Shown here: positions 1 to 64,000 of the stretch, piece by piece
How the letters are laid out: each line of letters begins with the position of its first letter
Numbering within the stretch: the first letter of the stretch is position 1
Origin: a virus
Direction: 5' to 3' (one strand)
DNA length: 64,000 nt
Virus record (IMG/VR): IMGVR_UViG_3300044716_001642
Location: 1 to 64,000 of that record
Made by a program: the position numbers and the translations under genes
The notes under the pieces: generated by a model
Databases searched by the model: none
Told to the model about the DNA's origin: nothing
The model's input: the letters and a program-made list of their open reading frames with translations, nothing else

Positions 1-1
1 G

Positions 2-1033
2 TTGTCATATAGATCGAATTCTGCAATTTACGCCACTGCTCAAACGAATTTGCCCAACACGTTTAATACGAATCAAATACTCGATGTCTTTACTCAAATT
101 CCTGCTCTGCAAATTACACAAAGGGGGGCGGGTGAGGCTTTTAGAGTTGAAGATGAATCGTCAGATCCAACGCCTTTTATTATATCAAGCCATGGAAGGA
201 TTGGAATTGGGCAATATCCAGATGTATCCGGTGGTGCCGCTTTATCTATTGACGCTGGTGGAATAAAATTTAACGATGGATCTATACAGACTACTGCCGC
301 TACGGGTTATATTACAAATTCCCAGACTGGTGCATTTTACGCCGCTTCAAATCCAAGCGGCTATATTCGCAACACTCAGACTGGTGCATTTTACGCCGCT
401 TCAAATCCAAGCGGCTATATTCGCAACACTCAGACTGGTGCATTTTACGCCGCTTCAAATCCAAGTGGTTTCATTACTGGCATAAATCTTTCTAATTACG
501 TTACCACTTCGCAAACTGGAATTTTTGCAACAACTACGAGCCTTAACAACTTAGTTTCAATAACTGGAGCGCAAACCATCAGCGGGATTAAAACTTTTGC
601 ATCAAAGCCAACTGTTAATGGAACTCCAGTTTTAATTAGTGGTGAAGTTGCAAGTAGCATCAGTCGCGGAACCGCAAGTGTCACAACAACTTCTATTGCC
701 GCAAGCGGTACATTCAATACTGGTGTTGATTTTGGATGTAAATCTTACGGGCTTCTTTCTGTAAGTGGAGTTTCCGGAGCTTGGGTGAAACTCTATTACG
801 ATACAGCGAGTAGAACTAGCGATGCAACTCGTACTATAGATCAGGATCCATCTTCGAATGTTTCTTTAATAGCCGAATCTCTTTCTACTGGAAATGGTTT
901 AATAAGATTTGCTCCAGCAACTATTGGCTATAACGAAGGTACTAATAATTTAGTTCCAATTGCAATTACTAATACAAGAACAAGTGCGGCAACATATACC
1001 ATAGCATTTAACTTCTTAAAACTAGAAATATAA
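2..1033 (+). CDS. Tail fibre/virion structural protein, 5'-truncated by window edge
   Basis: Thr/Ser/Gly/Ala-rich ORF open from the window start; internal 18-aa repeats; fibre-like segment GAQTISGIKTFASKPTVNG; abuts the S8 protease gene. Confidence 0.55.
   Translation: MSYRSNSAIYATAQTNLPNTFNTNQILDVFTQIPALQITQRGAGEAFRVEDESSDPTPFIISSHGRIGIGQYPDVSGGAALSIDAGGIKFNDGSIQTTAATGYITNSQTGAFYAASNPSGYIRNTQTGAFYAASNPSGYIRNTQTGAFYAASNPSGFITGINLSNYVTTSQTGIFATTTSLNNLVSITGAQTISGIKTFASKPTVNGTPVLISGEVASSISRGTASVTTTSIAASGTFNTGVDFGCKSYGLLSVSGVSGAWVKLYYDTASRTSDATRTIDQDPSSNVSLIAESLSTGNGLIRFAPATIGYNEGTNNLVPIAITNTRTSAATYTIAFNFLKLEI
323..467 (+). repeat. 54-bp coding tandem repeat x3 (QTGAFYAASNPSG)
   Basis: CAGACTGGTGCATTTTACGCCGCTTCAAATCCAAG starts at 323, 377, 431. 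Confidence 0.95.
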
Positions 1034-2676
1034 TGGCTGAAGACCTAAAAGAATACATCATATCAGTTGAAAATAAAGACCAACTTGACACTCTCTATGA
1101 AAAAATGGAGTCCAAGGGCGGCAGTGAATTTATTCCTGATAGAAAAGTTGAAGTAGCTCATCGTAGACCAATGAGTAGAAATACTCATTATATGCTAACC
1201 CAAAGCGAGGCTGAAAATTTAAAAAATGAAATCGGCATTATTAATGTAGAGCTTTCGCCTAAAGACATAGGCGCACGCCCAAGACCGCATTGGATACAAA
1301 GATCTTCGGATTGGGATAGGTGCGGCAGTGGAAATACTAATGATATTAATTGGGGACTACTTAGATCAAGTTTAATTCAAAATATTGATTCCTGGGGCGC
1401 GTCTTTTTGTACGCCTGGTGATAAAGAAATTATTAGCTCTAGTGACGGTTTAAATGTAGATGTGGTTATTTCAGACGGAATGGTAAATCCAGCGCATCCA
1501 GAAATGGCATTAAATCCAAATGGTACTGGTGGCGCTAGAGTAGTACAATATAATTGGCTTAGGCATAGATTAGAAGTGGAGGGGACCGCTAATGGAACCT
1601 ATATTTATACTCCATATAACGATACGAATAATGCTGACCGAACTAGTGATAATAATCACGGCATGCACGTTGCTGGAACGGTTGCTGGCAATAGACAGGG
1701 CTGGGCAAAAAGAGCTAATATATACAATATTAATCCATATGAAACCGATATAAATAGTATAAATGATTTATTCCATTTTGATTACATAAGGGCTTTTCAT
1801 AGGGCAAAAACTGCAAATCCAGCAACTAGAGTAATCAATCCAACAGTTGTAAACGCTAGCTGGGGCTATTCATCAGCAGTAAACGTATCAAATATACAGC
1901 AAATTAGATTTCAGGGAACCACTTTTAATAGTCCATTCAATATTAGTCAATTATTTAGTCTGTACAATTTAGCAAATGACGAGGTTAGCGAAGTATATTT
2001 ACCATTTAGATACACAGCTTTAGAAATAGATATTCAAGATGCTATCAATGAGGGTATTATAATTGTCAGTTCCGCTGGAAATGACACCATGAAAATAGAC
2101 GTGTTAAATGGAACATCTTGGAATGATGAAGTTAAGGCTGGGAATGTGTGGTATCAATATCACAGGGGGTCAAGCCCAAGCGCTGATGCGAATGTAATAT
2201 GTGTTGGCGCTGTTGGTAATTATTCTCTAGATACAGAAACAAAAGCCTACTACAGCAACTACGGTCCTAGAATAAATGTCTGGGCACCGGGCAGTTCTAT
2301 TATAAGTTCTGTTCATACGAATGGAACAGCTGATCCAAGAAATAGCAATTTCTTATTGGATATATATAGCGGAACAAGTATGGCTTCACCCCAGGTATGC
2401 GGAGTAATTGCTTGTTTATTACAAAAATATCCAAGCCTTAAACAGGCGGATGTATTAAAATTTTTAAATGAAAAGTTGTCTATAATAGATGGCTTAAGCG
2501 ATGATGATTCAGATTTATATGGAATCATAGATGGAGCTACAACTAGATATTTATATAACTACCCGCATAAAAAATATACTGGACAAACAGTTCCTGATTT
2601 TAACTATAATTTAAGACAGAATAATCAAGTTAAATATCCTAGAACAAAAATCCACAGAAAAGTCATTAACACTTAA
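1033..2676 (+). CDS. S8 subtilisin-like serine peptidase with N-terminal pro-domain
   Basis: Triad motifs VVISDG, HGMHVAGTVAG, GTSMASPQV; oxyanion SAGND. Confidence 0.9.
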   Translation: MAEDLKEYIISVENKDQLDTLYEKMESKGGSEFIPDRKVEVAHRRPMSRNTHYMLTQSEAENLKNEIGIINVELSPKDIGARPRPHWIQRSSDWDRCGSGNTNDINWGLLRSSLIQNIDSWGASFCTPGDKEIISSSDGLNVDVVISDGMVNPAHPEMALNPNGTGGARVVQYNWLRHRLEVEGTANGTYIYTPYNDTNNADRTSDNNHGMHVAGTVAGNRQGWAKRANIYNINPYETDINSINDLFHFDYIRAFHRAKTANPATRVINPTVVNASWGYSSAVNVSNIQQIRFQGTTFNSPFNISQLFSLYNLANDEVSEVYLPFRYTALEIDIQDAINEGIIIVSSAGNDTMKIDVLNGTSWNDEVKAGNVWYQYHRGSSPSADANVICVGAVGNYSLDTETKAYYSNYGPRINVWAPGSSIISSVHTNGTADPRNSNFLLDIYSGTSMASPQVCGVIACLLQKYPSLKQADVLKFLNEKLSIIDGLSDDDSDLYGIIDGATTRYLYNYPHKKYTGQTVPDFNYNLRQNNQVKYPRTKIHRKVINT

Positions 2677-3164
2677 CCTGGCCCGTTTTATTTTTTGTAT
2701 TCTCGGCTTTTTCACTTTTTTCGCATCCCCGGCCCCGGCCTAACGGGCTTGAGCTATTTTTTATCAATTTTTATTCTATTTTTTTGAAAAATAACGGGTA
2801 CCCCTGGTGTCCTGCGGACGCGGTACTCTTCGAGTACGGGGATAGATGGGGTTTTATTATTTATTTATTATTTTTATTATTATTATTTTATATAGGGAAT
2901 ACAGAAAGACAGAAAGACAGAAAGACAGATATATGTATTTTGTATTGTATTTTGTTTTTTTGTTTTATTATTATTATATTGCATTGTTATGATCATTGCG
3001 TGATATTAATTTAATTTAATATATTTTGTTTGGGGAGACTGAATTTTAAGACCCCCGCACGCTTTTTGGGCCCATGGCTGCCTAAAATTCGAAAAATTGG
3101 GGGGGGTGTCAAGGGAAATCTTTCGAGCGTCGAAAATAAATTAAAAAAAATTCAAAAAAAATCC

Positions 3165-3192
3165 TTGCGCTCCTCCTATTCTGTGGTAGATT
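3165..3192 (+). promoter_or_regulatory. sigma70-like promoter, leaderless start
   Basis: TTGCGC-N16-TAGATT with extended TG; ATG 6 nt after the -10; A-tract upstream. Confidence 0.6.
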
Positions 3193-3198
3193 AGAAAC

Positions 3199-3402
3199 AT
3201 GAAAGACACCATCACCCTCAGCCTCGAAATTCCACAGCAAATCGTCATCGTTCGCGCCTTGATCAATCGGGTCGAAAAACTTTTCACTATTCGCCACGAC
3301 ATGAACGGAAAACTTGACAAGTGGACAGCAAACGAAATTCGCTCTGCAATTAAGCTGGTTCGCTTGGCAAGAAAAGCCCATGAGATGAAATTCTCCCTGT
3401 AA
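3199..3402 (+). CDS. Hypothetical early protein
   Basis: ORF directly after promoter. Confidence 0.7.
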   Translation: MKDTITLSLEIPQQIVIVRALINRVEKLFTIRHDMNGKLDKWTANEIRSAIKLVRLARKAHEMKFSL

Positions 3403-3410
3403 AATAATCC

Positions 3411-3438
3411 TTGCAATCAAATTCAATTCCACTATACT
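3411..3438 (+). promoter_or_regulatory. sigma70-like promoter, leaderless start
   Basis: TTGCAA-N16-TATACT then AAAACC-ATG. Confidence 0.65.
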
Positions 3439-3444
3439 AAAACC

Positions 3445-3804
3445 ATGATACCAATAAACACCATCCCCCTCCACGCTGTCACTCACCCGCAGCACTTCGT
3501 CAAATTCAGCGCAACGCGCATCTCAAACAGCCGTGGCACTCACGACTCTGGACAATTCCAGATTCACTCCTCGACTCGCTTGTTCCATGTGTTCGCCGTG
3601 AAACAGCCCGATGGCACTTTCATCGGCAACTACCACGGTACGGAAGAGACTCGCCTTGAACTGGTTAAGGAGAAGGCTAAAAAGCTCTCTTTCATCTGTG
3701 GTATGTATGGCATTGGCGGTCAATCACTTACCTGTGATGATGGAGTCAAGCTGGAAGATGGCTCTTTCCTCTACAACGGCAGCTACGACTGCTGGAGCGA
3801 CTAG
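3445..3804 (+). CDS. Hypothetical early protein
   Basis: ORF directly after promoter. Confidence 0.7.
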   Translation: MIPINTIPLHAVTHPQHFVKFSATRISNSRGTHDSGQFQIHSSTRLFHVFAVKQPDGTFIGNYHGTEETRLELVKEKAKKLSFICGMYGIGGQSLTCDDGVKLEDGSFLYNGSYDCWSD

Positions 3805-3806
3805 GC

Positions 3807-3857
3807 CTGGCATAGGTCTTGCTATGCGTGTCAGGGAAACTTGGCACGCTTTTTGCT
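3807..3857 (+). promoter_or_regulatory. Two sigma54-like -24/-12 boxes
   Basis: CTGGCATAGGTCTTGCT (3807) and TTGGCACGCTTTTTGCT (3841), both GG-N10-GC. Confidence 0.6.
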
Positions 3858-3876
3858 ATCCAGAAGCCAATCGGCG

Positions 3877-3943
3877 TAACTCCTTCAGTATCAACCACTT
3901 AGGGGCCCCTCGGGCCCGTAAGGCATTGCTGTTCAACACTTTA
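3877..3943 (+). repeat. 67-bp bipartite palindromic element, copy 1
   Basis: 25-bp arm / G-GGGCCCCTCGGGCCC-G / 25-bp arm. Confidence 0.9.
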
Positions 3944-3946
3944 CAC

Positions 3947-4029
3947 TTGGCGCGCTTCTTGAATACCTACTCACCGGGCCTGGCACGCTTCTTGATTGGC
4001 GCGTTACCTGGCCTGGCATGACGCCTGCT
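3947..4029 (+). promoter_or_regulatory. Three sigma54-like boxes at 33-bp period
   Basis: GG at 3949, 3982, 4015; first two end TTGA, last ends CTGC. Confidence 0.6.
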
Positions 4030-4104
4030 TACATCCCAAAAAAATAATTCAAAAAAAATAGAAATAATTCTTGCCTTCTTTGTGATCTGTGGTATCTTAA
4101 AAAC

Positions 4105-4437
4105 ATGACAACGAACAACACCACCGCAGTAAACCCGAACGAAATCCCAGCCTCCACGACCCTCGTGAAGTTTACCTATGCCAAACCGCTTAAAGGCGGC
4201 GGCGTGAGTGTAACCCAGCGCGTCATCCGCATGGGGCGCGAGGTCATCCTGCCACTTCTCGCAGGCGGCTCGACTTGGGGCAAGAGCAACAACGGAAACC
4301 GCTTTGTGGCTCTCTATAAGAAGGACACAGAACAACGCCGCGAATACCTGCAAGGGGTTGAGGAGCAGGAGGATGGACGCCTCAAGATCAAGCGTTTCGA
4401 CTTCGGCTACATCAGCGATCTCCAAGTGCTGGCGTAA
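4105..4437 (+). CDS. Hypothetical early protein, paralog of 9363..9662
   Basis: Shared LAGGS/T-WGK, YLQGV and KRF motifs; promoter TTGCCT-N16-TATCTT 6 nt before ATG. Confidence 0.75.
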   Translation: MTTNNTTAVNPNEIPASTTLVKFTYAKPLKGGGVSVTQRVIRMGREVILPLLAGGSTWGKSNNGNRFVALYKKDTEQRREYLQGVEEQEDGRLKIKRFDFGYISDLQVLA

Positions 4438-4459
4438 GCCAGCCGAAATGAGCGACTTA
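4435..4459. repeat. Isolated single 25-bp arm of the element
   Basis: TAAGCCAGCCGAAATGAGCGACTTA; its TAA is the stop codon of 4105..4437. Confidence 0.5.
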
Positions 4460-4523
4460 TGCTAATCTTTACAGCAGGAATAATCATCGGAATAATCTTA
4501 ATTAAAAACTCTTAATAAATACT

Positions 4524-4727
4524 ATGAAATCTATACTTAAAGCCAAAGTTCCACCCACAGTTAAACTCGGAAGCTGCACATTAGCAGGAATTTGTAGCCT
4601 TTACGAAACCCATAAGCAAAATATTCTCTGGGCATATAATAAAATGCTGGAAAGCGAAGGATATCAACCAGTTAGGCGTATGCCAGTTGGCACAAAATAC
4701 CAGTTTGTGGCTGGGTTTGGCTTCTGA
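4524..4727 (+). CDS. Hypothetical protein
   Basis: ATG ORF, 67 aa. Confidence 0.55.
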   Translation: MKSILKAKVPPTVKLGSCTLAGICSLYETHKQNILWAYNKMLESEGYQPVRRMPVGTKYQFVAGFGF

Positions 4728-4738
4728 TAAATAACCCG

Positions 4739-4805
4739 TAAGTCGCTGAGTATCAACGACTTAGGGGCCCCTCGGGCCCGTAAATCATTGTCAATCAACG
4801 GGTTA
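4739..4805 (+). repeat. 67-bp element, copy 2
   Basis: TAAGTCGCTGAGTATCAACGACTTA-G-GGGCCCCTCGGGCCC-G-TAAATCATTGTCAATCAACGGGTTA. Confidence 0.95.
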
Positions 4806-4809
4806 CAAC

Positions 4810-4859
4810 TTGGCACGGAAATTGAATACTAGAAACGAGGGCCTGGCATGGCGTTTGCT
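4810..4859 (+). promoter_or_regulatory. Two sigma54-like boxes, 33 bp apart
   Basis: TTGGCACGGAAATTGAAT; CTGGCATGGCGTTTGCT. Confidence 0.6.
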
Positions 4860-4936
4860 TGCGGAGAAAAATAAAAATGAAAAAAAAATCGAAAAAATAT
4901 CTGGACAAAATTAGAGTTTTAGACTACATTAAAACC

Positions 4937-5092
4937 ATGAAGCAAGAAATGGTATCCAGATACGAGTGGGCAAAAGCAAGATTTGAAAATGGCTTGATCT
5001 CTCAAGATGAATGGTTCAAACTCTGCTTTGAAATCCTTGGTGAAATCATGGAGGAGAATAAAGATGTCCTCATCCGCCTCAAGAATCGCTGA
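4937..5092 (+). CDS. Hypothetical early protein (start revised to 4937)
   Basis: TGGACA-N17-TACATT-AAAACC-ATG. Confidence 0.65.
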   Translation: MKQEMVSRYEWAKARFENGLISQDEWFKLCFEILGEIMEENKDVLIRLKNR

Positions 5093-5135
5093 AATAATCC
5101 TTGCAATAAAAATCTCAACCAATACAATTAAAACC

Positions 5136-5255
5136 ATGAAAGCAATAAACGCCATCGAAAAACTCATCCCCTACTTGTTCGCCTCTGTCTTCGCCCTTGC
5201 CATGTTCAATCTTTTCTTTGCATTCGCTGAATATGTCGAACGCCACGGGCTTTAA
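5136..5255 (+). CDS. Small membrane protein (start revised to 5136)
   Basis: TTGCAA-N16-TACAAT promoter; hydrophobic IPYLFASVFALAMFNLFFAFA. Confidence 0.55.
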   Translation: MKAINAIEKLIPYLFASVFALAMFNLFFAFAEYVERHGL

Positions 5256-5300
5256 TCTCTCAATCACCAACCAACAAAAAACAAAAAACAAAAAAACACC

Positions 5301-5483
5301 ATGACAAAAAAACACTTCACAGAAATTGCAAAGAGCATCAATCTTCAATACGCGCAAGCTGCTACAACCCAAGAGCTTAAATTGATTGAAAACATTGTGG
5401 ATGATCTCTGCTCTACCTTCAAAAATCTCAACAACTTGTTCGACAAGAATCGTTTCAAACAAGCCTGTGGAATAGAAAAATAA
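5301..5483 (+). CDS. Hypothetical protein
   Basis: ATG after C/A-rich leader; MTKKHF-type phage small ORF. Confidence 0.65.
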   Translation: MTKKHFTEIAKSINLQYAQAATTQELKLIENIVDDLCSTFKNLNNLFDKNRFKQACGIEK

Positions 5484-5489
5484 AGCGCG

Positions 5490-5556
5490 CAAACCCCTGA
5501 GTATCAACGACTTAGGGGCCCGTCGGGCCCGCAAGTCCTTACACCTCAACGCTTTA
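5490..5556 (+). repeat. 67-bp element, copy 3
   Basis: Core GGGCCCGTCGGGCCC flanked by 25-bp arms. Confidence 0.9.
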
Positions 5557-5560
5557 CAAC

Positions 5561-5610
5561 TTGGCACACTTTTTGAATACCAGAAACGAGGGCCTGGCAT
5601 GTTCCATGCT
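5561..5610 (+). promoter_or_regulatory. Two sigma54-like boxes, 33 bp apart
   Basis: TTGGCACACTTTTTGAAT; CTGGCATGTTCCATGCT. Confidence 0.55.
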
Positions 5611-5675
5611 TGTGCCTGAAAAATAAATTAAAAAAATATCTGGACAAAAACGAGAGAATCGACTACCCTAAAACC

Positions 5676-5882
5676 ATGAAAAAATACCTCAACCAAGACG
5701 AACTGATCGACCGCCTCTCTGACTATGCAGGGGAAAACCTCTACAACAAATATGACCGCTTCATGGAGCAAGCTGGCGGCAATGTCTGGCTCGCTGAAAG
5801 CCTCGCGCAAGAGGACGCAATCCTAAAGCGTATCGCCCGCGAACAGGCAAGAGAGCTGAAGGAAACTGAACGCTTCGACTAA
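5676..5882 (+). CDS. Hypothetical early protein (start revised to 5676)
   Basis: TGGACA-N17-TACCCT-AAAACC-ATG. Confidence 0.65.
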   Translation: MKKYLNQDELIDRLSDYAGENLYNKYDRFMEQAGGNVWLAESLAQEDAILKRIAREQARELKETERFD

Positions 5883-5945
5883 AAATAATCCTTGACGCGC
5901 TCGCCACTAACCACTAAACTAAAAACTCAATCAAATAACCTCACC

Positions 5946-6446
5946 ATGAAATTCACTAAAAAAACAGACCCTCTAAACTTCATCCAAGCAAAAGCTGTCC
6001 TTCAAAAGATCGAAGATCAAAAGCCCTACTTCTCTCTGACTGGGCGCATTGTTGAAAATGGGCGCGAATCTGTGAGCGGCGCAATTCACGATGAAATTCT
6101 TGCCGCCTTTCCAGAACTCGATGACCTTGTTGCCATGCACCTTTCCGACATTGACGGCAGACCCATGAACTCTTTTGAAAATGGCAAATACTGGGCAGGA
6201 TTTACAAAATGGGAAAACGGCAACGCTGAAATTCTCGCAAATCATTTTAGGATTGGAAAACAAAGATCGCAAGACCTTATGTATGAGACTCTTGTTGATA
6301 AATGCAATGACATTAAAGCTGATACTGGCGAGGATGTTCTTCCAGAAACTCTCTTCAAAGAGTTCCACGATAGGCAGTTAAGAAGATGGAAACAAGAGGC
6401 TGATAATGTCATTAAAAAATACTCTCTCGAAATCGTTGCAGATTAA
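5946..6446 (+). CDS. Hypothetical early protein (start revised to 5946)
   Basis: ACC-ATG start; globular composition; promoter upstream. Confidence 0.7.
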   Translation: MKFTKKTDPLNFIQAKAVLQKIEDQKPYFSLTGRIVENGRESVSGAIHDEILAAFPELDDLVAMHLSDIDGRPMNSFENGKYWAGFTKWENGNAEILANHFRIGKQRSQDLMYETLVDKCNDIKADTGEDVLPETLFKEFHDRQLRRWKQEADNVIKKYSLEIVAD

Positions 6447-6544
6447 CAGATTAAGGAGAATATAAAAATGGAAATCACTCTACTTCTCGGCTTGGCTCTT
6501 GGCGTCTTTCTTGTGGCAAATAATTAAATTAAAAACAAAATAAA

Positions 6545-6754
6545 ATGAAAAACAAAATCATCCTCATCTCATTCTCTCTCAACCTCTTACTGGCAATGAC
6601 TTCCTGCTCATTCTATACTCTTGCCACAATTAAACAAAACGAGAATGATCAAGTAAAAAAAGCCGCTACGCAAGTCTTTGACTTTCCAGAGATTAAGAGC
6701 GAAGAAACGCCAAAAACCCTGCCAAAGAAAAAACAGAAAGCGCGCCAATCTTAA
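6545..6754 (+). CDS. Hypothetical protein with signal peptide/TM
   Basis: Hydrophobic N-terminus IILISFSLNLLLAM. Confidence 0.55.
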   Translation: MKNKIILISFSLNLLLAMTSCSFYTLATIKQNENDQVKKAATQVFDFPEIKSEETPKTLPKKKQKARQS

Positions 6755-6764
6755 ACGGCACGCG

Positions 6765-6831
6765 TAAGTCCCTGAGTCTCAACGACTTAGGGGCCCCTCG
6801 GGCCCGCAAGTGATTGGTAATCAACAAGTTA
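6765..6831 (+). repeat. 67-bp element, copy 4
   Basis: Same architecture as copy 2. Confidence 0.95.
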
Positions 6832-6835
6832 CAAG

Positions 6836-6885
6836 TTGGCACGCTTCTTGAATACTCCGATTCGAGGCCTGGCACGGCGTCTGCT
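6836..6885 (+). promoter_or_regulatory. Two sigma54-like boxes, 33 bp apart
   Basis: TTGGCACGCTTCTTGAAT; CTGGCACGGCGTCTGCT. Confidence 0.6.
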
Positions 6886-6949
6886 TACATGGCAAAAATA
6901 AATTAAAAAATATCTTGCACTTTTTTGGGACTTGGAGTATCTTTTAACC

Positions 6950-7246
6950 ATGAACACGACCACCACCACCACCGACAACGAAATCATCAGCCTCGCCAGC
7001 GTGACTTGCGAGGAACTTGACGATACTTACTTTCAATTCGCCGACGGACTACGCGAAGAACAGGAAAGCGAGCAATACGATTCTTACCAAATCGACGACG
7101 ACAACGACGACGATCATCACGGCTTCAACCGCGAACCCCGCGAGGACAACTTCCGTGATGATGTGGACGCGGACGCAAACGCCTTGGCTGGAGCCGGTTA
7201 CGGCACGGACGAGGATTACGGATACTTCGGGGGCGACGAGTGGTGA
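6950..7246 (+). CDS. Highly acidic hypothetical protein (start revised to 6950)
   Basis: TTGCAC-N17-TATCTT 6 nt before ATG; D/E-rich. Confidence 0.7.
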   Translation: MNTTTTTTDNEIISLASVTCEELDDTYFQFADGLREEQESEQYDSYQIDDDNDDDHHGFNREPREDNFRDDVDADANALAGAGYGTDEDYGYFGGDEW

Positions 7247-7249
7247 GCG

Positions 7250-7316
7250 TAAACCCCTGAGTCTCAACGACTTAGGGGCCCCTCGGGCCCGCAAGTGGTT
7301 GGCGTTCAACGCTTTA
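7250..7316 (+). repeat. 67-bp element, copy 5
   Basis: Same architecture. Confidence 0.95.
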
Positions 7317-7319
7317 CGA

Positions 7320-7369
7320 TTGGCACGATTCTTGAATACCTCAAATTGCAACTTGGCACGCCACCTGCT
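7320..7369 (+). promoter_or_regulatory. Two sigma54-like boxes, 33 bp apart
   Basis: TTGGCACGATTCTTGAAT; TTGGCACGCCACCTGCT. Confidence 0.6.
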
Positions 7370-7444
7370 TACAGGGAAAAATAAAAATAAATAAAAATTA
7401 AAAATAATTCTGGACATTAAGAAACCTTGTGATACCTTAAATCC

Positions 7445-7684
7445 ATGACAACAACACCAACCACCACGAAAGCAATGAAGAAAAAGACAACAAACCGCTG
7501 GAGGCTGTCTATAACTTACCCGTCTGGGCATGGCATAGCCGAAACATTCGCAGTTGGCGCAACTAAACAGCAAACTCTGTATAGATGGTTTCTGCAATTT
7601 TATTGTGGCAGTGTTCCATCTGGCGCTCGCATCCCTAAAAATGCAATCTCTATCACTTGGATGAAAATTTTTCCTTCAAAATAA
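7445..7684 (+). CDS. Hypothetical early protein
   Basis: TGGACA-N16-TACCTT 6 nt before ATG. Confidence 0.65.
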   Translation: MTTTPTTTKAMKKKTTNRWRLSITYPSGHGIAETFAVGATKQQTLYRWFLQFYCGSVPSGARIPKNAISITWMKIFPSK

Positions 7685-7729
7685 TCCTTGACACCATCAA
7701 CTTTAACCATTAAATTAAAAACTCAAAAC

Positions 7730-8230
7730 ATGAATACAACAAACACCCAAACCCAAAACTCCAACCTCATCATCTCGCTCTACGGCTCTGAAATTGCCGT
7801 TGGCATCGAAGGAACACGCGAGGAAATCAACCAGCAATTCAACCGCTTTTTCAACATGGGAGGGGCAGCACCAAACTGCACTGCCGCTTTCTGCTCTGAA
7901 GACTCTGACGCTGGCGACAATTACATTCACTTCTTGAGCGACCGCTTCGCTTACTTCCTCTCTGACGAAGAGGCAATGATTAAAGCCCTTGAGACTGAAC
8001 AACTTATGATTGCAAACTCCAAACCCAATCCCGAACATAAAGGCAAGAAAGACGGCATTCTTAATGAGGTAAAAACTTTAGCCAAAGATCTTTACAAAAG
8101 TATCAAGCGCGAGAACTTCATGCTTTACAAAACCTCGGAACAGGTTGCGTTCAAGAAACTTGACGGCGGCGCACCTTCGCTGGATATGTCATCGCTCAAC
8201 TTCTTCTCGACTCACGCCCATGTGAGTTGA
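7730..8230 (+). CDS. Hypothetical early protein (start revised to 7730)
   Basis: ATG after A/C-rich leader and TTGACA promoter. Confidence 0.7.
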   Translation: MNTTNTQTQNSNLIISLYGSEIAVGIEGTREEINQQFNRFFNMGGAAPNCTAAFCSEDSDAGDNYIHFLSDRFAYFLSDEEAMIKALETEQLMIANSKPNPEHKGKKDGILNEVKTLAKDLYKSIKRENFMLYKTSEQVAFKKLDGGAPSLDMSSLNFFSTHAHVS

Positions 8231-8241
8231 GGAAATCCCCT

Positions 8242-8308
8242 TAAGTTGCTGAATATCAACGACTTAGGGGCCCCTCGGGCCCGCAAGGCCTTGCTACTCA
8301 ACGCTTTA
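8242..8308 (+). repeat. 67-bp element, copy 6
   Basis: Same architecture. Confidence 0.95.
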
Positions 8309-8312
8309 CAAC

Positions 8313-8396
8313 TTGGCACGAGAATTGAATAGCCCGATCTAAAACTTGGCACGCTTTTTGAATATCTCAATCAGAGGCCTGGCACGCTTCTTGAAT
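8313..8396 (+). promoter_or_regulatory. Three sigma54-like boxes (all TTGAAT variant) at 33-bp period
   Basis: GG at 8315, 8348, 8381. Confidence 0.55.
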
Positions 8397-8503
8397 AGCT
8401 GTGAGAGGGTTAAAAATAAAAATGAAAAAAAATAAAAAAAATCCCTTGCCTATTCTGTCAAATAAGACTATTCTCTTTCTTGTAATCAACACCACCAAAC
8501 ACC

Positions 8504-9175
8504 ATGACATTACTTGCCACCAATACCAAACTCGAAAAAGGAACCAAACTCGACTGGACGACAAAAGGTCTGTCCCTCGCTCCTGCTAACCTCTCTGGAA
8601 AACAGCTCTGCCCTCACCGCTCCGCTGGCTGTGAACTCGCCTGCCTCAACACCGCTGGCATGGGCGTATTCTCCAATGTTCAAGAGGCTCGAATCAATAA
8701 AACCCGCTTTCTGATCGAGAAACGCGCCGACTTTCTAGCGGCTCTCAACAAGGAACTCGTCAACCTCAACAAACGAGCAGGCAAGGGTCAGAAAATTGCT
8801 GTGCGCCTCAATGTTCTTTCCGATCTGCCTTGGCATAACATGATCGACATGAAGAGCTTCGAGAATCTTCATTTTTATGATTATACTCCTAACATGGGTC
8901 GCATGATCCAATTCTTAAATGGAGAACTCCCTGCAAACTATCACCTTACATTCAGCCGCAAAGAAAATAATCAGGCTAAGGTTGAATTGATCGTTGCAAT
9001 GGGCGGCAATGTCGCGGTCGTGTTCGACAAACTCCCCGAAAGCTATCTCGGCAAGCAAGTTGTGGACGGTGACGCAACCGACTTGCGATTCCTTGATGCT
9101 AAAGGGGTTATCGTCGGGCTGAAAGCCAAGGGCAAGGGCAAAAAAGACACATCGGGCTTCGTAGTAAAAACATAA
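8504..9175 (+). CDS. GP88-like phage protein (Cys motif, possible Fe-S protein)
   Basis: LLATNTKLEK, CPHRSAGCELACL, VRLNVLSD, FYDYT, YHLTFS, NVAVVF, DGDATDLRFLD. Confidence 0.65.
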   Translation: MTLLATNTKLEKGTKLDWTTKGLSLAPANLSGKQLCPHRSAGCELACLNTAGMGVFSNVQEARINKTRFLIEKRADFLAALNKELVNLNKRAGKGQKIAVRLNVLSDLPWHNMIDMKSFENLHFYDYTPNMGRMIQFLNGELPANYHLTFSRKENNQAKVELIVAMGGNVAVVFDKLPESYLGKQVVDGDATDLRFLDAKGVIVGLKAKGKGKKDTSGFVVKT

Positions 9176-9362
9176 CATGAAAGGACATACAACAAAAACA
9201 AACTATAAATGGAACTCACTATCATTCTTGGCTTTATACTTGGCATTTTTATGCTCTACTCTTCTAAAAATTAAATCAAAAAAAATTAACTTGACAAAAC
9301 AAACCAAAAAACCTATAAATAATAATATGATTAACCTCACTAAAACCAACAAAACCAACAAC

Positions 9363-9662
9363 ATGAACACAAACAACCGCAAAGCTCAACAACTCGCTTC
9401 ACTCATCACTGAAATCGTAATTAACAAGGGAACCTGCTTTGCAGGATTCACTTACAACGGCAAACGCCGCAACCTCACCCTCGGCGCAAAAATGGCTGGT
9501 CGCCTCGCTGGCGGCACTTCATGGGGCAAGACATACGCCAATGGCGCGATTGTAGAGCATAATAATAATCTTTATCTCCAAGGCGTTCCTAATAATGAGG
9601 ATACGACTGCCGTGGTGAAGCGGTTCAAACTCGCCGAAGTTGATAACTTTGTAATTGGTTAG
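9363..9662 (+). CDS. Hypothetical early protein, paralog of 4105..4437
   Basis: LAGGTSWGK, YLQGV, KRF; start could be 9327. Confidence 0.7.
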   Translation: MNTNNRKAQQLASLITEIVINKGTCFAGFTYNGKRRNLTLGAKMAGRLAGGTSWGKTYANGAIVEHNNNLYLQGVPNNEDTTAVVKRFKLAEVDNFVIG

Positions 9663-9680
9663 TGGTCAGGGTATAAGGGT

Positions 9681-9715
9681 AGAAACGCGCCTTGTGGTGG
9701 GGCGCGTTTCTTTTT
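9681..9715 (+). terminator. Intrinsic terminator
   Basis: AGAAACGCGCC/GGCGCGTTTCT stem followed by T-tract. Confidence 0.8.
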
Positions 9716-9734
9716 GCCCAGAAGCCTTTCCTCG

Positions 9735-9801
9735 TAAGTTGCTCAGCATCAACGACTTACGGGCCCCTCGGGCCCCTAAAGCATTGACGATCAACGAGTT
9801 A
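9735..9801 (+). repeat. 67-bp element, copy 7
   Basis: Same architecture; one sigma54-like box TTGGCATGGATCATGCT at 9806-9822. Confidence 0.95.
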
Positions 9802-9892
9802 CAACTTGGCATGGATCATGCTTGCATGGCAGAATAAAAATTAAAAAAATATCTTGACCAATAATCAAGGAGCTTGTAAGATCAATACTGTA

Positions 9893-10060
9893 ATGAATAA
9901 AGTTTATATTGTTTTCAAAGAAGAAGATTATGCAGCAGATAGATTGTTGTCTATTCATGCCACAGAAGAAGGAGCCAAAAAAGAATGCCAAATACGCTTT
10001 GAGCGTCTCGGTGGCGCAATAGATCCTTACTATTGGGAAGAAACAGAAGTTCAACCATAA
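9893..10060 (+). CDS. Hypothetical protein (start revised to 9893)
   Basis: MNKVYIVF-type small phage ORF after TTGACC promoter. Confidence 0.6.
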   Translation: MNKVYIVFKEEDYAADRLLSIHATEEGAKKECQIRFERLGGAIDPYYWEETEVQP

Positions 10061-10107
10061 AAATATCCTTGACCATTGTATAAAATTATAGCATACTCTT
10101 TTCTGTT

Positions 10108-10323
10108 ATGAACACCATCACTCGAACACCACAAATCAACATCGGCGACGACATCACCTTGAACGACGAGAAGGAGGGACGCGTTCTCTCCAAGACCATC
10201 GCGGGAATCTTGACCAACATTTTTGATGGCGAGGGCTACATTCGCAAAGTAAAGCCAACCGAAATCATTGCGCTTCGTCGTGGTAGCAATTTCTTCAAAG
10301 TCTCAATCAAGTCAAACATTTAA
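10108..10323 (+). CDS. Hypothetical protein
   Basis: ATG ORF after TTGACC promoter. Confidence 0.6.
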   Translation: MNTITRTPQINIGDDITLNDEKEGRVLSKTIAGILTNIFDGEGYIRKVKPTEIIALRRGSNFFKVSIKSNI

Positions 10324-10368
10324 TCTCATTTTAATTCAACCAACAAACCAACAAACCAACCAAACAAA

Positions 10369-10596
10369 ATGAAAATCACACGCAAATCACCATTGACAGG
10401 AATCACCCGCACCAAAGAAATTGATGTCACGATTGAGCAAATCTTAGCATGGGAAGAGGGCGAACTCATCCAGAACGCAATGCCGCAACTCTCGGCGGAC
10501 GACAGGGAGTTCGTAAAGACAGGGATCACAGGGGAAGAGTGGGATCAACTCTTTGGCGGCTCTGAGGAAGCAGAACAGGAGGAGGAACTTGTATGA
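10369..10596 (+). CDS. Hypothetical phage protein
   Basis: MKITRKSPLTG...LIQNAMPQLSADDREFVKTGIT; C/A-rich leader. Confidence 0.7.
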   Translation: MKITRKSPLTGITRTKEIDVTIEQILAWEEGELIQNAMPQLSADDREFVKTGITGEEWDQLFGGSEEAEQEEELV

Positions 10597-10892
10597 GAAA
10601 TACAACCTCACAAGATAAGTGGCTAATGGTCTTAAACTTAGCTGGACAACTGCATGATGTTCTCTTTGATGGAAAAGATGTTTATGACTACAATTTTCCA
10701 ACAGAAAAAATTCATAAGATTAAAACTCTCTGCGGATTAGTCATTGACCATGATACACTTGCAAAAATTTGTTCAGAGAAAATGATTGGTAAGAAAGTTG
10801 TATCTTCTGCATTTGATGGTAGATGGATGACAGAGGATGTGAATACGCCTTTCACTCTCTCGGTAGCTTCTGAAACCTACTGGTCTTCATAA
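10593..10892 (+). CDS. Hypothetical protein
   Basis: ATGA overlap with previous gene. Confidence 0.65.
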   Translation: MRNTTSQDKWLMVLNLAGQLHDVLFDGKDVYDYNFPTEKIHKIKTLCGLVIDHDTLAKICSEKMIGKKVVSSAFDGRWMTEDVNTPFTLSVASETYWSS

Positions 10893-10956
10893 AGCGTTAA
10901 GCCCCAGCGGTTTAGGGGCCCCTCCGGCCCGTAAGTGGTTGGTATTGAACATGTTA
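10890..10956 (+). repeat. 67-bp element, copy 8 (degenerate)
   Basis: Core GGGCCCCTCCGGCCC with 25-bp arms. Confidence 0.8.
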
Positions 10957-11092
10957 TGCATGCGTATACATATACCCATAAGTGTATGCAGAACTATCCC
11001 CGCCCTCATTATTTGCATTATTTACGGCCACCTAGGCCGCTATTTGCCCAAATTTTTTTTCTTTTTTTTGAATTTTTATTTTGAAATTTTTA

Positions 11093-11121
11093 TTGACAAT
11101 GGTGTAAAAAGACACTATATT
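11093..11121 (+). promoter_or_regulatory. sigma70-like promoter upstream of RNA locus
   Basis: TTGACA-N17-TATATT. Confidence 0.7.
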
Positions 11122-11200
11122 AGTTTTATAAGGTAGTTGGTTCCCGATGATCCAATGGGACTGGGCTTACTCGGTCGAAAACAAAATCGGAAATTGATTT

Positions 11201-11228
11201 TTGACATTTTATTTTTGTTTGGTAGATA
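11201..11228 (+). promoter_or_regulatory. sigma70-like promoter upstream of ncRNA/tRNA unit
   Basis: TTGACA-N16-TAGATA. Confidence 0.55.
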
Positions 11229-11243
11229 GAGTAGTAATACCTA

Positions 11244-11505
11244 TCCCTGTGCAATCGAAAGAGGAGTGGTGCTTAATAAGGCGTTTCGTGTGCATTCGTA
11301 TGCATCGCAGCCGCTTGCCAAATAGATTTTTAGTAGACCCGCCATGCCTCTCACTTGCAATGAGTAGTTTCTAAAGTACACGGCAACTAAGTAAGTTGAT
11401 GCACACTTTGGCGGGTGTTCTTTTACCAAGCGCAGATGCTCGCAAAGCTCTACCGCGATGGGCGACAATGCAATGTTTCCGGAAACAACATTTAACCCAT
11501 AGGGA
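11244..11505 (+). ncRNA. Unassigned ~260-nt structured RNA candidate
   Basis: Closing helix TCCCTGTG/CATAGGGA; internal 8-bp helix ACCCGCCA(11337)/TGGCGGGT(11409); several hairpins; promoter upstream; no credible sense ORF. Confidence 0.55.
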
Positions 11506-11538
11506 ACTTCAGAAGAAGTCTTGGTAATAATTCTAAAA

Positions 11539-11721
11539 CTGGAATGTTAGCTTAGAGGCAGCTATCATCTAAGGAGTGGGACTGGACGTGGAGAACTGGT
11601 AATTAGTATGGACACAATTCAAATAAGCCATACATCCTATTTATAGGTGCGGAGATGACCGTGAATTGCGTTTCACAGGACGAAGAAATTCGTAACCCCT
11701 TTGGCGTAAAAGCACACCAGT
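11539..11721 (+). ncRNA. 23S rRNA GTPase-associated-centre (L11-binding domain) mimic with 126-nt insertion
   Basis: CTGGAATGTTAGCTTAGAGGCAGCTATCATCTAAGGAGT...GCGTAAAAGCACACCAGT aligns by hand to E. coli 23S 1052-1108 at 43/57 positions, with five compensated pairs. Confidence 0.8.
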
Positions 11722-11731
11722 AAATTTTATA

Positions 11732-11817
11732 TGCGGGTTAGACTAGAGGTCAAAGTCAACGGGCTCATATCCCGTAGTCTAATATAGACACGTTTGGTTC
11801 AATTCCAACACCCGCAA
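11732..11817 (+). tRNA. tRNA-Met(CAT), initiator-like, long variable arm
   Basis: Acceptor TGCGGGT/ACCCGCA; anticodon arm ACGGG-CTCATAT-CCCGT (3 G-C pairs); A11-U24; 16-nt variable region; no encoded CCA. Confidence 0.8.
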
Positions 11818-11826
11818 ATTTTTTAA

Positions 11827-11899
11827 CGAATAGTGGCCTAATGGCTAAGGCACCCCGTTTGGGGCGGAGGGATTGGAAGTTCAAGTCTTCCCTATTCGA
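11827..11899 (+). tRNA. tRNA-Pro(TGG)
   Basis: Acceptor CGAATAG/CTATTCG, A73; loop TTTGGGG; T-loop TTCAAGT. Confidence 0.85.
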
Positions 11900-11904
11900 T
11901 TGAC

Positions 11905-12426
11905 TTAAATCTTCTCCGTAATTTTATTCTTTATTATGGGTGCTATTTTAGTTTCAAATGCTTCATCCATAATCTGTTTTTGTTTTTTTCTACTGCTTAC
12001 TTCTGAGACATTTATAATAAAAAAAGAATAGTTCATATCACACAGCTCTCTAAATTTTATACTATCTTTAAGTTTTACATCCTCAAGCTTCTTCTCTCCG
12101 AATATTGGGAAATAGTGAACTGGTCCATTTACTTCTACCGCTAAAGATATTTCTGGTATGCAAATATCTATCTCAAGACCAGATTGTAAGGTTTTCCTAT
12201 CTGACTGAATGACATTCAAAGAGGGAAATACTTCTTTTATTTTTAAGAGAAGATAATCCTCTGGAAAGCTTATATTTCTTTTGCAACCTTTATTGATATG
12301 AAAATTTTTATTAAAATACCTCATACGGCAAGATTTGCTACAGAATCTTTGATTATGCTTTGCCTTGTTGTGCTTCCTATCTTTCAAGGGTTTAAATAAT
12401 ACATTACATTCTGGACAGTTTATCAT
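11905..12426 (-). CDS. Putative homing endonuclease (Zn-finger + PD-(D/E)XK / DUF559-like)
   Basis: CPEC...FCSKSC; LEIDICIPEISLAVEVNGPVHY; abuts tRNA-Pro. Confidence 0.75.
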   Translation of the reverse strand: MINCPECNVLFKPLKDRKHNKAKHNQRFCSKSCRMRYFNKNFHINKGCKRNISFPEDYLLLKIKEVFPSLNVIQSDRKTLQSGLEIDICIPEISLAVEVNGPVHYFPIFGEKKLEDVKLKDSIKFRELCDMNYSFFIINVSEVSSRKKQKQIMDEAFETKIAPIIKNKITEKI

Positions 12427-12485
12427 ATGCTTATGATTAATTACACTTTTACATAAGCTATTAGACTTGAAAAATATCAGTCACG

Positions 12486-12552
12486 CAAACTTCTCATAAT
12501 CAATAACTTAAGGGCCCATCCGGCCCGTAAAGCCCTCTGCGTCAACAGGTTA
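12486..12552 (+). repeat. 67-bp element, copy 9
   Basis: Core GGGCCCATCCGGCCC with 25-bp arms. Confidence 0.85.
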
Positions 12553-12621
12553 TATTAAATGAATTTTTATTCAAAATAATTCTTGACCATTGTATAAAAT
12601 TCCTATACATTGATAGATGTT

Positions 12622-13167
12622 ATGAGCAACCTTGTTTCACCACTACTTGTCCCATCAGATATAAGGGAGTTTGCCGAAAATAATGTTAAGAAAGCTCTCG
12701 CCATTGGAGCATCAAAATTAAATATCCACATCCCATTTGAGGGTGTGCAATTTTTCAAAAAGAGCAGGACAGCAGGATATGTCCAACCAATGACCAGTAG
12801 CCTTGTCTATTTGAATCTTGAACTTGTCAAGCAGAATCGCCAGCATTTTGAGAAAGACACGATCCCGCATGAGGTAGCTCACCTGTTTGCAAGAAAACTT
12901 CAAGTGTTGAAGAACCTTCCAGTAGAAGGGGCGCACGGCAAAACTTGGAAAATGGTTATGCGGCGCGTGTATGGTCTTGAGCCAACTCGTTGTCATTCTT
13001 TAGACACGACTGGAATAGGAAAATGCGTTTCGCGCTTCCGATATATCTGTAATTGCAAGAAGCATGAGTTTACTGCAATCCGACATAATAAAGTTCAAAG
13101 CGGCAAGCAGTCTTATCGTTGCGGCTCTTGCAAATCTCGTTTGACATTTCTTTCAAAAATTGATTAA
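12622..13167 (+). CDS. SprT-like zinc metalloprotease (start revised to 12622)
   Basis: PHEVAH (HEXXH), HGKTWKMVM, C-terminal YICNC...YRCGSC zinc ribbon. Confidence 0.85.
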   Translation: MSNLVSPLLVPSDIREFAENNVKKALAIGASKLNIHIPFEGVQFFKKSRTAGYVQPMTSSLVYLNLELVKQNRQHFEKDTIPHEVAHLFARKLQVLKNLPVEGAHGKTWKMVMRRVYGLEPTRCHSLDTTGIGKCVSRFRYICNCKKHEFTAIRHNKVQSGKQSYRCGSCKSRLTFLSKID

Positions 13168-13207
13168 ATATAAAAGTAGAAAACAACCAACAAACCAAAA
13201 TAAAACC

Positions 13208-13663
13208 ATGCCTAACCATTGCTATAATCAACTCAAAATCTCAAGCGAAGAAGATATTCTAAATGTTCTTAATCCTTACTTGGTATTCAAGGGAGATAAC
13301 GAATACAGCTTTGACTTCAACAAGATCATTCCAGAGCCAGAAACAAATAATGGGGAAGATTGGTATTACTGGAGAATAGAGAACTGGGGGACGAAATGGG
13401 GCGGATATGATGGGAGGCTAAATGAAGATGGTTCAATGTTTTGTTTCAACACAGCTTGGTCCGCTCCGCTTCCAGTAATTAAGAAACTTGCAGAAATCAC
13501 AGGGCTGACTTTCGTTCTTGAATATATTGAAGAGGGATGTTTTTTCTGTGGTCGCTACACGGCTGGAAAAGATGGGGATTACGATGAGTTTTACAATGAG
13601 ATTGGAACAGCCCCGCAAGAACTTCTCGATAGCGTTGGCTACGAGCCATACCAAGAAGAGTGA
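13208..13663 (+). CDS. DUF1281/YubB ferredoxin-like phage protein (start revised to 13208)
   Basis: MPNHCYNQL, FDFNKIIPEP, WYYWRIENWGTKW, FNTAWSAP. Confidence 0.75.
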   Translation: MPNHCYNQLKISSEEDILNVLNPYLVFKGDNEYSFDFNKIIPEPETNNGEDWYYWRIENWGTKWGGYDGRLNEDGSMFCFNTAWSAPLPVIKKLAEITGLTFVLEYIEEGCFFCGRYTAGKDGDYDEFYNEIGTAPQELLDSVGYEPYQEE

Positions 13664-13669
13664 TCAACA

Positions 13670-13736
13670 TAAACCCCTGCGAGTCAATGACTTGCAGGCC
13701 CGTCGGGCCCGTAAGTTCCTGGCGCGCAACGGTTTA
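13670..13736 (+). repeat. 67-bp element, copy 10
   Basis: Core AGGCCCGTCGGGCCC with 25-bp arms. Confidence 0.85.
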
Positions 13737-13820
13737 TATTTTTTTAATTTTTATTCAAAATAGTTCTTGCCTATTGTCTAAAATAGTTCTATAAAAGAAT
13801 TATCAACCAAACAACCAACC

Positions 13821-13970
13821 ATGAAAATCAAACCATTCAAAATCGAGGTTGCAAAACCCAAAGCGCGGAAGAAAGCTGTGCCGCCCACCAAAGTAATCAA
13901 AGACAAGAAACAATACAGCAGAAAACAAAAGTATGCTCTATCTTTTCTCCAATGGGGGTATGAACTATGA
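13821..13970 (+). CDS. Small basic protein (49 aa, below ORF-track cutoff)
   Basis: MKIKPFKIEVAKPKARKK...; AACC leader; ATGA overlap with next gene. Confidence 0.55.
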   Translation: MKIKPFKIEVAKPKARKKAVPPTKVIKDKKQYSRKQKYALSFLQWGYEL

Positions 13971-14200
13971 CTGCCAGCCTCAAACAGAAAGCCTTCTGGT
14001 TTCACTACAATAAGCCGCTATCGCTTCAGCAGAAGAAAAACATACTAACCATCCACTTTGACGGGGCTTGTCATTTTGTGGAGGGATTAGACTGTCGAGT
14101 TCCTATCAAGACAAGAAACAGAAAAATTCAGCCGCGCTGTGTCATGGCAGGAAAAGCAACCGAGATCAAAGTAGAAAACGAAACCGCAATTATTATTTAA
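13967..14200 (+). CDS. Hypothetical phage protein
   Basis: FWFHYNKP...LTIHF...QPRCVMAG. Confidence 0.7.
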   Translation: MTASLKQKAFWFHYNKPLSLQQKKNILTIHFDGACHFVEGLDCRVPIKTRNRKIQPRCVMAGKATEIKVENETAIII

Positions 14201-14209
14201 TTAAATAAA

Positions 14210-14398
14210 ATGAAATTAGATACATTAGAAGTAGCCATATTATCAGTAATGGCATTCACCTTTGGATGCCTCATAACGCTCTTTGGGGTTCAGATAATCG
14301 TAACCGATCCACTCCGAACAGAAGCTATCCAAAAAGGATATGCCTCTTGGGAAGTAATCGACCAGTCAACAGGAAAAACTGAATTCAAATTCAAATGA
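14210..14398 (+). CDS. Small membrane protein
   Basis: N-terminal TM segment. Confidence 0.6.
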   Translation: MKLDTLEVAILSVMAFTFGCLITLFGVQIIVTDPLRTEAIQKGYASWEVIDQSTGKTEFKFK

Positions 14399-14646
14399 AA
14401 ACACAACTAAAACTAATACCAGAGCTAATACCAGAGCAAGAATACAAAATCCAAACGCGCACTCTTTGGGGATGGGGTGACTTGAAGTTTAGCGAAGATG
14501 GTCATAATTACTATACCGAAACCTTTGTTTCAAAAGAAGACGCTGAGACTGAAATAGAGGATATTGTCGAGTCTCTCGAAGAGTCAGACGAACTCTACCG
14601 AGTTGTTGTAGCCGAAGAGGTGGAAGACATAAACATCTATTGTTAG
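14395..14646 (+). CDS. Hypothetical acidic protein
   Basis: ATGA overlap; ends just before element copy 11. Confidence 0.65.
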   Translation: MKTQLKLIPELIPEQEYKIQTRTLWGWGDLKFSEDGHNYYTETFVSKEDAETEIEDIVESLEESDELYRVVVAEEVEDINIYC

Positions 14647-14650
14647 ACTA

Positions 14651-14717
14651 TAAGTGCTTGTAGCTCAATGAGTTACAGGCCCGAGGGGCCCGTAAGTTGT
14701 TCACTTACAAGCCTTTG
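14651..14717 (-). repeat. 67-bp element, copy 11 (first inverted copy, at strand switch)
   Basis: Core reads AGGCCCGAGGGGCCC on + strand, the reverse complement of the copy 1-7 core. Confidence 0.85.
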
Positions 14718-14881
14718 CATTTTACTTTTTAATTGAAAACTTTTCGATCTCTCCTGTGCGGAAGAGCATTTGTATATATGTCTCTTCACCAAAGAGATAC
14801 AACGGGCGAGGGTCTGGCTCTCTAAACGGGAAGATGATGCTCAATACTTTATTTAGAATTTTTTTAATTAGCTTTTCCATA

Positions 14882-15079
14882 TTATTTATTTGATTTAATT
14901 TTAATCGATCCAAGAAGAAGGAAGGCGGCAAGCCATGTCCAGAAGGTGAATGGTATCCCAAGACGGAATAACTCATTCAATGACCAGATAATTGCAAGCG
15001 GCACAATGGCTGAATAAGCCGCCACAAATAAAAATCCTCCAAATAACATTCCTAAAACTTCTGCTATATCTTTTTTCAT
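14882..15079 (-). CDS. Small membrane protein
   Basis: Two hydrophobic segments. Confidence 0.65.
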   Translation of the reverse strand: MKKDIAEVLGMLFGGFLFVAAYSAIVPLAIIWSLNELFRLGIPFTFWTWLAAFLLLGSIKIKSNK

Positions 15080-15092
15080 TTTAGTTCTTCTC

Positions 15093-15413
15093 CTATGCTT
15101 CTATCTGCAAATTGCGTACATCGGATTCGCCAGCTTGCCTTATCATATACCACTCTTCGGTTTGCGCTGTGCCGTTTTTAAGATTATACTCGATGTTGTC
15201 GCCGTAGCTGTTGCCATCACCAGCTCCAGAATAATCGTAAACCTCCCATACCCAATCTTCGATTTCTGTGGCAAAGGACTCGATAAACTTTGGCGTCATG
15301 CCAACCTCAAGATAGCCATTATCGTCGCCTCCGCTGAAGTTAAGGACGATGGTTTCGATTCCAAGCTCTTTGGCTTTGTTGTAGATTGCTTTGCTTAATG
15401 GTTTGATGTTCAT
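15093..15413 (-). CDS. DUF6878-like hypothetical protein
   Basis: GIETIVLNFSGGDDNGYLE; adjacent to DUF6915-like gene; family recalled, not searched. Confidence 0.5.
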   Translation of the reverse strand: MNIKPLSKAIYNKAKELGIETIVLNFSGGDDNGYLEVGMTPKFIESFATEIEDWVWEVYDYSGAGDGNSYGDNIEYNLKNGTAQTEEWYMIRQAGESDVRNLQIEA

Positions 15414-15432
15414 AATGGTATTTTTTCTATTT

Positions 15433-15792
15433 TTATTTTATTTCGAGGGTTTGTGTTTTGGTTGTTTTTCCGACTTGTAGCATCCACTTTTCTGGATGTT
15501 TTGTCAAGGGGGAAAGATAATCTTTTGGAGTTGGGATGAATCCGCAATCCTCCATGAGATGCTGTTCAGATAAAAGTTTTGTAGGAATTTTTTGACCCTT
15601 GGAGTTGGTGATCGTATGTCCAAACTTTTCGATTGACCATTGGATGCCAGCAGAGTGATGCCTCAATGCCCTATGTGTCCAGTCCCCTGTGAATGCTTTG
15701 GTTTCGTCAAACCAGTCGTGCAGGGCGATGTAATCTTCTGGCTCACCTCCCCATTTGGCGGCAGAACTTTGAGCGTGTTTGTATGGCGTCAT
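15433..15792 (-). CDS. DUF6915-like protein (start revised to 15792)
   Basis: PYKHAQSSAAKWGG, HDWFDETK, HRALRHH, EQHLMEDCGFIP. Confidence 0.7.
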   Translation of the reverse strand: MTPYKHAQSSAAKWGGEPEDYIALHDWFDETKAFTGDWTHRALRHHSAGIQWSIEKFGHTITNSKGQKIPTKLLSEQHLMEDCGFIPTPKDYLSPLTKHPEKWMLQVGKTTKTQTLEIK

Positions 15793-15793
15793 T

Positions 15794-16060
15794 TTAGTTC
15801 CTTTCAAAGCAAATAAAAGCAGGAGTGCTTTCTCCCACCCAAGCTCCCTCAACATTAAATTGGAAGTATTCTTCGGCTTCATCATAAGACATATCTTTTG
15901 CAAGAATGTCGATGCACTTGGCGCGATCATAGACGGCAAAGACGCTGTTGAATTGAGTGGCGATGCCAACAAAGGCATCTTCGTAGCCAGTGGCTAAAGT
16001 AATTTCTTGATCCTCGCCCAAGCAAGAATCAATAGCATTTTGAATTTTGGTGGTTGACAT
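15794..16060 (-). CDS. Hypothetical phage protein
   Basis: GYEDAFVG...AVYD...EAEEYFQFNVEGAWVGESTP. Confidence 0.75.
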   Translation of the reverse strand: MSTTKIQNAIDSCLGEDQEITLATGYEDAFVGIATQFNSVFAVYDRAKCIDILAKDMSYDEAEEYFQFNVEGAWVGESTPAFICFERN

Positions 16061-16127
16061 GGTTTGGTTGGTTGAGTATCCAATGTAGGGTAATTTTATT
16101 AACTTGTCAAGCGGATTTTATACTACA

Positions 16128-16194
16128 TAACTTGTTGCCGCCCAGGTACTTGCGGGCCGGAGGGGCCCCTAAGTCGCTGATACTCAACAACTTA
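16128..16194 (-). repeat. 67-bp element, copy 12 (inverted)
   Basis: Core GGGCCGGAGGGGCCC on + strand. Confidence 0.9.
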
Positions 16195-16226
16195 AGGGTT
16201 GGCTTACTTGTTTTTATTAATTTGCT

Positions 16227-16493
16227 TTAGTAATCTATTTCAATGTAGATGAGCTGTCCTTCTTTGGCAAGGTTTTTATATTTCTCTTTGATCTCTGGCG
16301 TGTCCTTGTATGTGTCTTGGACTTTCCATACCTCATCGAAGTTTTCTTCTGTGAGTGTTTTTACTTCGTAAGATTCGCAGGAATTTTCATAATCAGAGAA
16401 GTGATCCTCCAGTTGGCTCAATAGTTTCTGAATGTATTCAGATTTGGTTTTGCCTTCTGGAATCCGTTTGATTTGTGTTTCGAGCATCCCCAT
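16227..16493 (-). CDS. Hypothetical protein
   Basis: ATG ORF after C/A-rich leader. Confidence 0.65.
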   Translation of the reverse strand: MGMLETQIKRIPEGKTKSEYIQKLLSQLEDHFSDYENSCESYEVKTLTEENFDEVWKVQDTYKDTPEIKEKYKNLAKEGQLIYIEIDY

Positions 16494-16662
16494 TTTAGGT
16501 TTAGTTTGGTTGTATTGTCGGTTGAGTATTTAATCTAATTTAAATTTATTGTTTTGTCAAGCTACCATTTTATGAAGGTTGATAGAATGATTCCAAGAAT
16601 TACGATTAGTGCGAATGACGGGTTTGTTGTTTCCATTTTGGTTTGTTGTTTTGGTTTTGTTG

Positions 16663-17379
16663 TTAGTATTGAATCTCATCTGTAAAGTCTCCCTCCTCAA
16701 GAACATAAGACCAGTAGCGCGAGTTTGTATAGCCTTGTTTTCTATCCCAATAAATGCAACGCGCAACATAGCAGGAAACATTATACTCGAAACACATTCT
16801 GACCCAATGATGCTCGATCTCTTGATATTTGTTTCTGTGCTTTGTTTGATCCAGTCCGTAAAGTTGGAATAGGTGAGTATCAAGGCAAGTGATCTCTGCT
16901 TCTGATGGGTAGAGCATCTCGATGCTGAAGCTGGATTTTGCCATACCCAAACCAAGAATAGTATCCTCGATACGATTGCGATATTCAGTCCAAGACTCGC
17001 CTTCTGCTTTCTTGTAGAAGGATGGGTTGCTCCAATACTTGATTGAGAACTGCTTGATAAACTTTACGCGATTGTTATACAGCCCTGCGCCACTCTCCCT
17101 CAAGCGATCCTCAAGAGCCTGCCAGTTGTTCATCCACTCCCACCAGTTTTTGATGAGAGAATACGCTTTGATATTGGACTCCCAAGAGGTATGGACGCTT
17201 GTAAAGGCGAAAAGGAAACGCTGAAAAATTTCCGTATCGTTGATTGGCTTGAGAGCAGACCAGTAAGCGGTCTGGAAGTCGATCTCATTTTTTGTCAATG
17301 AAGCAAAGAAAGCCTCTGCTTCGGTTGCGTCTATTCGGGCGATTGTGGTTGTTGGTAGTGTAGTGGTTGACATACTCAA
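16663..17379 (-). CDS. HhH-GPD DNA glycosylase, thermostable Ogg (N-glycosylase/DNA lyase)-like
   Basis: FLFAFTSVHTS, LEDRLRESGAGLYNNRVKFI, HhH ILGLGMAKSSF, CLDTHL, KYQEIE. Confidence 0.7.
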   Translation of the reverse strand: MSMSTTTLPTTTIARIDATEAEAFFASLTKNEIDFQTAYWSALKPINDTEIFQRFLFAFTSVHTSWESNIKAYSLIKNWWEWMNNWQALEDRLRESGAGLYNNRVKFIKQFSIKYWSNPSFYKKAEGESWTEYRNRIEDTILGLGMAKSSFSIEMLYPSEAEITCLDTHLFQLYGLDQTKHRNKYQEIEHHWVRMCFEYNVSCYVARCIYWDRKQGYTNSRYWSYVLEEGDFTDEIQY

Positions 17380-17437
17380 TCAAGGTATGCGTTTTTGATG
17401 GATGCGTCAATGAATTTTTTATAGAATATTCCTCGTG

Positions 17438-17504
17438 CAAGTTGTTCAACCAGAAGTACTTGCGGGCCGGAGGGGCCCGTAACTCACTGAGTTACAAGGC
17501 TTTG
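17438..17504 (-). repeat. 67-bp element, copy 13 (inverted)
   Basis: Core GGGCCGGAGGGGCCC on + strand. Confidence 0.85.
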
Positions 17505-17506
17505 CG

Positions 17507-17698
17507 TCATGAATTATACTGCAACCAATCTAAGATTTCTTGATAGTAATTATCATAAAGGAGAGCCCTTGCCTCTTCCAGCTCGCAGGTATTAACCAAA
17601 TCCAATACAAAATCAAAATTCTCTACATTAGGCATTTGACTTGATGTCAAATAAACTATAGCCTTCTTAACGCTTGAATTGATTAGATGTTGTTGCAT
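17507..17698 (-). CDS. Hypothetical protein
   Basis: ATG ORF, 63 aa. Confidence 0.55.
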   Translation of the reverse strand: MQQHLINSSVKKAIVYLTSSQMPNVENFDFVLDLVNTCELEEARALLYDNYYQEILDWLQYNS

Positions 17699-17772
17699 AT
17701 TTTTTTTTTTTTTAATTTAAATCTGGCGTTTTATTTTGACAGGATGACGCCCAACCCCCAATCCTCAAATTC

Positions 17773-18354
17773 TCAAGATAGCTTGAATACTCGGGCTGGC
17801 TTGCCCTTGCCTTGTGGCTTTGTGCCAACAATCTGTATTGTGTCTGGATTCTCGCGCTGAATCTTTGCAATCTCATTATTGATAACGAACTTCTTTACTC
17901 CAAGTTTAGCAGCGATATGCCCTACTGTAAACTCTTCATGGCGAGGCAATTGAATTGCGTGCTTCTTTGGGCGACCCGCGCCCACTTTTGTATGTTTAAC
18001 ATTCTCAATGCTCATTTTCTTTACTTTCTTTGTTTTAGGTTTTACTTCTTTTTCTTCTTCTTTTTTTTCATTTAAAATTGTATTTAAAATTTCTTTTGGA
18101 ATTGTTATCATGCCCTCCTTATTGATTGGTAGCTTTTGCCTCCCCACATCATAAGAGACCATTGTGGCTGGAGCGAAGAAGTCAACGAATGGTGAATAGC
18201 CCCCTGCATCTGTTTGTTTGTATCCCTGCACCTTGCAGGTTGACTCGCCGCCTCTGATGAGATACATTAGCTTGAATGTATCTTTAAGAGATTCTACGAT
18301 GAACGGAGCACCATCTTGCAGATTTTGCAATTGAGTTGTTCTACGCTGTTGCAT
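17773..18354 (-). CDS. Hypothetical protein with possible C-terminal HTH (start revised to 18354)
   Basis: GRPKK hook; FTVGHIAAKLGVKKFVINNEI; overlaps ruvB end. Confidence 0.6.
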   Translation of the reverse strand: MQQRRTTQLQNLQDGAPFIVESLKDTFKLMYLIRGGESTCKVQGYKQTDAGGYSPFVDFFAPATMVSYDVGRQKLPINKEGMITIPKEILNTILNEKKEEEKEVKPKTKKVKKMSIENVKHTKVGAGRPKKHAIQLPRHEEFTVGHIAAKLGVKKFVINNEIAKIQRENPDTIQIVGTKPQGKGKPARVFKLS

Positions 18355-19351
18355 CAGTAAACCCTCCCTCATTCTTGAAAACATACTTGCGGAGATACTC
18401 TTTGCCGTTTGCTGTGATCTCCCTGCCGCCAGCTTTAATCTGCATCAGACCTTTCTTGACAAGATAGGACTCAAACTCAAGCATGATGGCTTGCCGTGTG
18501 AACCCTGTCTTTGCTGACAAGTTGTTGAGGGAGCAACCAGTAGGGAACTCGCTCAATGCCTTGAGAACTTGAACCTCGGAACTCTCAAGACCCATAGGCA
18601 TGATACCAAGAACCTCGCAGAGAGTTTCCCAATGTTTCTGGCAAAGTTTTGAAACCTTGCCGCCCTTCATATACTGGACGATGTTATCCTTTGCCATCAA
18701 TACAGCGTTACGCGCATTGCCACGGCATACCGAAGCAACATGAGGCATTACATCTTCTGGAATCTCCAAGCCCTCATCAAGATTCTCGCGGACAATCCTT
18801 CCAAGGTCTGAATACTCGTATTCGTCCATGTGAAGAATACGGCAACGATCTTTGAAAGGCCCCACCAATTTTTGCGGATCAGTAGTGGCGAATACAAAGC
18901 TCACCTTCTTGAAGTCAAAAAGAATTTCTGAATCTTCATATCGAAACAAGTTACTATTCTTCTTGTTTGGATTAAGGATTGTAAGCAGTGAAGTTTGAAC
19001 GCTTTCTGGAAGAGCATGACACTCATCAAAAAAAACTGTCAAAGTTTGGTCATTAACATACTTGAGAACAATGTCTTCCACGAATTGTCTCACATTCTTA
19101 ACTGTGCTGGAATTGACTGTCAGCAAAGGCTTTGGGCGACCTCCCATAGCGTCGAGTCGAAGATTCCTTGCGAGGGAAACAGCGAACTCTGTTTTGCCAG
19201 AACCTCTACCGCCTACCAAAAGAATGGTTGGCAGAATTTGAGTCTCGCGGAAAGAGTTGAGATAAAAGCGAAGTTGCGCTTTCAATTTGTTCTGTCCGAT
19301 CAAGTGGGCGAAATGATCTTTCTCTTCTTGGGTTGTGTTTGTATCGTTCAT
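18341..19351 (-). CDS. ruvB: Holliday junction branch-migration helicase RuvB-like AAA+ ATPase
   Basis: LIGQ, Walker A GGRGSGKT, FFDECHAL, ATT, PFKDRC, GNARNA, ESYLVKKGLM...GREIT winged helix. Confidence 0.85.
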   Translation of the reverse strand: MNDTNTTQEEKDHFAHLIGQNKLKAQLRFYLNSFRETQILPTILLVGGRGSGKTEFAVSLARNLRLDAMGGRPKPLLTVNSSTVKNVRQFVEDIVLKYVNDQTLTVFFDECHALPESVQTSLLTILNPNKKNSNLFRYEDSEILFDFKKVSFVFATTDPQKLVGPFKDRCRILHMDEYEYSDLGRIVRENLDEGLEIPEDVMPHVASVCRGNARNAVLMAKDNIVQYMKGGKVSKLCQKHWETLCEVLGIMPMGLESSEVQVLKALSEFPTGCSLNNLSAKTGFTRQAIMLEFESYLVKKGLMQIKAGGREITANGKEYLRKYVFKNEGGFTDATA

Positions 19352-19415
19352 GGTTTAATATAGTAGTTGGTTTTTATACAATAGTCAAATAATTTTATTC
19401 TAAATCCGAATAATT

Positions 19416-19724
19416 TTATAGATTGATTGTCGCGTCTAATAGAGACTCATACTTCTTCCATGCCCTGCCCAATGCAATTGAATTTCCAACTTTCCTGCTG
19501 TAGTTTTCCTGCTCAGAGCAAACTGCCTTGCCAGACACATTGAATGTTTTATCTGGACTGGTTAGCTGAATTTCGGTAATGCCCCCCTTGGCTGAAACCT
19601 CGGAAGAACTTCCATTAAAGCGATCACGCAAAAAATAATTGCGCTGATGCAGGACGCGAACTTTCCAGCCGCGCTGCCGTAGATTTTTGATTGACAATGT
19701 TGAGTTTGGTATTTCTGGTTTCAT
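19416..19724 (-). CDS. Hypothetical phage protein
   Basis: GKAVCSEQENYSRKVGNSIALGRA motif. Confidence 0.7.
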   Translation of the reverse strand: MKPEIPNSTLSIKNLRQRGWKVRVLHQRNYFLRDRFNGSSSEVSAKGGITEIQLTSPDKTFNVSGKAVCSEQENYSRKVGNSIALGRAWKKYESLLDATINL

Positions 19725-19736
19725 ATTTTTATTTAA

Positions 19737-20072
19737 TTAAAATGGGTTTTCGTCAAATGTTTCCAGCTCTGCCTGTGGGGAAATATGGTCGTCATCCTTT
19801 GGCTCTTCTTTTACTTTGTTAGCCTTTGGAGAATCCGGCTCATCATTTCCGAAGTCAACAAGTTGCATCTCTGCCTTACCGCTACTCACGCAATGCGTGA
19901 CAACATCCAAGTTAGAACTAACAGCCTTCCCGTTAAGTCCAACAAGTTGTGCGTATCGGATAGACAAAATGACTTTTGCATCTGGTTTCAATACTCTGTT
20001 TAGTTCACTCAGTTCAACTTGCATGAAGCTAACTGACCCTGGCTTTCTTCCTCGTTGTTTTGACATACCCAT
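19737..20072 (-). CDS. Hypothetical protein
   Basis: N-terminal RGRKPGS hook; acidic tail. Confidence 0.65.
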   Translation of the reverse strand: MGMSKQRGRKPGSVSFMQVELSELNRVLKPDAKVILSIRYAQLVGLNGKAVSSNLDVVTHCVSSGKAEMQLVDFGNDEPDSPKANKVKEEPKDDDHISPQAELETFDENPF

Positions 20073-20120
20073 AATATAAATGAATTTTAATGTGAATGCA
20101 AGTATAAAGTATAGGATTGT

Positions 20121-20187
20121 TAAGTTATTGATACTGAGGCGCTTGCGGGCCGGAGGGGCCCGTAACCTGTTGATATTGAATGACTTA
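20121..20187 (-). repeat. 67-bp element, copy 14 (inverted)
   Basis: Same architecture. Confidence 0.9.
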
Positions 20188-20225
20188 TAAAGGTGCCAGT
20201 TTGCAACCTTAAAGAATAAAAATAC

Positions 20226-20255
20226 AAAAAAAATGGGAGGCTTGCGCCCCCCATT
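20226..20255 (-). terminator. Intrinsic terminator after rIIB
   Basis: Minus strand AAATGGGGGC-GCAA-GCCTCCCATTT followed by T-tract. Confidence 0.75.
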
Positions 20256-20280
20256 TCTTTCTTCAGTATGAGTTTATCTC

Positions 20281-21174
20281 TCAATCTTCTTCCTCGTCCC
20301 ACGCAAGTTCATTGTAGGCATCCTCATATCCTTTGCTGTATGCCTCGTCCAAGTCGTTTTCGGTGTAGAGAGGTTCACCATCAGAGGAAACAACAGAGTG
20401 CGAAAACTCTTCTGCCTCAACCTTGCGGTCTGTGTATTCGCGCAAGACCTCCATCTGGCAAACGCGCATCTTGGCGTTGTTGTAGTCTTTGGGAACTGCG
20501 ATAACATCAGCAGGATTCACCTTGACAATAACAATTCGATCAGTCGAATCGGAGTTAGAACCGAAGTGTGGCAGGTAGCTCCATCCCGCACAATGCAATC
20601 CATTTGAGCAAGTCCTGTCTCGGTCTGGATCAACCTCGTTGCGCTTCATCGTTGGCGTTGCGCCAACAGAGTAGTCAACAGAGTTGGAGTGAATGTCCTT
20701 CCAGTTGCCGCGAATCTTTTTCCACGCGAGGAAGTGACCATCCTCGGTGATTGGGATTTGGTTTGCCTCAAGGAACAAGTAGAGTTCTTGAACTGCCGTG
20801 TAGGATGGATTCTCCATCACATTCTCAAGGAACTTGACAAGTCCCGTTGCGTCCAGTCCCTCGCGCATAATGTCGAGGATGCGTTCGCACATAACATTGT
20901 GGAGAGGCTTGCCATCATACAAAACCTCGCCGCCAACAACTTCGACGCTACCATCGAAGGTCTGGTTGATCTGATTCTTGATTGTGGCGAGTCCTGCCGC
21001 TTCTGCATACTTGCCCTCTTTGCAGAGTTGGAGAATGTCGTTGAACTTGGGGTTTGAGTTGTCGATGACCGCAGTATCCTCGGAGAAGATAAGCGTGATT
21101 TGCTCCTTGGACACGAAGCGTCCGATGAGAGCTTGAGTTGCGTATGGGTTGGTCTGGTTGTTAGTTGTGTTCAT
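20281..21174 (-). CDS. rIIB: rIIB-like protein (start revised to 21174)
   Basis: NPSYTAVQELYLFLE, PITEDGHFLAWKKI, KDIHS, RNEVD...TCSNGLH, VKVNPADVIAVP. Confidence 0.85.
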   Translation of the reverse strand: MNTTNNQTNPYATQALIGRFVSKEQITLIFSEDTAVIDNSNPKFNDILQLCKEGKYAEAAGLATIKNQINQTFDGSVEVVGGEVLYDGKPLHNVMCERILDIMREGLDATGLVKFLENVMENPSYTAVQELYLFLEANQIPITEDGHFLAWKKIRGNWKDIHSNSVDYSVGATPTMKRNEVDPDRDRTCSNGLHCAGWSYLPHFGSNSDSTDRIVIVKVNPADVIAVPKDYNNAKMRVCQMEVLREYTDRKVEAEEFSHSVVSSDGEPLYTENDLDEAYSKGYEDAYNELAWDEEED

Positions 21175-21240
21175 AACAAAACCAATATGCACCTTTTTGA
21201 TTGGCGTGTCAAATTTTTTTTCAAGTTTTTTTTCAATACG

Positions 21241-21307
21241 TAAGTTGTTGGTAGCCAAGGACTTGCGGGCCGGAGGGGCCCGTAACTCGTTGGCGTTGAT
21301 ATACTTA
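21241..21307 (-). repeat. 67-bp element, copy 15 (inverted), between rIIA and rIIB
   Basis: Same architecture. Confidence 0.9.
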
Positions 21308-21326
21308 CATGAGCTGGGCGAAAAGC

Positions 21327-21360
21327 AAAAAGAAGGGGCGCGGCAACCACTCCGCGCCCC
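21327..21360 (-). terminator. Intrinsic terminator after rIIA
   Basis: GGGGCGCGG/CCGCGCCCC stem, T-rich tail on minus strand. Confidence 0.7.
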
Positions 21361-21398
21361 CAACCACCACTAACCATGATTTTTATTTAATTTTAATT

Positions 21399-23516
21399 CT
21401 ACAACGCATCAATCATGTTGATATAATCTGTGAGCGCTTTCTTGTAAGTGTCTGGATTGTATTCGTCTGAAACTGGCAAGACGAGAGGATACTTTTTAAT
21501 GATCTCGTTTACAAGATTCGTAAACTCACTCATTTCCTTGTCGATAGATGCTTGAGCATCAGCAATGAATGACTTATTGGCAAGGCGAATGAGGCTAATA
21601 GTTTTACTATCCATGCACTTCGATTGATCTTGAATGATTGGCTTGATTGTAGCCATTGCTTTGCCAACAATATGATTGGCAGGGAGAAGCGTAACCAATG
21701 ACTTGAGAGTTTCTGGCAACCCGCGCATTTCCCAGTTTTTAGAAAAATCGCGGAACTTACTCTTGAAGTTGTCCCAAGAAATAGCATTGATTCCCTTGTT
21801 GATCTGGTCTTGAAATTTTTTGTCTTGAACAAGATTGCAGAACTTAACAACAGGCTTGCCGTCGAAAGTCGAATCATTGAACTTGTCATAATCGGCTTTT
21901 GGAAGGAACAAGGCGGCAGTCTTCTGCTTTGATTCGTCAGAGAGAATCGCAATGATCGGGTCAACATAATTTGCTTGAAGTTGATCGTAAACCTTATTCG
22001 ATACCGAGGGGAACAGGATGAACTTTTCTGTGTCCTTGTGCGAGGCGGCGTTGTAAAACTCAACGCAATCGTGAAACCCATAGTTGCGACCAGAGCGCAT
22101 ACGGAATGTGCCTTTGGCAGTTGCGCCAGTTGAAGTCGAGGTCTTACCCTTGCTTGGAACTTTAGGCAGGGAACTTGTCAACACGAACTCTCCCACCCAT
22201 CCAGTTTCTTGAATGAACTTGGCTTTTTCAGAATCCTTGAGGATGTAGAAAGCGTATGAGGCATAGCTATCATTCTTTTTCTTTTCGAGGATGACTTGCT
22301 TTGCGCGACCAACGCCGCCCACCTTCAAATCGTCCAAGAATAAAAATGCTTTTTTATTCGGCTCAACATTCTTCTCTCCCTCGCTAACATTGATTTTCTT
22401 GTTCCATGATGCCGTGGCATACAGATTAACCTTTGCATCCTTAACCTGCATTGCAGTTGCGGTCAAAGGCTTGCCGTTCCAGTTGAGCTTGAGCGTATCT
22501 GGTAGGAAGGTGAAAGATTCGCGGAGGCTTTTCAGCTTGAGCTTTGCTTCCCAAGTGTTGCCCTTGAAAGCGTCCATGTCGGCTTGCATTTTTGGCAGGA
22601 AGGAGTCAACGATCTGTTCCAGCTTGGTGAACATCCTTGTCATCGTGAGGTCATCCAGTTGGATTGCCTCGCGGGATGGAGTGATGCTGTATTCACCGAT
22701 TGGAACATGGATAACAAGATTGCATCGGAGAAGTCTATCGAACTTGGCGAACTTTTTATTCTCCAAGAGAGTTTGAACAGGTAGGCTGTAACCCACGCCT
22801 CCCATGACAATGACAGGAGAACCACTGCCCTCGTAGATTGCGAAGTTGCTTGTGCCGCCATCAAAGGTCATAGCTTGAGGCGTGAAGTTGATATTCTTGG
22901 CAATGCCATCACAGAAAACTCGCGGCTTGATTGAGAAGAATCGGTAAGCTCTTTCGACCTTCTCGTTGAATTGAGAAACATGACGATCAGGGCAAAGGAA
23001 CTTTACCTCAAAGCCATTGCGTTCAGTAGTTGCCTCGCTCTTAATCAGTCGAATGTCGGGAAGTCCATTTGATTGCAGGGAGATGAAGTATTGCGACTTT
23101 GTGCCATTGAATCGGGAGATTGCTTGGAAGTTATTCACAAGCGAGCAAAGCGACCACTTGCCAACGCCGAACCCGCCAATGAGGTCATTGTTGCCGCGCT
23201 TGCTGGATGCCCCAATGATTGAGTAAATGCGGATCATTTGATCGTGAGAGATACCCACGCCATTGTCAACGAAACGAACATTGCCGTCGAGTCGTGAGGG
23301 AAGATGCAATTCCCATCCGAGGTCTTGTGTCCCTGCCTCGATAGTAGCATCAACGCAATTTGCACCCACTTCACGAAGGACTGCCATCGTTGGGTCTTGA
23401 TAGAGATTGGCAATCATGCGGAAGAAGTGAGCGATGTTCTTCTCGTCGATACCTACGGAAATAGTCTCGAAGTTGCCGTTGAATTGAACTTTGTTGGTTT
23501 TGTCTGCGATAATCAT
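21399..23516 (-). CDS. rIIA: rIIA-like protein with N-terminal GHKL ATPase
   Basis: LYQDPTMAVLREVGANCVDA, DNGVGIS, GGFGVGK, TPSREAI; upstream of rIIB. Confidence 0.85.
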   Translation of the reverse strand: MIIADKTNKVQFNGNFETISVGIDEKNIAHFFRMIANLYQDPTMAVLREVGANCVDATIEAGTQDLGWELHLPSRLDGNVRFVDNGVGISHDQMIRIYSIIGASSKRGNNDLIGGFGVGKWSLCSLVNNFQAISRFNGTKSQYFISLQSNGLPDIRLIKSEATTERNGFEVKFLCPDRHVSQFNEKVERAYRFFSIKPRVFCDGIAKNINFTPQAMTFDGGTSNFAIYEGSGSPVIVMGGVGYSLPVQTLLENKKFAKFDRLLRCNLVIHVPIGEYSITPSREAIQLDDLTMTRMFTKLEQIVDSFLPKMQADMDAFKGNTWEAKLKLKSLRESFTFLPDTLKLNWNGKPLTATAMQVKDAKVNLYATASWNKKINVSEGEKNVEPNKKAFLFLDDLKVGGVGRAKQVILEKKKNDSYASYAFYILKDSEKAKFIQETGWVGEFVLTSSLPKVPSKGKTSTSTGATAKGTFRMRSGRNYGFHDCVEFYNAASHKDTEKFILFPSVSNKVYDQLQANYVDPIIAILSDESKQKTAALFLPKADYDKFNDSTFDGKPVVKFCNLVQDKKFQDQINKGINAISWDNFKSKFRDFSKNWEMRGLPETLKSLVTLLPANHIVGKAMATIKPIIQDQSKCMDSKTISLIRLANKSFIADAQASIDKEMSEFTNLVNEIIKKYPLVLPVSDEYNPDTYKKALTDYINMIDAL

Positions 23517-23614
23517 GGTTTGGTTTGGTTGGTTGGTTGAGTCTCTAATATGCAGGTTTTTTATATCGAGGTCAAGGGATTTTCTTAAAAAAGTTTTAGA
23601 ATCTTTTGCTCGCG

Positions 23615-23681
23615 TAAGTTGCTATCGTTCAAGGACTTGCGGGCCGGACGGGCCCCTAAAATGCTGATAATCAACAACTTA
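23615..23681 (-). repeat. 67-bp element, copy 16 (inverted)
   Basis: Core GGGCCGGACGGGCCC on + strand. Confidence 0.9.
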
Positions 23682-23882
23682 AAAAATCAAGTCAATAATT
23701 TATCCTATAATATACTATACTTACATCATTCTACAAAATCCTATTAATCTTTTTTTATTAAACCTCCTATGGTTTTTCTTTATTCTCCCATATGGGATAC
23801 GGAACGTCCGTAGATCGAACGACTTGTGTGCTAGCGTTACCCATAATTAAATTTGAATTAATTGTTGTAAGTTGGGGTTTCG

Positions 23883-23907
23883 TAAACCATTGAGAATCAG
23901 GGACTTA
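23883..23907. repeat. Isolated single 25-bp arm
   Basis: TAAACCATTGAGAATCAGGGACTTA. Confidence 0.55.
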
Positions 23908-23990
23908 CGTATACGTATAAATGTGCGCACAGGCTGGTGGGCGATTGGGCGGATGATCGTGCGCCGGATCGGGCGTATCCATATACATAT

Positions 23991-24089
23991 TATTTGGCGA
24001 CTTCGCGTTCGCAAATACCATATATTATTTGGCGACTTCGAGTTCGTAAATCTGACCTATATTATTTCGGGCCAAATCATTCGCAAATA
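23991..24089. repeat. Three copies of a 27-bp imperfect palindrome TATTTG-N11-TTCGCAAATA
   Basis: Copies at 23991, 24026, 24063. Confidence 0.85.
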
Positions 24090-24101
24090 CAGCATTCATT
24101 T

Positions 24102-24710
24102 TCAATAATCTATATTGAATATCTCAGGCCATATTCTTTCTATGCTCCATGGCATATGAGTATTCCAATTATATGAATTCAAAAGATCCATATAAAATTC
24201 CCTTGGTCTATTCAGTATGTTTTGTTTATGAACTATGTACTGTGCTCCTGAAGCGTAAACGAAATATTGTTTTGAACTATTGAAGGTTTTATAATGTAAG
24301 TCTTCAGCATAAACACCTAAGCCTGAAAGAAAAGATTGATCTTCTTTCAATATTCGATTAGCCAATGAATAACAACCCTCTGAGAATTTATTCAATTCGC
24401 CGGCGCATTGTGGAAAATCATTCACCAATCTAATAACTTCTGGACAATGATCAAATGGATTACCTTGAAGAAATATATTCCAAGTAGCAAGATTATTATA
24501 GTTATTAACTATGTGATGTAAATAAGTATGAGCTTCTCTTCCAATATTTTCTAGATGATAAACTTTTAGCTGATAAAGTTCTCTACCTTCTTTCAGAGAC
24601 AAGGCTTGTTCATCTAATGCAGATCCCTTATTGTAAATTACTACATTAGTAAATATACCATCTAGCCAAAGCAAATCTTCATTGTATCTTGAGACAATAG
24701 TAGTAACCAT
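24102..24710 (-). CDS. DUF3431 family protein
   Basis: IVSRYNEDLLW, LENIGREAHTYLHHIVNNY, FLQGNPFDH. Confidence 0.8.
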   Translation of the reverse strand: MVTTIVSRYNEDLLWLDGIFTNVVIYNKGSALDEQALSLKEGRELYQLKVYHLENIGREAHTYLHHIVNNYNNLATWNIFLQGNPFDHCPEVIRLVNDFPQCAGELNKFSEGCYSLANRILKEDQSFLSGLGVYAEDLHYKTFNSSKQYFVYASGAQYIVHKQNILNRPREFYMDLLNSYNWNTHMPWSIERIWPEIFNIDY

Positions 24711-24998
24711 AAAATTAATCTAATCAACTTTATGTATTACACGGAAATTTATTTAAAGAAACAACTGAAAACAAATCCAAAAAATTAATCCAAGAATATA
24801 ATATACTACATCTTCATTAGCATTGTTAATCATAATACTTATATTTGTCTTTATATGTTATAATCAAAAAGAAAGGGACCAGGTCGGGACGGCTACCACC
24901 CCGCCCAACACAGTGGGAACCATATATGGCAACAACCACGGAGCCATACCAACCACCCCACCGTCGCCAAAGAACCTGGCGCTGGTCCCAAATTAAAA

Positions 24999-25619
24999 TT
25001 ACCTGCTGCCGAATCCTTGTGTTTTTATATTCAAGGATTGTAAGCTATTTGTATTTCCGCATTGCCCATCGGGAAAAACATTGAATGCTATTGTATATCT
25101 TGGCGTATCTGATTGATGCACCAGAACTTTATGCAAAAGATTAGATGGGAAAAGTATCAATGCGCCAGCTTCGGGTCTTACTGTAATAACGTCATCATGT
25201 CGGGATAAAAATGGAGACTTGTACCAAATCGGAATATTATTGGTAAAAAATTCAGTTTCTCCTCCTTCGCCAGGTTTCGCGGAGGTAAAATAAAATACTC
25301 CGCTCATGAATGAGTTAGGATGAGAGTGCAAATGGTGAGACTCTCCCTTGGTTGATTTATTAGCCCATGACTGAGTAATGACCAGGTTTTCTACTTCTAG
25401 GAATGCTATGTCTGATTTCGCTTCTTGAATGCAGTCAAGAAACCACAAATGTATATCTTTAAATCCTTCATGATTGTATAGGTCATAAATTTTTGAGTAA
25501 GAGTTTAGTTTATTCTCTTGCCAATCTGTTAATTTGATTAACTCAAATGCCTCTGCATACATTTCGGGCTTAGCATTAAATTTATATATGCTATTATGAT
25601 AATAAGAAATTTTTTTCAT
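24999..25619 (-). CDS. 2OG-Fe(II) oxygenase (TIGR02466-like)
   Basis: SWAN, HLHSHPNSFMSGVFY, LILFPSNLLHKV, RYTIAFN. Confidence 0.85.
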   Translation of the reverse strand: MKKISYYHNSIYKFNAKPEMYAEAFELIKLTDWQENKLNSYSKIYDLYNHEGFKDIHLWFLDCIQEAKSDIAFLEVENLVITQSWANKSTKGESHHLHSHPNSFMSGVFYFTSAKPGEGGETEFFTNNIPIWYKSPFLSRHDDVITVRPEAGALILFPSNLLHKVLVHQSDTPRYTIAFNVFPDGQCGNTNSLQSLNIKTQGFGSR

Positions 25620-25627
25620 TTTAATTA

Positions 25628-25909
25628 TTATCTACTATAGTCTACTTTGCATTTATGGCTACCAGATGTTTGAATATATCCTACTCCTTTTACAAATTCA
25701 TGCTTTGCAGATCCATTGAAGTTTACTTTTTCAATCTTTGCTCCGTACGGCAGGTTTTGAATTGCCGAAGCCAATGAGTCACCTTTACTGTTTCCAGCGC
25801 CGATAACATAATCATAATACCTATAGTCTCCGGCTGCTGAAGCCGCTGCCGTTGATGCGAGTAGCGCCGCCGCTAGAAGTTTTACTGTAGACTTGGTCAA
25901 TGCTTTCAT
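25628..25909 (-). CDS. Secreted hypothetical protein (start revised to 25909)
   Basis: Ala-rich signal peptide LLAAALLASTAAASA. Confidence 0.6.
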   Translation of the reverse strand: MKALTKSTVKLLAAALLASTAAASAAGDYRYYDYVIGAGNSKGDSLASAIQNLPYGAKIEKVNFNGSAKHEFVKGVGYIQTSGSHKCKVDYSR

Positions 25910-26049
25910 ATATAACACTATATACCATCTTTCAAATGTTGTCAAATGAATAAAATTATATTCGTTATTTTTTATTGTATTCTATTATAGTACAAGATAG
26001 TATTAGATCTCTTGTTATTTAATTAAATTAATTTAAACTAATTTTTATT

Positions 26050-26124
26050 TGGCTCCCAGGGTAAGATTCGAACTTACGACCAACCCGTTAACAGCGGGCC
26101 GCTCTACCTCTGAGCTACCTGGGA
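26050..26124 (-). tRNA. tRNA-Asn(GTT)
   Basis: TCCCAGG/CTGGGAG end region, loop CTGTTAA, TTCGAAT, encoded CCA. Confidence 0.9.
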
Positions 26125-26158
26125 TCTTATTTATTTGGCGACTTCACGTTCGCAAATA

Positions 26159-26233
26159 TGGCATCTCCAATGGGGATTGAACCCATGCTCCCACCGTGAA
26201 AGGGTAGTGTGCTAACCGCTACACTATGGAGAC
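26159..26233 (-). tRNA. tRNA-Glu(TTC)
   Basis: Acceptor GTCTCCA/TGGAGAT, loop CTTTCAC, encoded CCA. Confidence 0.9.
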
Positions 26234-26284
26234 AAAAATTTTTCGGGCGCTTATATTATTTGGCAAAAAATGGTTCGCAAATAC

Positions 26285-26358
26285 TGGAGGTCAATCAGAG
26301 AATCGAACTCTGCTCTCAACTTTACAAAAGTCGTGCATCACCACAATGCTTAAAGACC
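26285..26358 (-). tRNA. tRNA-Thr(TGT)
   Basis: Anticodon arm CGACT-TTTGTAA-AGTTG; T-arm CAGAG-TTCGATT-CTCTG; two U-U mismatches in acceptor; encoded CCA. Confidence 0.75.
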
Positions 26359-26552
26359 GAGCTTTATTTGGCAAAAAATCATTCGCAAATACAGTAAATA
26401 TACTATACACTTATTTATTAATTTTGTCAATGGGTAAGAGTCCTATGATGGCTCCTAATAAGATCATGAATATTATTTCCATGAAGTTATTATATTAGAT
26501 AATTGGCCGGCTTATATTATTTGGGATTTTTTTGTTCGCAAATACAGGATTA

Positions 26553-26984
26553 CTATTCTGGATAATTACAGAATTCTAAACCAACATTATCGGCGTTTTT
26601 TATTCTTCTATTGAATGTTCTGTTCTTGTGACAATTACTGCAGACTACTTCGCATTTTTGAATCTCTTCTTTTACCCTATCAAGAGAGATGGTATGAATT
26701 CTATGTTGAGAAATATTAAATTCTTTATTGCCCAAATGATCAAATTCTAAAATCCAATATGGATAATTCTCTTTGCAATCTGCGCAAGATTTACTTGACT
26801 TATATTCTTGTATGTATCTTGTTATCTTGCCTCTTGCATCTATCCTTCTTTTGTCCACTTTATCTTTTTGACCCACTCCCAAATGATAAGAGATGGTCCC
26901 CTTAGAGCAGTTCAATTCTTTTTGAATATCCCTATAAGAATAACCTTCTTTCTTTAGTTTGAAAATTTCATCTTTTAATTTCAT
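26553..26984 (-). CDS. HNH endonuclease with N-terminal HTH
   Basis: GYSYRDIQKELNCSKGTISYH; CADC...EFDH...CEVVCSNCH. Confidence 0.85.
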   Translation of the reverse strand: MKLKDEIFKLKKEGYSYRDIQKELNCSKGTISYHLGVGQKDKVDKRRIDARGKITRYIQEYKSSKSCADCKENYPYWILEFDHLGNKEFNISQHRIHTISLDRVKEEIQKCEVVCSNCHKNRTFNRRIKNADNVGLEFCNYPE

Positions 26985-27019
26985 TTAAATTATTTATTCT
27001 AATATTCAACTTGAAGAGT

Positions 27020-27105
27020 CGGGTGGCTGAAGTGCCGACCTCCATACCATTCCTGGTACCGCTAGTTTTCAAGACTAGGTCTAGAGCCGTCTAGATTAAC
27101 CACCC
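27020..27105 (-). tRNA. tRNA-Ser(TGA)
   Basis: GGGTGGT/GCCACCC, G73, loop CTTGAAA, long variable arm; atypical T-loop GTCGGCA. Confidence 0.8.
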
Positions 27106-27119
27106 ATATATAATAAACT

Positions 27120-27204
27120 CAGGCCGGGAAGGATTCGAACCTTCGGAACCTTTCGGTTCTGCAGTTTAGTAAACTGCTGCAATCGGCCGCTCTGCCACCG
27201 ACCC
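27120..27204 (-). tRNA. tRNA-Ser with anticodon ACT
   Basis: Anticodon arm GCAGT-TTACTAA-ACTGC; long variable arm GAACCGAAAGGTTC; TTCGAAT; G73. Confidence 0.85.
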
Positions 27205-27273
27205 ATGAACTATTAAATTAATTTTTATTTATTCAAACTTATTGTACTTCTTCATTACACTCATTTATTATAC

Positions 27274-27456
27274 TCAGTCTTCTTTATTAGTCCAAATTTT
27301 ATTCCCACCAAGATCATCATACTTGATTGAGAGAAGCATGCAGTTATGATAAAGGTGGTAGGCAAAGCCGGCCGGGATTCTCCAAAAAATGTCCCCAAGA
27401 TAATAGAATAGATAAGCTAATAGAGTATAGTATAAAGAAGATATAGGTTTCAACAT
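27274..27456 (-). CDS. Small hypothetical membrane protein
   Basis: Hydrophobic 60-aa ORF. Confidence 0.5.
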   Translation of the reverse strand: MLKPISSLYYTLLAYLFYYLGDIFWRIPAGFAYHLYHNCMLLSIKYDDLGGNKIWTNKED

Positions 27457-28145
27457 ATTTTTTTAATTTTAATTCTTTTTATTTAATTTAAATTAATTTT
27501 AATTCGAGTTTATGAGGTTTTGCGTATAGAGGCCGTATCGGCCCTAGGGAAAAAGTTCATTCGCCGCCATGAATTTTCTATTTTAATTAATTTTTATTCA
27601 GGTTTATTCAGTAAAGTTCCGCCCACTTTAGCACTATAAAGGCTTTTTAGCTGTAGGTAAAGAAGAAAATGCCGTAGGATAAGAAGAATATTCTTTTGTA
27701 TAAAATTATTTTTGGTATTTTTTGCTTGACTATTGTATAAAATTATAAAAATCGAAATATTATTAATCAATTTTTATTATTTACATTAGTATATAACATT
27801 ATCTTGTTTATTCTCTATTATTCTCTATACTTATACTCTCTTTTATTTGTGTTTATTTTGCCCTATAATTTTGTGCTATTTTCCCTAGTGTAGAGGGGTA
27901 TTTTTGGTGTTGAATTTTGTGGTATTTTTCTTAGGGTTTTCCGTAGGCTTTTCCTATCGAAATAGGGTGGCTATATTGTGGCAAAATGTGGATAAAAAAT
28001 AATACAGCGGCGAAGTTTTTAAATTTATACAAATAAAATCTTTTATATATATAGTAAGCGGTTGTATTATATATTTTAATTAATTGATTTATACGTTATA
28101 ATATGTGTAATTGGTGATATACCTCTTCAATAAACGCATTTACAT

Positions 28146-28727
28146 ATGATATATAATTTAAACCATTTAACTCAGTTGCCAGACCAAGATGTAGTAGGTC
28201 CGATTCAAGATGATGAAGCTTTAACATTATTTGGCATAATTAAAGTAATGAGACTGAAACGCATTGTTGAAATCGGTGCTCACTCAGGGTATTCAGCTAA
28301 AAATTTTTTGGAAGCAGTTGGTGATGGTGGACACGTTATTGGAATTGATATTTTTCCGACGCCAAAGTGGAGCGAAAATCACACCACTATTATTAAAGAC
28401 GCGAGATTAGTTACATCGGAAGAGATTCCTTGGGAAATCGATTTATTATTTTATGACTGTCACGATTTGGAAGCCTCCATGCAGTTTCATTCAAATATGG
28501 TAAAAAATAACAAGATTACCAAAAGAACAATTTTAGCACTGCATGATACAAATTTACATCCTGGAGGAGTAATGCATCAACCTGTTGAAAGAAAAATGGT
28601 GAATTTGCTAGTGGAGCAAGGATGGAGCGCTATATGTTTGCATACAAGATCAGAAGATCATGACGCATCACTTCCATTTCGTCATGGGCTCACCTTAATG
28701 CAGCAATTTGTACCGCTTGAAACATGA
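28146..28727 (+). CDS. Class I SAM-dependent methyltransferase (Methyltransf_24-like)
   Basis: IVEIGAHSGYS, VIGID, IDLLFYDCH, LALHDT. Confidence 0.8.
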   Translation: MIYNLNHLTQLPDQDVVGPIQDDEALTLFGIIKVMRLKRIVEIGAHSGYSAKNFLEAVGDGGHVIGIDIFPTPKWSENHTTIIKDARLVTSEEIPWEIDLLFYDCHDLEASMQFHSNMVKNNKITKRTILALHDTNLHPGGVMHQPVERKMVNLLVEQGWSAICLHTRSEDHDASLPFRHGLTLMQQFVPLET

Positions 28728-29713
28728 AGGTAAAAATCGTAGGATGTGGGCTTTCTGGAATAACTGCTGCTATAATAGCCAAGCGCGCTGGGCATGATGT
28801 TGAGATTTTTGAATCCCGACCTCATATTGGCGGCAATTGTTATGATAGTAGTACAAATGGCGTACTATTGCATAATTATGGACCTCATATATTTCATACT
28901 GATGATGAGGAAGTATTCTCTTTTTTGAGTAGATATACTGAATGGACTCCTTTTCTGCTTAGGCCAGTTGGCAATACTTATCTTGGAAAGATATCACTAC
29001 CCTATAGTAAAAAAACTATTCAACAAATAGGTAGAGAATTAAATGAAAAAGAAATTGTTGAATTTTTATTCAAAGACTACTCTGAAAAACAATGGGGGGT
29101 TCCATTTGAGAAAATTTCCTCCGCGATTACTGGAAGAATACCAAAAACAAAAGACTGCGAAGATCCAACTTGGTTTGAGGGACAGAAGTATCAATGTATA
29201 CCTAAGAATGGATACACCTACATGATGAATAATATGCTTGACGGCATAAAGGTCAACCTTGGCGTTGAGCAATCAGAATGGAGAAAACACAAAGCCGATT
29301 TAACTATCTATACTGGAAAGATAGATGAGTATTATGGAAATCAATACGGGCAACTTCCCTACCGGTCTTTAACCTTCAATCATACCGTCACCAGCAAAAA
29401 GCAAGAGACTTTTGTTATTAATGATAATACAAAGTATAATGACTATACAAGAAAATATGATCATAGCTATTTTACTCCTGATCATAAGGGTGTTACTATA
29501 ATTACCAGAGAGTTTCCAAAAGTCTATGAGGAAGGCGATATTCCTTTTTATCCGATTACCTTTGGAGATGGGGTTAAAACTTACGGAAAATACAAAGAGC
29601 TTGCTGATTCTGAAAAAGATGTATTATTCTTGGGAAGATTGGCTACTTATAAATATTTAGATATGTGGATGGCTATTAAGCAGGTGATGGTCAAGTTAGA
29701 AGGATTAAATTAA
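28724..29713 (+). CDS. glf: UDP-galactopyranose mutase
   Basis: VGCGLSG, HIGGNCYD, YGPHIFHT, YSEKQWG, YTGKID, LPYRSL, GRLATYKYLDM. Confidence 0.92.
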   Translation: MKVKIVGCGLSGITAAIIAKRAGHDVEIFESRPHIGGNCYDSSTNGVLLHNYGPHIFHTDDEEVFSFLSRYTEWTPFLLRPVGNTYLGKISLPYSKKTIQQIGRELNEKEIVEFLFKDYSEKQWGVPFEKISSAITGRIPKTKDCEDPTWFEGQKYQCIPKNGYTYMMNNMLDGIKVNLGVEQSEWRKHKADLTIYTGKIDEYYGNQYGQLPYRSLTFNHTVTSKKQETFVINDNTKYNDYTRKYDHSYFTPDHKGVTIITREFPKVYEEGDIPFYPITFGDGVKTYGKYKELADSEKDVLFLGRLATYKYLDMWMAIKQVMVKLEGLN

Positions 29714-29714
29714 T

Positions 29715-30254
29715 TTAAATTCTTTTAAATGTATGTCCCTTATGTGACTTTGCCCGCCCATTTACGCAACGATAAACTGAAACATTACAAAACCCTTCGC
29801 TTTCAATGTTTGTTCTGCCCTTTAGTACTTTTACCAATTCGCCATTTTTATAAACCTCTATAGCCCCCTTGTAAACTTTGCTAGATTCACCAAATTGAAA
29901 TAGGTCTAAAAGATTATTTTGAACGGCATGTTTATGGTTTTCTTCAAAAGTATTCCACTCTAAATTTTGTATCCTATTGTCAGTCTTTATTGCGTTTTTA
30001 TGATTTACCGTTTCTTTATTGGAAGGATTAGGGATGTATTGTTTAGCAACAATTCTATGCAATGGGGTTCTATTACATTTATTACCATTTATCCTATATA
30101 GGCTGAAACAAAGATAGCCAGCATCTAAGTAGGGTTTTAATATTTTTAATTTTGTTTTGCTCCTCACTTGGACATAAGGACTTTCATCAATCATCTTGAT
30201 TTCATATCTGCCTTCATGTCCTACAATATCTGACCATTCTTCTGGATTGTTCAT
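29715..30254 (-). CDS. HNH homing endonuclease (NUMOD4/HNH type)
   Basis: GYL, LHRIVAKQYIPNP, VNHKNAIKTDNRIQNLEW. Confidence 0.88.
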   Translation of the reverse strand: MNNPEEWSDIVGHEGRYEIKMIDESPYVQVRSKTKLKILKPYLDAGYLCFSLYRINGNKCNRTPLHRIVAKQYIPNPSNKETVNHKNAIKTDNRIQNLEWNTFEENHKHAVQNNLLDLFQFGESSKVYKGAIEVYKNGELVKVLKGRTNIESEGFCNVSVYRCVNGRAKSHKGHTFKRI

Positions 30255-30267
30255 AATAAGAGGGTGA

Positions 30268-30510
30268 TTATTCTGATTGAGAGATTTTTTTATATGGACA
30301 AATTTGTGTTTTGCATTTTTGAAATTTACTACAAAATTGACATAGTGGATCTGCTTGTTCAGAAAAATTATACATATTAACGGCGGCAGTGAAGTTTTTA
30401 AAATCTTTACCGACTTGGTTCGCTGTTTCGCAACCTGTAAATGTGGCTGATACGATGAGCAGAGTTACAATTTTTTTAATACTATTTGTAGTTTGTGATT
30501 TTAATTTCAT
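30268..30510 (-). CDS. Putative lipoprotein
   Basis: Lipobox-like LLIVSATFTGC. Confidence 0.55.
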   Translation of the reverse strand: MKLKSQTTNSIKKIVTLLIVSATFTGCETANQVGKDFKNFTAAVNMYNFSEQADPLCQFCSKFQKCKTQICPYKKISQSE

Positions 30511-30600
30511 GTATTATTTTTAAAACTAATTGCGCCGATTGTCAAGGGTTATTGATAAGGATAAAATAGAAATGTAGCTTAGTGTGGTGTAATATAGAGT

Positions 30601-31377
30601 ATGGATAAACTTCAATTAATAAAACTGGTAGAAGAGGGTTCGACTCACAGAGAAATTGCACAAAAAATGAACTGCGCGCAAAGCACGGTTAGACATTGGA
30701 TGAAAAAGTATGATCTGAAGAGTAAAAACTTTAAAGTCGGTGACAAAGAGTTTTATTCTACTGAAAGATTTTTGAATATGAATAGATTAGGTTCCAATAG
30801 AGATTTGTCATATATCCAATCATTATACGATAGCGGTTTAAGTTGGAGAGAAGTCAGTAAGGTTGGAAAAATTTCTTGTGCAACTATCTATGAAAAAGTG
30901 AGAAGTAATGAATTAAAAAGTAGAAACTTGTCGGACTCCATTAAACTAACGGCAGTTAAAAAACCAAGAAAACATTCAGAAGAAACGAAAAATAAAATAT
31001 CGCTAGCGAGAAAAAAATATTTGAAAGAAAATGGCGAGAATCCATGGAAATACAAGTCATCAGTTCATTCCTCTGTTCCGTGTGAAAAATTTAAATCATT
31101 CTTGAAAAAAAGGGGAATAGATTTTTCTGAAGAATACTTGCCACTTATTGAAAAGGGTAGATTTTTTAGAATAGACATAGCATTTCCAGATAAGAAAATA
31201 GGAATAGAGATCAACGGGAATCAACATTATAATCCAGACTCTTCTTTAAAACCATACTATGAAGAAAGACATAATTTGATTGTTGAAGAGGGTTGGATTT
31301 TGCTCGAAATCCCATCTAAAAGATGTTTTTCTGAAGCGAGTATGGAAGAGATTATCAAAAATATTGATTTTAAGTAA
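30601..31377 (+). CDS. Putative homing endonuclease (HTH + NUMOD3-like + DUF559-type nuclease)
   Basis: STHREIAQKMNCAQSTVRHW; KHSEETKNKIS; FRIDIAFPDKKIGIEINGNQHY; abuts tRNA-Arg. Confidence 0.8.
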   Translation: MDKLQLIKLVEEGSTHREIAQKMNCAQSTVRHWMKKYDLKSKNFKVGDKEFYSTERFLNMNRLGSNRDLSYIQSLYDSGLSWREVSKVGKISCATIYEKVRSNELKSRNLSDSIKLTAVKKPRKHSEETKNKISLARKKYLKENGENPWKYKSSVHSSVPCEKFKSFLKKRGIDFSEEYLPLIEKGRFFRIDIAFPDKKIGIEINGNQHYNPDSSLKPYYEERHNLIVEEGWILLEIPSKRCFSEASMEEIIKNIDFK

Positions 31378-31381
31378 AAAA

Positions 31382-31453
31382 TGTCTCAAGAAAGAGTCGA
31401 ACTTTCATTAAAGGCTTAGAAGGCCCTTGTCCTATCCATTGAACGATTGAGAC
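31382..31453 (-). tRNA. tRNA-Arg(TCT)
   Basis: GTCTCAA/TTGAGAC, loop CTTCTAA, TTCGACT. Confidence 0.88.
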
Positions 31454-31461
31454 TTATGAAG

Positions 31462-31536
31462 TGGTAGGGGCGATGGGAGTCAAACCCACTTTCCTTCCGT
31501 TATGAGCAGAGCGCATGATCGATATGCTTCACCCCT
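31462..31536 (-). tRNA. tRNA with CAT anticodon (Ile2 or elongator Met)
   Basis: AGGGGTG/CGCCCCT, loop CTCATAA, encoded CCA; lacks initiator G-C triplet. Confidence 0.8.
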
Positions 31537-31572
31537 ATAAATTGATAAGTTGCAAAATTGGTGGATCAAATT

Positions 31573-31658
31573 TGGTAGTCGAGGAGGAACTCGAATCCTC
31601 ACGCCATTACTGGCAACGGATTTTAAGTCCGTTGTGTCTGCCATTCCACCACTCGACC
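31573..31658 (-). tRNA. tRNA-Leu(TAA)
   Basis: GGTGGAATGGCAGACAC D-arm, loop CTTAAAA, long variable arm, CCA. Confidence 0.92.
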
Positions 31659-31925
31659 ATTGAATTATATCCCGTCAAAAATCTTTTCCATTTATTTTTA
31701 TAAGGTCTGGATGACCTTGTATGTGGCGCAACTCCCTCTTTTGGGCTGTTGCCGTACTTCAAATATACTACGCGCTTTTTATGCAGCTGTCAAATATTTT
31801 TCGAGATGAAAATCGGAAGTGTATAAAGCGAACCGCAACGCTTGTGTAAAATTACGTCGTAACCCAAAAAGCCAATCTCCTAAAACACTTATAATCCCCG
31901 CGCAAACTCTCAGTATTAATGCGCT

Positions 31926-32996
31926 TTAACTAGAAGGGGTATATGTTGCAGTCAGCGTTGACGAAGAAGTGTTGGTGTATCCGTCGCTGCCCTGCCATCC
32001 GGGGCACCACGTTCCAAAAGCAGGAAGATTTTCACCGTCCACTGTTATACTGACGGATGTAGGGTATCCACACTGCGAAGATTCAGCCTCAGAGGTAGCT
32101 TCGTGAGCCGTTCCAGAAAGTTTTACAAAATAAAGGTCATTTTCAACATCATGACTTAATGAATAGCTTATGCTGCATGAAATTGTATATTCAGAAGGAC
32201 CGCCAGGTGGATATGTGACGGTAGCTGTTCCTTGAGCAGATACGTATCCAGAGCATCCATTTGTATCCCCGCTTCCGGATATGCTTCCGCCACCATTCGA
32301 AGATCTACCATCAGCAGCTGATTCGGTTTCTGAAAAAGCACTGGTTAAAGTCCATGTTCCTCCTCTTAAATACGCATAGTATTTTTCTTTGCTTATTTCG
32401 AAAACATTTTGACCAGAGGTGGGTCCATTGCACGGCTCGCAGCAGCCGCAATAAACATACGGCCTATATTCATCATCGTCTGTTTTCAAAACGGGTAGAG
32501 TAAAATCTATCCCAACTGGGCAATTATTTATATAAAATTCCCATTTATTTTCATATAATTTTGTAACAAGCTCTGATTCTTTATCTTTTAAAATGTCTTT
32601 TGAATCTTCCGTGATTGTTAACGTATCTATATCATAAGTGTACTGCGAAACTCTATTATTTGTTGATGTAATATCATTTGCGTCTTTTATTTTTGGCTTG
32701 GCATGACTCATTCTCCAAAAAACTTGAAATAACTGATCAAATGTAAATTTGTAACTATATTCAGGTGATAAAACCGAAACCAGATTATCACTTGATTTAC
32801 TTGGTATACTTTCGTAAGTTGTTTCTAAATCCCAATCAGAAAAAGTATTGTTTTCTTGGTCCTTTTCCAAGATTGGAAAAGGAAAACGATTGAATTTACT
32901 AGAATTGTAGGCGTCCCATCCAGATTGACTGAATTCGGCAGTTTTCCCTTCGCTATCTTTCCAATTTGTTGTTGCAAATGCTACTTTATCTGGCAT
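31926..32996 (-). CDS. Hypothetical protein, Cys/Gly/Ser-rich C-terminus (possibly virion-associated)
   Basis: 356-aa ORF; CGCCEPC; beta-rich S/T/G tail. Confidence 0.6.
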   Translation of the reverse strand: MPDKVAFATTNWKDSEGKTAEFSQSGWDAYNSSKFNRFPFPILEKDQENNTFSDWDLETTYESIPSKSSDNLVSVLSPEYSYKFTFDQLFQVFWRMSHAKPKIKDANDITSTNNRVSQYTYDIDTLTITEDSKDILKDKESELVTKLYENKWEFYINNCPVGIDFTLPVLKTDDDEYRPYVYCGCCEPCNGPTSGQNVFEISKEKYYAYLRGGTWTLTSAFSETESAADGRSSNGGGSISGSGDTNGCSGYVSAQGTATVTYPPGGPSEYTISCSISYSLSHDVENDLYFVKLSGTAHEATSEAESSQCGYPTSVSITVDGENLPAFGTWCPGWQGSDGYTNTSSSTLTATYTPSS

Positions 32997-33035
32997 AATC
33001 TTGAATTGGTCAAGGTTTTTTTTTTATTTTTTTTG

Positions 33036-33245
33036 TTATAATCCGGTAACTGGATCTCTCAGTACGGAACCGTCCGCGCTATTATAGATTGGTTGACCGT
33101 TTCCATTGTCATATGGAAAAAATTTATCAAAAACTAAATCAAATTCTTTATAGCCCGCAGCTGACATAGGAAAATGTGCGCCGGTAATGGTAAAATTTTT
33201 ATTTAAATTACCATTGGCATTTTCTACTTTAATATTGAAGTCCAT
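33036..33245 (-). CDS. Hypothetical protein
   Basis: ATG ORF upstream of 31926..32996. Confidence 0.55.
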   Translation of the reverse strand: MDFNIKVENANGNLNKNFTITGAHFPMSAAGYKEFDLVFDKFFPYDNGNGQPIYNSADGSVLRDPVTGL

Positions 33246-33339
33246 AATGTTTTTTTTGAATTTTCTATATACCTAATATATACTTATATAAGAATATTTA
33301 TATTTTTTTTAAAAAAAACTAATACCCAGCTTATTATAT

Positions 33340-34443
33340 ATGATGCAGCAAAATTATATTCTTATTCCGCATTTTTATCGCTTGAACTGGGCGAGAGAAA
33401 TGAGCGAGTTCTTGAAAAATTCTGGACGTTTCCAATGTTATGGCAAGGACTTCCAATATGGAAATTACTCCAAAGCGGGCAAATTGAGAGATGAATATTT
33501 AAATTCTTTATTAGATAATTCTGCTAAAATACAAGGCGGTGCGCTATTTTTTGTAAATCTGAATGATTATATTTACTTCAATAGAAGAACTGAACTTAAA
33601 GAAAAATTCAAAATAGCAGGTTTTATGAGAGGCTCAAGATACTTCGAAGGAGAGCCTGGAAATGCTTCTATTGGAAAAGATTCATTAGTTGATATGCAAA
33701 ATTTAGAAGGCGAGGCTTTGAAAGAGGTTGATCAACTTTTTTTAGGAAGTAAAGCTTTCTGTTCTTTTTTAACAAGTAAAGTAACAAATTTAGACATTGG
33801 CAAAATAAACATACTCGGAATACCAATTTTTATACCGCCGTATTATTTAGGAAAAACTCATGAAGAGGTAAAAAGTTTTCAAATACAAAAAAGTAAAGAC
33901 CTGATTATCTGGAATCATAGATTGCAGAAGCAGAAGAATCCTTGGGTGCTGTTTGCACTCGACCAGTTTGTAAAAGAGAGGATAGCTGTTTGTACGCCAG
34001 AAGCTTTAAGTGCAGCTTATTCAGTTGAGATGAAGCATCATGAATTAACCTTCAATAAAATTGTTAGAGACAACGGCAAAAAGCGTGACTCATATCTTGA
34101 GTGCTTGAAGAAGTCGAGTTTTGTCCTGAGTTTTGCAGAGCATGAAACTTGGGGGAACTCTATGATAGAGGCTATCATGCAAGGAGCAACTCCTCTTGCT
34201 CCAGATGGCGAATTGTGCGCGTATAAAGATTTATACCCAAAAGAGTTCCTGTATCCCGCCTCTTGGATTAAAAAAGAAAAAAATATCGACAAAAGAAAAG
34301 AGAATATGAAAAAGCTGTCAACACATATAGATAACTTTATGAAATATGATCATTCTCTTTTATTGAATGATTCACAGGATGATTTATGGTCAAAATACAA
34401 TAAAGACCAATGGTTGAAAAATTTAGTAAATCTTTTAAATTAA
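33340..34443 (+). CDS. GT-B fold glycosyltransferase (NHR motif)
   Basis: IIWNHRLQKQKNP; ETWGNSMIEAIMQGATPLAP donor-binding motif. Confidence 0.75.
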   Translation: MMQQNYILIPHFYRLNWAREMSEFLKNSGRFQCYGKDFQYGNYSKAGKLRDEYLNSLLDNSAKIQGGALFFVNLNDYIYFNRRTELKEKFKIAGFMRGSRYFEGEPGNASIGKDSLVDMQNLEGEALKEVDQLFLGSKAFCSFLTSKVTNLDIGKINILGIPIFIPPYYLGKTHEEVKSFQIQKSKDLIIWNHRLQKQKNPWVLFALDQFVKERIAVCTPEALSAAYSVEMKHHELTFNKIVRDNGKKRDSYLECLKKSSFVLSFAEHETWGNSMIEAIMQGATPLAPDGELCAYKDLYPKEFLYPASWIKKEKNIDKRKENMKKLSTHIDNFMKYDHSLLLNDSQDDLWSKYNKDQWLKNLVNLLN

Positions 34444-34449
34444 AAAAAA

Positions 34450-34758
34450 TTACCAAACGCATTCAAAGCCAGCATAAAAAGCGGTGGTTTGAGCATTTTC
34501 AATAAAAATTTCCTTTATAGGGCCACCTTTTATCCAATAATCGTGAAAGGTTTTTGCTAAAATATCACCGGAATAATGTAGCGCATTTTCATTATTTGAG
34601 AAAAGTTGTGCCTTTAATTCCCCGTGATCGTTTGTCATCTGTCTTAATTTATTAGAGAAGTCAATAAAGTTGAACCTACCTGCGTTTAGGCATCTACCGG
34701 CATTTAATTTTAAGTCAGCAGGAATTGATTTTTCTATGTTTTTTAAAATATCTTCCAT
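34450..34758 (-). CDS. Hypothetical protein
   Basis: ATG ORF in operon-like run. Confidence 0.6.
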   Translation of the reverse strand: MEDILKNIEKSIPADLKLNAGRCLNAGRFNFIDFSNKLRQMTNDHGELKAQLFSNNENALHYSGDILAKTFHDYWIKGGPIKEIFIENAQTTAFYAGFECVW

Positions 34759-34765
34759 ATTCTCA

Positions 34766-35023
34766 TTAGCCCTCCCAGCTTTTTGCTGTTTCTATTGCGA
34801 GAAATAATTTGTCAGTATCGAAATCTGGAGTGAGTGCTAAAATTCTTAAATCTTTTTCATCTATTAAAACCCTAAGCGCCGAATTAATTTTAGAAATTGC
34901 CTTGTTTTCCTCGCCTTTTTCGCATCGTAAAACTATAACATCTTTTTCATTAATTTTTGAATATGGTACAATTTCCACTAATGGAGAAAGATTATATTCT
35001 TTATCAAAATTTATATTATTCAT
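34766..35023 (-). CDS. Hypothetical protein
   Basis: ATG ORF in operon-like run. Confidence 0.6.
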   Translation of the reverse strand: MNNINFDKEYNLSPLVEIVPYSKINEKDVIVLRCEKGEENKAISKINSALRVLIDEKDLRILALTPDFDTDKLFLAIETAKSWEG

Positions 35024-35040
35024 ATTGCGAATCTTTGTTT

Positions 35041-35667
35041 TTACTTTTTGTTTTTTTGTTGTCTTGATTTCCTTGGAACTTTTTTAGTTTTCTTTATATT
35101 CTTTTTTGATTCTTCTTCATAAGTGAGTAATTCTCGCAAATTTTGAATTGCGTCATGGTCTTGGAAATATAGTTCAGTAAATTGCAACAGCTTCAAAGAT
35201 GTCCAATCCTGCATTAATTTTATTATCTCAGAGGCGTTTCCATTTAAATCCTGAACATATGATTCAAAGATTTGTTTATCATGTTCGTCTGGACTGAACA
35301 TATTATTTACATCTCTTATCATAGAGATAATTTCTTCATTATTGTAAAATCCATATACAGGAGAAGTCTCCGACTGTTGATCGCCTATTTGGGAGAATAA
35401 TTGAAAGTAAAAATAGTTTTTATTTTCTTGATTTAAATCTTCTATCTTCAAACAATAACATATATAAAAATATCTGAAGGATTTTAAAACTTTTTCAATT
35501 TGCGTTTTAGACCCGCATTCTTTTATTATTGAATTTATTTCTTCATTACTTTGTAGGAGGCTATAAGATGGAAACAACGCTTTAGATGGGCAAAACGCAA
35601 AATTCAAGGAAGCTGAAAATTGATTGAGATTTGGATTTTTATTTTCGTTATTTGATATTTTTTTCAT
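35041..35667 (-). CDS. Hypothetical protein
   Basis: 208-aa ORF, basic tail. Confidence 0.65.
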   Translation of the reverse strand: MKKISNNENKNPNLNQFSASLNFAFCPSKALFPSYSLLQSNEEINSIIKECGSKTQIEKVLKSFRYFYICYCLKIEDLNQENKNYFYFQLFSQIGDQQSETSPVYGFYNNEEIISMIRDVNNMFSPDEHDKQIFESYVQDLNGNASEIIKLMQDWTSLKLLQFTELYFQDHDAIQNLRELLTYEEESKKNIKKTKKVPRKSRQQKNKK

Positions 35668-35739
35668 TTTCCGTGTATACGTGATATAATATATTATACT
35701 TTTAATTATTTAACAAGCAAAAAAAATATAAAAAAACAT

Positions 35740-36357
35740 ATGGAAATTAGCAATAATCAAATTCACTCAATGGAAAAAACTTTTTTTAAAAATTCTGATG
35801 AATTGCCTCGTTTAACTACGCTTGGTTTTGAAGTGAAGCGTGTTCCTGTTGAAATTTTTAATATAATTAAAGATGCGTATAATTCTCTTAAAGATTCTGC
35901 TCGTGATGAGAATGCAGGTTTGGGTTTTATAAAAAACGCTTCTGGAAGCATTGCTACAGAGATTATGTCTTTGGATCAATTTCCAGAGATTCGAGAGTCG
36001 ATACTTCAAGGATTGCTTTCTGAGCATGAAGCTTGGGCTGACGTTGATTTGAGTCCAATAGCATGTTATGGAATAAGAAGTTACAAAAATGGCTCTACAT
36101 TAAAGATGCATAAGGACAAGGTAGAAACCCACCATATTTCTTGTATCATCATTGTGGATGAAGACGGTGAAAAATGGCCTTTAGATATAAAAGACCATAC
36201 TGGAAAGCTGCATCATGTTTACGCCAAGCCTGGCGATATGATTATGTATGAGTCAGCAGTTTGCGAGCATGGAAGAACAACTCCGTATCCTGGAAATTTT
36301 TTCAGAAATATGTTTGTGCATTATAGTTTTAAGAACTTGATTTACAAACCGGAATAA
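35740..36357 (+). CDS. 2OG-Fe(II) oxygenase
   Basis: YGIRSY, LKMHKD, ISCII, WPL, GDMIMYES...HGR, RNMFVHY. Confidence 0.8.
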   Translation: MEISNNQIHSMEKTFFKNSDELPRLTTLGFEVKRVPVEIFNIIKDAYNSLKDSARDENAGLGFIKNASGSIATEIMSLDQFPEIRESILQGLLSEHEAWADVDLSPIACYGIRSYKNGSTLKMHKDKVETHHISCIIIVDEDGEKWPLDIKDHTGKLHHVYAKPGDMIMYESAVCEHGRTTPYPGNFFRNMFVHYSFKNLIYKPE

Positions 36358-37720
36358 TCGGTTTAGAATAAATTGTATCTTTATTGGTCGTGTTATCTTT
36401 TATCTCGTCGTTAAAAAGTAAACGCCATCTCATTCTTTGAAAGTTGCTATTGCAATGAAAACTCCATAAGGAATTAATAAGTTCTTTTTTTGTAATATTT
36501 TTTCTTTCATCAATCAGGTCTAAAACTTTATCGTATTTAGCAGGGACATTGCCAATTTTATTTTTAATTGATTCTATTATTTTCGTGTTAAATACTGAGT
36601 CATCAGGTACAAATAATGTTTTCAACTTTGGACTAGAATATATTGTTGATGTTCCAATTTTATCGCGGTCAAGTAGTAAAATAATTTTATTTTTTAACTC
36701 TAAAGCATTTTTATGAAAAAAAACTGGGGCATGCTCGTATTCCTTAAACATGTCTATATAAACTTCTCTTTCAGGAATAAGAGTATAACACCCGTTGTAT
36801 ATCGCATCCAAAGCCGCCATATTCCAAGTGGAATATCCTTTGTGATTGCAAACTGCAAAGTGGCTTTGCTGCATTAAATATCCATAATTTTCAAATGGAA
36901 GTTGCTCAATGTGAACGAATGGATACTTTTTAGCTATTTCGGAGCTTTCCTTGTTCGCGGCATCGGTTATCCACAAAACAAAATCTTGTCGTGTTTGATA
37001 TATCTCTTCGAATATTTTAACAACTTCTTTCCATTGAGTTGTTTGATTTAATCTATGATTGAATAAAACTATTTTTTTACCAGAAAATTTTGACAAATCT
37101 ACTGGATCATTTCCAAATTTAGTTGCCGATGGTCTAAAATATAAAACTTTGTCGTCTTTGATTTCTTCTATATCTTTACCATTTTCGCCAAACCTGGATT
37201 TAAATTCATTTTTAAATAGGGAAAAAGCATAATCATTATGGAATGCTGAATAGTCTGCGTCAATGAACCCCTCCGCTTCTCTATAAAAATATCCCCCAAG
37301 ATCTTCACCAAATTTTCTAGATTCTTGGCAGTCTATCCAGTGGAAAAAATTAATTATTATAGGCTTTTCTCTTTTCGCTGTATCAAATAAAGTTCTTAAT
37401 GAGCCGGTTACTTCCGGCTGATTATTGAGAATAAAGTCAATATCAGTAGTGTAAGGTATAGCGTCCAGTATATTTCTGCCATAGAAATCATATCTGTTCC
37501 TATGTATGCTAGTAGGATAGGGATAGTAAATGAAATCAATATTTGGATGTGCATCAAGAAACCATTGCTGTTCGTTTTTTTTAAAAACCTGCTCTGGAAC
37601 AATCCAAGTAAATCTATAATCTTTTGGAAAACTCTTGAGAAGCTGCTTTACATATATAAATCCGCTGTCTTTGTAGTAATAAAATTTTTTGCTGATCTTA
37701 TCTATGACCAGCGGATTCAT
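36329..37720 (-). CDS. GT-B fold glycosyltransferase (NHR motif; start revised to 37720)
   Basis: VLFNHRLNQTTQW; YSTWNMAALDAIYNG. Confidence 0.75.
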   Translation of the reverse strand: MNPLVIDKISKKFYYYKDSGFIYVKQLLKSFPKDYRFTWIVPEQVFKKNEQQWFLDAHPNIDFIYYPYPTSIHRNRYDFYGRNILDAIPYTTDIDFILNNQPEVTGSLRTLFDTAKREKPIIINFFHWIDCQESRKFGEDLGGYFYREAEGFIDADYSAFHNDYAFSLFKNEFKSRFGENGKDIEEIKDDKVLYFRPSATKFGNDPVDLSKFSGKKIVLFNHRLNQTTQWKEVVKIFEEIYQTRQDFVLWITDAANKESSEIAKKYPFVHIEQLPFENYGYLMQQSHFAVCNHKGYSTWNMAALDAIYNGCYTLIPEREVYIDMFKEYEHAPVFFHKNALELKNKIILLLDRDKIGTSTIYSSPKLKTLFVPDDSVFNTKIIESIKNKIGNVPAKYDKVLDLIDERKNITKKELINSLWSFHCNSNFQRMRWRLLFNDEIKDNTTNKDTIYSKPIIPVCKSSS

Positions 37721-37750
37721 GTAAATTAAACCTCTAAGCATTCTATAAAA

Positions 37751-37945
37751 TTATCCCAAATGCAAAAGTTTTAGTATGAGCTTTTTAAGCCATTGCAATT
37801 TGGATTCTGGCTTGGATCTAGTTTCTGATTTGTGACAATCCTTGTCGCAACTTCTGTTGCAACTTTTATCGCAACTTTTACCACAATTTTTTCGTGTTGT
37901 ATTTTTTCTTCTATTAAGAATATTTCTTGTTTGTCTTGTTTTCAT
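37751..37945 (-). CDS. Small basic Cys-repeat protein
   Basis: CGKSCDKSCNRSCDKDC. Confidence 0.45.
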   Translation of the reverse strand: MKTRQTRNILNRRKNTTRKNCGKSCDKSCNRSCDKDCHKSETRSKPESKLQWLKKLILKLLHLG

Positions 37946-37954
37946 AATATGATA

Positions 37955-38866
37955 TTATATTTCTTTTAACAAGTTTTTATACTCAAAAATTGCTAGATTT
38001 TTTGCTTTTGCTTCTACTTCTATATCTACGTTGTATAGTGAGAAAATTTTAGGAATGTGCTTTATGTAGTCTGAATGCGCCCTGTCGTCAGTTTTAGACT
38101 TTCCTTCTGAATGATGAAAGACTGGATTAACATTTTTCCAAGTTAGGGTTGCAGATTTAAAAGCATCGTCAAATGACAAAAGCGCATCTGGATTGCAAAT
38201 ATAATGAAGAGAATCAAAAACAACTGGAACATTGGGAAAATAAGAACGAATGTTTGAAACGGTCCAAAAGCCGGAATGCTCATTCTCAAACGTGAGTCTG
38301 TTAAGAACATTTGGTTTTAACTTTGCAAGTGACTCTTTAAAAAATGGAAGCAGTGGGATTGGATCTTTACCATTGCTGAGGTGAATATTTATATGGGCTG
38401 AGTGATCCTGCGGCAAACCAAGTTTGTCCATAAAATCTGCATGATGAATTAAGTTTTTGATTGAATTTTCCCTAACACTTGGATTGGAAGATCCGATGCT
38501 GCAGAACTGACCTGGATGCGTGGAGCATCTGCCGCCCATCTCATAATACTTTTCTAAACAAATTTTTGCAGAATCCCATTCTGATTGATTTGAATAAAAA
38601 CTGTCGTAGACATGTGAAAAATCTGGATGATCTCCAAGCGGAAAAAGATCAGAGGAGATGCGGTAAATCCAAATTTTTTTATCTATACAGTAGTTGATTA
38701 CTTTTTTTAGCTCTAACAGGTTGTTTTTATATATATCGACAAGTTTTTTTGGTGCTTGAGACTTATTTTTAGTACACCATGATAGTGTTGTGGATTTGAA
38801 TTTAGTGCCAATGTAATTTTCGTGCGGAAGCGAGATACAGCAAAAACCAATTCTTTGTTTAGTCAT
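37955..38866 (-). CDS. uvsE: UV damage endonuclease UvsE/UvdE
   Basis: RIGFCCI, YRISSDLFP, STHPGQFCSIGS, NIHLSNG, TFENE, PVVFDSLHY, FHHSE, RAHSDYI, EVEAKAK. Confidence 0.92.
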   Translation of the reverse strand: MTKQRIGFCCISLPHENYIGTKFKSTTLSWCTKNKSQAPKKLVDIYKNNLLELKKVINYCIDKKIWIYRISSDLFPLGDHPDFSHVYDSFYSNQSEWDSAKICLEKYYEMGGRCSTHPGQFCSIGSSNPSVRENSIKNLIHHADFMDKLGLPQDHSAHINIHLSNGKDPIPLLPFFKESLAKLKPNVLNRLTFENEHSGFWTVSNIRSYFPNVPVVFDSLHYICNPDALLSFDDAFKSATLTWKNVNPVFHHSEGKSKTDDRAHSDYIKHIPKIFSLYNVDIEVEAKAKNLAIFEYKNLLKEI

Positions 38867-38869
38867 ATT

Positions 38870-39286
38870 TTATATATATGATATTTTTATTGGGCAGTCA
38901 ATCTGTATTAGCTCTATTCCTAATTTTTCAGCTAATTCTAATGAGGAACTGTCCTTATCGTATACATCAGCATAAATAACCTTTTTAATTCCATATGACG
39001 ATAGGGATTTTAGACAATCATTGCATGGAAGTAATGTAGTAGCGGCTAAGTAGCATTCATCTGGTCTGATGTATCTTAATGCATTTTGCTCTGCATGCAC
39101 CACAAATTTCCTTCTCCTGTCTCTATCAGTCCAATCTTCCTCTATTCCGGCTGGAAATCCATTAAAACCATGCGCCGCGACTGTGTTATTGTGTCTCAAT
39201 AGGGTACAACCAACCTTAACATATGGATCTTTTGATTTTAAAGATGCCACAGATGCTAAGGCTAGTGCATGTTGCTCCCAAGTCAT
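38870..39286 (-). CDS. dCMP deaminase-like protein
   Basis: SKDPYVKVGC, GFNGFP, HAEQNAL, PCNDC. Confidence 0.9.
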   Translation of the reverse strand: MTWEQHALALASVASLKSKDPYVKVGCTLLRHNNTVAAHGFNGFPAGIEEDWTDRDRRRKFVVHAEQNALRYIRPDECYLAATTLLPCNDCLKSLSSYGIKKVIYADVYDKDSSSLELAEKLGIELIQIDCPIKISYI

Positions 39287-39288
39287 TT

Positions 39289-40365
39289 TTAAAGATTAAA
39301 ATAAATCTTGTGAACCAGTCCCATTTCCTTATCAAAGAGGGAAGATTCTACTCCTCTTGTGTTGCCGACATATCCCTTCTTCTTGTGCCAGAAGTCGCTG
39401 GCGGAAAGAGATGGCTTCCAGCATACTCGAACTCCTTGCAATTCCCTTTGTTGCATCATATGATAGTGACCAAGATGCCAGAAACGATGCTTGCAGTCAG
39501 CCCACAATCTTGATTCTTCAGTTGCCATAATACCAACCAAGTCAGCAACCTTTTCCTCATTTCCATGGGTATATCCGATCAAATTCTTTCCATAGCTGTA
39601 ATACTTTCTAGTCATTGGAGAATTATTGACCGTGACATTCTTATCATGCTCATACTTTACTTCAAGCAGATCGCCAAGCATAAATTCAGAAAGATGACCG
39701 TGATTACCAGAAACAATCACAACATCCACTGGCGCAACAGTTTTCAATTTTTCAATTGTCTCAATTACGATCTTTCGACCCTCTCGCAAGATTTTCTTGA
39801 ACCTTGAGTCGGTGTCTTGATGAGTTCCAGCCGTTGTGGTATTTTGCTCATTGTCAATCTGGAAGAAGTCATTGCCGAACGGAAATACAATCTTATTAAC
39901 TGGAAACTTAGAAACAGCATTGAGAGTATAATCAATTGATTTATTCAAAGCCATCGCAGCTTCCTTCATATCATAATGTTCCCCAGCTTCCTCAGCCCAT
40001 GCGAGTTTGCCCCAATGTAGATCGAATGGTGCAAATTCTAGAAGCATTCCGTTCTCCCTGTTTTTATACTTAATAGGTGATGATTTTTGAACATAACTTG
40101 AAAGCTCCCTCTTCAACTCGCTAATGTCTTGCCCAAGAATAGTCTTCTTCTTCAGATAAACTTTAAAATTATAGCCTCTTGTGTTTTCTTCAATGGTGTA
40201 ATGATCAACACTCCATTTTGATTCATCCACTCCACAAGCCTTCAAGGTTTGCTCTAAACTCTTACCTTCCGAGCATGGCATTGAAATTGATCCATCATCG
40301 GATACTGTATCTTCGAATGTTGGTTTTTTACTTTTCGCGCTTTTTGTCATTTTGTTGTTGTTCAT
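39289..40365 (-). CDS. Calcineurin-like metallophosphoesterase (phage type)
   Basis: FDLHWGK, GNDFF, SGNHG, THG, GHYH. Confidence 0.8.
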   Translation of the reverse strand: MNNNKMTKSAKSKKPTFEDTVSDDGSISMPCSEGKSLEQTLKACGVDESKWSVDHYTIEENTRGYNFKVYLKKKTILGQDISELKRELSSYVQKSSPIKYKNRENGMLLEFAPFDLHWGKLAWAEEAGEHYDMKEAAMALNKSIDYTLNAVSKFPVNKIVFPFGNDFFQIDNEQNTTTAGTHQDTDSRFKKILREGRKIVIETIEKLKTVAPVDVVIVSGNHGHLSEFMLGDLLEVKYEHDKNVTVNNSPMTRKYYSYGKNLIGYTHGNEEKVADLVGIMATEESRLWADCKHRFWHLGHYHMMQQRELQGVRVCWKPSLSASDFWHKKKGYVGNTRGVESSLFDKEMGLVHKIYFNL

Positions 40366-40371
40366 TTTAAA

Positions 40372-40569
40372 TTATTTTTTATTGCTCAACTTTTTAATCT
40401 TCAGCTTTGTTTTTTTTGATCCATGATGTTCCGACCATGAAAAGGGGGACATTGCGTCAAAGTCTTCATTTGTGGTATGAATATATTTCAATAAATTTTT
40501 AGAATCTTCGTTTTTAAATTTTTCAGATTCTACAAGTAAGGCAATTAGGATTTTCTCTTTCTTCGTCAT
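40372..40569 (-). CDS. Hypothetical protein
   Basis: ATG ORF in run. Confidence 0.5.
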   Translation of the reverse strand: MTKKEKILIALLVESEKFKNEDSKNLLKYIHTTNEDFDAMSPFSWSEHHGSKKTKLKIKKLSNKK

Positions 40570-40606
40570 TTTTTATGAAACTGTCAAGATTATTTTTATT
40601 TTTTTA

Positions 40607-41668
40607 TTAATTTGTGAGTTCTAGGTTCTCTATGTTTTTAAGAGATTTGTTCAATAGGTTTTTAATGTAACCGTCGCATGAGTCAGCGTTTTTAATTTGA
40701 ATTAGAGCTTCTTTAAAGTATAAAGGGTTTCTTAGGGCATAGCTTTTAACCTCTTCGTATTTGAAAAATAAGGATATGAATCTTTCCTCAGAAAGCACAG
40801 GCAAGAAAAATCTAAGAAATTCTTTGTTTTTAGTGATGAAGGGAATCGAGCTTTGATAGGTATTCTCCACTGACAGAAAATTTTGAGCTTGTTTGAAATC
40901 TGATTTTTGAAAAATTTCTTTGAGTTTGTCTTCAACATTGCCAATGGAAATGGAAGTAATCAGTTTCGAAGGATTAGATTCGAGCGGAAGAACATCAAAA
41001 ACATCGCCGCCAAGATTATACATCTCTATTGCGTAGTCAAGACGCCTCGGGGAAACTAATAGTTGGGTTGATTTATTCAGTCCATTCCACCATTCGATTG
41101 CTGCTTTTCCGATTTCTGCGCCAAATTTTTTTGAAAAATAACTTAAGTCAGCCTGATATGGGAGTTTTATTTGGACCTGGAAACGATCCAATTGGGCAGG
41201 GTCAAGCTGCTCAACATCATAAGACTGATCAATCTCATCGTCACTGAATGGGTTAATGCCAACCCATACGGTTTTTAACGAAGGAAATTTTTTACCATTG
41301 ATGCTTTTAAATTGAATAAGTTCCATTGAGCCATTTCTGACTTTTTTATGTGTTCTATTGTACTCATCAATAAAAATTGCCTTTATGTTTTTTGTAACAA
41401 AATGCTTTGGCAGTACGAAATCAAGATAATTATTTCCATTTTCGTCTTTCTGCTCTCTTGGAACTCCTACAAAATCTATAAATGGGTCCATGGTTGAACC
41501 GGAAAGATAAAGCCAATTCCCCTCCCCAAACTCTTCATTGAAGACTTGAGTGATGATTGTTGTTTTTCCAGTTCCGGCTCTTCCTTCCAAGAGCACATTT
41601 TGATCATGTTTTAGATAGAACTTAAGTTTTGCTATTAACTTTTGGTAGTCGAAATTATGCTTTGACAT
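40607..41668 (-). CDS. MoxR-like AAA+ ATPase
   Basis: GRAGTGKT, DFVGVP, IFIDEYNR, INP, LDPAQLDRF, SPRRL. Confidence 0.85.
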   Translation of the reverse strand: MSKHNFDYQKLIAKLKFYLKHDQNVLLEGRAGTGKTTIITQVFNEEFGEGNWLYLSGSTMDPFIDFVGVPREQKDENGNNYLDFVLPKHFVTKNIKAIFIDEYNRTHKKVRNGSMELIQFKSINGKKFPSLKTVWVGINPFSDDEIDQSYDVEQLDPAQLDRFQVQIKLPYQADLSYFSKKFGAEIGKAAIEWWNGLNKSTQLLVSPRRLDYAIEMYNLGGDVFDVLPLESNPSKLITSISIGNVEDKLKEIFQKSDFKQAQNFLSVENTYQSSIPFITKNKEFLRFFLPVLSEERFISLFFKYEEVKSYALRNPLYFKEALIQIKNADSCDGYIKNLLNKSLKNIENLELTN

Positions 41669-41704
41669 GAAAAAAACATACGTAATTTTTTTCGGTATGT
41701 CAAG

Positions 41705-43582
41705 TCATTTCAGAAAATATTCACCAGCCTTTGGATATGGCAAGCGAGTAAATTTATCTTCGGACAAATTGAATACATCGCAATTGTTGTCTTTTGCTAT
41801 TTTTTCAAATCTTTTGTATATGTTTTCTAAATAATTGGGGTCATTTTTTCCTCTTACTTTGACCATATAATCAGGATCTGACATTCCTCTATTTTTTATA
41901 TCTATTCCAATTCCATAGAAATGCGTATTTCCATTTTCATCTGGAATGTAACTCATATCAGCGCCCAAATAATATATCTGTTTTGGATTAAGATTATCTA
42001 AAGCCCAGTACGAAGCATTCAACATAATAGAAAATCCACATTCGCCTATGCCTCCGTATTTTCTGAGTGATGGTCCGTATATATTTGCATTTATTTCGAC
42101 CTGATTTTCCTTTATTAGATCCGGCTTAGAACCTTCGTAATCGTTTGGATGAATCCAATATGTCCATTTTTCAGTTAGAGCCCAAGCATTATTGACGGCA
42201 ATAATTGAATTGAAATATTTTTCATACTTTGAGACATCTAATCCGCTTTTTCCGCTTCCAATAATAAGGATTTTATCTTTTTCATTGCTTCTTCGAGTTA
42301 AAATTTTGTATTTTTTTAAAACATTGTCGGAAACAGCTTCTGTCTTTTTTAAATTTTCTATAGGGAATAATGGGCTTTTTTTCATCCATTTCTTAGATTT
42401 AGAATAAGGCCAAATTACAAAACTTTTTGGTTCTTGGTATGGGTGATAATAATTTATTTCGAACTCTGTTTCGTTTAATTTTTTGTTTAAAAAGTCAGGA
42501 GATTTTTTTATATTTAAATTTTTTCTTTCAATCGTATTTTCATTTGAATCTTTAATAAAAAAAGCTAAAAACGAAATATCATCCGCATAATCTACCAAAT
42601 TTATATCCCAAGTAAGCTTTACAGTAATTTTTTTCTTTATTAGTGACCACGAATCCGGGTCTGGATCAACTGGAGGCTCGTTGCACTCTACCGCGTCTTT
42701 ATGAAGAATATTTCTTTCGAAATCTATGCCTGAATAATTTTTATAATCTTCTAAGGTTCTCTCTGTTCCTAATGAAAAATTTTTAAGATCATAATCGGAA
42801 TTAAAGCCAAGTAAGCATTTCAATCTGTTTCTTGATTTAGACGATAAGACTGCGCTACTGTGATCCTTCCAATGCTTTGAGTATTCGTTTCTTATGTAAA
42901 AATGCCAAAGGAAAAAATCCACTGGATGATATATGTTATAACCACGAGTATAGAGCCTGATGAAAAGAGACGTTTCTTCCCCAGAAAAATAAAATTCTGG
43001 ATCGTATGGGACATCTTTTATAAGAAAACCTCTTCCAAAGAGGAAACCTGCAGCTAAATGTCTGGCTAAATATGGTTTTTTTCTAATTTCCCAATTGTCC
43101 AAAGTTTTTGGTCTCTGTTTTGTCATGCCGTTTTGAATAGCATAAACATGGATCACGTAAGTTTTTTTTTCCCAATCCTTTTCCTCGCTTGACGGATTGT
43201 ATGGGGGCGGATAAGACGTGTAAATAGCCTTATCATCATTAAGCGACTTCCAAGAGTCTATTAACTTTGAGTCCCAGTGTTTTATAAATCTAGAATGCGA
43301 GTCTATTTGTAAAGTGTATTCTTCGTCGGCATACATTTCATTAGTTTTGCTTCTAGCCCAACAAGCGCCAAGAGACTCCTTAAATGGAATATTTAAAATT
43401 TTGAATCTATTATCATTTTCATAACGATTGACTTCTAGAGAAAATTCGTCTTCCTCGCAGTATTGATTAACGATTGCAAATGTTAAATTTTCTGGAAATT
43501 CAGATTTAGAGATGCAGTCATCAATTGTTTTGCATAATTCGGGATCCCTATAAGATGCAATTTGAATAAATATTTTTGACAT
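41705..43582 (-). CDS. GlcNAc-transferase (PF11397-like) fused to a DUF115/MAF-like domain
   Basis: IFIQIASYRDPEL, GACWARS, LQIDSHSRF, FSGEE; C-terminal ILIIGSG...IAVNNAW...YYLGADM. Confidence 0.75.
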   Translation of the reverse strand: MSKIFIQIASYRDPELCKTIDDCISKSEFPENLTFAIVNQYCEEDEFSLEVNRYENDNRFKILNIPFKESLGACWARSKTNEMYADEEYTLQIDSHSRFIKHWDSKLIDSWKSLNDDKAIYTSYPPPYNPSSEEKDWEKKTYVIHVYAIQNGMTKQRPKTLDNWEIRKKPYLARHLAAGFLFGRGFLIKDVPYDPEFYFSGEETSLFIRLYTRGYNIYHPVDFFLWHFYIRNEYSKHWKDHSSAVLSSKSRNRLKCLLGFNSDYDLKNFSLGTERTLEDYKNYSGIDFERNILHKDAVECNEPPVDPDPDSWSLIKKKITVKLTWDINLVDYADDISFLAFFIKDSNENTIERKNLNIKKSPDFLNKKLNETEFEINYYHPYQEPKSFVIWPYSKSKKWMKKSPLFPIENLKKTEAVSDNVLKKYKILTRRSNEKDKILIIGSGKSGLDVSKYEKYFNSIIAVNNAWALTEKWTYWIHPNDYEGSKPDLIKENQVEINANIYGPSLRKYGGIGECGFSIMLNASYWALDNLNPKQIYYLGADMSYIPDENGNTHFYGIGIDIKNRGMSDPDYMVKVRGKNDPNYLENIYKRFEKIAKDNNCDVFNLSEDKFTRLPYPKAGEYFLK

Positions 43583-43636
43583 AAAGCGTGTATTATATAA
43601 TATAATATAACATTATAATTAAATAATTAATTTTTT

Positions 43637-44581
43637 ATGAAAAAAGTTGCAGTTTTATCCAGATACAAAGAAAATAATAATTTTTGGCATGACTTGGTGT
43701 CTCAAAAATACGAAGTCATTGTTTACAATAAGCACAATGGGGACAACCTTCTTCCGAATATAGGCAGGGAAGGGCATACTTATCTAAATTATATAATTGA
43801 AAATTATGACAATTTGCCAGACGAATTACTATTTTCTCAATATGACCCAATTGATCATTTTAGCAAGAAAAGAAAAATTCCATTCGAGACCGAAATGAAT
43901 ATTTTCTTGAATAAAAATTTATTAGATTTTTGTGGGATAAGTCCGACTGACTTTGACATGATCGTGCGTAAAAGGACAATAAATTGGATTGGTTTTTCTA
44001 CAGAATTATACGGAAAATTTGAATCAAAAAAAATAAATGAATTACTTGCTTGTGGAGCAACGTTATACGGAATATTCAGAGTCTCTAAAAAGGCTATTTT
44101 AAGAAACAAAATTGATTTTTATAAAAAAGCTTTGGAAATGATTTCTAGAGGGGTTGATCCATATGAGGGGTATTACTTTGAAAGAATGTGGAAATTTATT
44201 TTTACAAAAATTGGATGTGAGCAAAAGCATTTGGAAATGTTTAATAATAAAATTTTTATGTTTGGATCGCTAGACCCCGATGCGCCATTTAGTAAAACTG
44301 AACAATGGAAATTAAATAATTATGGACATTTGAAGCTTTCTGAGGATGGAACATTAAGGTCAAATGGAAATATTTCATACTACTCTCACTTTAATGAAAG
44401 CTTTTGGACAACTAGAGACGGTTTTTTGTATCTGCTGGACGGATCTGGCGCAGCAACTTCCAGATTTCAAATACATGAAAGCGTTGATTTACAAGTGATG
44501 GTTGGCGACCAAAGTGTTGGGGGACCGAATGAATGGAGAGAAAGGATAATGAAATTATCTAAGCCATTTCTATTTATTTAA
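43637..44581 (+). CDS. DUF3431 family protein with C-terminal extension
   Basis: VLSRYKE, LPNIGREGHTYLNYIIENYDNLP, FERMW. Confidence 0.75.
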   Translation: MKKVAVLSRYKENNNFWHDLVSQKYEVIVYNKHNGDNLLPNIGREGHTYLNYIIENYDNLPDELLFSQYDPIDHFSKKRKIPFETEMNIFLNKNLLDFCGISPTDFDMIVRKRTINWIGFSTELYGKFESKKINELLACGATLYGIFRVSKKAILRNKIDFYKKALEMISRGVDPYEGYYFERMWKFIFTKIGCEQKHLEMFNNKIFMFGSLDPDAPFSKTEQWKLNNYGHLKLSEDGTLRSNGNISYYSHFNESFWTTRDGFLYLLDGSGAATSRFQIHESVDLQVMVGDQSVGGPNEWRERIMKLSKPFLFI

Positions 44582-44643
44582 AAAAATAATAATCTGAATT
44601 ATGGAAAAATTTGCCTTATGAATTTGTAGATCAATTTAAAAAA

Positions 44644-45984
44644 TTATTCAAAATCTTTCAATATGAAAGCATGCGAATCTTTTGGTATACAGGATTTGTT
44701 ATCTTCTGATAAAAACCAATACCATTTTTTCGCATCTTGAGGTTTTACATTTGTTCCATGCCCATCTGTCAAAACGAAAACAGCAGCAGGATATTTTTTC
44801 CCTTCTTTTTTAATTGATTTTTGGATGAAATTTTCTATTGAAATAAAACAAGTTCCTCCAAATCCATAAAGTTTTCCCGCGTTTACGTCGGCATCTTTCA
44901 GTTTATAAACCTGGGTATCAAAGCAATAATAGTGAACATTGAATTTTTCTTTTGGAAGTGAATTCGCTGCGCGCCAAAATCTTGGAGCTAAATCCGCACA
45001 TGAGCCTGAAGTGTCAAGCATCATCCAAACGTCTATTTTTTCATCTTTTGTTTTTTTGATTTCGTATTCGATTTCGGACGGAATAAAGAAATCGGTATTG
45101 ATTAAAGAGTTTCTGCGCGCCTTCACCAACCAGTGATTTTCTTCCCTTTCGGCTTTTCCGAATTTTAAACTCCACTTTTTAATAACGGTTTCCCATTTTT
45201 TCTTCTTTTTAGGTTTTACTTTTCCAAGCAATTTTACCATTCCGCCAGCCACATTACCTCTTGTTTTTGATTTTTCTTCTTTATTTTTAGACTCTTCATT
45301 TCTAGCCATTCTTTCGCATATATCTTTTAGGCTACCAGCTTCTTCTTCGGAAAGGGATTCAGCCAAGTCTTGAACCGCTTTTTCGCCATCTTCGCCATCG
45401 AAGGAATTAAGAGACTCATGCGAATTTGTTTCTAAATCTCCCTCTCCGGATTCTCCAGATCCCATGCCACAAATTGATATTTTTTCAACATCTGCATTTT
45501 CTTTTATTTTATTGAAATAAAATTCATACCCTTTATCATTTGGCACTTTTTCTTTTTTAAAGACGGTGTTTGCCCAGCAAAATTTATTTTTTGGATCTAT
45601 GTTTTTTCTATCAAAGCCAAAATATTTAACTAGCATTTCGTTAATTGGTATATCAAGGCAGGCATTTGTCAACTCTGGATTCAATTTGGTATTTATAGAG
45701 CAAGCCCTTTTCCCATGTTCAAGAATAACATGAAGACACTCATGACAAATAATAAAATTTTTCTTTTCTTGAGAAAGTTTATTCCAGAATTTTTTATTAA
45801 TCAAGAAGTCGATACATTGATTTTCTTTATTGAAGACTACGCAAGCAGTTGGAACATTTTTGGCGTTTGTATAAGATGGTCTAACTAGATCCCAAAATTT
45901 ATAGAAAACTCCGTGATGCTTGATAATGTCCCTAGATATTTCAGAAAATTCTGAATATTCAATTGGTTCATAAAAATCTTTCAT
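44644..45984 (-). CDS. DUF2201-like metallopeptidase + VWA-like domain protein
   Basis: HECLH (HEXXH); MIDAS-like LDTSGS, FGGT, VLTDG. Confidence 0.8.
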   Translation of the reverse strand: MKDFYEPIEYSEFSEISRDIIKHHGVFYKFWDLVRPSYTNAKNVPTACVVFNKENQCIDFLINKKFWNKLSQEKKNFIICHECLHVILEHGKRACSINTKLNPELTNACLDIPINEMLVKYFGFDRKNIDPKNKFCWANTVFKKEKVPNDKGYEFYFNKIKENADVEKISICGMGSGESGEGDLETNSHESLNSFDGEDGEKAVQDLAESLSEEEAGSLKDICERMARNEESKNKEEKSKTRGNVAGGMVKLLGKVKPKKKKKWETVIKKWSLKFGKAEREENHWLVKARRNSLINTDFFIPSEIEYEIKKTKDEKIDVWMMLDTSGSCADLAPRFWRAANSLPKEKFNVHYYCFDTQVYKLKDADVNAGKLYGFGGTCFISIENFIQKSIKKEGKKYPAAVFVLTDGHGTNVKPQDAKKWYWFLSEDNKSCIPKDSHAFILKDFE

Positions 45985-46042
45985 ACAGGAAGACTATAAT
46001 CTATACATGTAATTTGATAGCTTGTCAAGTTAACAATTTTAG

Positions 46043-46588
46043 CTATTCGCAAGAATAATATTCAGTTTGTAGTTTTAAATTCACAGTAGAGGTATTGTCA
46101 GTAAAGCTTGAATCGTTGAATAAAACTTTATTGGTTGGCTGAATGGTTAATCTTCCATTGTGTAATTTTATAAATTTAAATTCCTTTGACTGCTCTGGTG
46201 CGTTTGAAAAACCGTCTCCAATAGGAGCAACTGTGAATAAATATTCACCATCTAGGAAATTATCTTTAATTTTGCATGAACAGCCTAGCCCTTTTAAATA
46301 GGTATACTCAACGCTTGTCCAATCATAACCGTAGCAATCCCATAATTGTGAGTCATCCGCCTTCCAAATTTTTTGCCTTGGGTTTTCTGAAAATGAAATT
46401 GTATGTGGGGGCAATGATCTGTAAACCGCGCCATTTTCAAACATTACATTCAAGCCCCAAGTCCTACCAGGAAAACTAACAAGTCCAAACCAAACCGCCC
46501 TTACAAATCCTGCAGAATTTTTATGAGTAAAATTGGAGTCAACCCAAATATACTGATGCTTAGGTATTGATCCAATTAAAGTATTCAT
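46043..46588 (-). CDS. Hypothetical phage protein
   Basis: ENGAVYRSLPPH, QLWDCYG, GEYLFTV, QPTNKV. Confidence 0.75.
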   Translation of the reverse strand: MNTLIGSIPKHQYIWVDSNFTHKNSAGFVRAVWFGLVSFPGRTWGLNVMFENGAVYRSLPPHTISFSENPRQKIWKADDSQLWDCYGYDWTSVEYTYLKGLGCSCKIKDNFLDGEYLFTVAPIGDGFSNAPEQSKEFKFIKLHNGRLTIQPTNKVLFNDSSFTDNTSTVNLKLQTEYYSCE

Positions 46589-46848
46589 TTTTCAATATCA
46601 AAATCATCCACCTTACTTGTGAAGTCGTGCCGGTTTTCTACAATTAAATTGAATAAATTTAAAATTTCTTTTTCAAATTCTAATTGTTTATGATCTTCCA
46701 ATTTAGAAACCATAAAATCTATAATTGACACGCACATTCCTGCTACAGTCGCAGGGTCCAGACTTGCCGTATTAATTTGCCTACAAGCCGGCAATTCTTG
46801 ATCGACTATTCCCACTTCAAAAACTGGGAGAAAAGATACTTTATTCAT
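46585..46848 (-). CDS. Hypothetical protein
   Basis: ATGA-coupled ORF. Confidence 0.6.
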   Translation of the reverse strand: MNKVSFLPVFEVGIVDQELPACRQINTASLDPATVAGMCVSIIDFMVSKLEDHKQLEFEKEILNLFNLIVENRHDFTSKVDDFDIEK

Positions 46849-46859
46849 GTTTTTTTTAT

Positions 46860-47447
46860 TTATTTTTCACAGCTTATCACCTTTTGACCATTAGAAAAAT
46901 TTATTTCATTTATTAAAACTTTATTCAAATCTCCTGGCGTAATACATTCAGTAACCTTTTTTTTAGAAGATGTCCAGTAATATTGTTCATTTTCTTTATA
47001 GAATCTATTAGTATTATCATTATCTCCTATTACGCACGTTGGTCTAACTATGCAGTTATTTTTATAGATTTCATTTACAAACTTCTCGCAAAGAGATTTA
47101 TTATACGCATAAGATTTCATAACCTCGTCTGCATATTCATGTAAAACAGAAATAGTGGATATGTATATATACTTATGACATCTTAAATATTTTGATATAT
47201 TAGACAATTGAATAACTTTGTAACCAGAAAAATCAAACACAAAATCATAGAAATCATTAAATATTATCTGGCAATCTTTTTCTAGGTTTCTGTCGCATTT
47301 TATTTTATTTAAATTTGAAAACAATTCAGGGTTAGATACTCCTCTATTGCATAGAGTTATCTTTTTGGTGTTTTGGCTACACTCTAGCTCCTCAACAAAG
47401 CTTCTACCAAGAAATTGCGTGCCTCCTAAAATTAATATATTTGACAT
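46860..47447 (-). CDS. Short NAD-dependent epimerase/dehydratase-like protein
   Basis: ILILGGTQFLG, YIYIST, YAYNK (YxxxK), IVRP. Confidence 0.75.
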   Translation of the reverse strand: MSNILILGGTQFLGRSFVEELECSQNTKKITLCNRGVSNPELFSNLNKIKCDRNLEKDCQIIFNDFYDFVFDFSGYKVIQLSNISKYLRCHKYIYISTISVLHEYADEVMKSYAYNKSLCEKFVNEIYKNNCIVRPTCVIGDNDNTNRFYKENEQYYWTSSKKKVTECITPGDLNKVLINEINFSNGQKVISCEK

Positions 47448-47461
47448 ATTTTATTTATAAA

Positions 47462-48415
47462 TTAGATAATATTTAAATCTTCTTTACTGGATATAAATTT
47501 CATTGGTTTTTTAAAAAAAACTTGATAATTCTTAGCTTTTTCCAAATTCCATGGATTTTTTGGATCCCAGTCTTCAAATAGGGGTAAACCATTCCTTATT
47601 TGATCTTCAAAGTCTTCGAAATTTTTATGTACAAATTGCACCGGATCAGAGTGAAACCAGTTGGTATTAACATACCTATTAAATGTGGCTGGCTGAACAC
47701 CATGATAAGATTTTTTCGATATTTTAAAAATAAATAAACTATTATTGATCGGCGGAATTGTTTTAATTATATTGCGACCACTCTCATGACTGTAAATAAA
47801 AGTTCCGCCGCCATCTTGCTCTTTTAAATCTTTCTTATTATTCAGATAAAATAAAAACGCTACTGATCTTACTGCATGCTCTACAGCATCTGGATCATAA
47901 TCCATATTAGTATGCGTATATAATCTATTATTAAATTGCATATTGTTTAAATAGTTGCTTTCGCTCTCGTTTTTTGTGAATTTACATACATTTAAATCGG
48001 TATGAGGCCAGCCTAGTACCGACGGATTGTCAATTTGCCCTTCGTGCAAATGGCAAGATGAAGAGAAAAATCTTGTTAATTGTAAATCAAAAATTCTGGA
48101 AATAAAGTTTTTAAAATTCTCAGATGTAAAAAAAGAATAGCCCGTGTTTTCAGCGGCTTTAGGATAAATATTTGCTATTTTGGCATATTTTTTTGAGGTT
48201 CCGCCCGCTGAATAACTATCATTACTAACTTTTGAACATAATTCATTTGCACGACCGCACATTTCTTGGTAAGTTTCTTCGTTAAATATATTAAAAAGCC
48301 TAATGTGTTCGTATGGGTAGGAGTAGTATTCACCACTAATATTGTTACTGAATATTCCAAGCCCTCTTAATGTATTTAGAAACTGCTGCAAAATGAAGTA
48401 TTTATTTATATTCAT
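47462..48415 (-). CDS. 2OG-Fe(II) oxygenase (prolyl hydroxylase-like)
   Basis: PHTD, RSVAFLFYLN, GGGT, PINNSLFIF, SYHGV, R. Confidence 0.75.
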   Translation of the reverse strand: MNINKYFILQQFLNTLRGLGIFSNNISGEYYSYPYEHIRLFNIFNEETYQEMCGRANELCSKVSNDSYSAGGTSKKYAKIANIYPKAAENTGYSFFTSENFKNFISRIFDLQLTRFFSSSCHLHEGQIDNPSVLGWPHTDLNVCKFTKNESESNYLNNMQFNNRLYTHTNMDYDPDAVEHAVRSVAFLFYLNNKKDLKEQDGGGTFIYSHESGRNIIKTIPPINNSLFIFKISKKSYHGVQPATFNRYVNTNWFHSDPVQFVHKNFEDFEDQIRNGLPLFEDWDPKNPWNLEKAKNYQVFFKKPMKFISSKEDLNII

Positions 48416-48637
48416 ATTTTTAATTCAAAATTTTACAACCCAAAAATAAATACATTGAGATTATTAAAGATAGAATCAATATTAATTTAATTTTTATTTT
48501 CGTTGTCACTCTTTTTTTTATTCCAATTTATTTGGTCATAATTGTCATAATACTTTTTACTGATATTTCTTGGCTTGTCGCCTTTTCCGGCATCACTTTT
48601 TGATTTAAAAATAGAATCTTTATTGTTTGACATATTA

Positions 48638-48835
48638 TTATTTTATATTTTTATTCAATTTCAATAATCTTTCGAATCCTCTTCTGCAAGCAATGTCTCC
48701 TATAGCCCAATCATCTCTTGAAGTTTGCTTTTTTGTCCAATCTTCAATAGTTTTAACAGCATTGATTACTTTTTTTGGAACAATTGTTGCTCTTACGTCT
48801 GTGTTTTTATTTTCTTTTGCGCTTTTCATTTTCAA
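48638..48835 (-). CDS. Hypothetical protein
   Basis: ATG ORF in run. Confidence 0.55.
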   Translation of the reverse strand: MKMKSAKENKNTDVRATIVPKKVINAVKTIEDWTKKQTSRDDWAIGDIACRRGFERLLKLNKNIK

Positions 48836-48844
48836 AAATTATAT

Positions 48845-49399
48845 TTACCAAACCCATCCAGCTTTAGGAACGAATAAATTACCGCCTTGATGTTCTTTCC
48901 ATTGTTTGATTGGAGCAACTAAATCTTGATTGAGCCTTTGGGAAGCAAATCTTAAAATTCTTAAATTGGGCCACGCCATGGGTCTAACTTGGATAATTTC
49001 ATCAAGTGCTTCGACCGGAGTTTTACCCTGTAATACCCAAGCAATTATTCCTATTGCCGTTGATCTAGACACGCCAGCAAAGCAATTAATGCCAAGATTA
49101 TACACAGTACTGGAATCAACCAGCGGTTCGATAAAAGAAATAATATTGTTAACATGTTGTTCTTGTGGTCCTTGCTGCTCTATGTTTTTTTGAATGTATT
49201 CATCATTGTCTTCATCAGACCAATCATAAAAATATTGTGCAAAATGTTTAACATTTCTTTTGCATAAATTTCCTCTCATCATTCTGATTTTATTCTCGTC
49301 CTCTTCATCGACTGTAGAAATCCAAGCATTTTGCTTAAGTTCTTTGAAAGAACTGGATACAGCATCGGAAAGATCAGTTATCGTAACGCTATTTATCAT
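48845..49399 (-). CDS. Protein tyrosine/dual-specificity phosphatase-like
   Basis: CX5R loop NCFAGVSRS; RPMAWPN. Confidence 0.8.
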   Translation of the reverse strand: MINSVTITDLSDAVSSSFKELKQNAWISTVDEEDENKIRMMRGNLCKRNVKHFAQYFYDWSDEDNDEYIQKNIEQQGPQEQHVNNIISFIEPLVDSSTVYNLGINCFAGVSRSTAIGIIAWVLQGKTPVEALDEIIQVRPMAWPNLRILRFASQRLNQDLVAPIKQWKEHQGGNLFVPKAGWVW

Positions 49400-49598
49400 T
49401 AAATTTATTTAAAAATTGGCCAAGATCCCAACTATAAACGCCGTGATCGCCATCATCGAGTATGGGACAAGTCTTTCCTCTCATGAAATTATCCCATTCT
49501 TCTCGTAATTCATTTGGAATGTTTATCAAAATTTCGCTTTCTTTAATGGCTTGAGCCTCTAAAGTTTTTTCATTTAAAATTTTTACCCAATCTTTCAT
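49389..49598 (-). CDS. Hypothetical protein
   Basis: Overlapping ORF in run. Confidence 0.6.
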   Translation of the reverse strand: MKDWVKILNEKTLEAQAIKESEILINIPNELREEWDNFMRGKTCPILDDGDHGVYSWDLGQFLNKFNDK

Positions 49599-50080
49599 TT
49601 TATTAATGATAATGCTTTTTCAGTATTCAGAACGATTTGTTTGTATTCTTCTAGTTTATTAGCGAGGAAGTCTTTACCGACAATTGCTGGTTTCCCATGA
49701 TCTGTTACGACCAATTGGCAATCGATTCCCGTATTGATGATATAACCATATCCATCCATCTCCCATTGATGATTTAAAATTTCAAATTTATGAATAATTT
49801 TGCCAAATTCTTTTTCTATTTTTTTCTCAACCCCAGTTGAATGCGGCAAATCATCCCAAGATCCAATTATTTCTGGATACTTCACAGATGCTTCCATATA
49901 TTCATAATCATCAAGAGTGATGTTAAAATCCGTCGGGATATTTTCCATGGCTTCTTTAAAATTAAACTTACTTCCATCGCCGTAAGATGTTGTAAAATTA
50001 ATTTCCTGCAATTTGTTCTTTGCTTTAAGAAAAGCCACTTCTTTTTCTAATTCTTCTACTCGTTGTTCAATGTATTTCAT
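49595..50080 (-). CDS. Hypothetical protein
   Basis: ATGA-coupled ORF. Confidence 0.65.
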   Translation of the reverse strand: MKYIEQRVEELEKEVAFLKAKNKLQEINFTTSYGDGSKFNFKEAMENIPTDFNITLDDYEYMEASVKYPEIIGSWDDLPHSTGVEKKIEKEFGKIIHKFEILNHQWEMDGYGYIINTGIDCQLVVTDHGKPAIVGKDFLANKLEEYKQIVLNTEKALSLIK

Positions 50081-50215
50081 AATAATCTCCTATATCGTAC
50101 TGCGTCCAAGTGTGTTTGTCTACTAAAATTTCAATCAAGCCTTCTGATTCATCTTCAACATAAAATGAATAGCGTTTAAAAAACCAAAAGCCCCAAACAT
50201 CTTTATGGTAAATTT

Positions 50216-50491
50216 TCATTTATATTGCTCAAGACCTTTCTCCAGAAGATCTGAAATAACTTGATTAATTGAAACGTCTTTGTCACAAGACTCTTGGATA
50301 AGAAATTCTAGAATTTCTCTATCAACCTCATTCAAATCGATATCAATAGTAGCAAATTTTTCAAGTAAAATTCCTTCTTCTGTTTCTTTAATAGAAAACT
50401 TGTCTCCTTGCTTAATATTAAGTTGCGCAAGTTCATCTTCTGTGAATTTAACACAGACATCTCCTGTTGGTTCTACTGTTTTTTTAATCAT
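50216..50491 (-). CDS. AbrB/MazE-like swapped-hairpin protein
   Basis: GDVCVKFTEDELAQLNIKQGDKFSIKETEEGILL. Confidence 0.55.
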   Translation of the reverse strand: MIKKTVEPTGDVCVKFTEDELAQLNIKQGDKFSIKETEEGILLEKFATIDIDLNEVDREILEFLIQESCDKDVSINQVISDLLEKGLEQYK

Positions 50492-50829
50492 AAAAGTTTT
50501 TCTAGTAATTCTTTTTCGTTACAAACAAATTCACAATCAGTCCAGTCTCTGCTTTGAACGCTATTGTCTAATTTGTCATCTAAAATTGTGTGGGCGGTTT
50601 TTAGTGCTTTTTTTGCATCCTTACTCAACTTGCATTTCAATAGTGTTAAAATAGCTTCGACATCGTCATCATCCAAATCAAATCTTAGCTTACTACCATC
50701 ATACTTTGATCCATATCCAAAGTCAAGTATTAATTCTACATGAGGATCAAATTCTCCAAAACATTTTCCAGAGAAATCAGAATAATAAACTGCTTCTTCT
50801 CGCTGTGCTGGTCTAGTTGTTTTTTTCAT
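50488..50829 (-). CDS. Hypothetical protein
   Basis: ATGA-coupled ORF. Confidence 0.65.
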   Translation of the reverse strand: MKKTTRPAQREEAVYYSDFSGKCFGEFDPHVELILDFGYGSKYDGSKLRFDLDDDDVEAILTLLKCKLSKDAKKALKTAHTILDDKLDNSVQSRDWTDCEFVCNEKELLEKLL

Positions 50830-51122
50830 TTTAAATGTTCCTTAACTACCTCCCATAATGACGGAATATCATAACAAATTTCCTTGCCATTTTTATCTGT
50901 TGCTAAATTTACCTTATCGTTGAATCCGATTCGTTCGTATAGGTACCAATCAACCCATCCGCAACCCTCTTCATCGAAGACGCCCTTCATAAGAATATCA
51001 ATTATTTTAAAATAAGAATCTTCAAAATCTAAAAGATCTATATCTAATTTATACAGCGCCGATGAACGTTCCCTTACTTTTTCAATTGTTTCAATCAGGT
51101 CTTTGAATTGTTCGTATTCCAT
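50826..51122 (-). CDS. Hypothetical phage protein
   Basis: GWVDWYLYE motif; coupled ORF. Confidence 0.7.
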   Translation of the reverse strand: MEYEQFKDLIETIEKVRERSSALYKLDIDLLDFEDSYFKIIDILMKGVFDEEGCGWVDWYLYERIGFNDKVNLATDKNGKEICYDIPSLWEVVKEHLK

Positions 51123-51125
51123 ATA

Positions 51126-51383
51126 TTAAAATTCTATTTTTAGAGTCGTGAAAACATTAGTTTCTTTTATTTCATTTTTAAAACAATCAAGATCAACATT
51201 GATGGCATTTGAAATACTGATCAAAACCTTATGATCTTCATAAATCTTAAAAAGATGTTCGACTTTGCCGCTTGACGATAAGTGTTTGTCGTTTTGTTGC
51301 GAATAGTTTGTGTTACCATTAAAGTTTACCTGAGTAAAACTAACATTAGCACTTATTAAAATTAAAGCAAGTGCTAGTTTCAT
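51126..51383 (-). CDS. Hypothetical secreted protein
   Basis: Signal-like N-terminus. Confidence 0.5.
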   Translation of the reverse strand: MKLALALILISANVSFTQVNFNGNTNYSQQNDKHLSSSGKVEHLFKIYEDHKVLISISNAINVDLDCFKNEIKETNVFTTLKIEF

Positions 51384-51973
51384 AGTATGTTTCTGATGAT
51401 GAAATATCGAATAATATCAAAAAAGCGAGACGTTGAATAGCAGCGCTTTTCTATTTTCTTCCATAACCAAAACCAGCCAGAATATTTTCTAAGCTTGTAA
51501 CAGAAGCTATTTTGTTTGCTCTCGTAAGTCTTCCAATACTCATCCATTTTTACTTTACGGTTTTCGTATTTTTCAACCTTGGCTAATTCTAGTTTATCTA
51601 GCTTCCCATAAACGAAATAAGCGTCAAAGTCTACCCAAATAGATTCTTGATCATTTAAATCAAGAGTTTCATAAAAAACAATCTTGCCATGAAAATCTAC
51701 CTTCTTTGTTTCTTGTTTTACTATCTTTTGATCTTTGACAAGATTCCAAGGCTTGTGGTTTTTTTGCTTCTTTTCCTCTTCTGTATAATACGTGTACTCA
51801 TACTCTATTACCTCCTCCAACAGCTCTCCGTCTTCTGAGATAATATAAGTCTCCAAACAATTATCCAAATCTTTGGTTTGGTATTGCAATTCGTTCCACT
51901 TCACAGAAAGACCTTTTAGTTCTTCTGTAAGTGGTAATTCCTTTTTACATTTAATATATGAAAACATTCCCAT
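51380..51973 (-). CDS. Hypothetical phage protein
   Basis: MGMFSYIKC, YQTKDLDN motifs. Confidence 0.7.
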   Translation of the reverse strand: MGMFSYIKCKKELPLTEELKGLSVKWNELQYQTKDLDNCLETYIISEDGELLEEVIEYEYTYYTEEEKKQKNHKPWNLVKDQKIVKQETKKVDFHGKIVFYETLDLNDQESIWVDFDAYFVYGKLDKLELAKVEKYENRKVKMDEYWKTYESKQNSFCYKLRKYSGWFWLWKKIEKRCYSTSRFFDIIRYFIIRNIL

Positions 51974-52010
51974 GAGTTTTAGTATAAATTATTATTTGTT
52001 TAGGTCAACA

Positions 52011-52649
52011 TTACAGCCAATTTAAAGCACAAGAAGTAACTGGAAATTCTTTAACAAAAATCTTTTTAATTTCTTCTGCAATAATTCTGTGCTCTTTTTG
52101 CGTATCTTCTTTTGTTCTTAGTTCCAAATAATGTATCCAAGAACGAATTGTACCAGACATAAACAATGTAGTGGATGTAGTCAAAGGCAGAACCATTCTA
52201 GCACATTCTTTAGCAATACCGTTTCCAATAAGCTTATCGTAAAGTTCTTTACAATTAGTTAAAGTAGCATCGACTTCGTATTTTAGCTCTGGTGACAAAT
52301 CTATTTCTTCGTCCCCAACTTGTCTATTTGTTTTACCCTGCATTCTCCATTCAATATCTTCAAAAGAAGTAGATTGGGAATATCTTTGTGAAAATTCTTG
52401 AAAACTAAAACTACGATGTCTAAGAATTTGTGCTGCAATGGCTCTTGAAGTTTTAATTTCTACGCACATATTGACCATCTCATACGGACTGAAATGTTTA
52501 TGAGTGATTAGATACTTTAGAAGCTTTGGAGCAGTTTCGACATTGAGTTGGTTTGATGGATTAGAAACTCTTGCACAATAAGATATCAAATCTTCGGCAG
52601 TTTTTAGTCCTTCTATGTTAGGTTGTGTGAGTGATATTAATTTGATCAT
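52011..52649 (-). CDS. thyX: FAD-dependent thymidylate synthase ThyX
   Basis: YCARVS, HFSPYE, QILRHRSFSFQEFSQRY, AKECARMVLP, RSWIHY, QKEH. Confidence 0.95.
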   Translation of the reverse strand: MIKLISLTQPNIEGLKTAEDLISYCARVSNPSNQLNVETAPKLLKYLITHKHFSPYEMVNMCVEIKTSRAIAAQILRHRSFSFQEFSQRYSQSTSFEDIEWRMQGKTNRQVGDEEIDLSPELKYEVDATLTNCKELYDKLIGNGIAKECARMVLPLTTSTTLFMSGTIRSWIHYLELRTKEDTQKEHRIIAEEIKKIFVKEFPVTSCALNWL

Positions 52650-53263
52650 GTCCAGAAATATTCTCTACGTTTAATAAGTTCAGTTAGAACTTCTGTATCT
52701 CGGTTTTTAATCTCTTCTTCGATTCTATTGACGTCCTTATATTTTACTTCATAAGGGATACCATCGTCTTTCATATATATTCTAGTTGTTCCGTCTTCTT
52801 GTGGAATGCGCTCAAACATTTCTTCAATTGGTTTGGAAGGAGGATAAGCATTTTGTAGATCAATTTCTAGTTGAGGTTTAATCTTAGTTACATATTCGTA
52901 AGCTTTTTCCAACCATTCCGCAAACTCTTTATGATGTTCTGTTGCTTCCCAATCTACAATATCAGCCTTGTATTCATCTTCGTAGAATGCTTTAATAAAT
53001 TCAAAATTAACACTCACTACCAATTCAGTAACATCAACCCAAGTACGAGGAATAGACTTTCTAATCTTTTGGTTTTGAGGTTTAATGATTGGTCTAATTT
53101 TATCGTAATATGTCATTCTCCAGCTATAAGGAAACAAATCCCAAGCATCCCAAAAGCCATATTTTTCAAAAATATAACTCCTTACTTTTCCAAATAGAGT
53201 TTCATCCTTTTTGGGAAAATCTTTCAAGCAGTGATTTTTAGCTATAAATTTTTCTTCGTTCAT
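52646..53263 (-). CDS. Hypothetical protein
   Basis: ATGA-coupled 205-aa ORF. Confidence 0.7.
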   Translation of the reverse strand: MNEEKFIAKNHCLKDFPKKDETLFGKVRSYIFEKYGFWDAWDLFPYSWRMTYYDKIRPIIKPQNQKIRKSIPRTWVDVTELVVSVNFEFIKAFYEDEYKADIVDWEATEHHKEFAEWLEKAYEYVTKIKPQLEIDLQNAYPPSKPIEEMFERIPQEDGTTRIYMKDDGIPYEVKYKDVNRIEEEIKNRDTEVLTELIKRREYFWT

Positions 53264-53544
53264 TTTTTATTCATCCATTTGTTAAATTTTTCAGCAGTAT
53301 CTTGCAAGTGGTTTTCACAAGCAATTATAGCATCTTCTTCTGTCTTATAAAACTTATTAGAAATTTTTGTAATATCATCATCAAACTTTCCAAAGTATAA
53401 ACCTCCAATAAAGCCACAATGTTGCCCAAAATCATAATCACTATCTACAATATATTCCCAACCAATAACAGGTACTTTTGCAGAATACCAATAACCAGAT
53501 TTATCATCAAGCCATTTCTTCTTCCAATTTAATTTAGTTTTCAT
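53260..53544 (-). CDS. Hypothetical protein (start revised to 53544)
   Basis: ATGA overlap with upstream stop. Confidence 0.65.
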   Translation of the reverse strand: MKTKLNWKKKWLDDKSGYWYSAKVPVIGWEYIVDSDYDFGQHCGFIGGLYFGKFDDDITKISNKFYKTEEDAIIACENHLQDTAEKFNKWMNKK

Positions 53545-53951
53545 TTCAAGTTCAATAAATAGTCTATATGTTTTTGAAGATTTGTCAAGTCTTCTTCTAG
53601 GATTCCACAAACTTCTAATTTTGCTGTTGGTCCCGAATAACCTTCTCTGTCATGTAATTTTACTTCTGGATAGTATCTCAAATCAAATGTAAAATAATCT
53701 TCAAAAACTGGCATGAGTGCTTCTAGATGAAGTCTTTTAAATTTTTCATTTTTACTTTTAAATCCGAATTGCCACCATAATGAAGATTCCTCTATATCTG
53801 GTTTTTCTTTAGCAACCGACATATCTTTCCAGTTACCACAATAACGACCATCAGAATACCAAAGGCATTCAAGATTCTCAAAACCATGTTCTTTTAGAAC
53901 TTCGCGGAAAAAATCTACTTTTTTAATTATTTTAATTAATTCTGGACTCAT
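53541..53951 (-). CDS. Hypothetical protein (start revised to 53951)
   Basis: ORF in coupled run. Confidence 0.6.
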   Translation of the reverse strand: MSPELIKIIKKVDFFREVLKEHGFENLECLWYSDGRYCGNWKDMSVAKEKPDIEESSLWWQFGFKSKNEKFKRLHLEALMPVFEDYFTFDLRYYPEVKLHDREGYSGPTAKLEVCGILEEDLTNLQKHIDYLLNLK

Positions 53952-54369
53952 ATGTTTTTTCCAAAAATGTTCTGGCAATTTGTCCCATACTTTTCCAATC
54001 TTCGTATGTATCATCACCATCTATATAGATATCTTCAATTTTCATTATTGCGTCTATTGCTGCGTCTCGTTCGCGGATTGCTTTTTCTTTTTCAGAAACA
54101 GCTTTTTCCGCTCCAGTATTTTCTGCGATTGATCTGTATTCTTCTAGCTCTATCAACGCCTCATCCCGTTCGCGTTCTGCTTTTATTTTGGCATTCAAGT
54201 ATTCATGGCACAGTTCTTGCGTCTGACGGAGAAATTCCTGAACCCCAATACGCTGAAATTCAAAGTTACTGCATTTTTCTTCAAGTTCTTCGATGTATCC
54301 TGTTGCAGTAGGATCTCCTGACCATTTTGCTATTAAAGCATCTGTTTCTAATGTTGGTCTGTTATTCAT
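53932..54369 (-). CDS. Coiled-coil hypothetical protein
   Basis: ERERDEA/ERDAA repeats. Confidence 0.65.
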   Translation of the reverse strand: MNNRPTLETDALIAKWSGDPTATGYIEELEEKCSNFEFQRIGVQEFLRQTQELCHEYLNAKIKAERERDEALIELEEYRSIAENTGAEKAVSEKEKAIRERDAAIDAIMKIEDIYIDGDDTYEDWKSMGQIARTFLEKTYESRIN

Positions 54370-54818
54370 TATGCTTTTCCCAATACATGTGCATTTTTAT
54401 TTTGCCATTTGTTTATTCTATCTGTGCCTTCTATCTCATCCATAGCAAGCCAAGCTTCTTTTAATTCTTTGATTAAATTGGTTTTTTCTGCTTCCGCTAA
54501 ATCCCTCTCGCCACCAAGCCGGTTACTCAAGTCAACAAATCCATCAATGATTCTATCACCAAATTGTTTGGCGGTGGTGGTTTCGTCTCCAATCCCGCAA
54601 CTCAAAAAATGAGAAACTTTACTTAAAACATCCATTGCTGCGTCTCGTTGATTGCAAATTTTATTAACTTCCAGCATATTTTCTGTTGCAAGGGTGTCGT
54701 ATTTTTCTTGTAATTCGTTAAGTTCTTTTTCGACTGAAAGGAATTGTTCTAACGGAACAACAAAGGCAGATCTTTCATAATCTTGCGCTTCTTTGTATTC
54801 TGCTTGTATTTTTCTCAT
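54369..54818 (-). CDS. Coiled-coil hypothetical protein
   Basis: QRDAA/ERDLA; coupled ORF. Confidence 0.65.
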   Translation of the reverse strand: MRKIQAEYKEAQDYERSAFVVPLEQFLSVEKELNELQEKYDTLATENMLEVNKICNQRDAAMDVLSKVSHFLSCGIGDETTTAKQFGDRIIDGFVDLSNRLGGERDLAEAEKTNLIKELKEAWLAMDEIEGTDRINKWQNKNAHVLGKA

Positions 54819-55120
54819 TTTAAAACCTTTTCTTTTTGTTTCAAAATTCTACCTTTTGCTTCAGACCAAAACTTTTGTCTCTCTTCGCTATCTTTATCAG
54901 TTTTAGGAGTATCGCAAAGTTTCCAGAATGTGCTATTGATCATTTTGTCTCTTTGAGCATCAGTAACAAACTCCCCGCTTCTGTGACTGTAGCTCCAATT
55001 ATCGGCATTCTCTACTAGCTCTCTAACTCCGTCATTATTGCCAGAAATACAAAACATATTAATCTTGTGCAGGAAAGCCTCATATTGGGCCACTTTTTGT
55101 TTAAGCGTCGGATTTTTCAT
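54815..55120 (-). CDS. Hypothetical protein
   Basis: Coupled ORF. Confidence 0.65.
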   Translation of the reverse strand: MKNPTLKQKVAQYEAFLHKINMFCISGNNDGVRELVENADNWSYSHRSGEFVTDAQRDKMINSTFWKLCDTPKTDKDSEERQKFWSEAKGRILKQKEKVLK

Positions 55121-55121
55121 A

Positions 55122-55454
55122 TTATTGATTATAGAAGTCTTTTTCTACAATGTCAAGCCTATCTTTTAGCCAGGCACGCAATGCCCAATGGTAATGTGTA
55201 TAATTTGGATCCCTCTCGTAATGAAAGAAAGCGTGACCAACATCAAAATAAACATCAGCCGCGATTTTATTCTTTAATCCTTTAATATTTTTTATATTAA
55301 AATTATTTAAATTTACAGCGCCATCCATGCCAAAATCCCAAGTATAATACGCAACCTTGGCTTTTCGGTCTACATAATATACATCAACATAGATTGGTTC
55401 TTTGCAGCTTACTAAGCCAATTTCAACAAAATGTTTTTTAAGATAGAGTTTCAC
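55122..55454 (-). CDS. Hypothetical protein
   Basis: ORF in run. Confidence 0.55.
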   Translation of the reverse strand: MKLYLKKHFVEIGLVSCKEPIYVDVYYVDRKAKVAYYTWDFGMDGAVNLNNFNIKNIKGLKNKIAADVYFDVGHAFFHYERDPNYTHYHWALRAWLKDRLDIVEKDFYNQ

Positions 55455-55809
55455 GTTTTACCAGCTCTCCTTTTTCATCATACATATAATCTTCAATCAT
55501 ATTACCGAGTATTTCTAAAGAGTCAAATGCTATATTAGAAATTTCATGATACCAATCTACAACATAGCAGCAAAGATCATAACTATATATTACTTCTCCG
55601 ATTATATCAATTCCTTCTAAGCCATATGTGCCTTTTACTACGTCTCCCTCATAAACTTCTTTCATGCGTGAATCTAAAATTCCAAGAAATTGCTGAACCG
55701 AACATGAATGCTGAGAAAGCAAACGATCAGGAACAGTGATATTATTAAGATCAAAGTATTCAAACTTCTTCTGAATGTTGTCCCAAACTCTAAATTTTTT
55801 ATTGTTCAT
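55438..55809 (-). CDS. YopX family protein
   Basis: KFRVWD, QQFLGILD, VYEGDVV, EILGN. Confidence 0.8.
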   Translation of the reverse strand: MNNKKFRVWDNIQKKFEYFDLNNITVPDRLLSQHSCSVQQFLGILDSRMKEVYEGDVVKGTYGLEGIDIIGEVIYSYDLCCYVVDWYHEISNIAFDSLEILGNMIEDYMYDEKGELVKRETLS

Positions 55810-56104
55810 TTATTTTTTTGAATTTTATTAACCAACTTTTTTAGTCCTCGTTTTCCAAGTTTCAGAAAATTTGGATGATTTGCTACTTCGGTTGCTAAAT
55901 TTTTACCACCTTTAAGTTTTTTCAGTTCTTTGCTCATGTTGATAATATTAGAGAATATTTTCGGAAACGTCAATCTTTTTCTGCATAGCCTTCTCCATAT
56001 CACCATAGATACTATTTGAGATTTGATCTTCCCCTGCATCAAACAAAGCATCTATTGCTTTTTTTAGAAGTTTTGATAATTCCAACTCTAATTTTGTTAG
56101 GTTT

Positions 56105-56302
56105 TTAATGTTCATTAATCAAAGTTTTTCTTATTAAATCTATTAGATAATAATAACTCACGCTCGACACGCGACAAGTATAACGAGATTTCTTAATCTC
56201 GTAACTATCACCGTTTGCTACCGCAACTACATCGGCTTTATTATGCATATCCATCATTTCAGCTTTTTCGTATTCTTTTTGATTTTTGTATATAGTGATC
56301 AT
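56105..56302 (-). CDS. Hypothetical protein
   Basis: ATG ORF. Confidence 0.55.
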   Translation of the reverse strand: MITIYKNQKEYEKAEMMDMHNKADVVAVANGDSYEIKKSRYTCRVSSVSYYYLIDLIRKTLINEH

Positions 56303-56315
56303 GACAGTATTGGTA

Positions 56316-56636
56316 TTAGATATTATTGATTTTTTTCAGTAACTTGCTGGCTTCTTTAGTTCTTTCGATCTTAATCTTTTGTAGTTGCTTAATAAGATAG
56401 TCCGCGCCTAGAATTTCTCTATATAAGTCATTCAAGTCTAATACTTTTTCATGATGAGAAGTACTAATAAAAGACTTAGGTTCTGTGTAGTTGTCATTTG
56501 CGATGTCATGGAGAGTTGTATCAAGCAAGTCAAGAAGGTCTTCTTTCATCTCAAAAGAGATTTTGATTTTACTAGGTTGTTTATATGTTTTATTCATACT
56601 AGAAACGATATTAGACAATATTTCTGGAAACGTCAA
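56316..56636 (-). CDS. Hypothetical protein
   Basis: Coupled ORF. Confidence 0.6.
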   Translation of the reverse strand: MTFPEILSNIVSSMNKTYKQPSKIKISFEMKEDLLDLLDTTLHDIANDNYTEPKSFISTSHHEKVLDLNDLYREILGADYLIKQLQKIKIERTKEASKLLKKINNI

Positions 56637-56929
56637 TCTTTTTCTGCATCTTCTCCAAAAATTAATTTGTGTAATTTATCCAAACCTTTTTGATGAACTT
56701 CCCATTCTTTTTTAAGACCTAAACAATAGCAAATCTTTTCTGCTAAAGGATAAAGAAAGTCTTGTTCATATTTCAAGTATACATAAAGATAATGAGGCTT
56801 TCTGGTCTTAAGCAATCTCATCAACCACATGATTATATTTGCAATGAATTCAGAAAGTCTGAATAAACCACCTACTATTACGATACTAGCAATTTTTTGT
56901 TTGAGTGTCATTTGGATGCGTATTTTCAA
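56633..56929 (-). CDS. Hypothetical protein
   Basis: Coupled ORF. Confidence 0.55.
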   Translation of the reverse strand: MKIRIQMTLKQKIASIVIVGGLFRLSEFIANIIMWLMRLLKTRKPHYLYVYLKYEQDFLYPLAEKICYCLGLKKEWEVHQKGLDKLHKLIFGEDAEKD

Positions 56930-57117
56930 TTTTCATGAACAATAATTTCTTTACATGGATTATAATTCAGCCATGCTTTTGCTCTGAACAATGATTCAAA
57001 TGCCATATCAGATCCATGTAAATTCTCAAAATTGCGCCACCAAAATAAGAATTTATATTGCGGAAAATATCTTCTATTGTTTCTGCTGTCTACAACTTCA
57101 AGGATGCGCGTTTTCAT
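56926..57117 (-). CDS. Hypothetical phage protein
   Basis: RYFPQYKFLFWW motif. Confidence 0.65.
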   Translation of the reverse strand: MKTRILEVVDSRNNRRYFPQYKFLFWWRNFENLHGSDMAFESLFRAKAWLNYNPCKEIIVHEN

Positions 57118-57150
57118 ATTAGGGACTTGTTGTTTTGTAGATTTGTATGT

Positions 57151-57507
57151 CTAAACAGCGTTCGCGTAACGGCAAAACCATTCCTGCCGCACAAAAACTG
57201 GTTTTCCGGCGCGAGTGATTTCTTCAAATCCAGAAACCATGAATCCATCGGCGTGCATCCAGTCGATCTGCGCTCGCTCCATTCTGCGGATGGCGCGTCT
57301 TCCATCTGCGTCCATCAGTAGTGCCATCCCGTTGTGTTGCACCGATACAGTGCATTGCCCTAGTTCTTTTAATGTTGGCTGTTGTTCGATACACCAAAAA
57401 GCGCGAACAGGCGCATCAACCGCAACGCCAGCCCGTTCAGAGTTTGAGTTTTTCTTTGATTTCATAGGTTTATTTGCAGCAGCGATGTTTTTTTCTTCGT
57501 TTGTCAT
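57151..57507 (-). CDS. GC-rich hypothetical protein
   Basis: 118-aa ORF with foreign-looking composition. Confidence 0.55.
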   Translation of the reverse strand: MTNEEKNIAAANKPMKSKKNSNSERAGVAVDAPVRAFWCIEQQPTLKELGQCTVSVQHNGMALLMDADGRRAIRRMERAQIDWMHADGFMVSGFEEITRAGKPVFVRQEWFCRYANAV

Positions 57508-57539
57508 GATTTAGATATTAGAGATTGTTTAAGGAAAGG

Positions 57540-57953
57540 TCAAGAATCTTTTTTAATAAATTGACAATCGCTCAACCAACAATCACAAACCAAACATTCT
57601 CCATTATGATCTGGATTGCAAGGTAATTGAAAAATATTTCCAACTACTTCAAAGTATTTCATATAATCCATCAAATCTTCAAATGTTTCAAAAGCATTTC
57701 CAGTCCTAACTCCAAATGATGCTCTGTCTTCAAGCCATATTACTTCCCCAAAGAAGTCTACATTTCCAGTATAACCAAATCTTACTCTGTCACCTTCATA
57801 GATTGGTTTTTTGTTCTTGTCGTAGAGTTCGGTGAATTGCTGAACGATGTACTTCTCATCTTCAAACAAATCAGTATATGAACATTCTTTGACATCAATC
57901 CAATTTAATTTTGTATCGTCCCATGCTCTGAATTTTAGTGTTCTATTTCTCAT
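57540..57953 (-). CDS. YopX family protein with Cys-rich C-terminal tail
   Basis: KFRAWD, QQFTELYD, IYEGD, EVVGNIF; CNPDHNGECLVCDC. Confidence 0.8.
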   Translation of the reverse strand: MRNRTLKFRAWDDTKLNWIDVKECSYTDLFEDEKYIVQQFTELYDKNKKPIYEGDRVRFGYTGNVDFFGEVIWLEDRASFGVRTGNAFETFEDLMDYMKYFEVVGNIFQLPCNPDHNGECLVCDCWLSDCQFIKKDS

Positions 57954-58404
57954 TGTTTAAAAGTTCTTTAGATTCGAAGATATTACCAATTACTTCATAA
58001 CTATAAGAAAGATATCGAAAATCATCCATATCATCATAACCTTTATAAGAAATTAAAAAGGTAGCTTTGGTTTCCAGCCAAATTATCTGTCCTGTCTCTA
58101 ACCCTCCATCAATTGTTTTATATTCTATTTTCCCATCCTTAACATAAGGACGAGTAAAACTTCTTTGGACATTAACTATATCTCCTTCATAGATTGGTTT
58201 TCCATTTTTGTCTTTTAATCCTGTGAATTGTTGAAAAATTATACTATCAAATGATTGCGATTCCCAGTAATTAAACCAAACTGCTTTGTCATATCCAATA
58301 GTTTCAAAAACAAAATCTATGGTTCTTAATTCTATAAATCTCTTTTCAACTTTATGCCAGACCCTATAATTTGGAATTCTATTCATTATCAAATATATTT
58401 CCAA
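57943..58404 (-). CDS. YopX family protein
   Basis: YRVWHK, QQFTGLKDKNGKPIYEGDIV, EVIGNIFE. Confidence 0.85.
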   Translation of the reverse strand: MEIYLIMNRIPNYRVWHKVEKRFIELRTIDFVFETIGYDKAVWFNYWESQSFDSIIFQQFTGLKDKNGKPIYEGDIVNVQRSFTRPYVKDGKIEYKTIDGGLETGQIIWLETKATFLISYKGYDDMDDFRYLSYSYEVIGNIFESKELLNNEK

Positions 58405-58747
58405 TTACTTCAATATCATCTCCGCTCCATATACCTGTATATTCTTTTTCATTAATTTTTGAATGAAAGGCGGCGTCTATAAAAACTACTTCAGCTTCAT
58501 AATTGTCGTTAATAAATTCTTTGGAATATGATCTAATGATATCGCCTTCATAAATTTCTTTTTTGTTCTTATCATATTCTCCAGTCCATTGCTGAAAGAC
58601 GATCTCATCAAATTTAGCAACATCATAATAATGAGCTTCTCCTTGACAATCATAACCAATACTTTCTTGTTCAAAGTCTATGTTTCGCAAATCAACAAAA
58701 CGTTTTTCAATTTTGTGCCAGACTCTATAATTTGGTATTTTATTCAT
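58379..58747 (-). CDS. YopX family protein
   Basis: YRVWHK, QQWTGEYDKN, IYEGDI, EVIGNIF. Confidence 0.85.
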   Translation of the reverse strand: MNKIPNYRVWHKIEKRFVDLRNIDFEQESIGYDCQGEAHYYDVAKFDEIVFQQWTGEYDKNKKEIYEGDIIRSYSKEFINDNYEAEVVFIDAAFHSKINEKEYTGIWSGDDIEVIGNIFDNE

Positions 58748-59121
58748 TTATTTAAAAGTTCTCTAGATTCAAAAATATTTCCAACTACTTCAAAGTTTGG
58801 CAAATTGACTATTAGAGGTGTACTATATAATCTTGTATCTATCATCTCCCAACCATTATTACCCCACCCTACGGTTTGAGTATAAACAGTGCCATCTAGC
58901 TCATATCTTACTATGTCGCCTTCATAAATATCATTACTTTCATAGTCTTTTAGTCCAGTCCATTGCTGAACAACATATTCATCACCACCAGAACCATTCT
59001 GAAGGTTTTGAAATTGTCCATTCAAAGTAAGAACATAATGTCCTTGATATCCTTTATCTGGATAGGTGAATTGTTTTGCTAGTTTATCCCAAGCGCGAAA
59101 TTTAAGGGTTCTATTTTGCAT
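58744..59121 (-). CDS. YopX family protein
   Basis: KFRAWD, QQWTGLKD, IYEGDIV, EVVGNIFE. Confidence 0.85.
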   Translation of the reverse strand: MQNRTLKFRAWDKLAKQFTYPDKGYQGHYVLTLNGQFQNLQNGSGGDEYVVQQWTGLKDYESNDIYEGDIVRYELDGTVYTQTVGWGNNGWEMIDTRLYSTPLIVNLPNFEVVGNIFESRELLNK

Positions 59122-59599
59122 AATAATCTAAAGCTTCTTGATATTGCTTTTCATTATATGATCCATCTTCATTGCTGTCAACATAAAAAGTTTTAGGTAT
59201 AAGAGGAAATTTGACATTCATTTTGGATTTTCCATTTGTGTAGCAATCTCCATCTGAATCTCTCCAAACTACAGCTTCTATGTAATATGCTGACCCATCT
59301 GAATTTTTAAATACTGCCCCATTTCTTATGTTTTGATATTTTGCATCATCTCCTAAACTAGAAATATCTCCCCATTCATCGTCTTCTCCAGTGAGAGGAG
59401 TTAATGTTTCAAAATTTGCTAAAGTTTTAAACATATTTGCAACATAGGGAGCACTGAAACCAGAATGTCCTTGTTTTGAAAATACTTCAATAAGCTCCAG
59501 AATACAATCATATGCTAATTTATTATATCCTTCTTTTAAATCTTCTTCTGAATAGATAAGACCAAGTTCTTTTTTTGCGTGTGTTATTAGGTTACTCAT
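59111..59599 (-). CDS. Hypothetical phage protein
   Basis: FSKQGHSGFSAPY, LTPLTGEDDEW. Confidence 0.75.
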   Translation of the reverse strand: MSNLITHAKKELGLIYSEEDLKEGYNKLAYDCILELIEVFSKQGHSGFSAPYVANMFKTLANFETLTPLTGEDDEWGDISSLGDDAKYQNIRNGAVFKNSDGSAYYIEAVVWRDSDGDCYTNGKSKMNVKFPLIPKTFYVDSNEDGSYNEKQYQEALDYYAK

Positions 59600-59603
59600 A
59601 TTT

Positions 59604-59831
59604 TTAATTTGGTATATATTTTTTCCAATTTTTGATTAAAGTTATCGGAATTTCTCCGTTTGAATTCTCCCATTCTTTTTTGGTAACATAAATCCACGGA
59701 CTTCGGCAACCGCATGAATCACAGGATATTGCAGACGGTATTCCTTCTCTGTCTTCGCAATCAAACTGAACAGGAACAAAATTATGCTCGTCAGAAGTTC
59801 TGCAAAATGGGCAAGTTAAATTATATTTCAT
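59604..59831 (-). CDS. Lar-like (restriction alleviation) zinc-ribbon protein
   Basis: CPFC...AISCDSCG. Confidence 0.5.
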   Translation of the reverse strand: MKYNLTCPFCRTSDEHNFVPVQFDCEDREGIPSAISCDSCGCRSPWIYVTKKEWENSNGEIPITLIKNWKKYIPN

Positions 59832-59863
59832 TTTTTAAATACTATACTTTTTCCATCTTAAAG

Positions 59864-60274
59864 TCAAGCTTCAAAATCTGCTAAAGAAAACCATTGTCTC
59901 TTGTTTCTCATTTCTTCAATCTTCCAATATGGAACTCCGTGTTCGTTTTGATATTCTCCTGTCATATGATGAATCTCTACATTATAGCCATATTTTCTTG
60001 TCAAGTCAATATAAGGTTTTGCTTCTTTTTTGGTAAGAGTAGTATTAGAGACAATAACATCTTCCCCTCTCTGCATAGACTCTTCTGTGCTTTTTTGGCA
60101 CTCTGCATGACAATAACCAAGCCTTTTGGGATTAAAAAAATAGTTGTCATAAAGATCAACCATCCATTGATCTGCTTCAAAATGATTTGTAATGCCTTTT
60201 TCTTTTTTAAGTTTATTGGCGAAAGTAGTTTTTCCCGAACCACTTGGACCGCAAATGAGATAAAGAGTTTTCAT
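59864..60274 (-). CDS. AAA_33 / polynucleotide kinase-like P-loop protein
   Basis: GPSGSGKTT, HFEAD, VIVSNT, HGVP. Confidence 0.8.
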   Translation of the reverse strand: MKTLYLICGPSGSGKTTFANKLKKEKGITNHFEADQWMVDLYDNYFFNPKRLGYCHAECQKSTEESMQRGEDVIVSNTTLTKKEAKPYIDLTRKYGYNVEIHHMTGEYQNEHGVPYWKIEEMRNKRQWFSLADFEA

Positions 60275-60960
60275 TAAAATGGATTTAAAGTGTCTTTAGT
60301 ATGATGGTCAAATGTTTTATTTTCTTTTTCTTTAAAGCGCATTCTAAGTTGAGGAAAACTTATAGGTTCACTAACTTCTTCTACTCCCACGTCTCTAATC
60401 TTACAATGTATGTATAGAGTTTTTCCAATATCACTATTCCACAAATTACCATGACAATGCCCATGAATCATCCAACTTCCTTTTGCCTGACCATTCCACG
60501 AAACTAATGGGTAATGAGAAAGCACAATAGGTTGACCGCAAATCATAATCTCTAAATAATTTGGAACAAAATAAACTCTTTTATTATCAAAATTAAGATA
60601 CCTAGTTCCATTTTCTTCCGATGATTTACTCAACAATTGTTTGTAACCAGCTGAATGATTGCCAGAAAAAAGATAAAGAGTCTTAAATGTCAACCTATTG
60701 AGAACATCTGTTAATCTTTCTTCTCCTTTAGTACCAAACATTATATCACCTAAATGAAAGATTTCAGATTCTTCTCCAAGATTATCATTCCACCTTTTAA
60801 TAAGAATTTCGTCATGTTCTTCAACAGAGTTAAAACCTCTATTTTTCCATAATGGAGTTTCCCAATGTTCGCACTTATGACCCAAGTGCATATCAGACCA
60901 AAACCAAACATTAGTATGTTCGATTTTAATTGGTTCCCAAAAATAGTTAGATAGTTTCAC
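60274..60960 (-). CDS. Calcineurin-like phosphoesterase
   Basis: SDMHLGH, HLGD, GNH, LSHYP, IHGHCH. Confidence 0.85.
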   Translation of the reverse strand: MKLSNYFWEPIKIEHTNVWFWSDMHLGHKCEHWETPLWKNRGFNSVEEHDEILIKRWNDNLGEESEIFHLGDIMFGTKGEERLTDVLNRLTFKTLYLFSGNHSAGYKQLLSKSSEENGTRYLNFDNKRVYFVPNYLEIMICGQPIVLSHYPLVSWNGQAKGSWMIHGHCHGNLWNSDIGKTLYIHCKIRDVGVEEVSEPISFPQLRMRFKEKENKTFDHHTKDTLNPF

Positions 60961-61096
60961 GTTTTAATTTCCGTATCCAAAAAAGTTATAAATTCTAAAA
61001 TAACCATCACTAAAGTTATTTTGTTTATGATATGAATTATAAGAAATTTTAGGTTTCCATGAACCTCTTTCAATTTGAAAATGCCAAGCAAAAAGT

Positions 61097-61327
61097 CTAA
61101 TGTTTATTATTGTGTTGTCCATATTTTTTAAATTTAAAACCGAAAATCCATTCCATCATCTTTCTGTGAAAGATATTAGGTGTTTTGGTAAGAAAGAATA
61201 TTACATCATCATTACCAAATGGTCTACATTCGCATTCACCTTTTTTTGGTTTATTGAAAAAATTGTCCTGTATATATGTTAAATCTCCTTTAACGGATGT
61301 CAATAGATATTTTGAATTATCATCCAT
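61097..61327 (-). CDS. Hypothetical protein
   Basis: ATG ORF. Confidence 0.55.
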   Translation of the reverse strand: MDDNSKYLLTSVKGDLTYIQDNFFNKPKKGECECRPFGNDDVIFFLTKTPNIFHRKMMEWIFGFKFKKYGQHNNKH

Positions 61328-61583
61328 ATTTCTTTCTCTCTAGTCTAACTTCTTTCCTCTTCAAGTCAAGTTTTTTGATTTGTTCTTCGAGTTTCTTATT
61401 TCTGTGTTTTCCAAAATCGAAACGAAAAGCCCCAGTGGAGATTACTCGCTCTTGGAGTCTTGAAATCTGTCTATCCAGCTTTTGTAATTTTTTAAAAATG
61501 GTCGAAAGTACACGACTCGAACGTGTGCCACTCGTACGTCTACGGCTGTTCTCTCCTCCTAAACTAACTTTCGAAATTTTCAC
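61320..61583 (-). CDS. Basic hypothetical protein
   Basis: Coupled ORF. Confidence 0.5.
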   Translation of the reverse strand: MKISKVSLGGENSRRRTSGTRSSRVLSTIFKKLQKLDRQISRLQERVISTGAFRFDFGKHRNKKLEEQIKKLDLKRKEVRLERKKYG

Positions 61584-61960
61584 ACGTCTAAATCTTTTAA
61601 CTGGTTGCCGAGTTTATATTGCAACTCTATAATATTTTGTACAGATTTTTTAATCCTATGAACAATTTCAGAATCTTCGCGTTCTGTTTTTCTTTCATTT
61701 CCACAAGGCTCTAGATTAGGATGTTCATTGGGATTAGAAACCCATTCCAATCTTTCAATTAAAGTTTCTTGAAGTGCGGAAAGTTTTTCAATTGCATATT
61801 CCAATTCTGAGAGTTGTTCATAAACTGGAATTATTTTTACTTCCTCTGGATGAGGTTTTGGATAGTTGTTTTGTTTGTAGTATTTTTGATCCTCTGGATG
61901 AGGTTCTAGATAATTATTTTGTTTATCTTCGCTTCTTGCTTCGTAGTTGTATTTATTCAT
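61580..61960 (-). CDS. Hypothetical protein
   Basis: Internal duplication KQNNYLEPHPED/KQNNYPKPHPEE. Confidence 0.65.
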   Translation of the reverse strand: MNKYNYEARSEDKQNNYLEPHPEDQKYYKQNNYPKPHPEEVKIIPVYEQLSELEYAIEKLSALQETLIERLEWVSNPNEHPNLEPCGNERKTEREDSEIVHRIKKSVQNIIELQYKLGNQLKDLDV

Positions 61961-61964
61961 AATG

Positions 61965-62186
61965 TTAATTTACTTTAATTTTCTGATAACCAATTTCTTC
62001 AATTACTTCACCATCTTTAAGCAAACGGTGCTTATAGTTCTGATTATAATAACTTTTCAACATAGCCCAAGCACCTTCCGCAAATGATTTTTGCATACAA
62101 TCATAAGGATATAAAAGTGACCATCGATTATGTTCGGGCGTATCAGGATATTCCCAAAATCTTTCTATTTTGTAAAGGCTTTTCAT
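61965..62186 (-). CDS. Hypothetical protein
   Basis: Coupled ORF. Confidence 0.6.
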   Translation of the reverse strand: MKSLYKIERFWEYPDTPEHNRWSLLYPYDCMQKSFAEGAWAMLKSYYNQNYKHRLLKDGEVIEEIGYQKIKVN

Positions 62187-62428
62187 ACTTCTCCCTTTGC
62201 TTTTTTCATTTTGTGAATGTTTTTATAATCTACAGTACCGATAGTATCTGAATGCTCAAACATTTGAACAACATAAGCATAAGCATCATAAAGACCTTCC
62301 GAATATCTCCTGTAATACTCGTCTCTCATCATATCATTTTTTAGACCCTCATTTAATTTTTTATGGTGAAGAGCCATATAATAGATGTTGTTTAAGAGTT
62401 TTTTGTTAGTCATGGTACATTTTTTCAT
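62183..62428 (-). CDS. Hypothetical protein
   Basis: Coupled ORF. Confidence 0.55.
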   Translation of the reverse strand: MKKCTMTNKKLLNNIYYMALHHKKLNEGLKNDMMRDEYYRRYSEGLYDAYAYVVQMFEHSDTIGTVDYKNIHKMKKAKGEV

Positions 62429-62629
62429 TTAAAGTTTGAATTGCTTATCATTTCCAAAATGTATTGAACAAAGCATATCCACGCATCCATGAATTTCTCT
62501 CATTAAATTGGCATGAGGGTTGCTAAAAAGGCTTTCTGGGTAATCAAAACCAGTAGAAATAGAACGAACTGGTTCTAGTGTTTCAGAATCTTTTATTGTA
62601 ATTTCAATAAAGTATCTTTTATCCTTCAT
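62429..62629 (-). CDS. Hypothetical protein
   Basis: ATG ORF. Confidence 0.55.
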   Translation of the reverse strand: MKDKRYFIEITIKDSETLEPVRSISTGFDYPESLFSNPHANLMREIHGCVDMLCSIHFGNDKQFKL

Positions 62630-62676
62630 ATAACCAGTATAGATTATTTGTAGGAAAAGTCAAGCTTCTTTAAGAT

Positions 62677-63510
62677 TTAATGTTGTCCGCCTTCCCATGT
62701 GCTACCACACGGACCCCCGCTCTGATTAGCTTCAATCATGATATCTTCCCCTTCAGGAGTTATTAACGGAAGATAATGCTTGCTAATACGTTCTGTTGTT
62801 TTTGGAACATAATGGCAAATAAATGATCTGCGAAATCTGTCTTTGGATCGATTTGGTCCGGAGCCATGAATTGAAGAGCCATTAAAGAATAATGTATCTC
62901 CTGACTTCATAATACAGGGAACAGCTTTTTTTCCTTTTGGAGTTGGTACAAGATGCGTTGTAAATGACTCATTAGCATTAGCTTCTTTAGGACATATGAT
63001 CTCCTCTTCTGCTGTATCTGACACAAGGTACATTCCTCCGTTATCAGGATCAGCATCATCAATTGCTGTCCATGCTGCAACACACGTTTGCGGCTCAACT
63101 AAAAGATAGAAATTGTCTTGATGCATTGCTTGTCCCTTAGAACCAGGTGGTTTATAATAAAACATACTCTGTGCGGCAAGTACATCTTCTTGCATGAGGT
63201 CTTTCAAGCAAAAAAGAACACCCGAATGAACAAGATTCTTACGAGATACTGCGTTGAAACGGTGCGGTTGCATCACTCTTGGAAATTCTTTTAAAGGATC
63301 TCCGTTTGATTCTTCTTTGGACACAGGGTAAAAATAATCTTCAATAGTACCATTCTTTGCAATTTGATCAAAGGTATTTTTAATTTCCTCGACCTCCGCT
63401 TTGGAAAACAAGCCACGAGCAACAGCATATCCGTGTTGTTTAAATGATTCTCTCATTTCATCCAAATTAACAGATTCAGGAAGAATATAATTGTCGTTTG
63501 TTGTGCTCAT
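62677..63510 (-). CDS. Phytanoyl-CoA dioxygenase (PhyH) family 2OG-Fe(II) oxygenase
   Basis: FKQHGYAVARGLF, KPPG, HQDNFY, AAWTAIDDA, GDTLFFNGSSIHGSGPNRS..FRR. Confidence 0.9.
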   Translation of the reverse strand: MSTTNDNYILPESVNLDEMRESFKQHGYAVARGLFSKAEVEEIKNTFDQIAKNGTIEDYFYPVSKEESNGDPLKEFPRVMQPHRFNAVSRKNLVHSGVLFCLKDLMQEDVLAAQSMFYYKPPGSKGQAMHQDNFYLLVEPQTCVAAWTAIDDADPDNGGMYLVSDTAEEEIICPKEANANESFTTHLVPTPKGKKAVPCIMKSGDTLFFNGSSIHGSGPNRSKDRFRRSFICHYVPKTTERISKHYLPLITPEGEDIMIEANQSGGPCGSTWEGGQH

Positions 63511-63534
63511 ATATATGATATTTATTTTAAATAA

Positions 63535-63867
63535 TTACACTAACTCCAGCCAATTTGTATCATCTGGCATTATTTCTACCTTCACTCCGGCTTCTTTGGA
63601 TTTTTCTATAATGTCATGTAAAACTCCGTGACCGTACATATTGGTTCCATAAGCATCTGTGTGACATTTATAAACAGAACCAGAATAGCCTTCAAACAAA
63701 TAGAAATTTTCTTCTTGTGTGGCTCTTGTGATGCCGCTATTCATCTTCCAAGAATCGCCATTCAAATAACCTCCATACCAACAAGCAAATACTTTATAAG
63801 TCAAAGGAAATTTTCCTCCCTCGATCTTAACAACTAGCCATTTATGAGGAATGTATTCGTTATTCAT
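63535..63867 (-). CDS. Hypothetical phage protein
   Basis: WLVVKI, YKVFACWYGGYLNGDSWKMNSGI, GYSGSVYKC. Confidence 0.75.
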   Translation of the reverse strand: MNNEYIPHKWLVVKIEGGKFPLTYKVFACWYGGYLNGDSWKMNSGITRATQEENFYLFEGYSGSVYKCHTDAYGTNMYGHGVLHDIIEKSKEAGVKVEIMPDDTNWLELV

Positions 63868-64000
63868 TTAATGAAGATTCTTCTAATGCTTTTTTTGCAA
63901 CATTTTTATACCATTCGACGTTATTAAATGGTTCTTTATCAGAAGGAGCAAGGGCAATTTCATTCAATGCTTCTTGAAGAATAAAATATTGTTTGGTAAC

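Follow-up and report, generated by a model that had tools for sequence, protein, structure and literature searches.

Sixteen copies of a 67-bp element lie between the early gene units of an uncultured phage, at positions 3877–23681 of its record, and they probably act as docking modules of fixed geometry for a DNA-bending protein of the host IHF family (DNABII). This reading, drawn from sequence comparison and given a probability of roughly 55%, places the module upstream of the early units, where it would also supply homology for cassette exchange resembling that of the PeSLs of T4-type phages. The window is the stretch of 64,000 nucleotides that was analysed, the first part of an IMG/VR phage record of 134,417 bp, which is ~70% complete.

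In the proposed mechanism, the docked protein would be a symmetric or pseudo-symmetric DNA bender, most likely the IHF of the host. Each 25-mer of the element would provide two kinks 9 bp apart and a TTR clamp on either flank, and the rigid G+C-rich core of 17 bp would keep the two sites exactly 42 bp apart. Such a module, which borders each early transcription unit on the upstream side, just behind the previous stop codon and either 10–50 bp ahead of a sigma-70-type promoter or immediately ahead of sigma-54-like boxes, may fold the DNA beside the early promoter, which could stimulate or insulate this promoter and hinder the read-through from the previous unit. The conserved patch common to all units would additionally allow the swap of cassettes by homologous recombination, as was proposed for the PeSLs. 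If this is correct, many uncultured large phages assemble the region that they express first from standard units, in which a docking module for a host protein is joined with a promoter and a small number of genes. Such an arrangement would account both for early transcription organised without dedicated terminators and for the ease with which early 'ORFan' cassettes are shuffled between phages.

Anatomy and placement of the element

The element consists of two 25-mers separated by a G+C-rich core of 17 bp. Its length is fixed, as 52 copies from six related phage contigs align without gaps, and the centres of the two dyads are 42 bp apart, which corresponds to four helical turns. The preliminary description of this DNA had reported sixteen copies with these invariant lengths, and all of them were found again, each exactly 67 bp long. 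A weight matrix for the element, applied to the whole 134,417-bp record with a reporting threshold of 25 bits, returned exactly 16 matches (68–100 bits) and no further copy; the earlier observation that none occurs beyond 24 kb therefore applies record-wide. The central motif matches 18 times with at most two mismatches, against 0.26 expected. The spacer, first described as GGGCCC-N3-GGGCCC, needs a looser definition, since this string is exact in only 7 of the 16 copies and carries one mismatch in the other nine; its invariant part is GG.CC....GGCC. Both 25-mers share the invariant positions A2, A3, T9, A17, T23 and T24 across the 52 copies and are better seen as a single palindromic module that is present twice. 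A solitary 25-bp dyad, which has neither a GC core nor a partner, lies at 23883–23907 (26.4 bits) and has a counterpart at position 711 of the relative G001 (25.3 bits). Its conservation in the relative indicates that the 25-mer is an autonomous unit. A tandem-repeat finder returned no repeats between 23650 and 24250.

The copies are oriented, and their orientation tracks the strand of the genes. The first ten are located on the plus strand, at 3877–3943 (copy 1, 91 bits), 4739–4805 (copy 2), 5490–5556 (copy 3), 6765–6831 (copy 4), 7250–7316 (copy 5), 8242–8308 (copy 6), 9735–9801 (copy 7), 10890–10956 (copy 8), 12486–12552 (copy 9) and 13670–13736 (copy 10). The last six are on the minus strand, at 14651–14717 (copy 11), 16128–16194 (copy 12), 17438–17504 (copy 13), 20121–20187 (copy 14), 21241–21307 (copy 15) and 23615–23681 (copy 16). 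Copy 11 has the lowest score (68 bits) and sits between convergent genes, and its orientation is weakly defined.

The elements had been described as following a stop codon or a terminator and usually preceding the next promoter, and this placement agrees with the present analysis. Ten of the 16 copies begin no more than 12 bp from a stop codon, e.g., copy 2 begins 12 bp past the stop at 4727, copy 3 begins 7 bp past a stop, and copy 8 overlaps the stop codon of the ORF at 10593–10892 by 2 bp. A strong intrinsic terminator stands ahead of just three copies. A terminator-like hairpin is located ahead of copy 7. Among the rII genes, the rIIB terminator is followed by copy 14, the rIIA terminator and the rIIB promoter stand on either side of copy 15, and the rIIA promoter is preceded by copy 16. 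Most of the copies are followed, at a distance of 10–140 bp, by a sigma-70-like promoter. An example is the early promoter at 12583–12611 (plus strand), 30 bp downstream of copy 9; downstream of copy 12, the sequence TTGACA-N17-TACATT begins after 17 bp. A helical phasing between the element and the -35 box was considered, as distances of 17, 27–28 and 39 bp are suggestive, and was abandoned because many of these copies are orthologous to one another and further copies depart from the pattern.

Resemblance to IHF sites and the nature of the putative binder

Each 25-mer can be read as an IHF site in symmetrised form, YAA-N4-YTGA-N3-TCAR-N4-TTR. The IHF consensus itself, WATCAR-N4-TTR, is short and degenerate; background 13-mers mostly agree with it at 3–4 positions and at eight or more in 0.2% of cases. 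The four half-sites of the element average 7.2–8.2 of the nine specified positions, and the right half of dyad 1 reaches at least eight of nine in 44 of the 52 copies. On both strands, W occupies the centre of the dyad, followed by TCAR (+2 to +5) and TTR (+10 to +12). With W at the dyad centre, the A|R steps (8|9 and 17|18) come to lie 9 bp apart, with TTR at ±10 to 12. The kink is presumably located at the A|R step, a placement that rests partly on the 1IHF structure. The TT of TTR and its mirror are among the invariant positions. In IHF sites, WATCAR was placed between two kinks 9 bp apart with TTR in the flank, and replacing the central T of TTR by A lowers the affinity for IHF more than 100-fold (bioRxiv 10.1101/382655).

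The WATCAR-N4-TTR spacing and the invariant TT are shared with IHF sites such as lambda attP H' and H1. Classical IHF sites, however, are asymmetric and combine a consensus half with an A/T-rich half, whereas the element mirrors the consensus on both halves. In its non-consensus half, the mirrored consensus replaces the A/T-rich tract, which is itself found in some IHF sites only. The element further differs from classical sites in its rigid pairs around a GC core, repeated 16 times, and it is conserved beyond the needs of IHF, as most copies, like the superfamily described below, have CGAC as their N4. Within TCAR, the C is less conserved than the following A, which differs from the E. coli IHF logos. 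The position upstream of a promoter is shared with IHF-stimulated phage early promoters, of which lambda pL and Mu Pe are known examples. Seven copies moreover have sigma-54-like boxes directly downstream, and sigma-54 promoters are typically accompanied by IHF sites. A search for HU/IHF proteins (PF00216) in the phage record and five related contigs gave no match.

The element belongs to a very widespread family, a membership that, like the orientation of the copies and the match to the IHF consensus, is absent from the preliminary description. Pairs of the 25-mer occur in at least 119 IMG/VR stretches around GC-rich spacers of 12–40 bp. These spacers vary in both length and sequence and have only a G+C content of ~80% in common. 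The subtypes of 17, 23, 25 and 33 bp have no common helical phase, and therefore no single bend geometry is conserved. The 67-mer retrieved nothing relevant from the GenBank phages by blastn, and four cultured phages that also have the GP88-like gene lack the palindromic 25-mer.

The Stenotrophomonas phage DLP6 carries 31 sites composed of the right half-site and an upstream A-tract, arranged mostly as tandem pairs that precede a hairpin and a TTTACTT-N17-TATAAT promoter. They were published as PHIRE-predicted 'phage promoters ... in groups of two' (PMC5349666), and the same work treats them as promoters, with no link to IHF or cassette borders. The right half-site (ATCAACGACTTA-like), the pairing, the orientation along transcription, and the GC hairpin and early-type promoter ahead are all element-like. 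The DLP6 units are asymmetric (A-tract and consensus) and abut as tandem repeats 25 bp apart, whereas the element is symmetric; the hairpin comes after the pair of sites in DLP6, while the GC core of the element lies between the 25-mers. Only about five proteins are common to DLP6 and this phage, and the presence of the motif in otherwise unrelated phages favours a host factor as the binder. A candidate for a shared binder was the 75-aa protein encoded at 10369–10596, which is 62% identical to DLP6 AAY80_048. It was rejected, as it is acidic, belongs to no DNA-binding family and is found near elements in 4 of 117 loci.

Alternatively, the dyads may be operators for a dimeric regulator encoded by the phage, which would, for example, time all early units or shut them off at once. 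We regard this as possible, with odds of about one in four. Symmetric invariant positions suit any homodimer, the elements are confined to the early region, and the conservation exceeds the IHF consensus (CGAC in N4; G4/T5). Such a regulator could be encoded in the 30% of the genome that the record lacks. The occurrence of the motif in DLP6 speaks against it, because none of the few shared proteins is DNA-binding-like and the best conserved is the acidic 75-aa protein. The gene content around the elements points in the same direction. ORF clustering of 118 element-bearing loci (117 superfamily stretches and the early region of this phage) revealed no family near most elements, the widest being present in 37; PhoH, GP88-like, DUF932, sigma-70-like and L5 gp82-like proteins are among the families found there. 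A wrapping protein would also account more easily than a helix-turn-helix dimer for contacts located about ±3 and ±11 from the centre.

Probable cassette exchange at the elements

The twin dyads appear to mark the places at which small gene cassettes are acquired, lost or exchanged among related phages. In alignments with each of two relatives, 8 of 24 gap edges lie no farther than 25 bp from the edge of an element, where 2.0 would be expected (P ~5e-4), a clustering that is partly expected of any conserved intergenic island. An example of an exact indel is found in the comparison with G001, where copy 2 aligns to two elements and one cassette is gained or lost from element to element. In another place, the homology with G001 ends exactly at the end of copy 4 and restarts exactly at the start of copy 5, i.e., a cassette was replaced between two elements. 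The homology also restarts 2 bp before copy 9, and copy 10 is missing from G001 together with its cassette. Some indels relative to G001 have edges away from the elements.

The analogy with PeSLs, drawn in the preliminary description, is strengthened by these breakpoints. PeSLs of T4-type phages combine a promoter with a terminator stem-loop (PMC2839356, PMC4122927). Like the element, they are composite intergenic signals repeated at the borders of small early cassettes, and they coincide with the indels and replacements that distinguish close relatives. Their GC stem-loop adjoins a sigma-70-type early promoter, while here both components are present 10–140 bp apart. PeSLs, however, have neither the paired 25-bp palindromes nor the fixed 67-bp geometry, whereas the two dyads are the dominant conserved parts of the element. 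The phage described here is also not T4-type; the rIIA of the nearest cultured phage shares just 28% identity with its own.

A broader and more tentative proposal is that twin dyads are general boundary elements of large phages. In this proposal, double U-turns of fixed geometry, formed by a hijacked host bender or a conserved phage factor, might insulate the early cassettes topologically from one another, set the strength of their promoters, act as preferred crossover points at which unrelated phages trade cassettes and, in the present subtype, recruit sigma-54 holoenzyme by way of the docked -24/-12 boxes. To our knowledge, early control that depends on sigma-54 or sequesters it has not been described for a phage. 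The pair of 25-mers around a GC spacer can serve as a signature for early regions in metagenomic phage contigs, and DLP6 on Stenotrophomonas maltophilia offers a cultured system with the same half-site, formerly read as a promoter.

RNA, sigma-54 and recombination as alternatives

The symmetry of the element was also compared with folded structures. Among the 52 copies, 73.5% of positions are paired under a three-hairpin model (74.0% when shuffled) and 70.5% under a global palindrome (70.4%). Covariation in these copies, drawn from six contigs, is no higher than in shuffles under either model, and the folding energy is unaffected by column shuffling. As compensatory change is missing under either fold, the symmetry is that of a protein site in duplex DNA rather than of an RNA or a cruciform, and the preference for protein recognition over RNA folding in the preliminary description stands on these grounds. 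Covariance models of Rfam, run on every element, gave no match at E<=1, and together with the missing covariation and the unchanged energy this led us to reject RNA and cruciform folds.

An element that acts mainly in RNA, with the central GC hairpin as a terminator or a 3′-end protection for the upstream transcript and the 25-mers as accessory hairpins or processing sites, is given little weight. The starts close behind stop codons, the missing separate terminator in most units and an orientation that tracks transcription would all fit such a role. With about −11.5 kcal/mol, the hairpin in the centre is stable, but like the other helices it shows no covariation, and no U-tract follows it in the 67-bp element; the 25-mers fold weakly (−3.8 and −1.8 kcal/mol). 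A GC hairpin with a T-run, similar to an intrinsic terminator, is present in the 33-bp-spacer subtype and in DLP6, whereas the spacers of the 23- and 25-bp subtypes form no hairpin beyond their composition (z ~0), and the hairpin was therefore rejected as a universal feature of the spacer.

It is highly unlikely that the twin palindromes are UAS enhancers for a sigma-54 activator that drives adjoining -24/-12-like boxes. Palindromes paired at whole turns do stand upstream of sigma-54-like boxes in this phage. Such boxes (TGGCAY-N5-YTG), phased at 33 bp, are located downstream of 7 of the 16 copies and of elements in all relatives, against 0–1 matches in the reversed sequence. In arrays of one to three, docked 4–5 bp downstream, they accompany copies 1–7 on the plus strand (3808–9826) outside the 67-mer, e.g., behind copy 1 and, as three boxes, behind copy 6. 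However, they are missing at nine copies and in most of the superfamily, and the first box begins only 4–13 bp past the element. Neither sigma-54 nor a convincing activator was found in the available phage sequence, where AAA+ matches are generic only; the AAA+ protein at 18341–19351, considered as an activator, is generic and RuvB- or clamp-loader-like.

The least probable reading, and a very remote one, takes the elements as site-specific recombination sites, either integron attC-like or the tyrosine-recombinase cores parsed as 9+7+9 that had been suggested earlier: the cassette-like placement behind ORFs and the exact exchanges from element to element would suit it, but Phage_integrase (PF00589) has no match at E<=1 in the 134-kb record (~70% complete), the central 7 bp, which would form the overlap, vary among copies, the invariant positions (2, 3, 9|17, 23, 24) misfit the parse, and the edges of several indels lie away from elements. 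Like the element, integron attC sites are imperfect palindromes right behind cassette ORFs; their definition, however, requires an integrase and a folded strand that compensatory change preserves, and neither is seen here.

A host repeat family was likewise rejected, as the core motif has 19 matches in 185,579 species genomes and the element occurs in none of them, which also sets it apart from the chromosomal BIME-1/RIB/RIP repeats of E. coli (for REP/BIME, see PMC3333891 and PMC2817692). BIME-1/RIB/RIP repeats comprise two REPs around one IHF site. In both cases, mosaic repeats in intergenic DNA follow the 3′ ends of transcription units and join GC-rich palindromes with an IHF site or an IHF-type site. 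The arrangement is inverted, with two REPs flanking one IHF site in BIME-1 and two IHF-type sites flanking one GC core in the phage element.

Constitution and distribution of the element

The window makes up the first 64 kb of an IMG/VR virus record that measures 134,417 bp and is judged to be ~70% complete. All 16 copies of the 67-bp element claimed by the preliminary description were found where it had placed them, and its central motif returns 18 matches at ≤2 mismatches against 0.26 expected. Run on the whole record, a weight matrix derived from these copies yields exactly 16 elements, scoring 68–100 bits, and no further one reaching the 25-bit reporting threshold, so that the absence of copies beyond 24 kb is true of the entire record. 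The proposed invariance of length also holds, as every copy consists of two 25-mers separated by a G+C core of 17 bp. The GGGCCC-N3-GGGCCC spacer ascribed to every copy, however, is exact in just 7 of the 16. When 52 copies from six contigs are aligned, the core retains GG.CC....GGCC, and both 25-mers keep identical invariant positions (A2, A3, T9, A17, T23 and T24); the 25-mers are therefore copies of a single palindromic module, the dyad. Copies 1–10 are oriented on the plus strand and copies 11–16 on the minus strand, matching the flanking genes, and copy 14651 sits between convergent genes.

Related contigs carry the same element. There are 15 copies in IMGVR_UViG_3300020160_002556 (~85% nucleotide identity to this phage), 14 in IMGVR_UViG_3300046777_002930 (~70%) and 3, 3, 1 and 3 in four further contigs; in IMGVR_UViG_3300046777_002930, the longest relative (63.6 kb), the copies are again limited to a stretch of ~20 kb. 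A looser pattern, in which one right half-site is followed after 12–40 bp by the beginning of another dyad, matches at least 119 IMG/VR stretches. Among the matches listed, 145 distinct instances show the signal of the element again in the columns outside the pattern (T1 94%, A2/A3 97%, T9 99%, T23/T24 97%), and the spacers vary in sequence and in length (modes of 25, 17, 23 and 33 bp), having only ~80% G+C in common. Hairpin potential exceeds that expected from composition in the 33-bp spacers (z = -2.6) but not in those of 23 and 25 bp. The 25-mer is the constant part of a large family, in which the 67-bp element represents the subtype with a 17-bp spacer. The dyad is also able to stand alone, since a solitary 25-bp copy at 23883–23907 is conserved in the closest relative (position 711 of the related contig G001). 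This solitary dyad adjoins approximately three imperfect direct repeats of ~35 bp (23883–24100) within a non-coding gap of 420 bp that lies upstream of the last element. Such a region could be iteron-like; Tandem Repeats Finder gave no score for the direct repeats.

Among the 118 loci listed, the commonest gene neighbors of twin-dyad elements in other phages encode PhoH (37/118) and a GP88-like protein (PF17338, 30/118; 8504–9175 in this phage), followed by DUF932 (28/118), a 229-aa sigma-70 region-2 protein and an L5 gp82-like protein (26/118 each).

Resemblance of the dyad to IHF sites

The conserved positions of the dyad spell YAA-N4-YTGA-N3-TCAR-N4-TTR. This is the consensus WATCAR-N4-TTR of IHF, a DNA-bending host protein of the DNABII family, read on the top strand (positions 13–25) and again, from 13 to 1, on the bottom strand, with the central W in common. 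Of the nine positions that the consensus specifies, the four half-sites of the element match on average 8.2, 7.4, 7.5 and 7.2; most background 13-mers from this genome score 3 or 4, and only 0.2% reach eight. In IHF sites, WATCAR is bracketed by two kinks that lie 9 bp from each other, and TTR belongs to the flanking DNA clamped by the IHF body, where a T-to-A change at the TTR centre cuts affinity >100-fold (10.1101/382655). With W at the dyad centre, two A|R steps lie 9 bp apart, TTR falls at +/-10 to 12, and the positions that never vary correspond to the TT of TTR and to its mirror image. The kink is presumably located at the A|R step, an assignment made partly on the 1IHF structure. The dyad thus reads like a putative symmetrised IHF-like site, alike in sequence and geometry to known IHF sites but set apart from them by its symmetric, paired and reiterated arrangement.

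Neither this record nor five related contigs encode an HU/IHF homologue. The main alternative is that the dyads are operators for a phage-encoded protein, which is favored by conservation above the IHF requirement (CGAC in N4) and by the incompleteness of the record. A full-text search with the right half-site led to the paper on Stenotrophomonas phage DLP6 (PMC5349666), whose "promoter" logo is the sole published instance of the element found. The DLP6 record (KU682439.2) contains 31 sites in which ATCAA-N4-TTA follows an A-tract. The majority form tandem pairs at a spacing of exactly 25 bp, each pair succeeded by a GC hairpin and TTTACTT-N17-TATAAT, and the T-run of the hairpin overlaps the -35 box of this promoter (e.g., at DLP6 loci L170, L172 and L179). 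PHIRE predicted 25 "phage promoters" in DLP6, 22 of them "in groups of two" (PMC5349666), and because number and pairing agree, we infer that these are the tandem IHF-consensus sites. DLP6 (56% G+C, T4-like) and this phage have only about five proteins in common. One is a 75-aa acidic protein of unknown function (phrog_20898; 10369–10596, plus strand), which shares 62% identity with AAY80_048 of DLP6, a phage unrelated in other respects, and ~50–63% with ORFs of four other element-bearing contigs. For two phages so different, a conserved host protein is a simpler explanation of the motif they share than a phage regulator common to both.

Whether the symmetry belongs to DNA or to a folded strand was addressed by counting base pairs in the 52-copy alignment, with partners shuffled among copies as the control. 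Under a three-hairpin model 73.5% of cells are paired (74.0% after shuffling), and under one long palindrome, attC-like or cruciform, 70.5% (70.4%); covariation scores among the 52 copies are no higher than the shuffles under either model. The mean RNA folding energy (-24.15 kcal/mol) is likewise unchanged by shuffling columns among copies (-24.16 +/- 0.47 kcal/mol). The symmetry is therefore a property of columns and not of co-evolving pairs, and the non-compensatory character of the arm substitutions, noted previously, is borne out on much more data. A duplex site recognized by a symmetric protein is predicted to display such column-wise symmetry. An additional role of the element as an RNA terminator or stabilizer could be secondary and reside in the core hairpin, the sole stable one (-11.5 kcal/mol; the 25-mers alone fold at -3.8 and -1.8 kcal/mol). 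The orientation of the element and its location behind stop codons agree with such a role, whereas the hairpin lacks a following U-tract and nothing covaries. No Rfam family matches the element.

Two further candidates were rejected: tyrosine-recombinase or attC sites, as pairing is not maintained, no integrase was found in the 134,417-bp record (~70% complete), and the suggested 9+7+9 parse misfits the conservation pattern, its central 7 bp varying between copies; and a host repeat family, as none of 185,579 species genomes contains the element.

Elements at cassette borders

Chained blastn alignments against the two best relatives were scored for gap edges inside the element region. In each comparison, 8 of 24 edges lie ≤25 bp from the edge of an element, where 2.0 would be expected (binomial P ~5e-4), in agreement with the idea of cassette boundaries. 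An example is element 4739, which aligns to two elements of the relative 1,052 bp apart, an exact one-cassette indel. The cassette flanked by elements 6765 and 7250 is swapped for unrelated DNA, with homology stopping and restarting exactly at the element edges, and part of one cassette gene (6932–7246) has a counterpart at another position in the relative; homology restarts 0–2 bp ahead of elements 12486 and 14651. Other edges fall 40–130 bp downstream of an element, past the promoter, which makes the element together with its promoter the conserved unit and the genes the variable one. Some indels have edges that do not lie near an element. As a conserved island draws alignment ends anyway, the alignments show an association of breakpoints with elements, not a mechanism.

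PeSLs are repeated early-promoter-associated signals at the cassette borders of T4-type phages (PMC2839356, PMC4122927). The element works like one in its position at cassette borders, but its defining paired dyads at fixed spacing are no PeSL feature, and this phage does not belong to the T4 type. The BIME-1/RIB elements of E. coli contain the same ingredients in reverse order.

Surroundings of the elements

The 3.9–23.7 kb stretch contains rIIA (21399–23516, minus strand), rIIB and many small genes. Its G+C content is 41–46% in most 2-kb windows (38% at 12–14 kb), compared with ~31–35% in most of the window outside it. As described earlier, the element follows stop codons: in 10 of 16 copies it starts ≤12 bp from the upstream stop, one overlapping it by 2 bp. 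Strong intrinsic terminators precede three copies only, after rIIA, rIIB and the gene ending at 9662.

Copies 1–7 are followed after 4–5 bp by arrays of one to three sigma-54-like boxes (TGGCAY-N5-YTG; 3808–9826) spaced exactly 33 bp apart, the last box of each array having the best -12 GC, then by an A-rich tract and a sigma-70-like promoter. The same arrangement of element and boxes appears in every related contig. A sigma-54 enhancer was rejected, since boxes accompany 7/16 copies only and the record encodes neither sigma-54 nor an activator. Most of copies 8–16 have an A/T-rich tract directly downstream and then a promoter near TTGACA-N17-TATAAT, which begins 17–39 bp past the element where well scored.

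In the record outside the early region, GGCC is ~3.3-fold rarer than its trinucleotides predict (43 observed, 144 expected). Two GGCC are kept in every element, and nearly all those of the early region lie in elements or beside sigma-54-like boxes; there are 23 GGGCCC in the early region and 0 in the remaining 110 kb. CA-rich leaders (CAACC/AAACC runs) replace the Shine-Dalgarno sequence before several early genes, e.g., at 16060–16090 (minus), 13790–13820 (plus) and 23517–23555 (minus), and the minus-strand genes near 20072 and 21145 start a few bases past the -10 box and look nearly leaderless. At 4000–10000 the coding strand is strongly enriched in A over T (AT skew 0.15–0.23), and this stretch contains long spurious antisense ORFs, for which naive longest-ORF calling chooses the wrong strand.

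What the first reader, a model, noticed from the sequence alone, without database searches (positions are those of the whole stretch)
11539..11721. Phage RNA that mimics the 23S rRNA GTPase-associated centre (L11/thiostrepton domain), split by a 126-nt insert
Seen: 11539-11577 plus 11704-11721 align by hand to E. coli 23S nt 1052-1108 (CCAGGAUGUUGGCUUAGAAGCAGCCAUCAUUUAAAGAAAGCGUAAUAGCUCACUGGU, recalled) at 43/57 positions. Ten of the 14 differences are compensatory: 1053-1106 C-G>U-A, 1054-1105 A-U>G-C, 1062-1076 G-C>A-U, 1082-1086 U-A>C-G, 1090-1101 A-U>U-A. A1067 (11554) and A1095 (11708) are kept, and no other rRNA sequence flanks it. It lies in a promoter-driven unit just upstream of two tRNAs. 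Established: this domain binds uL11, neighbours the uL10/bL12 site, contacts EF-G/EF-Tu/RelA and binds thiostrepton; uL11 loss (relC) relaxes the stringent response. Inference: the fold is under selection as a free RNA and may be a uL11/factor sponge damping (p)ppGpp signalling, or a decoy for rRNA-targeting defences. I know of no described function for such a phage RNA, but novelty was not checked.
Basis: partly seen in the sequence, partly recalled or inferred. Interest (0 to 1): 0.93.

Follow-up and report, generated by a model that had tools for sequence, protein, structure and literature searches.

The report
Phage RNA copying ribosome's GTPase-associated centre
This lake-water phage encodes, just before two tRNA genes, a 184-nt non-coding RNA whose two ends rebuild the piece of 23S ribosomal RNA that binds protein uL11 and meets the translation GTPases; it belongs to a large phage RNA family that I could not find described and that most likely works off the ribosome as an imitation of that site.

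Summary
Window 11539-11577 plus 11704-11721 matches E. coli 23S 1052-1108 at 43/57 positions. Ten of the 14 differences fall in five compensated pairs. No other rRNA sequence is present.

It is not an isolated oddity. Two pattern scans of viral contigs gave about 70 distinct relatives, and 10 cultured phages carry it. All have the same architecture:
- a covarying closing stem of up to 7 bp
- H43
- a variable insert of 45-338 nt, always between U1090 and G1091 and ending in UUUG
- the H44 hairpin

The pairs covary strongly (96.9% paired against 73.7% shuffled). The tertiary base triple 1072/(1092-1099) also covaries: C with C-G in 59/59, U with U-A in 12/13.

A covariance model built without the window's lineage finds the window at 97 bits and finds the true centre in E. 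coli 23S at 59 bits. Neighbouring tRNAs are always on the same strand (232 against 0), and many abut the element.

Rfam 15 and the literature searches hold no such family. This scan has noted the same family many times on other DNA.

Function is inferred only. The most likely reading is an off-ribosome decoy whose direct ligand is host uL11. A decoy for toxins aimed at this centre is the main rival.

The parts
11093..11121 (+). Sigma-70-like promoter site (TTGACA, 17 nt, TATATT), about 410 nt upstream of the element, at the head of the non-coding island
   Evidence: 11 of 12 matches. This is a consensus match only. A similar AT-rich/TTGACA block recurs after the next copy of the palindromic cassette element (D4).
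11538..11542 (+). 5' strand of the closing stem (top of H42; 23S 1051-1055)
   Evidence: It pairs with 11717-11721 (A-U, C-G, U-A, G-C, G-C). In the family, the stem 1049-1055/1104-1110 shows up to four Watson-Crick pair types per position.
11544..11568 (+). H43 look-alike (23S 1057-1081) with the loop that holds A1067 (11554). The 1062-1076 pair is A-U here instead of G-C.
   Evidence: In the family, 1057-1081, 1058-1080 and 1062-1076 covary.
11569..11577 (+). Turn with the C1082-G1086 pair, then G1087 A1088 G1089 U1090 (GAGU, as in Firmicute-type 23S)
   Evidence: In the family, 1082-1086 is U-A in 34 and C-G in 27 of 64. The GAGU type is seen in a real Paenibacillus 23S fragment.
11578..11703 (+). 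126-nt lineage-specific insert. Its base is a short helix (G11578-C11699, G11579-C11698, G11580-C11697). It ends in the conserved linker UUUG (11700-11703).
   Evidence: In the family the first four insert pairs are paired in 64, 62, 59 and 48 of 64 sequences, with 3-4 pair types. UUUG is present in 59/64. No SRL-like or Rfam motif lies inside it.
11704..11716 (+). H44 hairpin (23S 1091-1100, loop GUAAAA with A1095 at 11708), then A1101 C1102 A1103, which close onto U1090 and G1087
   Evidence: The triple partners are C1072 (11559), C1092 (11705) and G1099 (11712); triple covariation in the family is shown.
11717..11721 (+). 3' strand of the closing stem (23S 1104-1108)
11732..11817 (+). tRNA(CAU) gene 10 nt downstream, with a long variable arm
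11827..11899 (+). tRNA-Pro(UGG) gene

Best explanation
Window 11538-11721 is a gene for a stable non-coding RNA. It belongs to a large, apparently undescribed family carried by large tailed phages.

Shown:
- The two ends of the RNA pair and rebuild the 58-nt GTPase-associated centre of bacterial 23S rRNA (top of H42, H43, H44). This includes its tertiary base triple.
- A lineage-specific helix domain is inserted between U1090 and G1091 through a fixed UUUG junction.
- Family members sit in tRNA arrays on the tRNA strand, often a few bases from a tRNA.

Inferred:
- The RNA is made with the tRNAs and is freed by the tRNA-processing enzymes. RNase P cutting at tRNA 11732 would set its 3' side.
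- In the infected cell it acts in trans as an off-ribosome copy of the centre and captures whatever recognises that fold.
- The most likely direct ligand is host protein uL11. The isolated rRNA domain is known to bind uL11 tightly by itself, and the uL11-contacted U1060-A1088 pair is kept.
- The most likely consequence is that ribosomes or RelA lose a working uL11 stalk base, so the stringent response is damped during infection.

My odds:
- real structured RNA of this family: about 0.95
- works as a decoy of the centre: about 0.6
- direct ligand is uL11: about 0.4
For: - Identity and compensated pairs with E. coli 23S.
- About 70 distinct relatives in viral contigs share only the centre with rRNA. 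One locus of the first scan (L029) was a real 23S.
- On 27 sequences that leave out the window's lineage, 96.9% of cells are paired against 73.7% in shuffles. 13 of 20 pairs change on both sides. The covariation score is 0.601, against at most 0.16 when partners are slid.
- Triple covariation: C1072 goes with C1092-G1099 in 59/59. U1072 goes with U1092-A1099 in 12/13, and the last case is U-G.
- Model R1 finds the window at 97.3 bits (E 1.6e-27) and E. coli 23S 1049-1110 at 59.4 bits (E 2.9e-16). It also finds 10 cultured phages at 66-102 bits.
- All 232 tRNAs within 3 kb of the 65 elements are on the element's strand and none is opposite. 39 of 65 elements have a tRNA within 300 nt, and many gaps are 1-9 nt.
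- No protein gene is a conserved neighbour; the largest cluster covers 5 of 64 loci. The RNA is therefore autonomous.
- Members occur on contigs assigned to many bacterial phyla, which fits a universal target.
- The phage record itself encodes no uL11, MazG or RelA/SpoT, so any ligand is the host's.
- uL11 recognises the U1060-A1088 pair (PMC2175356).
- That the isolated 58-nt domain binds uL11 and thiostrepton is established knowledge of my own (Conn 1999, Wimberly 1999), not a tool result.
- Metatranscriptome contigs of a close relative, from four studies, cover the insert and 3' half at depth up to 64. This is a weak hint of expression.
Against: - No binding, expression or phenotype data exist for any member.
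- The insert emerges two nucleotides from A1088, which uL11 contacts. I could not check whether it blocks uL11.
- The H44 loop, which faces EF-G and thiostrepton, is relaxed in the family (1095-1097 vary). The whole factor-binding face is therefore not under rRNA-like constraint.
- In a short lytic cycle it is unclear how much uL11 is free to be captured.
- Minimum-free-energy folding does not recover the fold: the constrained fold is 13.2 kcal/mol worse here. The same holds for the whole family (median 11.65). The same enforced pair set also scores 6.9 worse for the real E. coli fragment, although the predicted fold there is largely native-like.
- Positions fixed by my search patterns (U1060, A1067, A1088 and most loop bases) are invariant partly by construction. 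The blast-found cultured phages, which lack that bias, keep U1060, A1067 and A1088.
Confidence: 0.45

Rival explanations
1. It is a decoy for a host weapon aimed at the centre. The free copy binds or soaks up a toxin or defence effector that modifies, cuts or blocks H43/H44 of 23S rRNA, and so protects the ribosomes the phage needs. This would parallel phage tRNAs that replace or evade tRNA-cutting defences and phage RNAs that imitate antitoxin RNAs.
For: - The element sits in tRNA arrays on the tRNA strand.
- That such arrays serve as counter-defence spare parts is my own knowledge, not tested here.
- A toxin that targets this exact site exists: Tre23 ADP-ribosylates H44 at 1095-1098 (PMC8661411).
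- In this window the same non-coding island holds an orphan abiF-type antitoxin-like RNA 120 nt upstream. No Abi_2 protein is in the record. abiF RNAs neutralise AbiF toxin by direct binding (PMC12373285).
- Phage imitation of an antitoxin RNA has precedent (PMC3475682, listed).
Against: - No anti-phage system that targets the centre turned up in the one literature search that touched on this.
- The H44 loop, which is the Tre23 site, is the least conserved part of the core.
- The abiF association is limited to this lineage: 3 loci out of about 1 Mb searched.
- The family occurs in phages of very different hosts. This fits a universal ligand better than a sporadic defence.
- A stoichiometric decoy is a poor answer to a catalytic toxin.
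Confidence: 0.25
2. It is a factor trap. The RNA, alone or loaded with host uL11, presents the factor-docking face of the stalk base. It would sequester a translational GTPase or RelA (EF-G, IF2, RF3, BipA, LepA) or the elbow of tRNA, and so retune host translation.
For: - The H43 loop with A1067 is essentially invariant, also in cultured phages found without pattern bias.
- A1067 stacks on the elbow of the A/R tRNA in RelA complexes (PMC5829649).
- From my own knowledge, EF-G binds oligoribonucleotides of the thiostrepton domain in vitro (Munishkin and Wool 1997). This was not checked here.
Against: - The H44 loop varies at 1095-1097, although it is part of the factor contact.
- No sarcin-ricin-loop copy is in this insert or anywhere in the record, so only half of the factor site is imitated here.
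- Affinities of factors for the isolated domain are low.
Confidence: 0.12
3. It titrates the uL10-(bL12)n stalk complex and so relieves feedback repression of the rplJL-rpoBC operon.
For: The rplJ leader is a known imitation of the neighbouring H42 region (my own knowledge). The element keeps the H42/H43/H44 junction.
Against: - Only 5-7 bp of H42 are present, with freely varying sequence and no kink-turn.
- No match to the L10 leader family at E up to 10.
Confidence: 0.05
4. It is a cis-acting folding, processing or stability module of the tRNA transcript, or a decaying fragment of captured host rRNA, with no function of its own.
For: Tight juxtaposition to tRNAs.
Against: - A processing module would not need near-exact copies of rRNA loops and a covarying rRNA base triple.
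- A decaying fragment would not keep structure through compensatory changes in dozens of lineages.
- A fragment captured repeatedly from hosts would not share one insertion site and junction everywhere.
- 26 of 65 members have no tRNA within 300 nt.
Confidence: 0.05

Closest known systems
GTPase-associated centre of bacterial 23S rRNA (top of H42, H43, H44; E. coli 1051-1108; the 58-nt uL11- and thiostrepton-binding domain)
   Same: - Same helices in the same register.
- Same loop sequences, including A1067.
- Same U1060/A1088 and 1082-1086 pairs.
- Same base triple, with the same kind of covariation.
- A model built from the phage RNAs finds this rRNA site as its only match in 23S.
   Different: - It is a free-standing gene of 184 nt in a phage, closed by its own 5-bp stem, with no other rRNA around it.
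- It carries a 126-nt insert between 1090 and 1091.
- U1101 is replaced by A throughout the family.
- The H44 loop is relaxed in the family.
Ribosomal-protein operon leaders that imitate rRNA binding sites (for example the L10 leader, RF00557)
   Same: It is an RNA outside the ribosome that imitates an rRNA protein-binding site near the stalk base.
   Different: - Those leaders are cis-regulatory parts of cellular mRNAs upstream of r-protein genes and imitate loosely.
- This is a stand-alone phage RNA gene among tRNAs and a near-exact copy down to tertiary contacts.
- There is no Rfam match.
Phage-encoded RNA decoys and spare parts: pseudo-ToxI of phage PhiTE (PMC3475682), phage tRNA arrays
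   Same: It is a phage-borne small RNA that imitates a host RNA, and it lies in the tRNA cluster.
   Different: - What is imitated is a domain of rRNA, not an antitoxin or a tRNA.
- No cognate toxin is known.
abiF RNA motif (RF03085), the neighbour in the same non-coding island
   Same: It lies on the same strand and in the same transcription unit. Both are protein-binding RNA folds carried without the partner protein.
   Different: It is an unrelated structure, and the association is limited to this lineage.

Membership tests
Phage family of GTPase-associated-centre look-alike RNAs (unnamed; defined here by model R1) | Full-length match to a covariance model built from members that exclude the candidate's own lineage | tested here: met
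   Window 11536-11723, 97.3 bits, E 1.6e-27, model positions 1-162. It is the only hit in 64 kb.
Phage family of GTPase-associated-centre look-alike RNAs (unnamed; defined here by model R1) | The two ends pair into a closing stem (1049-1055 with 1104-1110) | tested here: met
   Five pairs here, 11538-11542 with 11717-11721; the two outermost positions are A/A. The family stem covaries.
Phage family of GTPase-associated-centre look-alike RNAs (unnamed; defined here by model R1) | An insert exactly between U1090 and G1091, opened by a helix and closed by the linker UUUG | tested here: met
   126 nt, GGG/CCC base helix, UUUG at 11700-11703.
Phage family of GTPase-associated-centre look-alike RNAs (unnamed; defined here by model R1) | Base triple 1072/(1092-1099) in one of the two covarying states | tested here: met
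   C11559, C11705 and G11712: the C/C-G state.
Phage family of GTPase-associated-centre look-alike RNAs (unnamed; defined here by model R1) | Lies on the strand of neighbouring tRNA genes in a phage genome | tested here: met
   tRNA genes at 11732 and 11827, + strand. Family count: 232 on the same strand, 0 opposite.
Bacterial 23S rRNA (LSU_rRNA_bacteria, RF02541) | Part of a roughly 2.9-kb rRNA gene with the flanking domains | tested here: not met
   No match in the 134-kb record. No other 23S-like stretch was found. The element is closed by its own stem.
Bacterial 23S rRNA (LSU_rRNA_bacteria, RF02541) | Fold of the 1051-1108 domain (secondary pairs and tertiary triple) | tested here: met
   This is by comparative evidence only; no structure probing was done.
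Bacterial 23S rRNA (LSU_rRNA_bacteria, RF02541) | Binds uL11 and thiostrepton | not testable with these tools
   No RNA-protein or RNA-ligand predictor was available.
L10 leader (RF00557) and other r-protein leaders | Match to the family model and position upstream of an r-protein gene | tested here: not met
   No Rfam match at E up to 10 in 10800-12100. tRNA genes lie downstream.
Intron-bearing rRNA fragment (group I or II intron in 23S) | The insert matches an intron model | tested here: not met
   No intron family matched the window or 20 member loci. Inserts as short as 45 nt exist.

The most novel reading that the evidence does not exclude
Phages carry a working piece of the ribosome as a separate gene. 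The RNA would recruit host uL11, and perhaps further stalk proteins, into a free mini stalk-base particle. That particle would intercept what normally docks on the ribosome's GTPase-associated centre: RelA with its tRNA, a translational GTPase, or a centre-directed toxin. This would be the first virus-encoded functional imitation of an rRNA domain and a new layer of translational takeover or counter-defence.
Probability: 0.35. Interest if true: 0.92.

Novelty: categorically new. Interest (0 to 1): 0.86.

Why it matters
The GTPase-associated centre is one of the most conserved and best-studied functional sites of the ribosome. It is the target of thiopeptide antibiotics and of at least one interbacterial toxin. 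A widespread phage gene that copies it, and that selection maintains down to a tertiary base triple, means many large phages profit from having this site off the ribosome. Finding the ligand would reveal one of three things: a new way of switching off the stringent response, a new class of ribosome-directed defence with its antidote, or a new handle on translation factors. The family also offers dozens of natural variants of a textbook RNA fold, with inserts tolerated at one fixed point. That is useful for RNA structural biology and engineering. Several carriers are cultured phages of Pseudomonas, Aeromonas, Xanthomonas and enterobacteria, so the question can be tested directly.

Tried and rejected
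- **blastn of 11100-11730 against GenBank phages:** no match. Only the short conserved core finds relatives.
- **Rfam at gathering and at E up to 10:** no family covers the element. On 20 member loci there were only tRNAs and one sub-threshold local LSU hit, 31.4 bits against a cut-off of 50.
- **Sarcin-ricin loop copy in the insert** (my own idea, and an earlier scan note for another genome): none with up to 4 mismatches in this insert and none with up to 2 mismatches anywhere in the record. A recurrent hairpin with an AGGAAUC-type 7-nt loop in some other inserts only looks superficially like it.
- **Conserved neighbouring protein:** none.
- **Whole-island fold:** z-score 0.39, uninformative. 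Free-energy folding of the element does not recover the rRNA fold. The same enforced pair set also scores worse than the minimum-free-energy fold for the real E. coli fragment, so this test does not discriminate.
- **Metatranscriptome contigs:** they come from an L004-like relative whose flanks differ from the window, so the lack of cover over flanking genes says nothing. The gap at 11511-11563 is replaced sequence in that relative. The contigs show presence in RNA libraries only.
- **Paenibacillus phage Pd_22F hit:** rejected as a member. It is a real 23S segment with homology over 1358 nt.
- **Vibrio phage 2.275.O hit (37.6 bits):** left undecided.
- **abiF co-occurrence as a family-wide clue:** rejected. 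It holds only for the window, L004 and L034.
- **Literature searches:** no description of such a phage RNA. Subscription-only papers are not covered.

Full report
**What is in the window.** The record is a 134-kb uncultured virus (about 70% complete, 35% G+C) found in lake-water metagenomes. It encodes an rIIA-like protein, a split DNA polymerase, a DnaB-type helicase, ribonucleotide reductase and a tmRNA, and the window holds ten tRNA genes. It is a large tailed phage of unknown host.

Between the ORF ending at 10892 and the tRNA gene at 11732 lies about 840 nt without a credible ORF. A strong sigma-70-like site sits at 11093-11121. The finding lies at the 3' end of this island.

**Check of the observation.**
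- Window 11539-11577 plus 11704-11721 matches 23S 1052-1108 at 43 of 57 positions.
- The four unpaired differences are G1056A, A1070G, A1089G and U1097A.
- The next-best 39-mer match to 1052-1090 anywhere in the window is 23/39, against 29/39 here.
- There is no LSU rRNA and no other 23S-like stretch in the whole record.
- One further pair, A11538-U11721, extends the closing stem, so the element is 11538-11721 (184 nt) with a 126-nt insert at 11578-11703.

**It is one of a large family.** A degenerate H43 pattern found 36 stretches in IMG/VR. Only one of them (L029) was real 23S; the others share just 32-37 nt with rRNA. A looser pattern that left the H43 stem positions free gave 92 stretches, of which 65 were distinct elements with both halves.

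All of them have the same plan:
- a closing stem, then H43, then the 1082-1086 turn, then GAGU
- an insert of 45-338 nt that opens with a helix and ends in UUUG (59 of 64)
- the H44 hairpin, then ACA, then the complement of the 5' end

Covariation is extensive:
- Closing-stem positions show up to four Watson-Crick pair types.
- 1057-1081 is A-U in 57 and C-G in 7.
- 1058-1080 is U-A in 31, G-C in 19, A-U in 11, U-G in 2 and C-G in 1.
- 1062-1076 is G-C in 56 and A-U in 5; the window has A-U.
- 1082-1086 is U-A in 34 and C-G in 27.
- The first insert pairs are paired in 64, 62 and 59 of 64 sequences.

I also counted pairs on an alignment of 27 members that leaves out the window, L004 and L034. 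There, 96.9% of cells form standard pairs, against 73.7% in shuffles (0 of 500 reach it). Thirteen of 20 pairs change on both sides. The covariation score is 0.601, against at most 0.16 when partners are slid.

**The tertiary fold is kept too.** Two cultured-phage copies with U at 1072 also had U1092-A1099. I therefore scanned for U1072 variants and read 1092 and 1099 without constraint. With C1072 the pair is C-G in 59 of 59. With U1072 it is U-A in 12 of 13 and U-G in one. From my own knowledge (Conn, Gutell and Draper 1998), this is the base triple known from the rRNA domain. The junction positions 1056 and 1086 vary only as purines, as described for rRNA (PMC1919483).

**Reciprocal test.** Model R1, built from those 27 phage sequences, gave these results:
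- The window at 11536-11723 with 97.3 bits (E 1.6e-27).
- E. coli 23S at positions 1049-1110 with 59.4 bits (E 2.9e-16), full length with the insert skipped.
- Ten cultured phages at 66-102 bits: Astolliot, UNO-G1W1, pf16, Aeromonas 4_4572, XacN1, XaC1, BF, GAP32, CBB and fHe-Yen9-04. The site is unannotated in every record apart from one small opposite-strand hypothetical ORF in UNO-G1W1.
- About 37 contigs of bacterial genome bins and isolates from many phyla.

The Pd_22F hit is a real 23S segment and was dropped.

GAGU at 1087-1090, one insertion site and one junction everywhere argue for a single origin followed by spread among phages, not repeated capture from hosts. Enterobacterial rRNA has GAAA at 1087-1090.

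**Context.**
- Within 3 kb of the 65 elements there are 232 tRNA genes, all on the element's strand.
- 39 elements have a tRNA within 300 nt. In 28 flanks the gap is at most 30 nt, often 1-9 nt.
- No protein family is a regular neighbour.
- Thirty of the 80 listed contigs exceed 100 kb.
- Some phages carry two copies.
- The window's record has one copy. It encodes no uL11, MazG, RelA/SpoT or Abi_2 protein.

**This window's island is modular.**
- A short conserved motif lies at 11128-11190.
- An abiF-type RNA lies at 11338-11416. It scores 29.8 bits here because of a 47-nt loop insert; the L004 homologue scores 49.6, above the cut-off of 37.
- A further conserved block lies at 11417-11530, followed by the element.
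- Copies of a GGGCCC-bearing palindromic repeat bracket the cassette.

**Expression.** Contigs of four freshwater metatranscriptome studies carry a close relative of the island. They include the insert and the 3' half of the element, at depth up to 64. DNA carry-over cannot be excluded.

**How it most likely works.** The steps that are shown:
- an autonomous, structured RNA
- the fold of the uL11-binding centre
- co-orientation and juxtaposition with tRNAs

The rest is inferred. The RNA would be released by tRNA-processing enzymes and would act in trans as an imitation of the centre. I favour host uL11 as the direct ligand, for three reasons. The isolated domain is its complete high-affinity site. 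The U1060-A1088 pair that uL11 reads is kept. The very wide host range calls for a universal partner. Loss of uL11 function relaxes the stringent response, which nutrient-limited hosts would otherwise mount.

The main rival is a decoy for a toxin directed at the centre. It is supported by the Tre23 precedent and by the orphan abiF RNA next door. It is weakened by the variable H44 loop and by the lineage-limited abiF link.

**Novelty.** No Rfam 15 family and none of the literature searches describes such an RNA. Earlier notes of this same scan report the family on many other genomes. My tests agree with them, except that this insert holds no sarcin-ricin loop.

Noticed in passing
window 11338-11416 (+): This is an abiF-type RNA motif (RF03085) with a 47-nt insertion in its loop. 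It scores 29.8 bits, below the cut-off of 37, but the homologous module in L004 scores 49.6. No Abi_2/AbiF protein is in the 134-kb record, so it is an orphan antitoxin-like RNA and possibly a counter-defence against host AbiF.
   Followed up: partly
window 11128-11190 (+); also L034 12714-12784 and L004 5083-5122: This short conserved non-coding motif starts just after the promoter-like site and shows apparent compensatory changes between copies. In L034 it lies apart from the other modules. It has no Rfam match.
   Followed up: no
window 11417-11530 (+): This conserved non-coding block is shared with L004 and absent from L034. It has a perfect hairpin around UUCCGGAA and apparent compensatory changes. 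Its function is unknown.
   Followed up: no
window 11732-11817 (+): This tRNA has anticodon CAU but an 86-nt body with a 13-nt variable arm. That is unusual for Met/Ile2-type tRNAs.
   Followed up: no
window 61499-61573 (-), 27119-27205 (-), 31465-31536 (-): ARAGORN calls a tRNA with a four-base anticodon (gacg) and a tRNA-Ser with anticodon ACU. Rfam finds one more tRNA, at 31465-31536, that ARAGORN does not list.
   Followed up: no
window 10912-10934 and 12508-12530: Two copies of a GGGCCC-bearing repeat bracket the cassette that holds the RNA island, the two tRNAs and a 173-aa minus-strand ORF. Each copy is followed by an AT-rich TTGACA-type block. An earlier first-reader note counts 16 copies in the early region.
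   Followed up: partly
genome C1 77898-78311 (-) = L129 5899-6312: The phage encodes a tmRNA, with a 25-aa tag ending in ALAA by ARAGORN. The phage therefore carries several translation-related RNAs.
   Followed up: partly
L098 (GenBank MZ092003.1, Paenibacillus phage Pd_22F, 83.3-84.7 kb): The deposited phage genome contains at least 1.3 kb of genuine 23S rRNA sequence near its end. This is host DNA or assembly contamination.
   Followed up: partly
L167 3997-4343 and 5205-5385; L199 174-367 and 371-516; L095 362-681 and 698-872: Some relatives carry two copies of the element close together, the second often more divergent.
   Followed up: no
window 21399-23516 (-): This is an rIIA-like protein (phrog_612, E 2.7e-76). 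It is a classic counter-defence or lysis-inhibition gene of large lytic phages.
   Followed up: no
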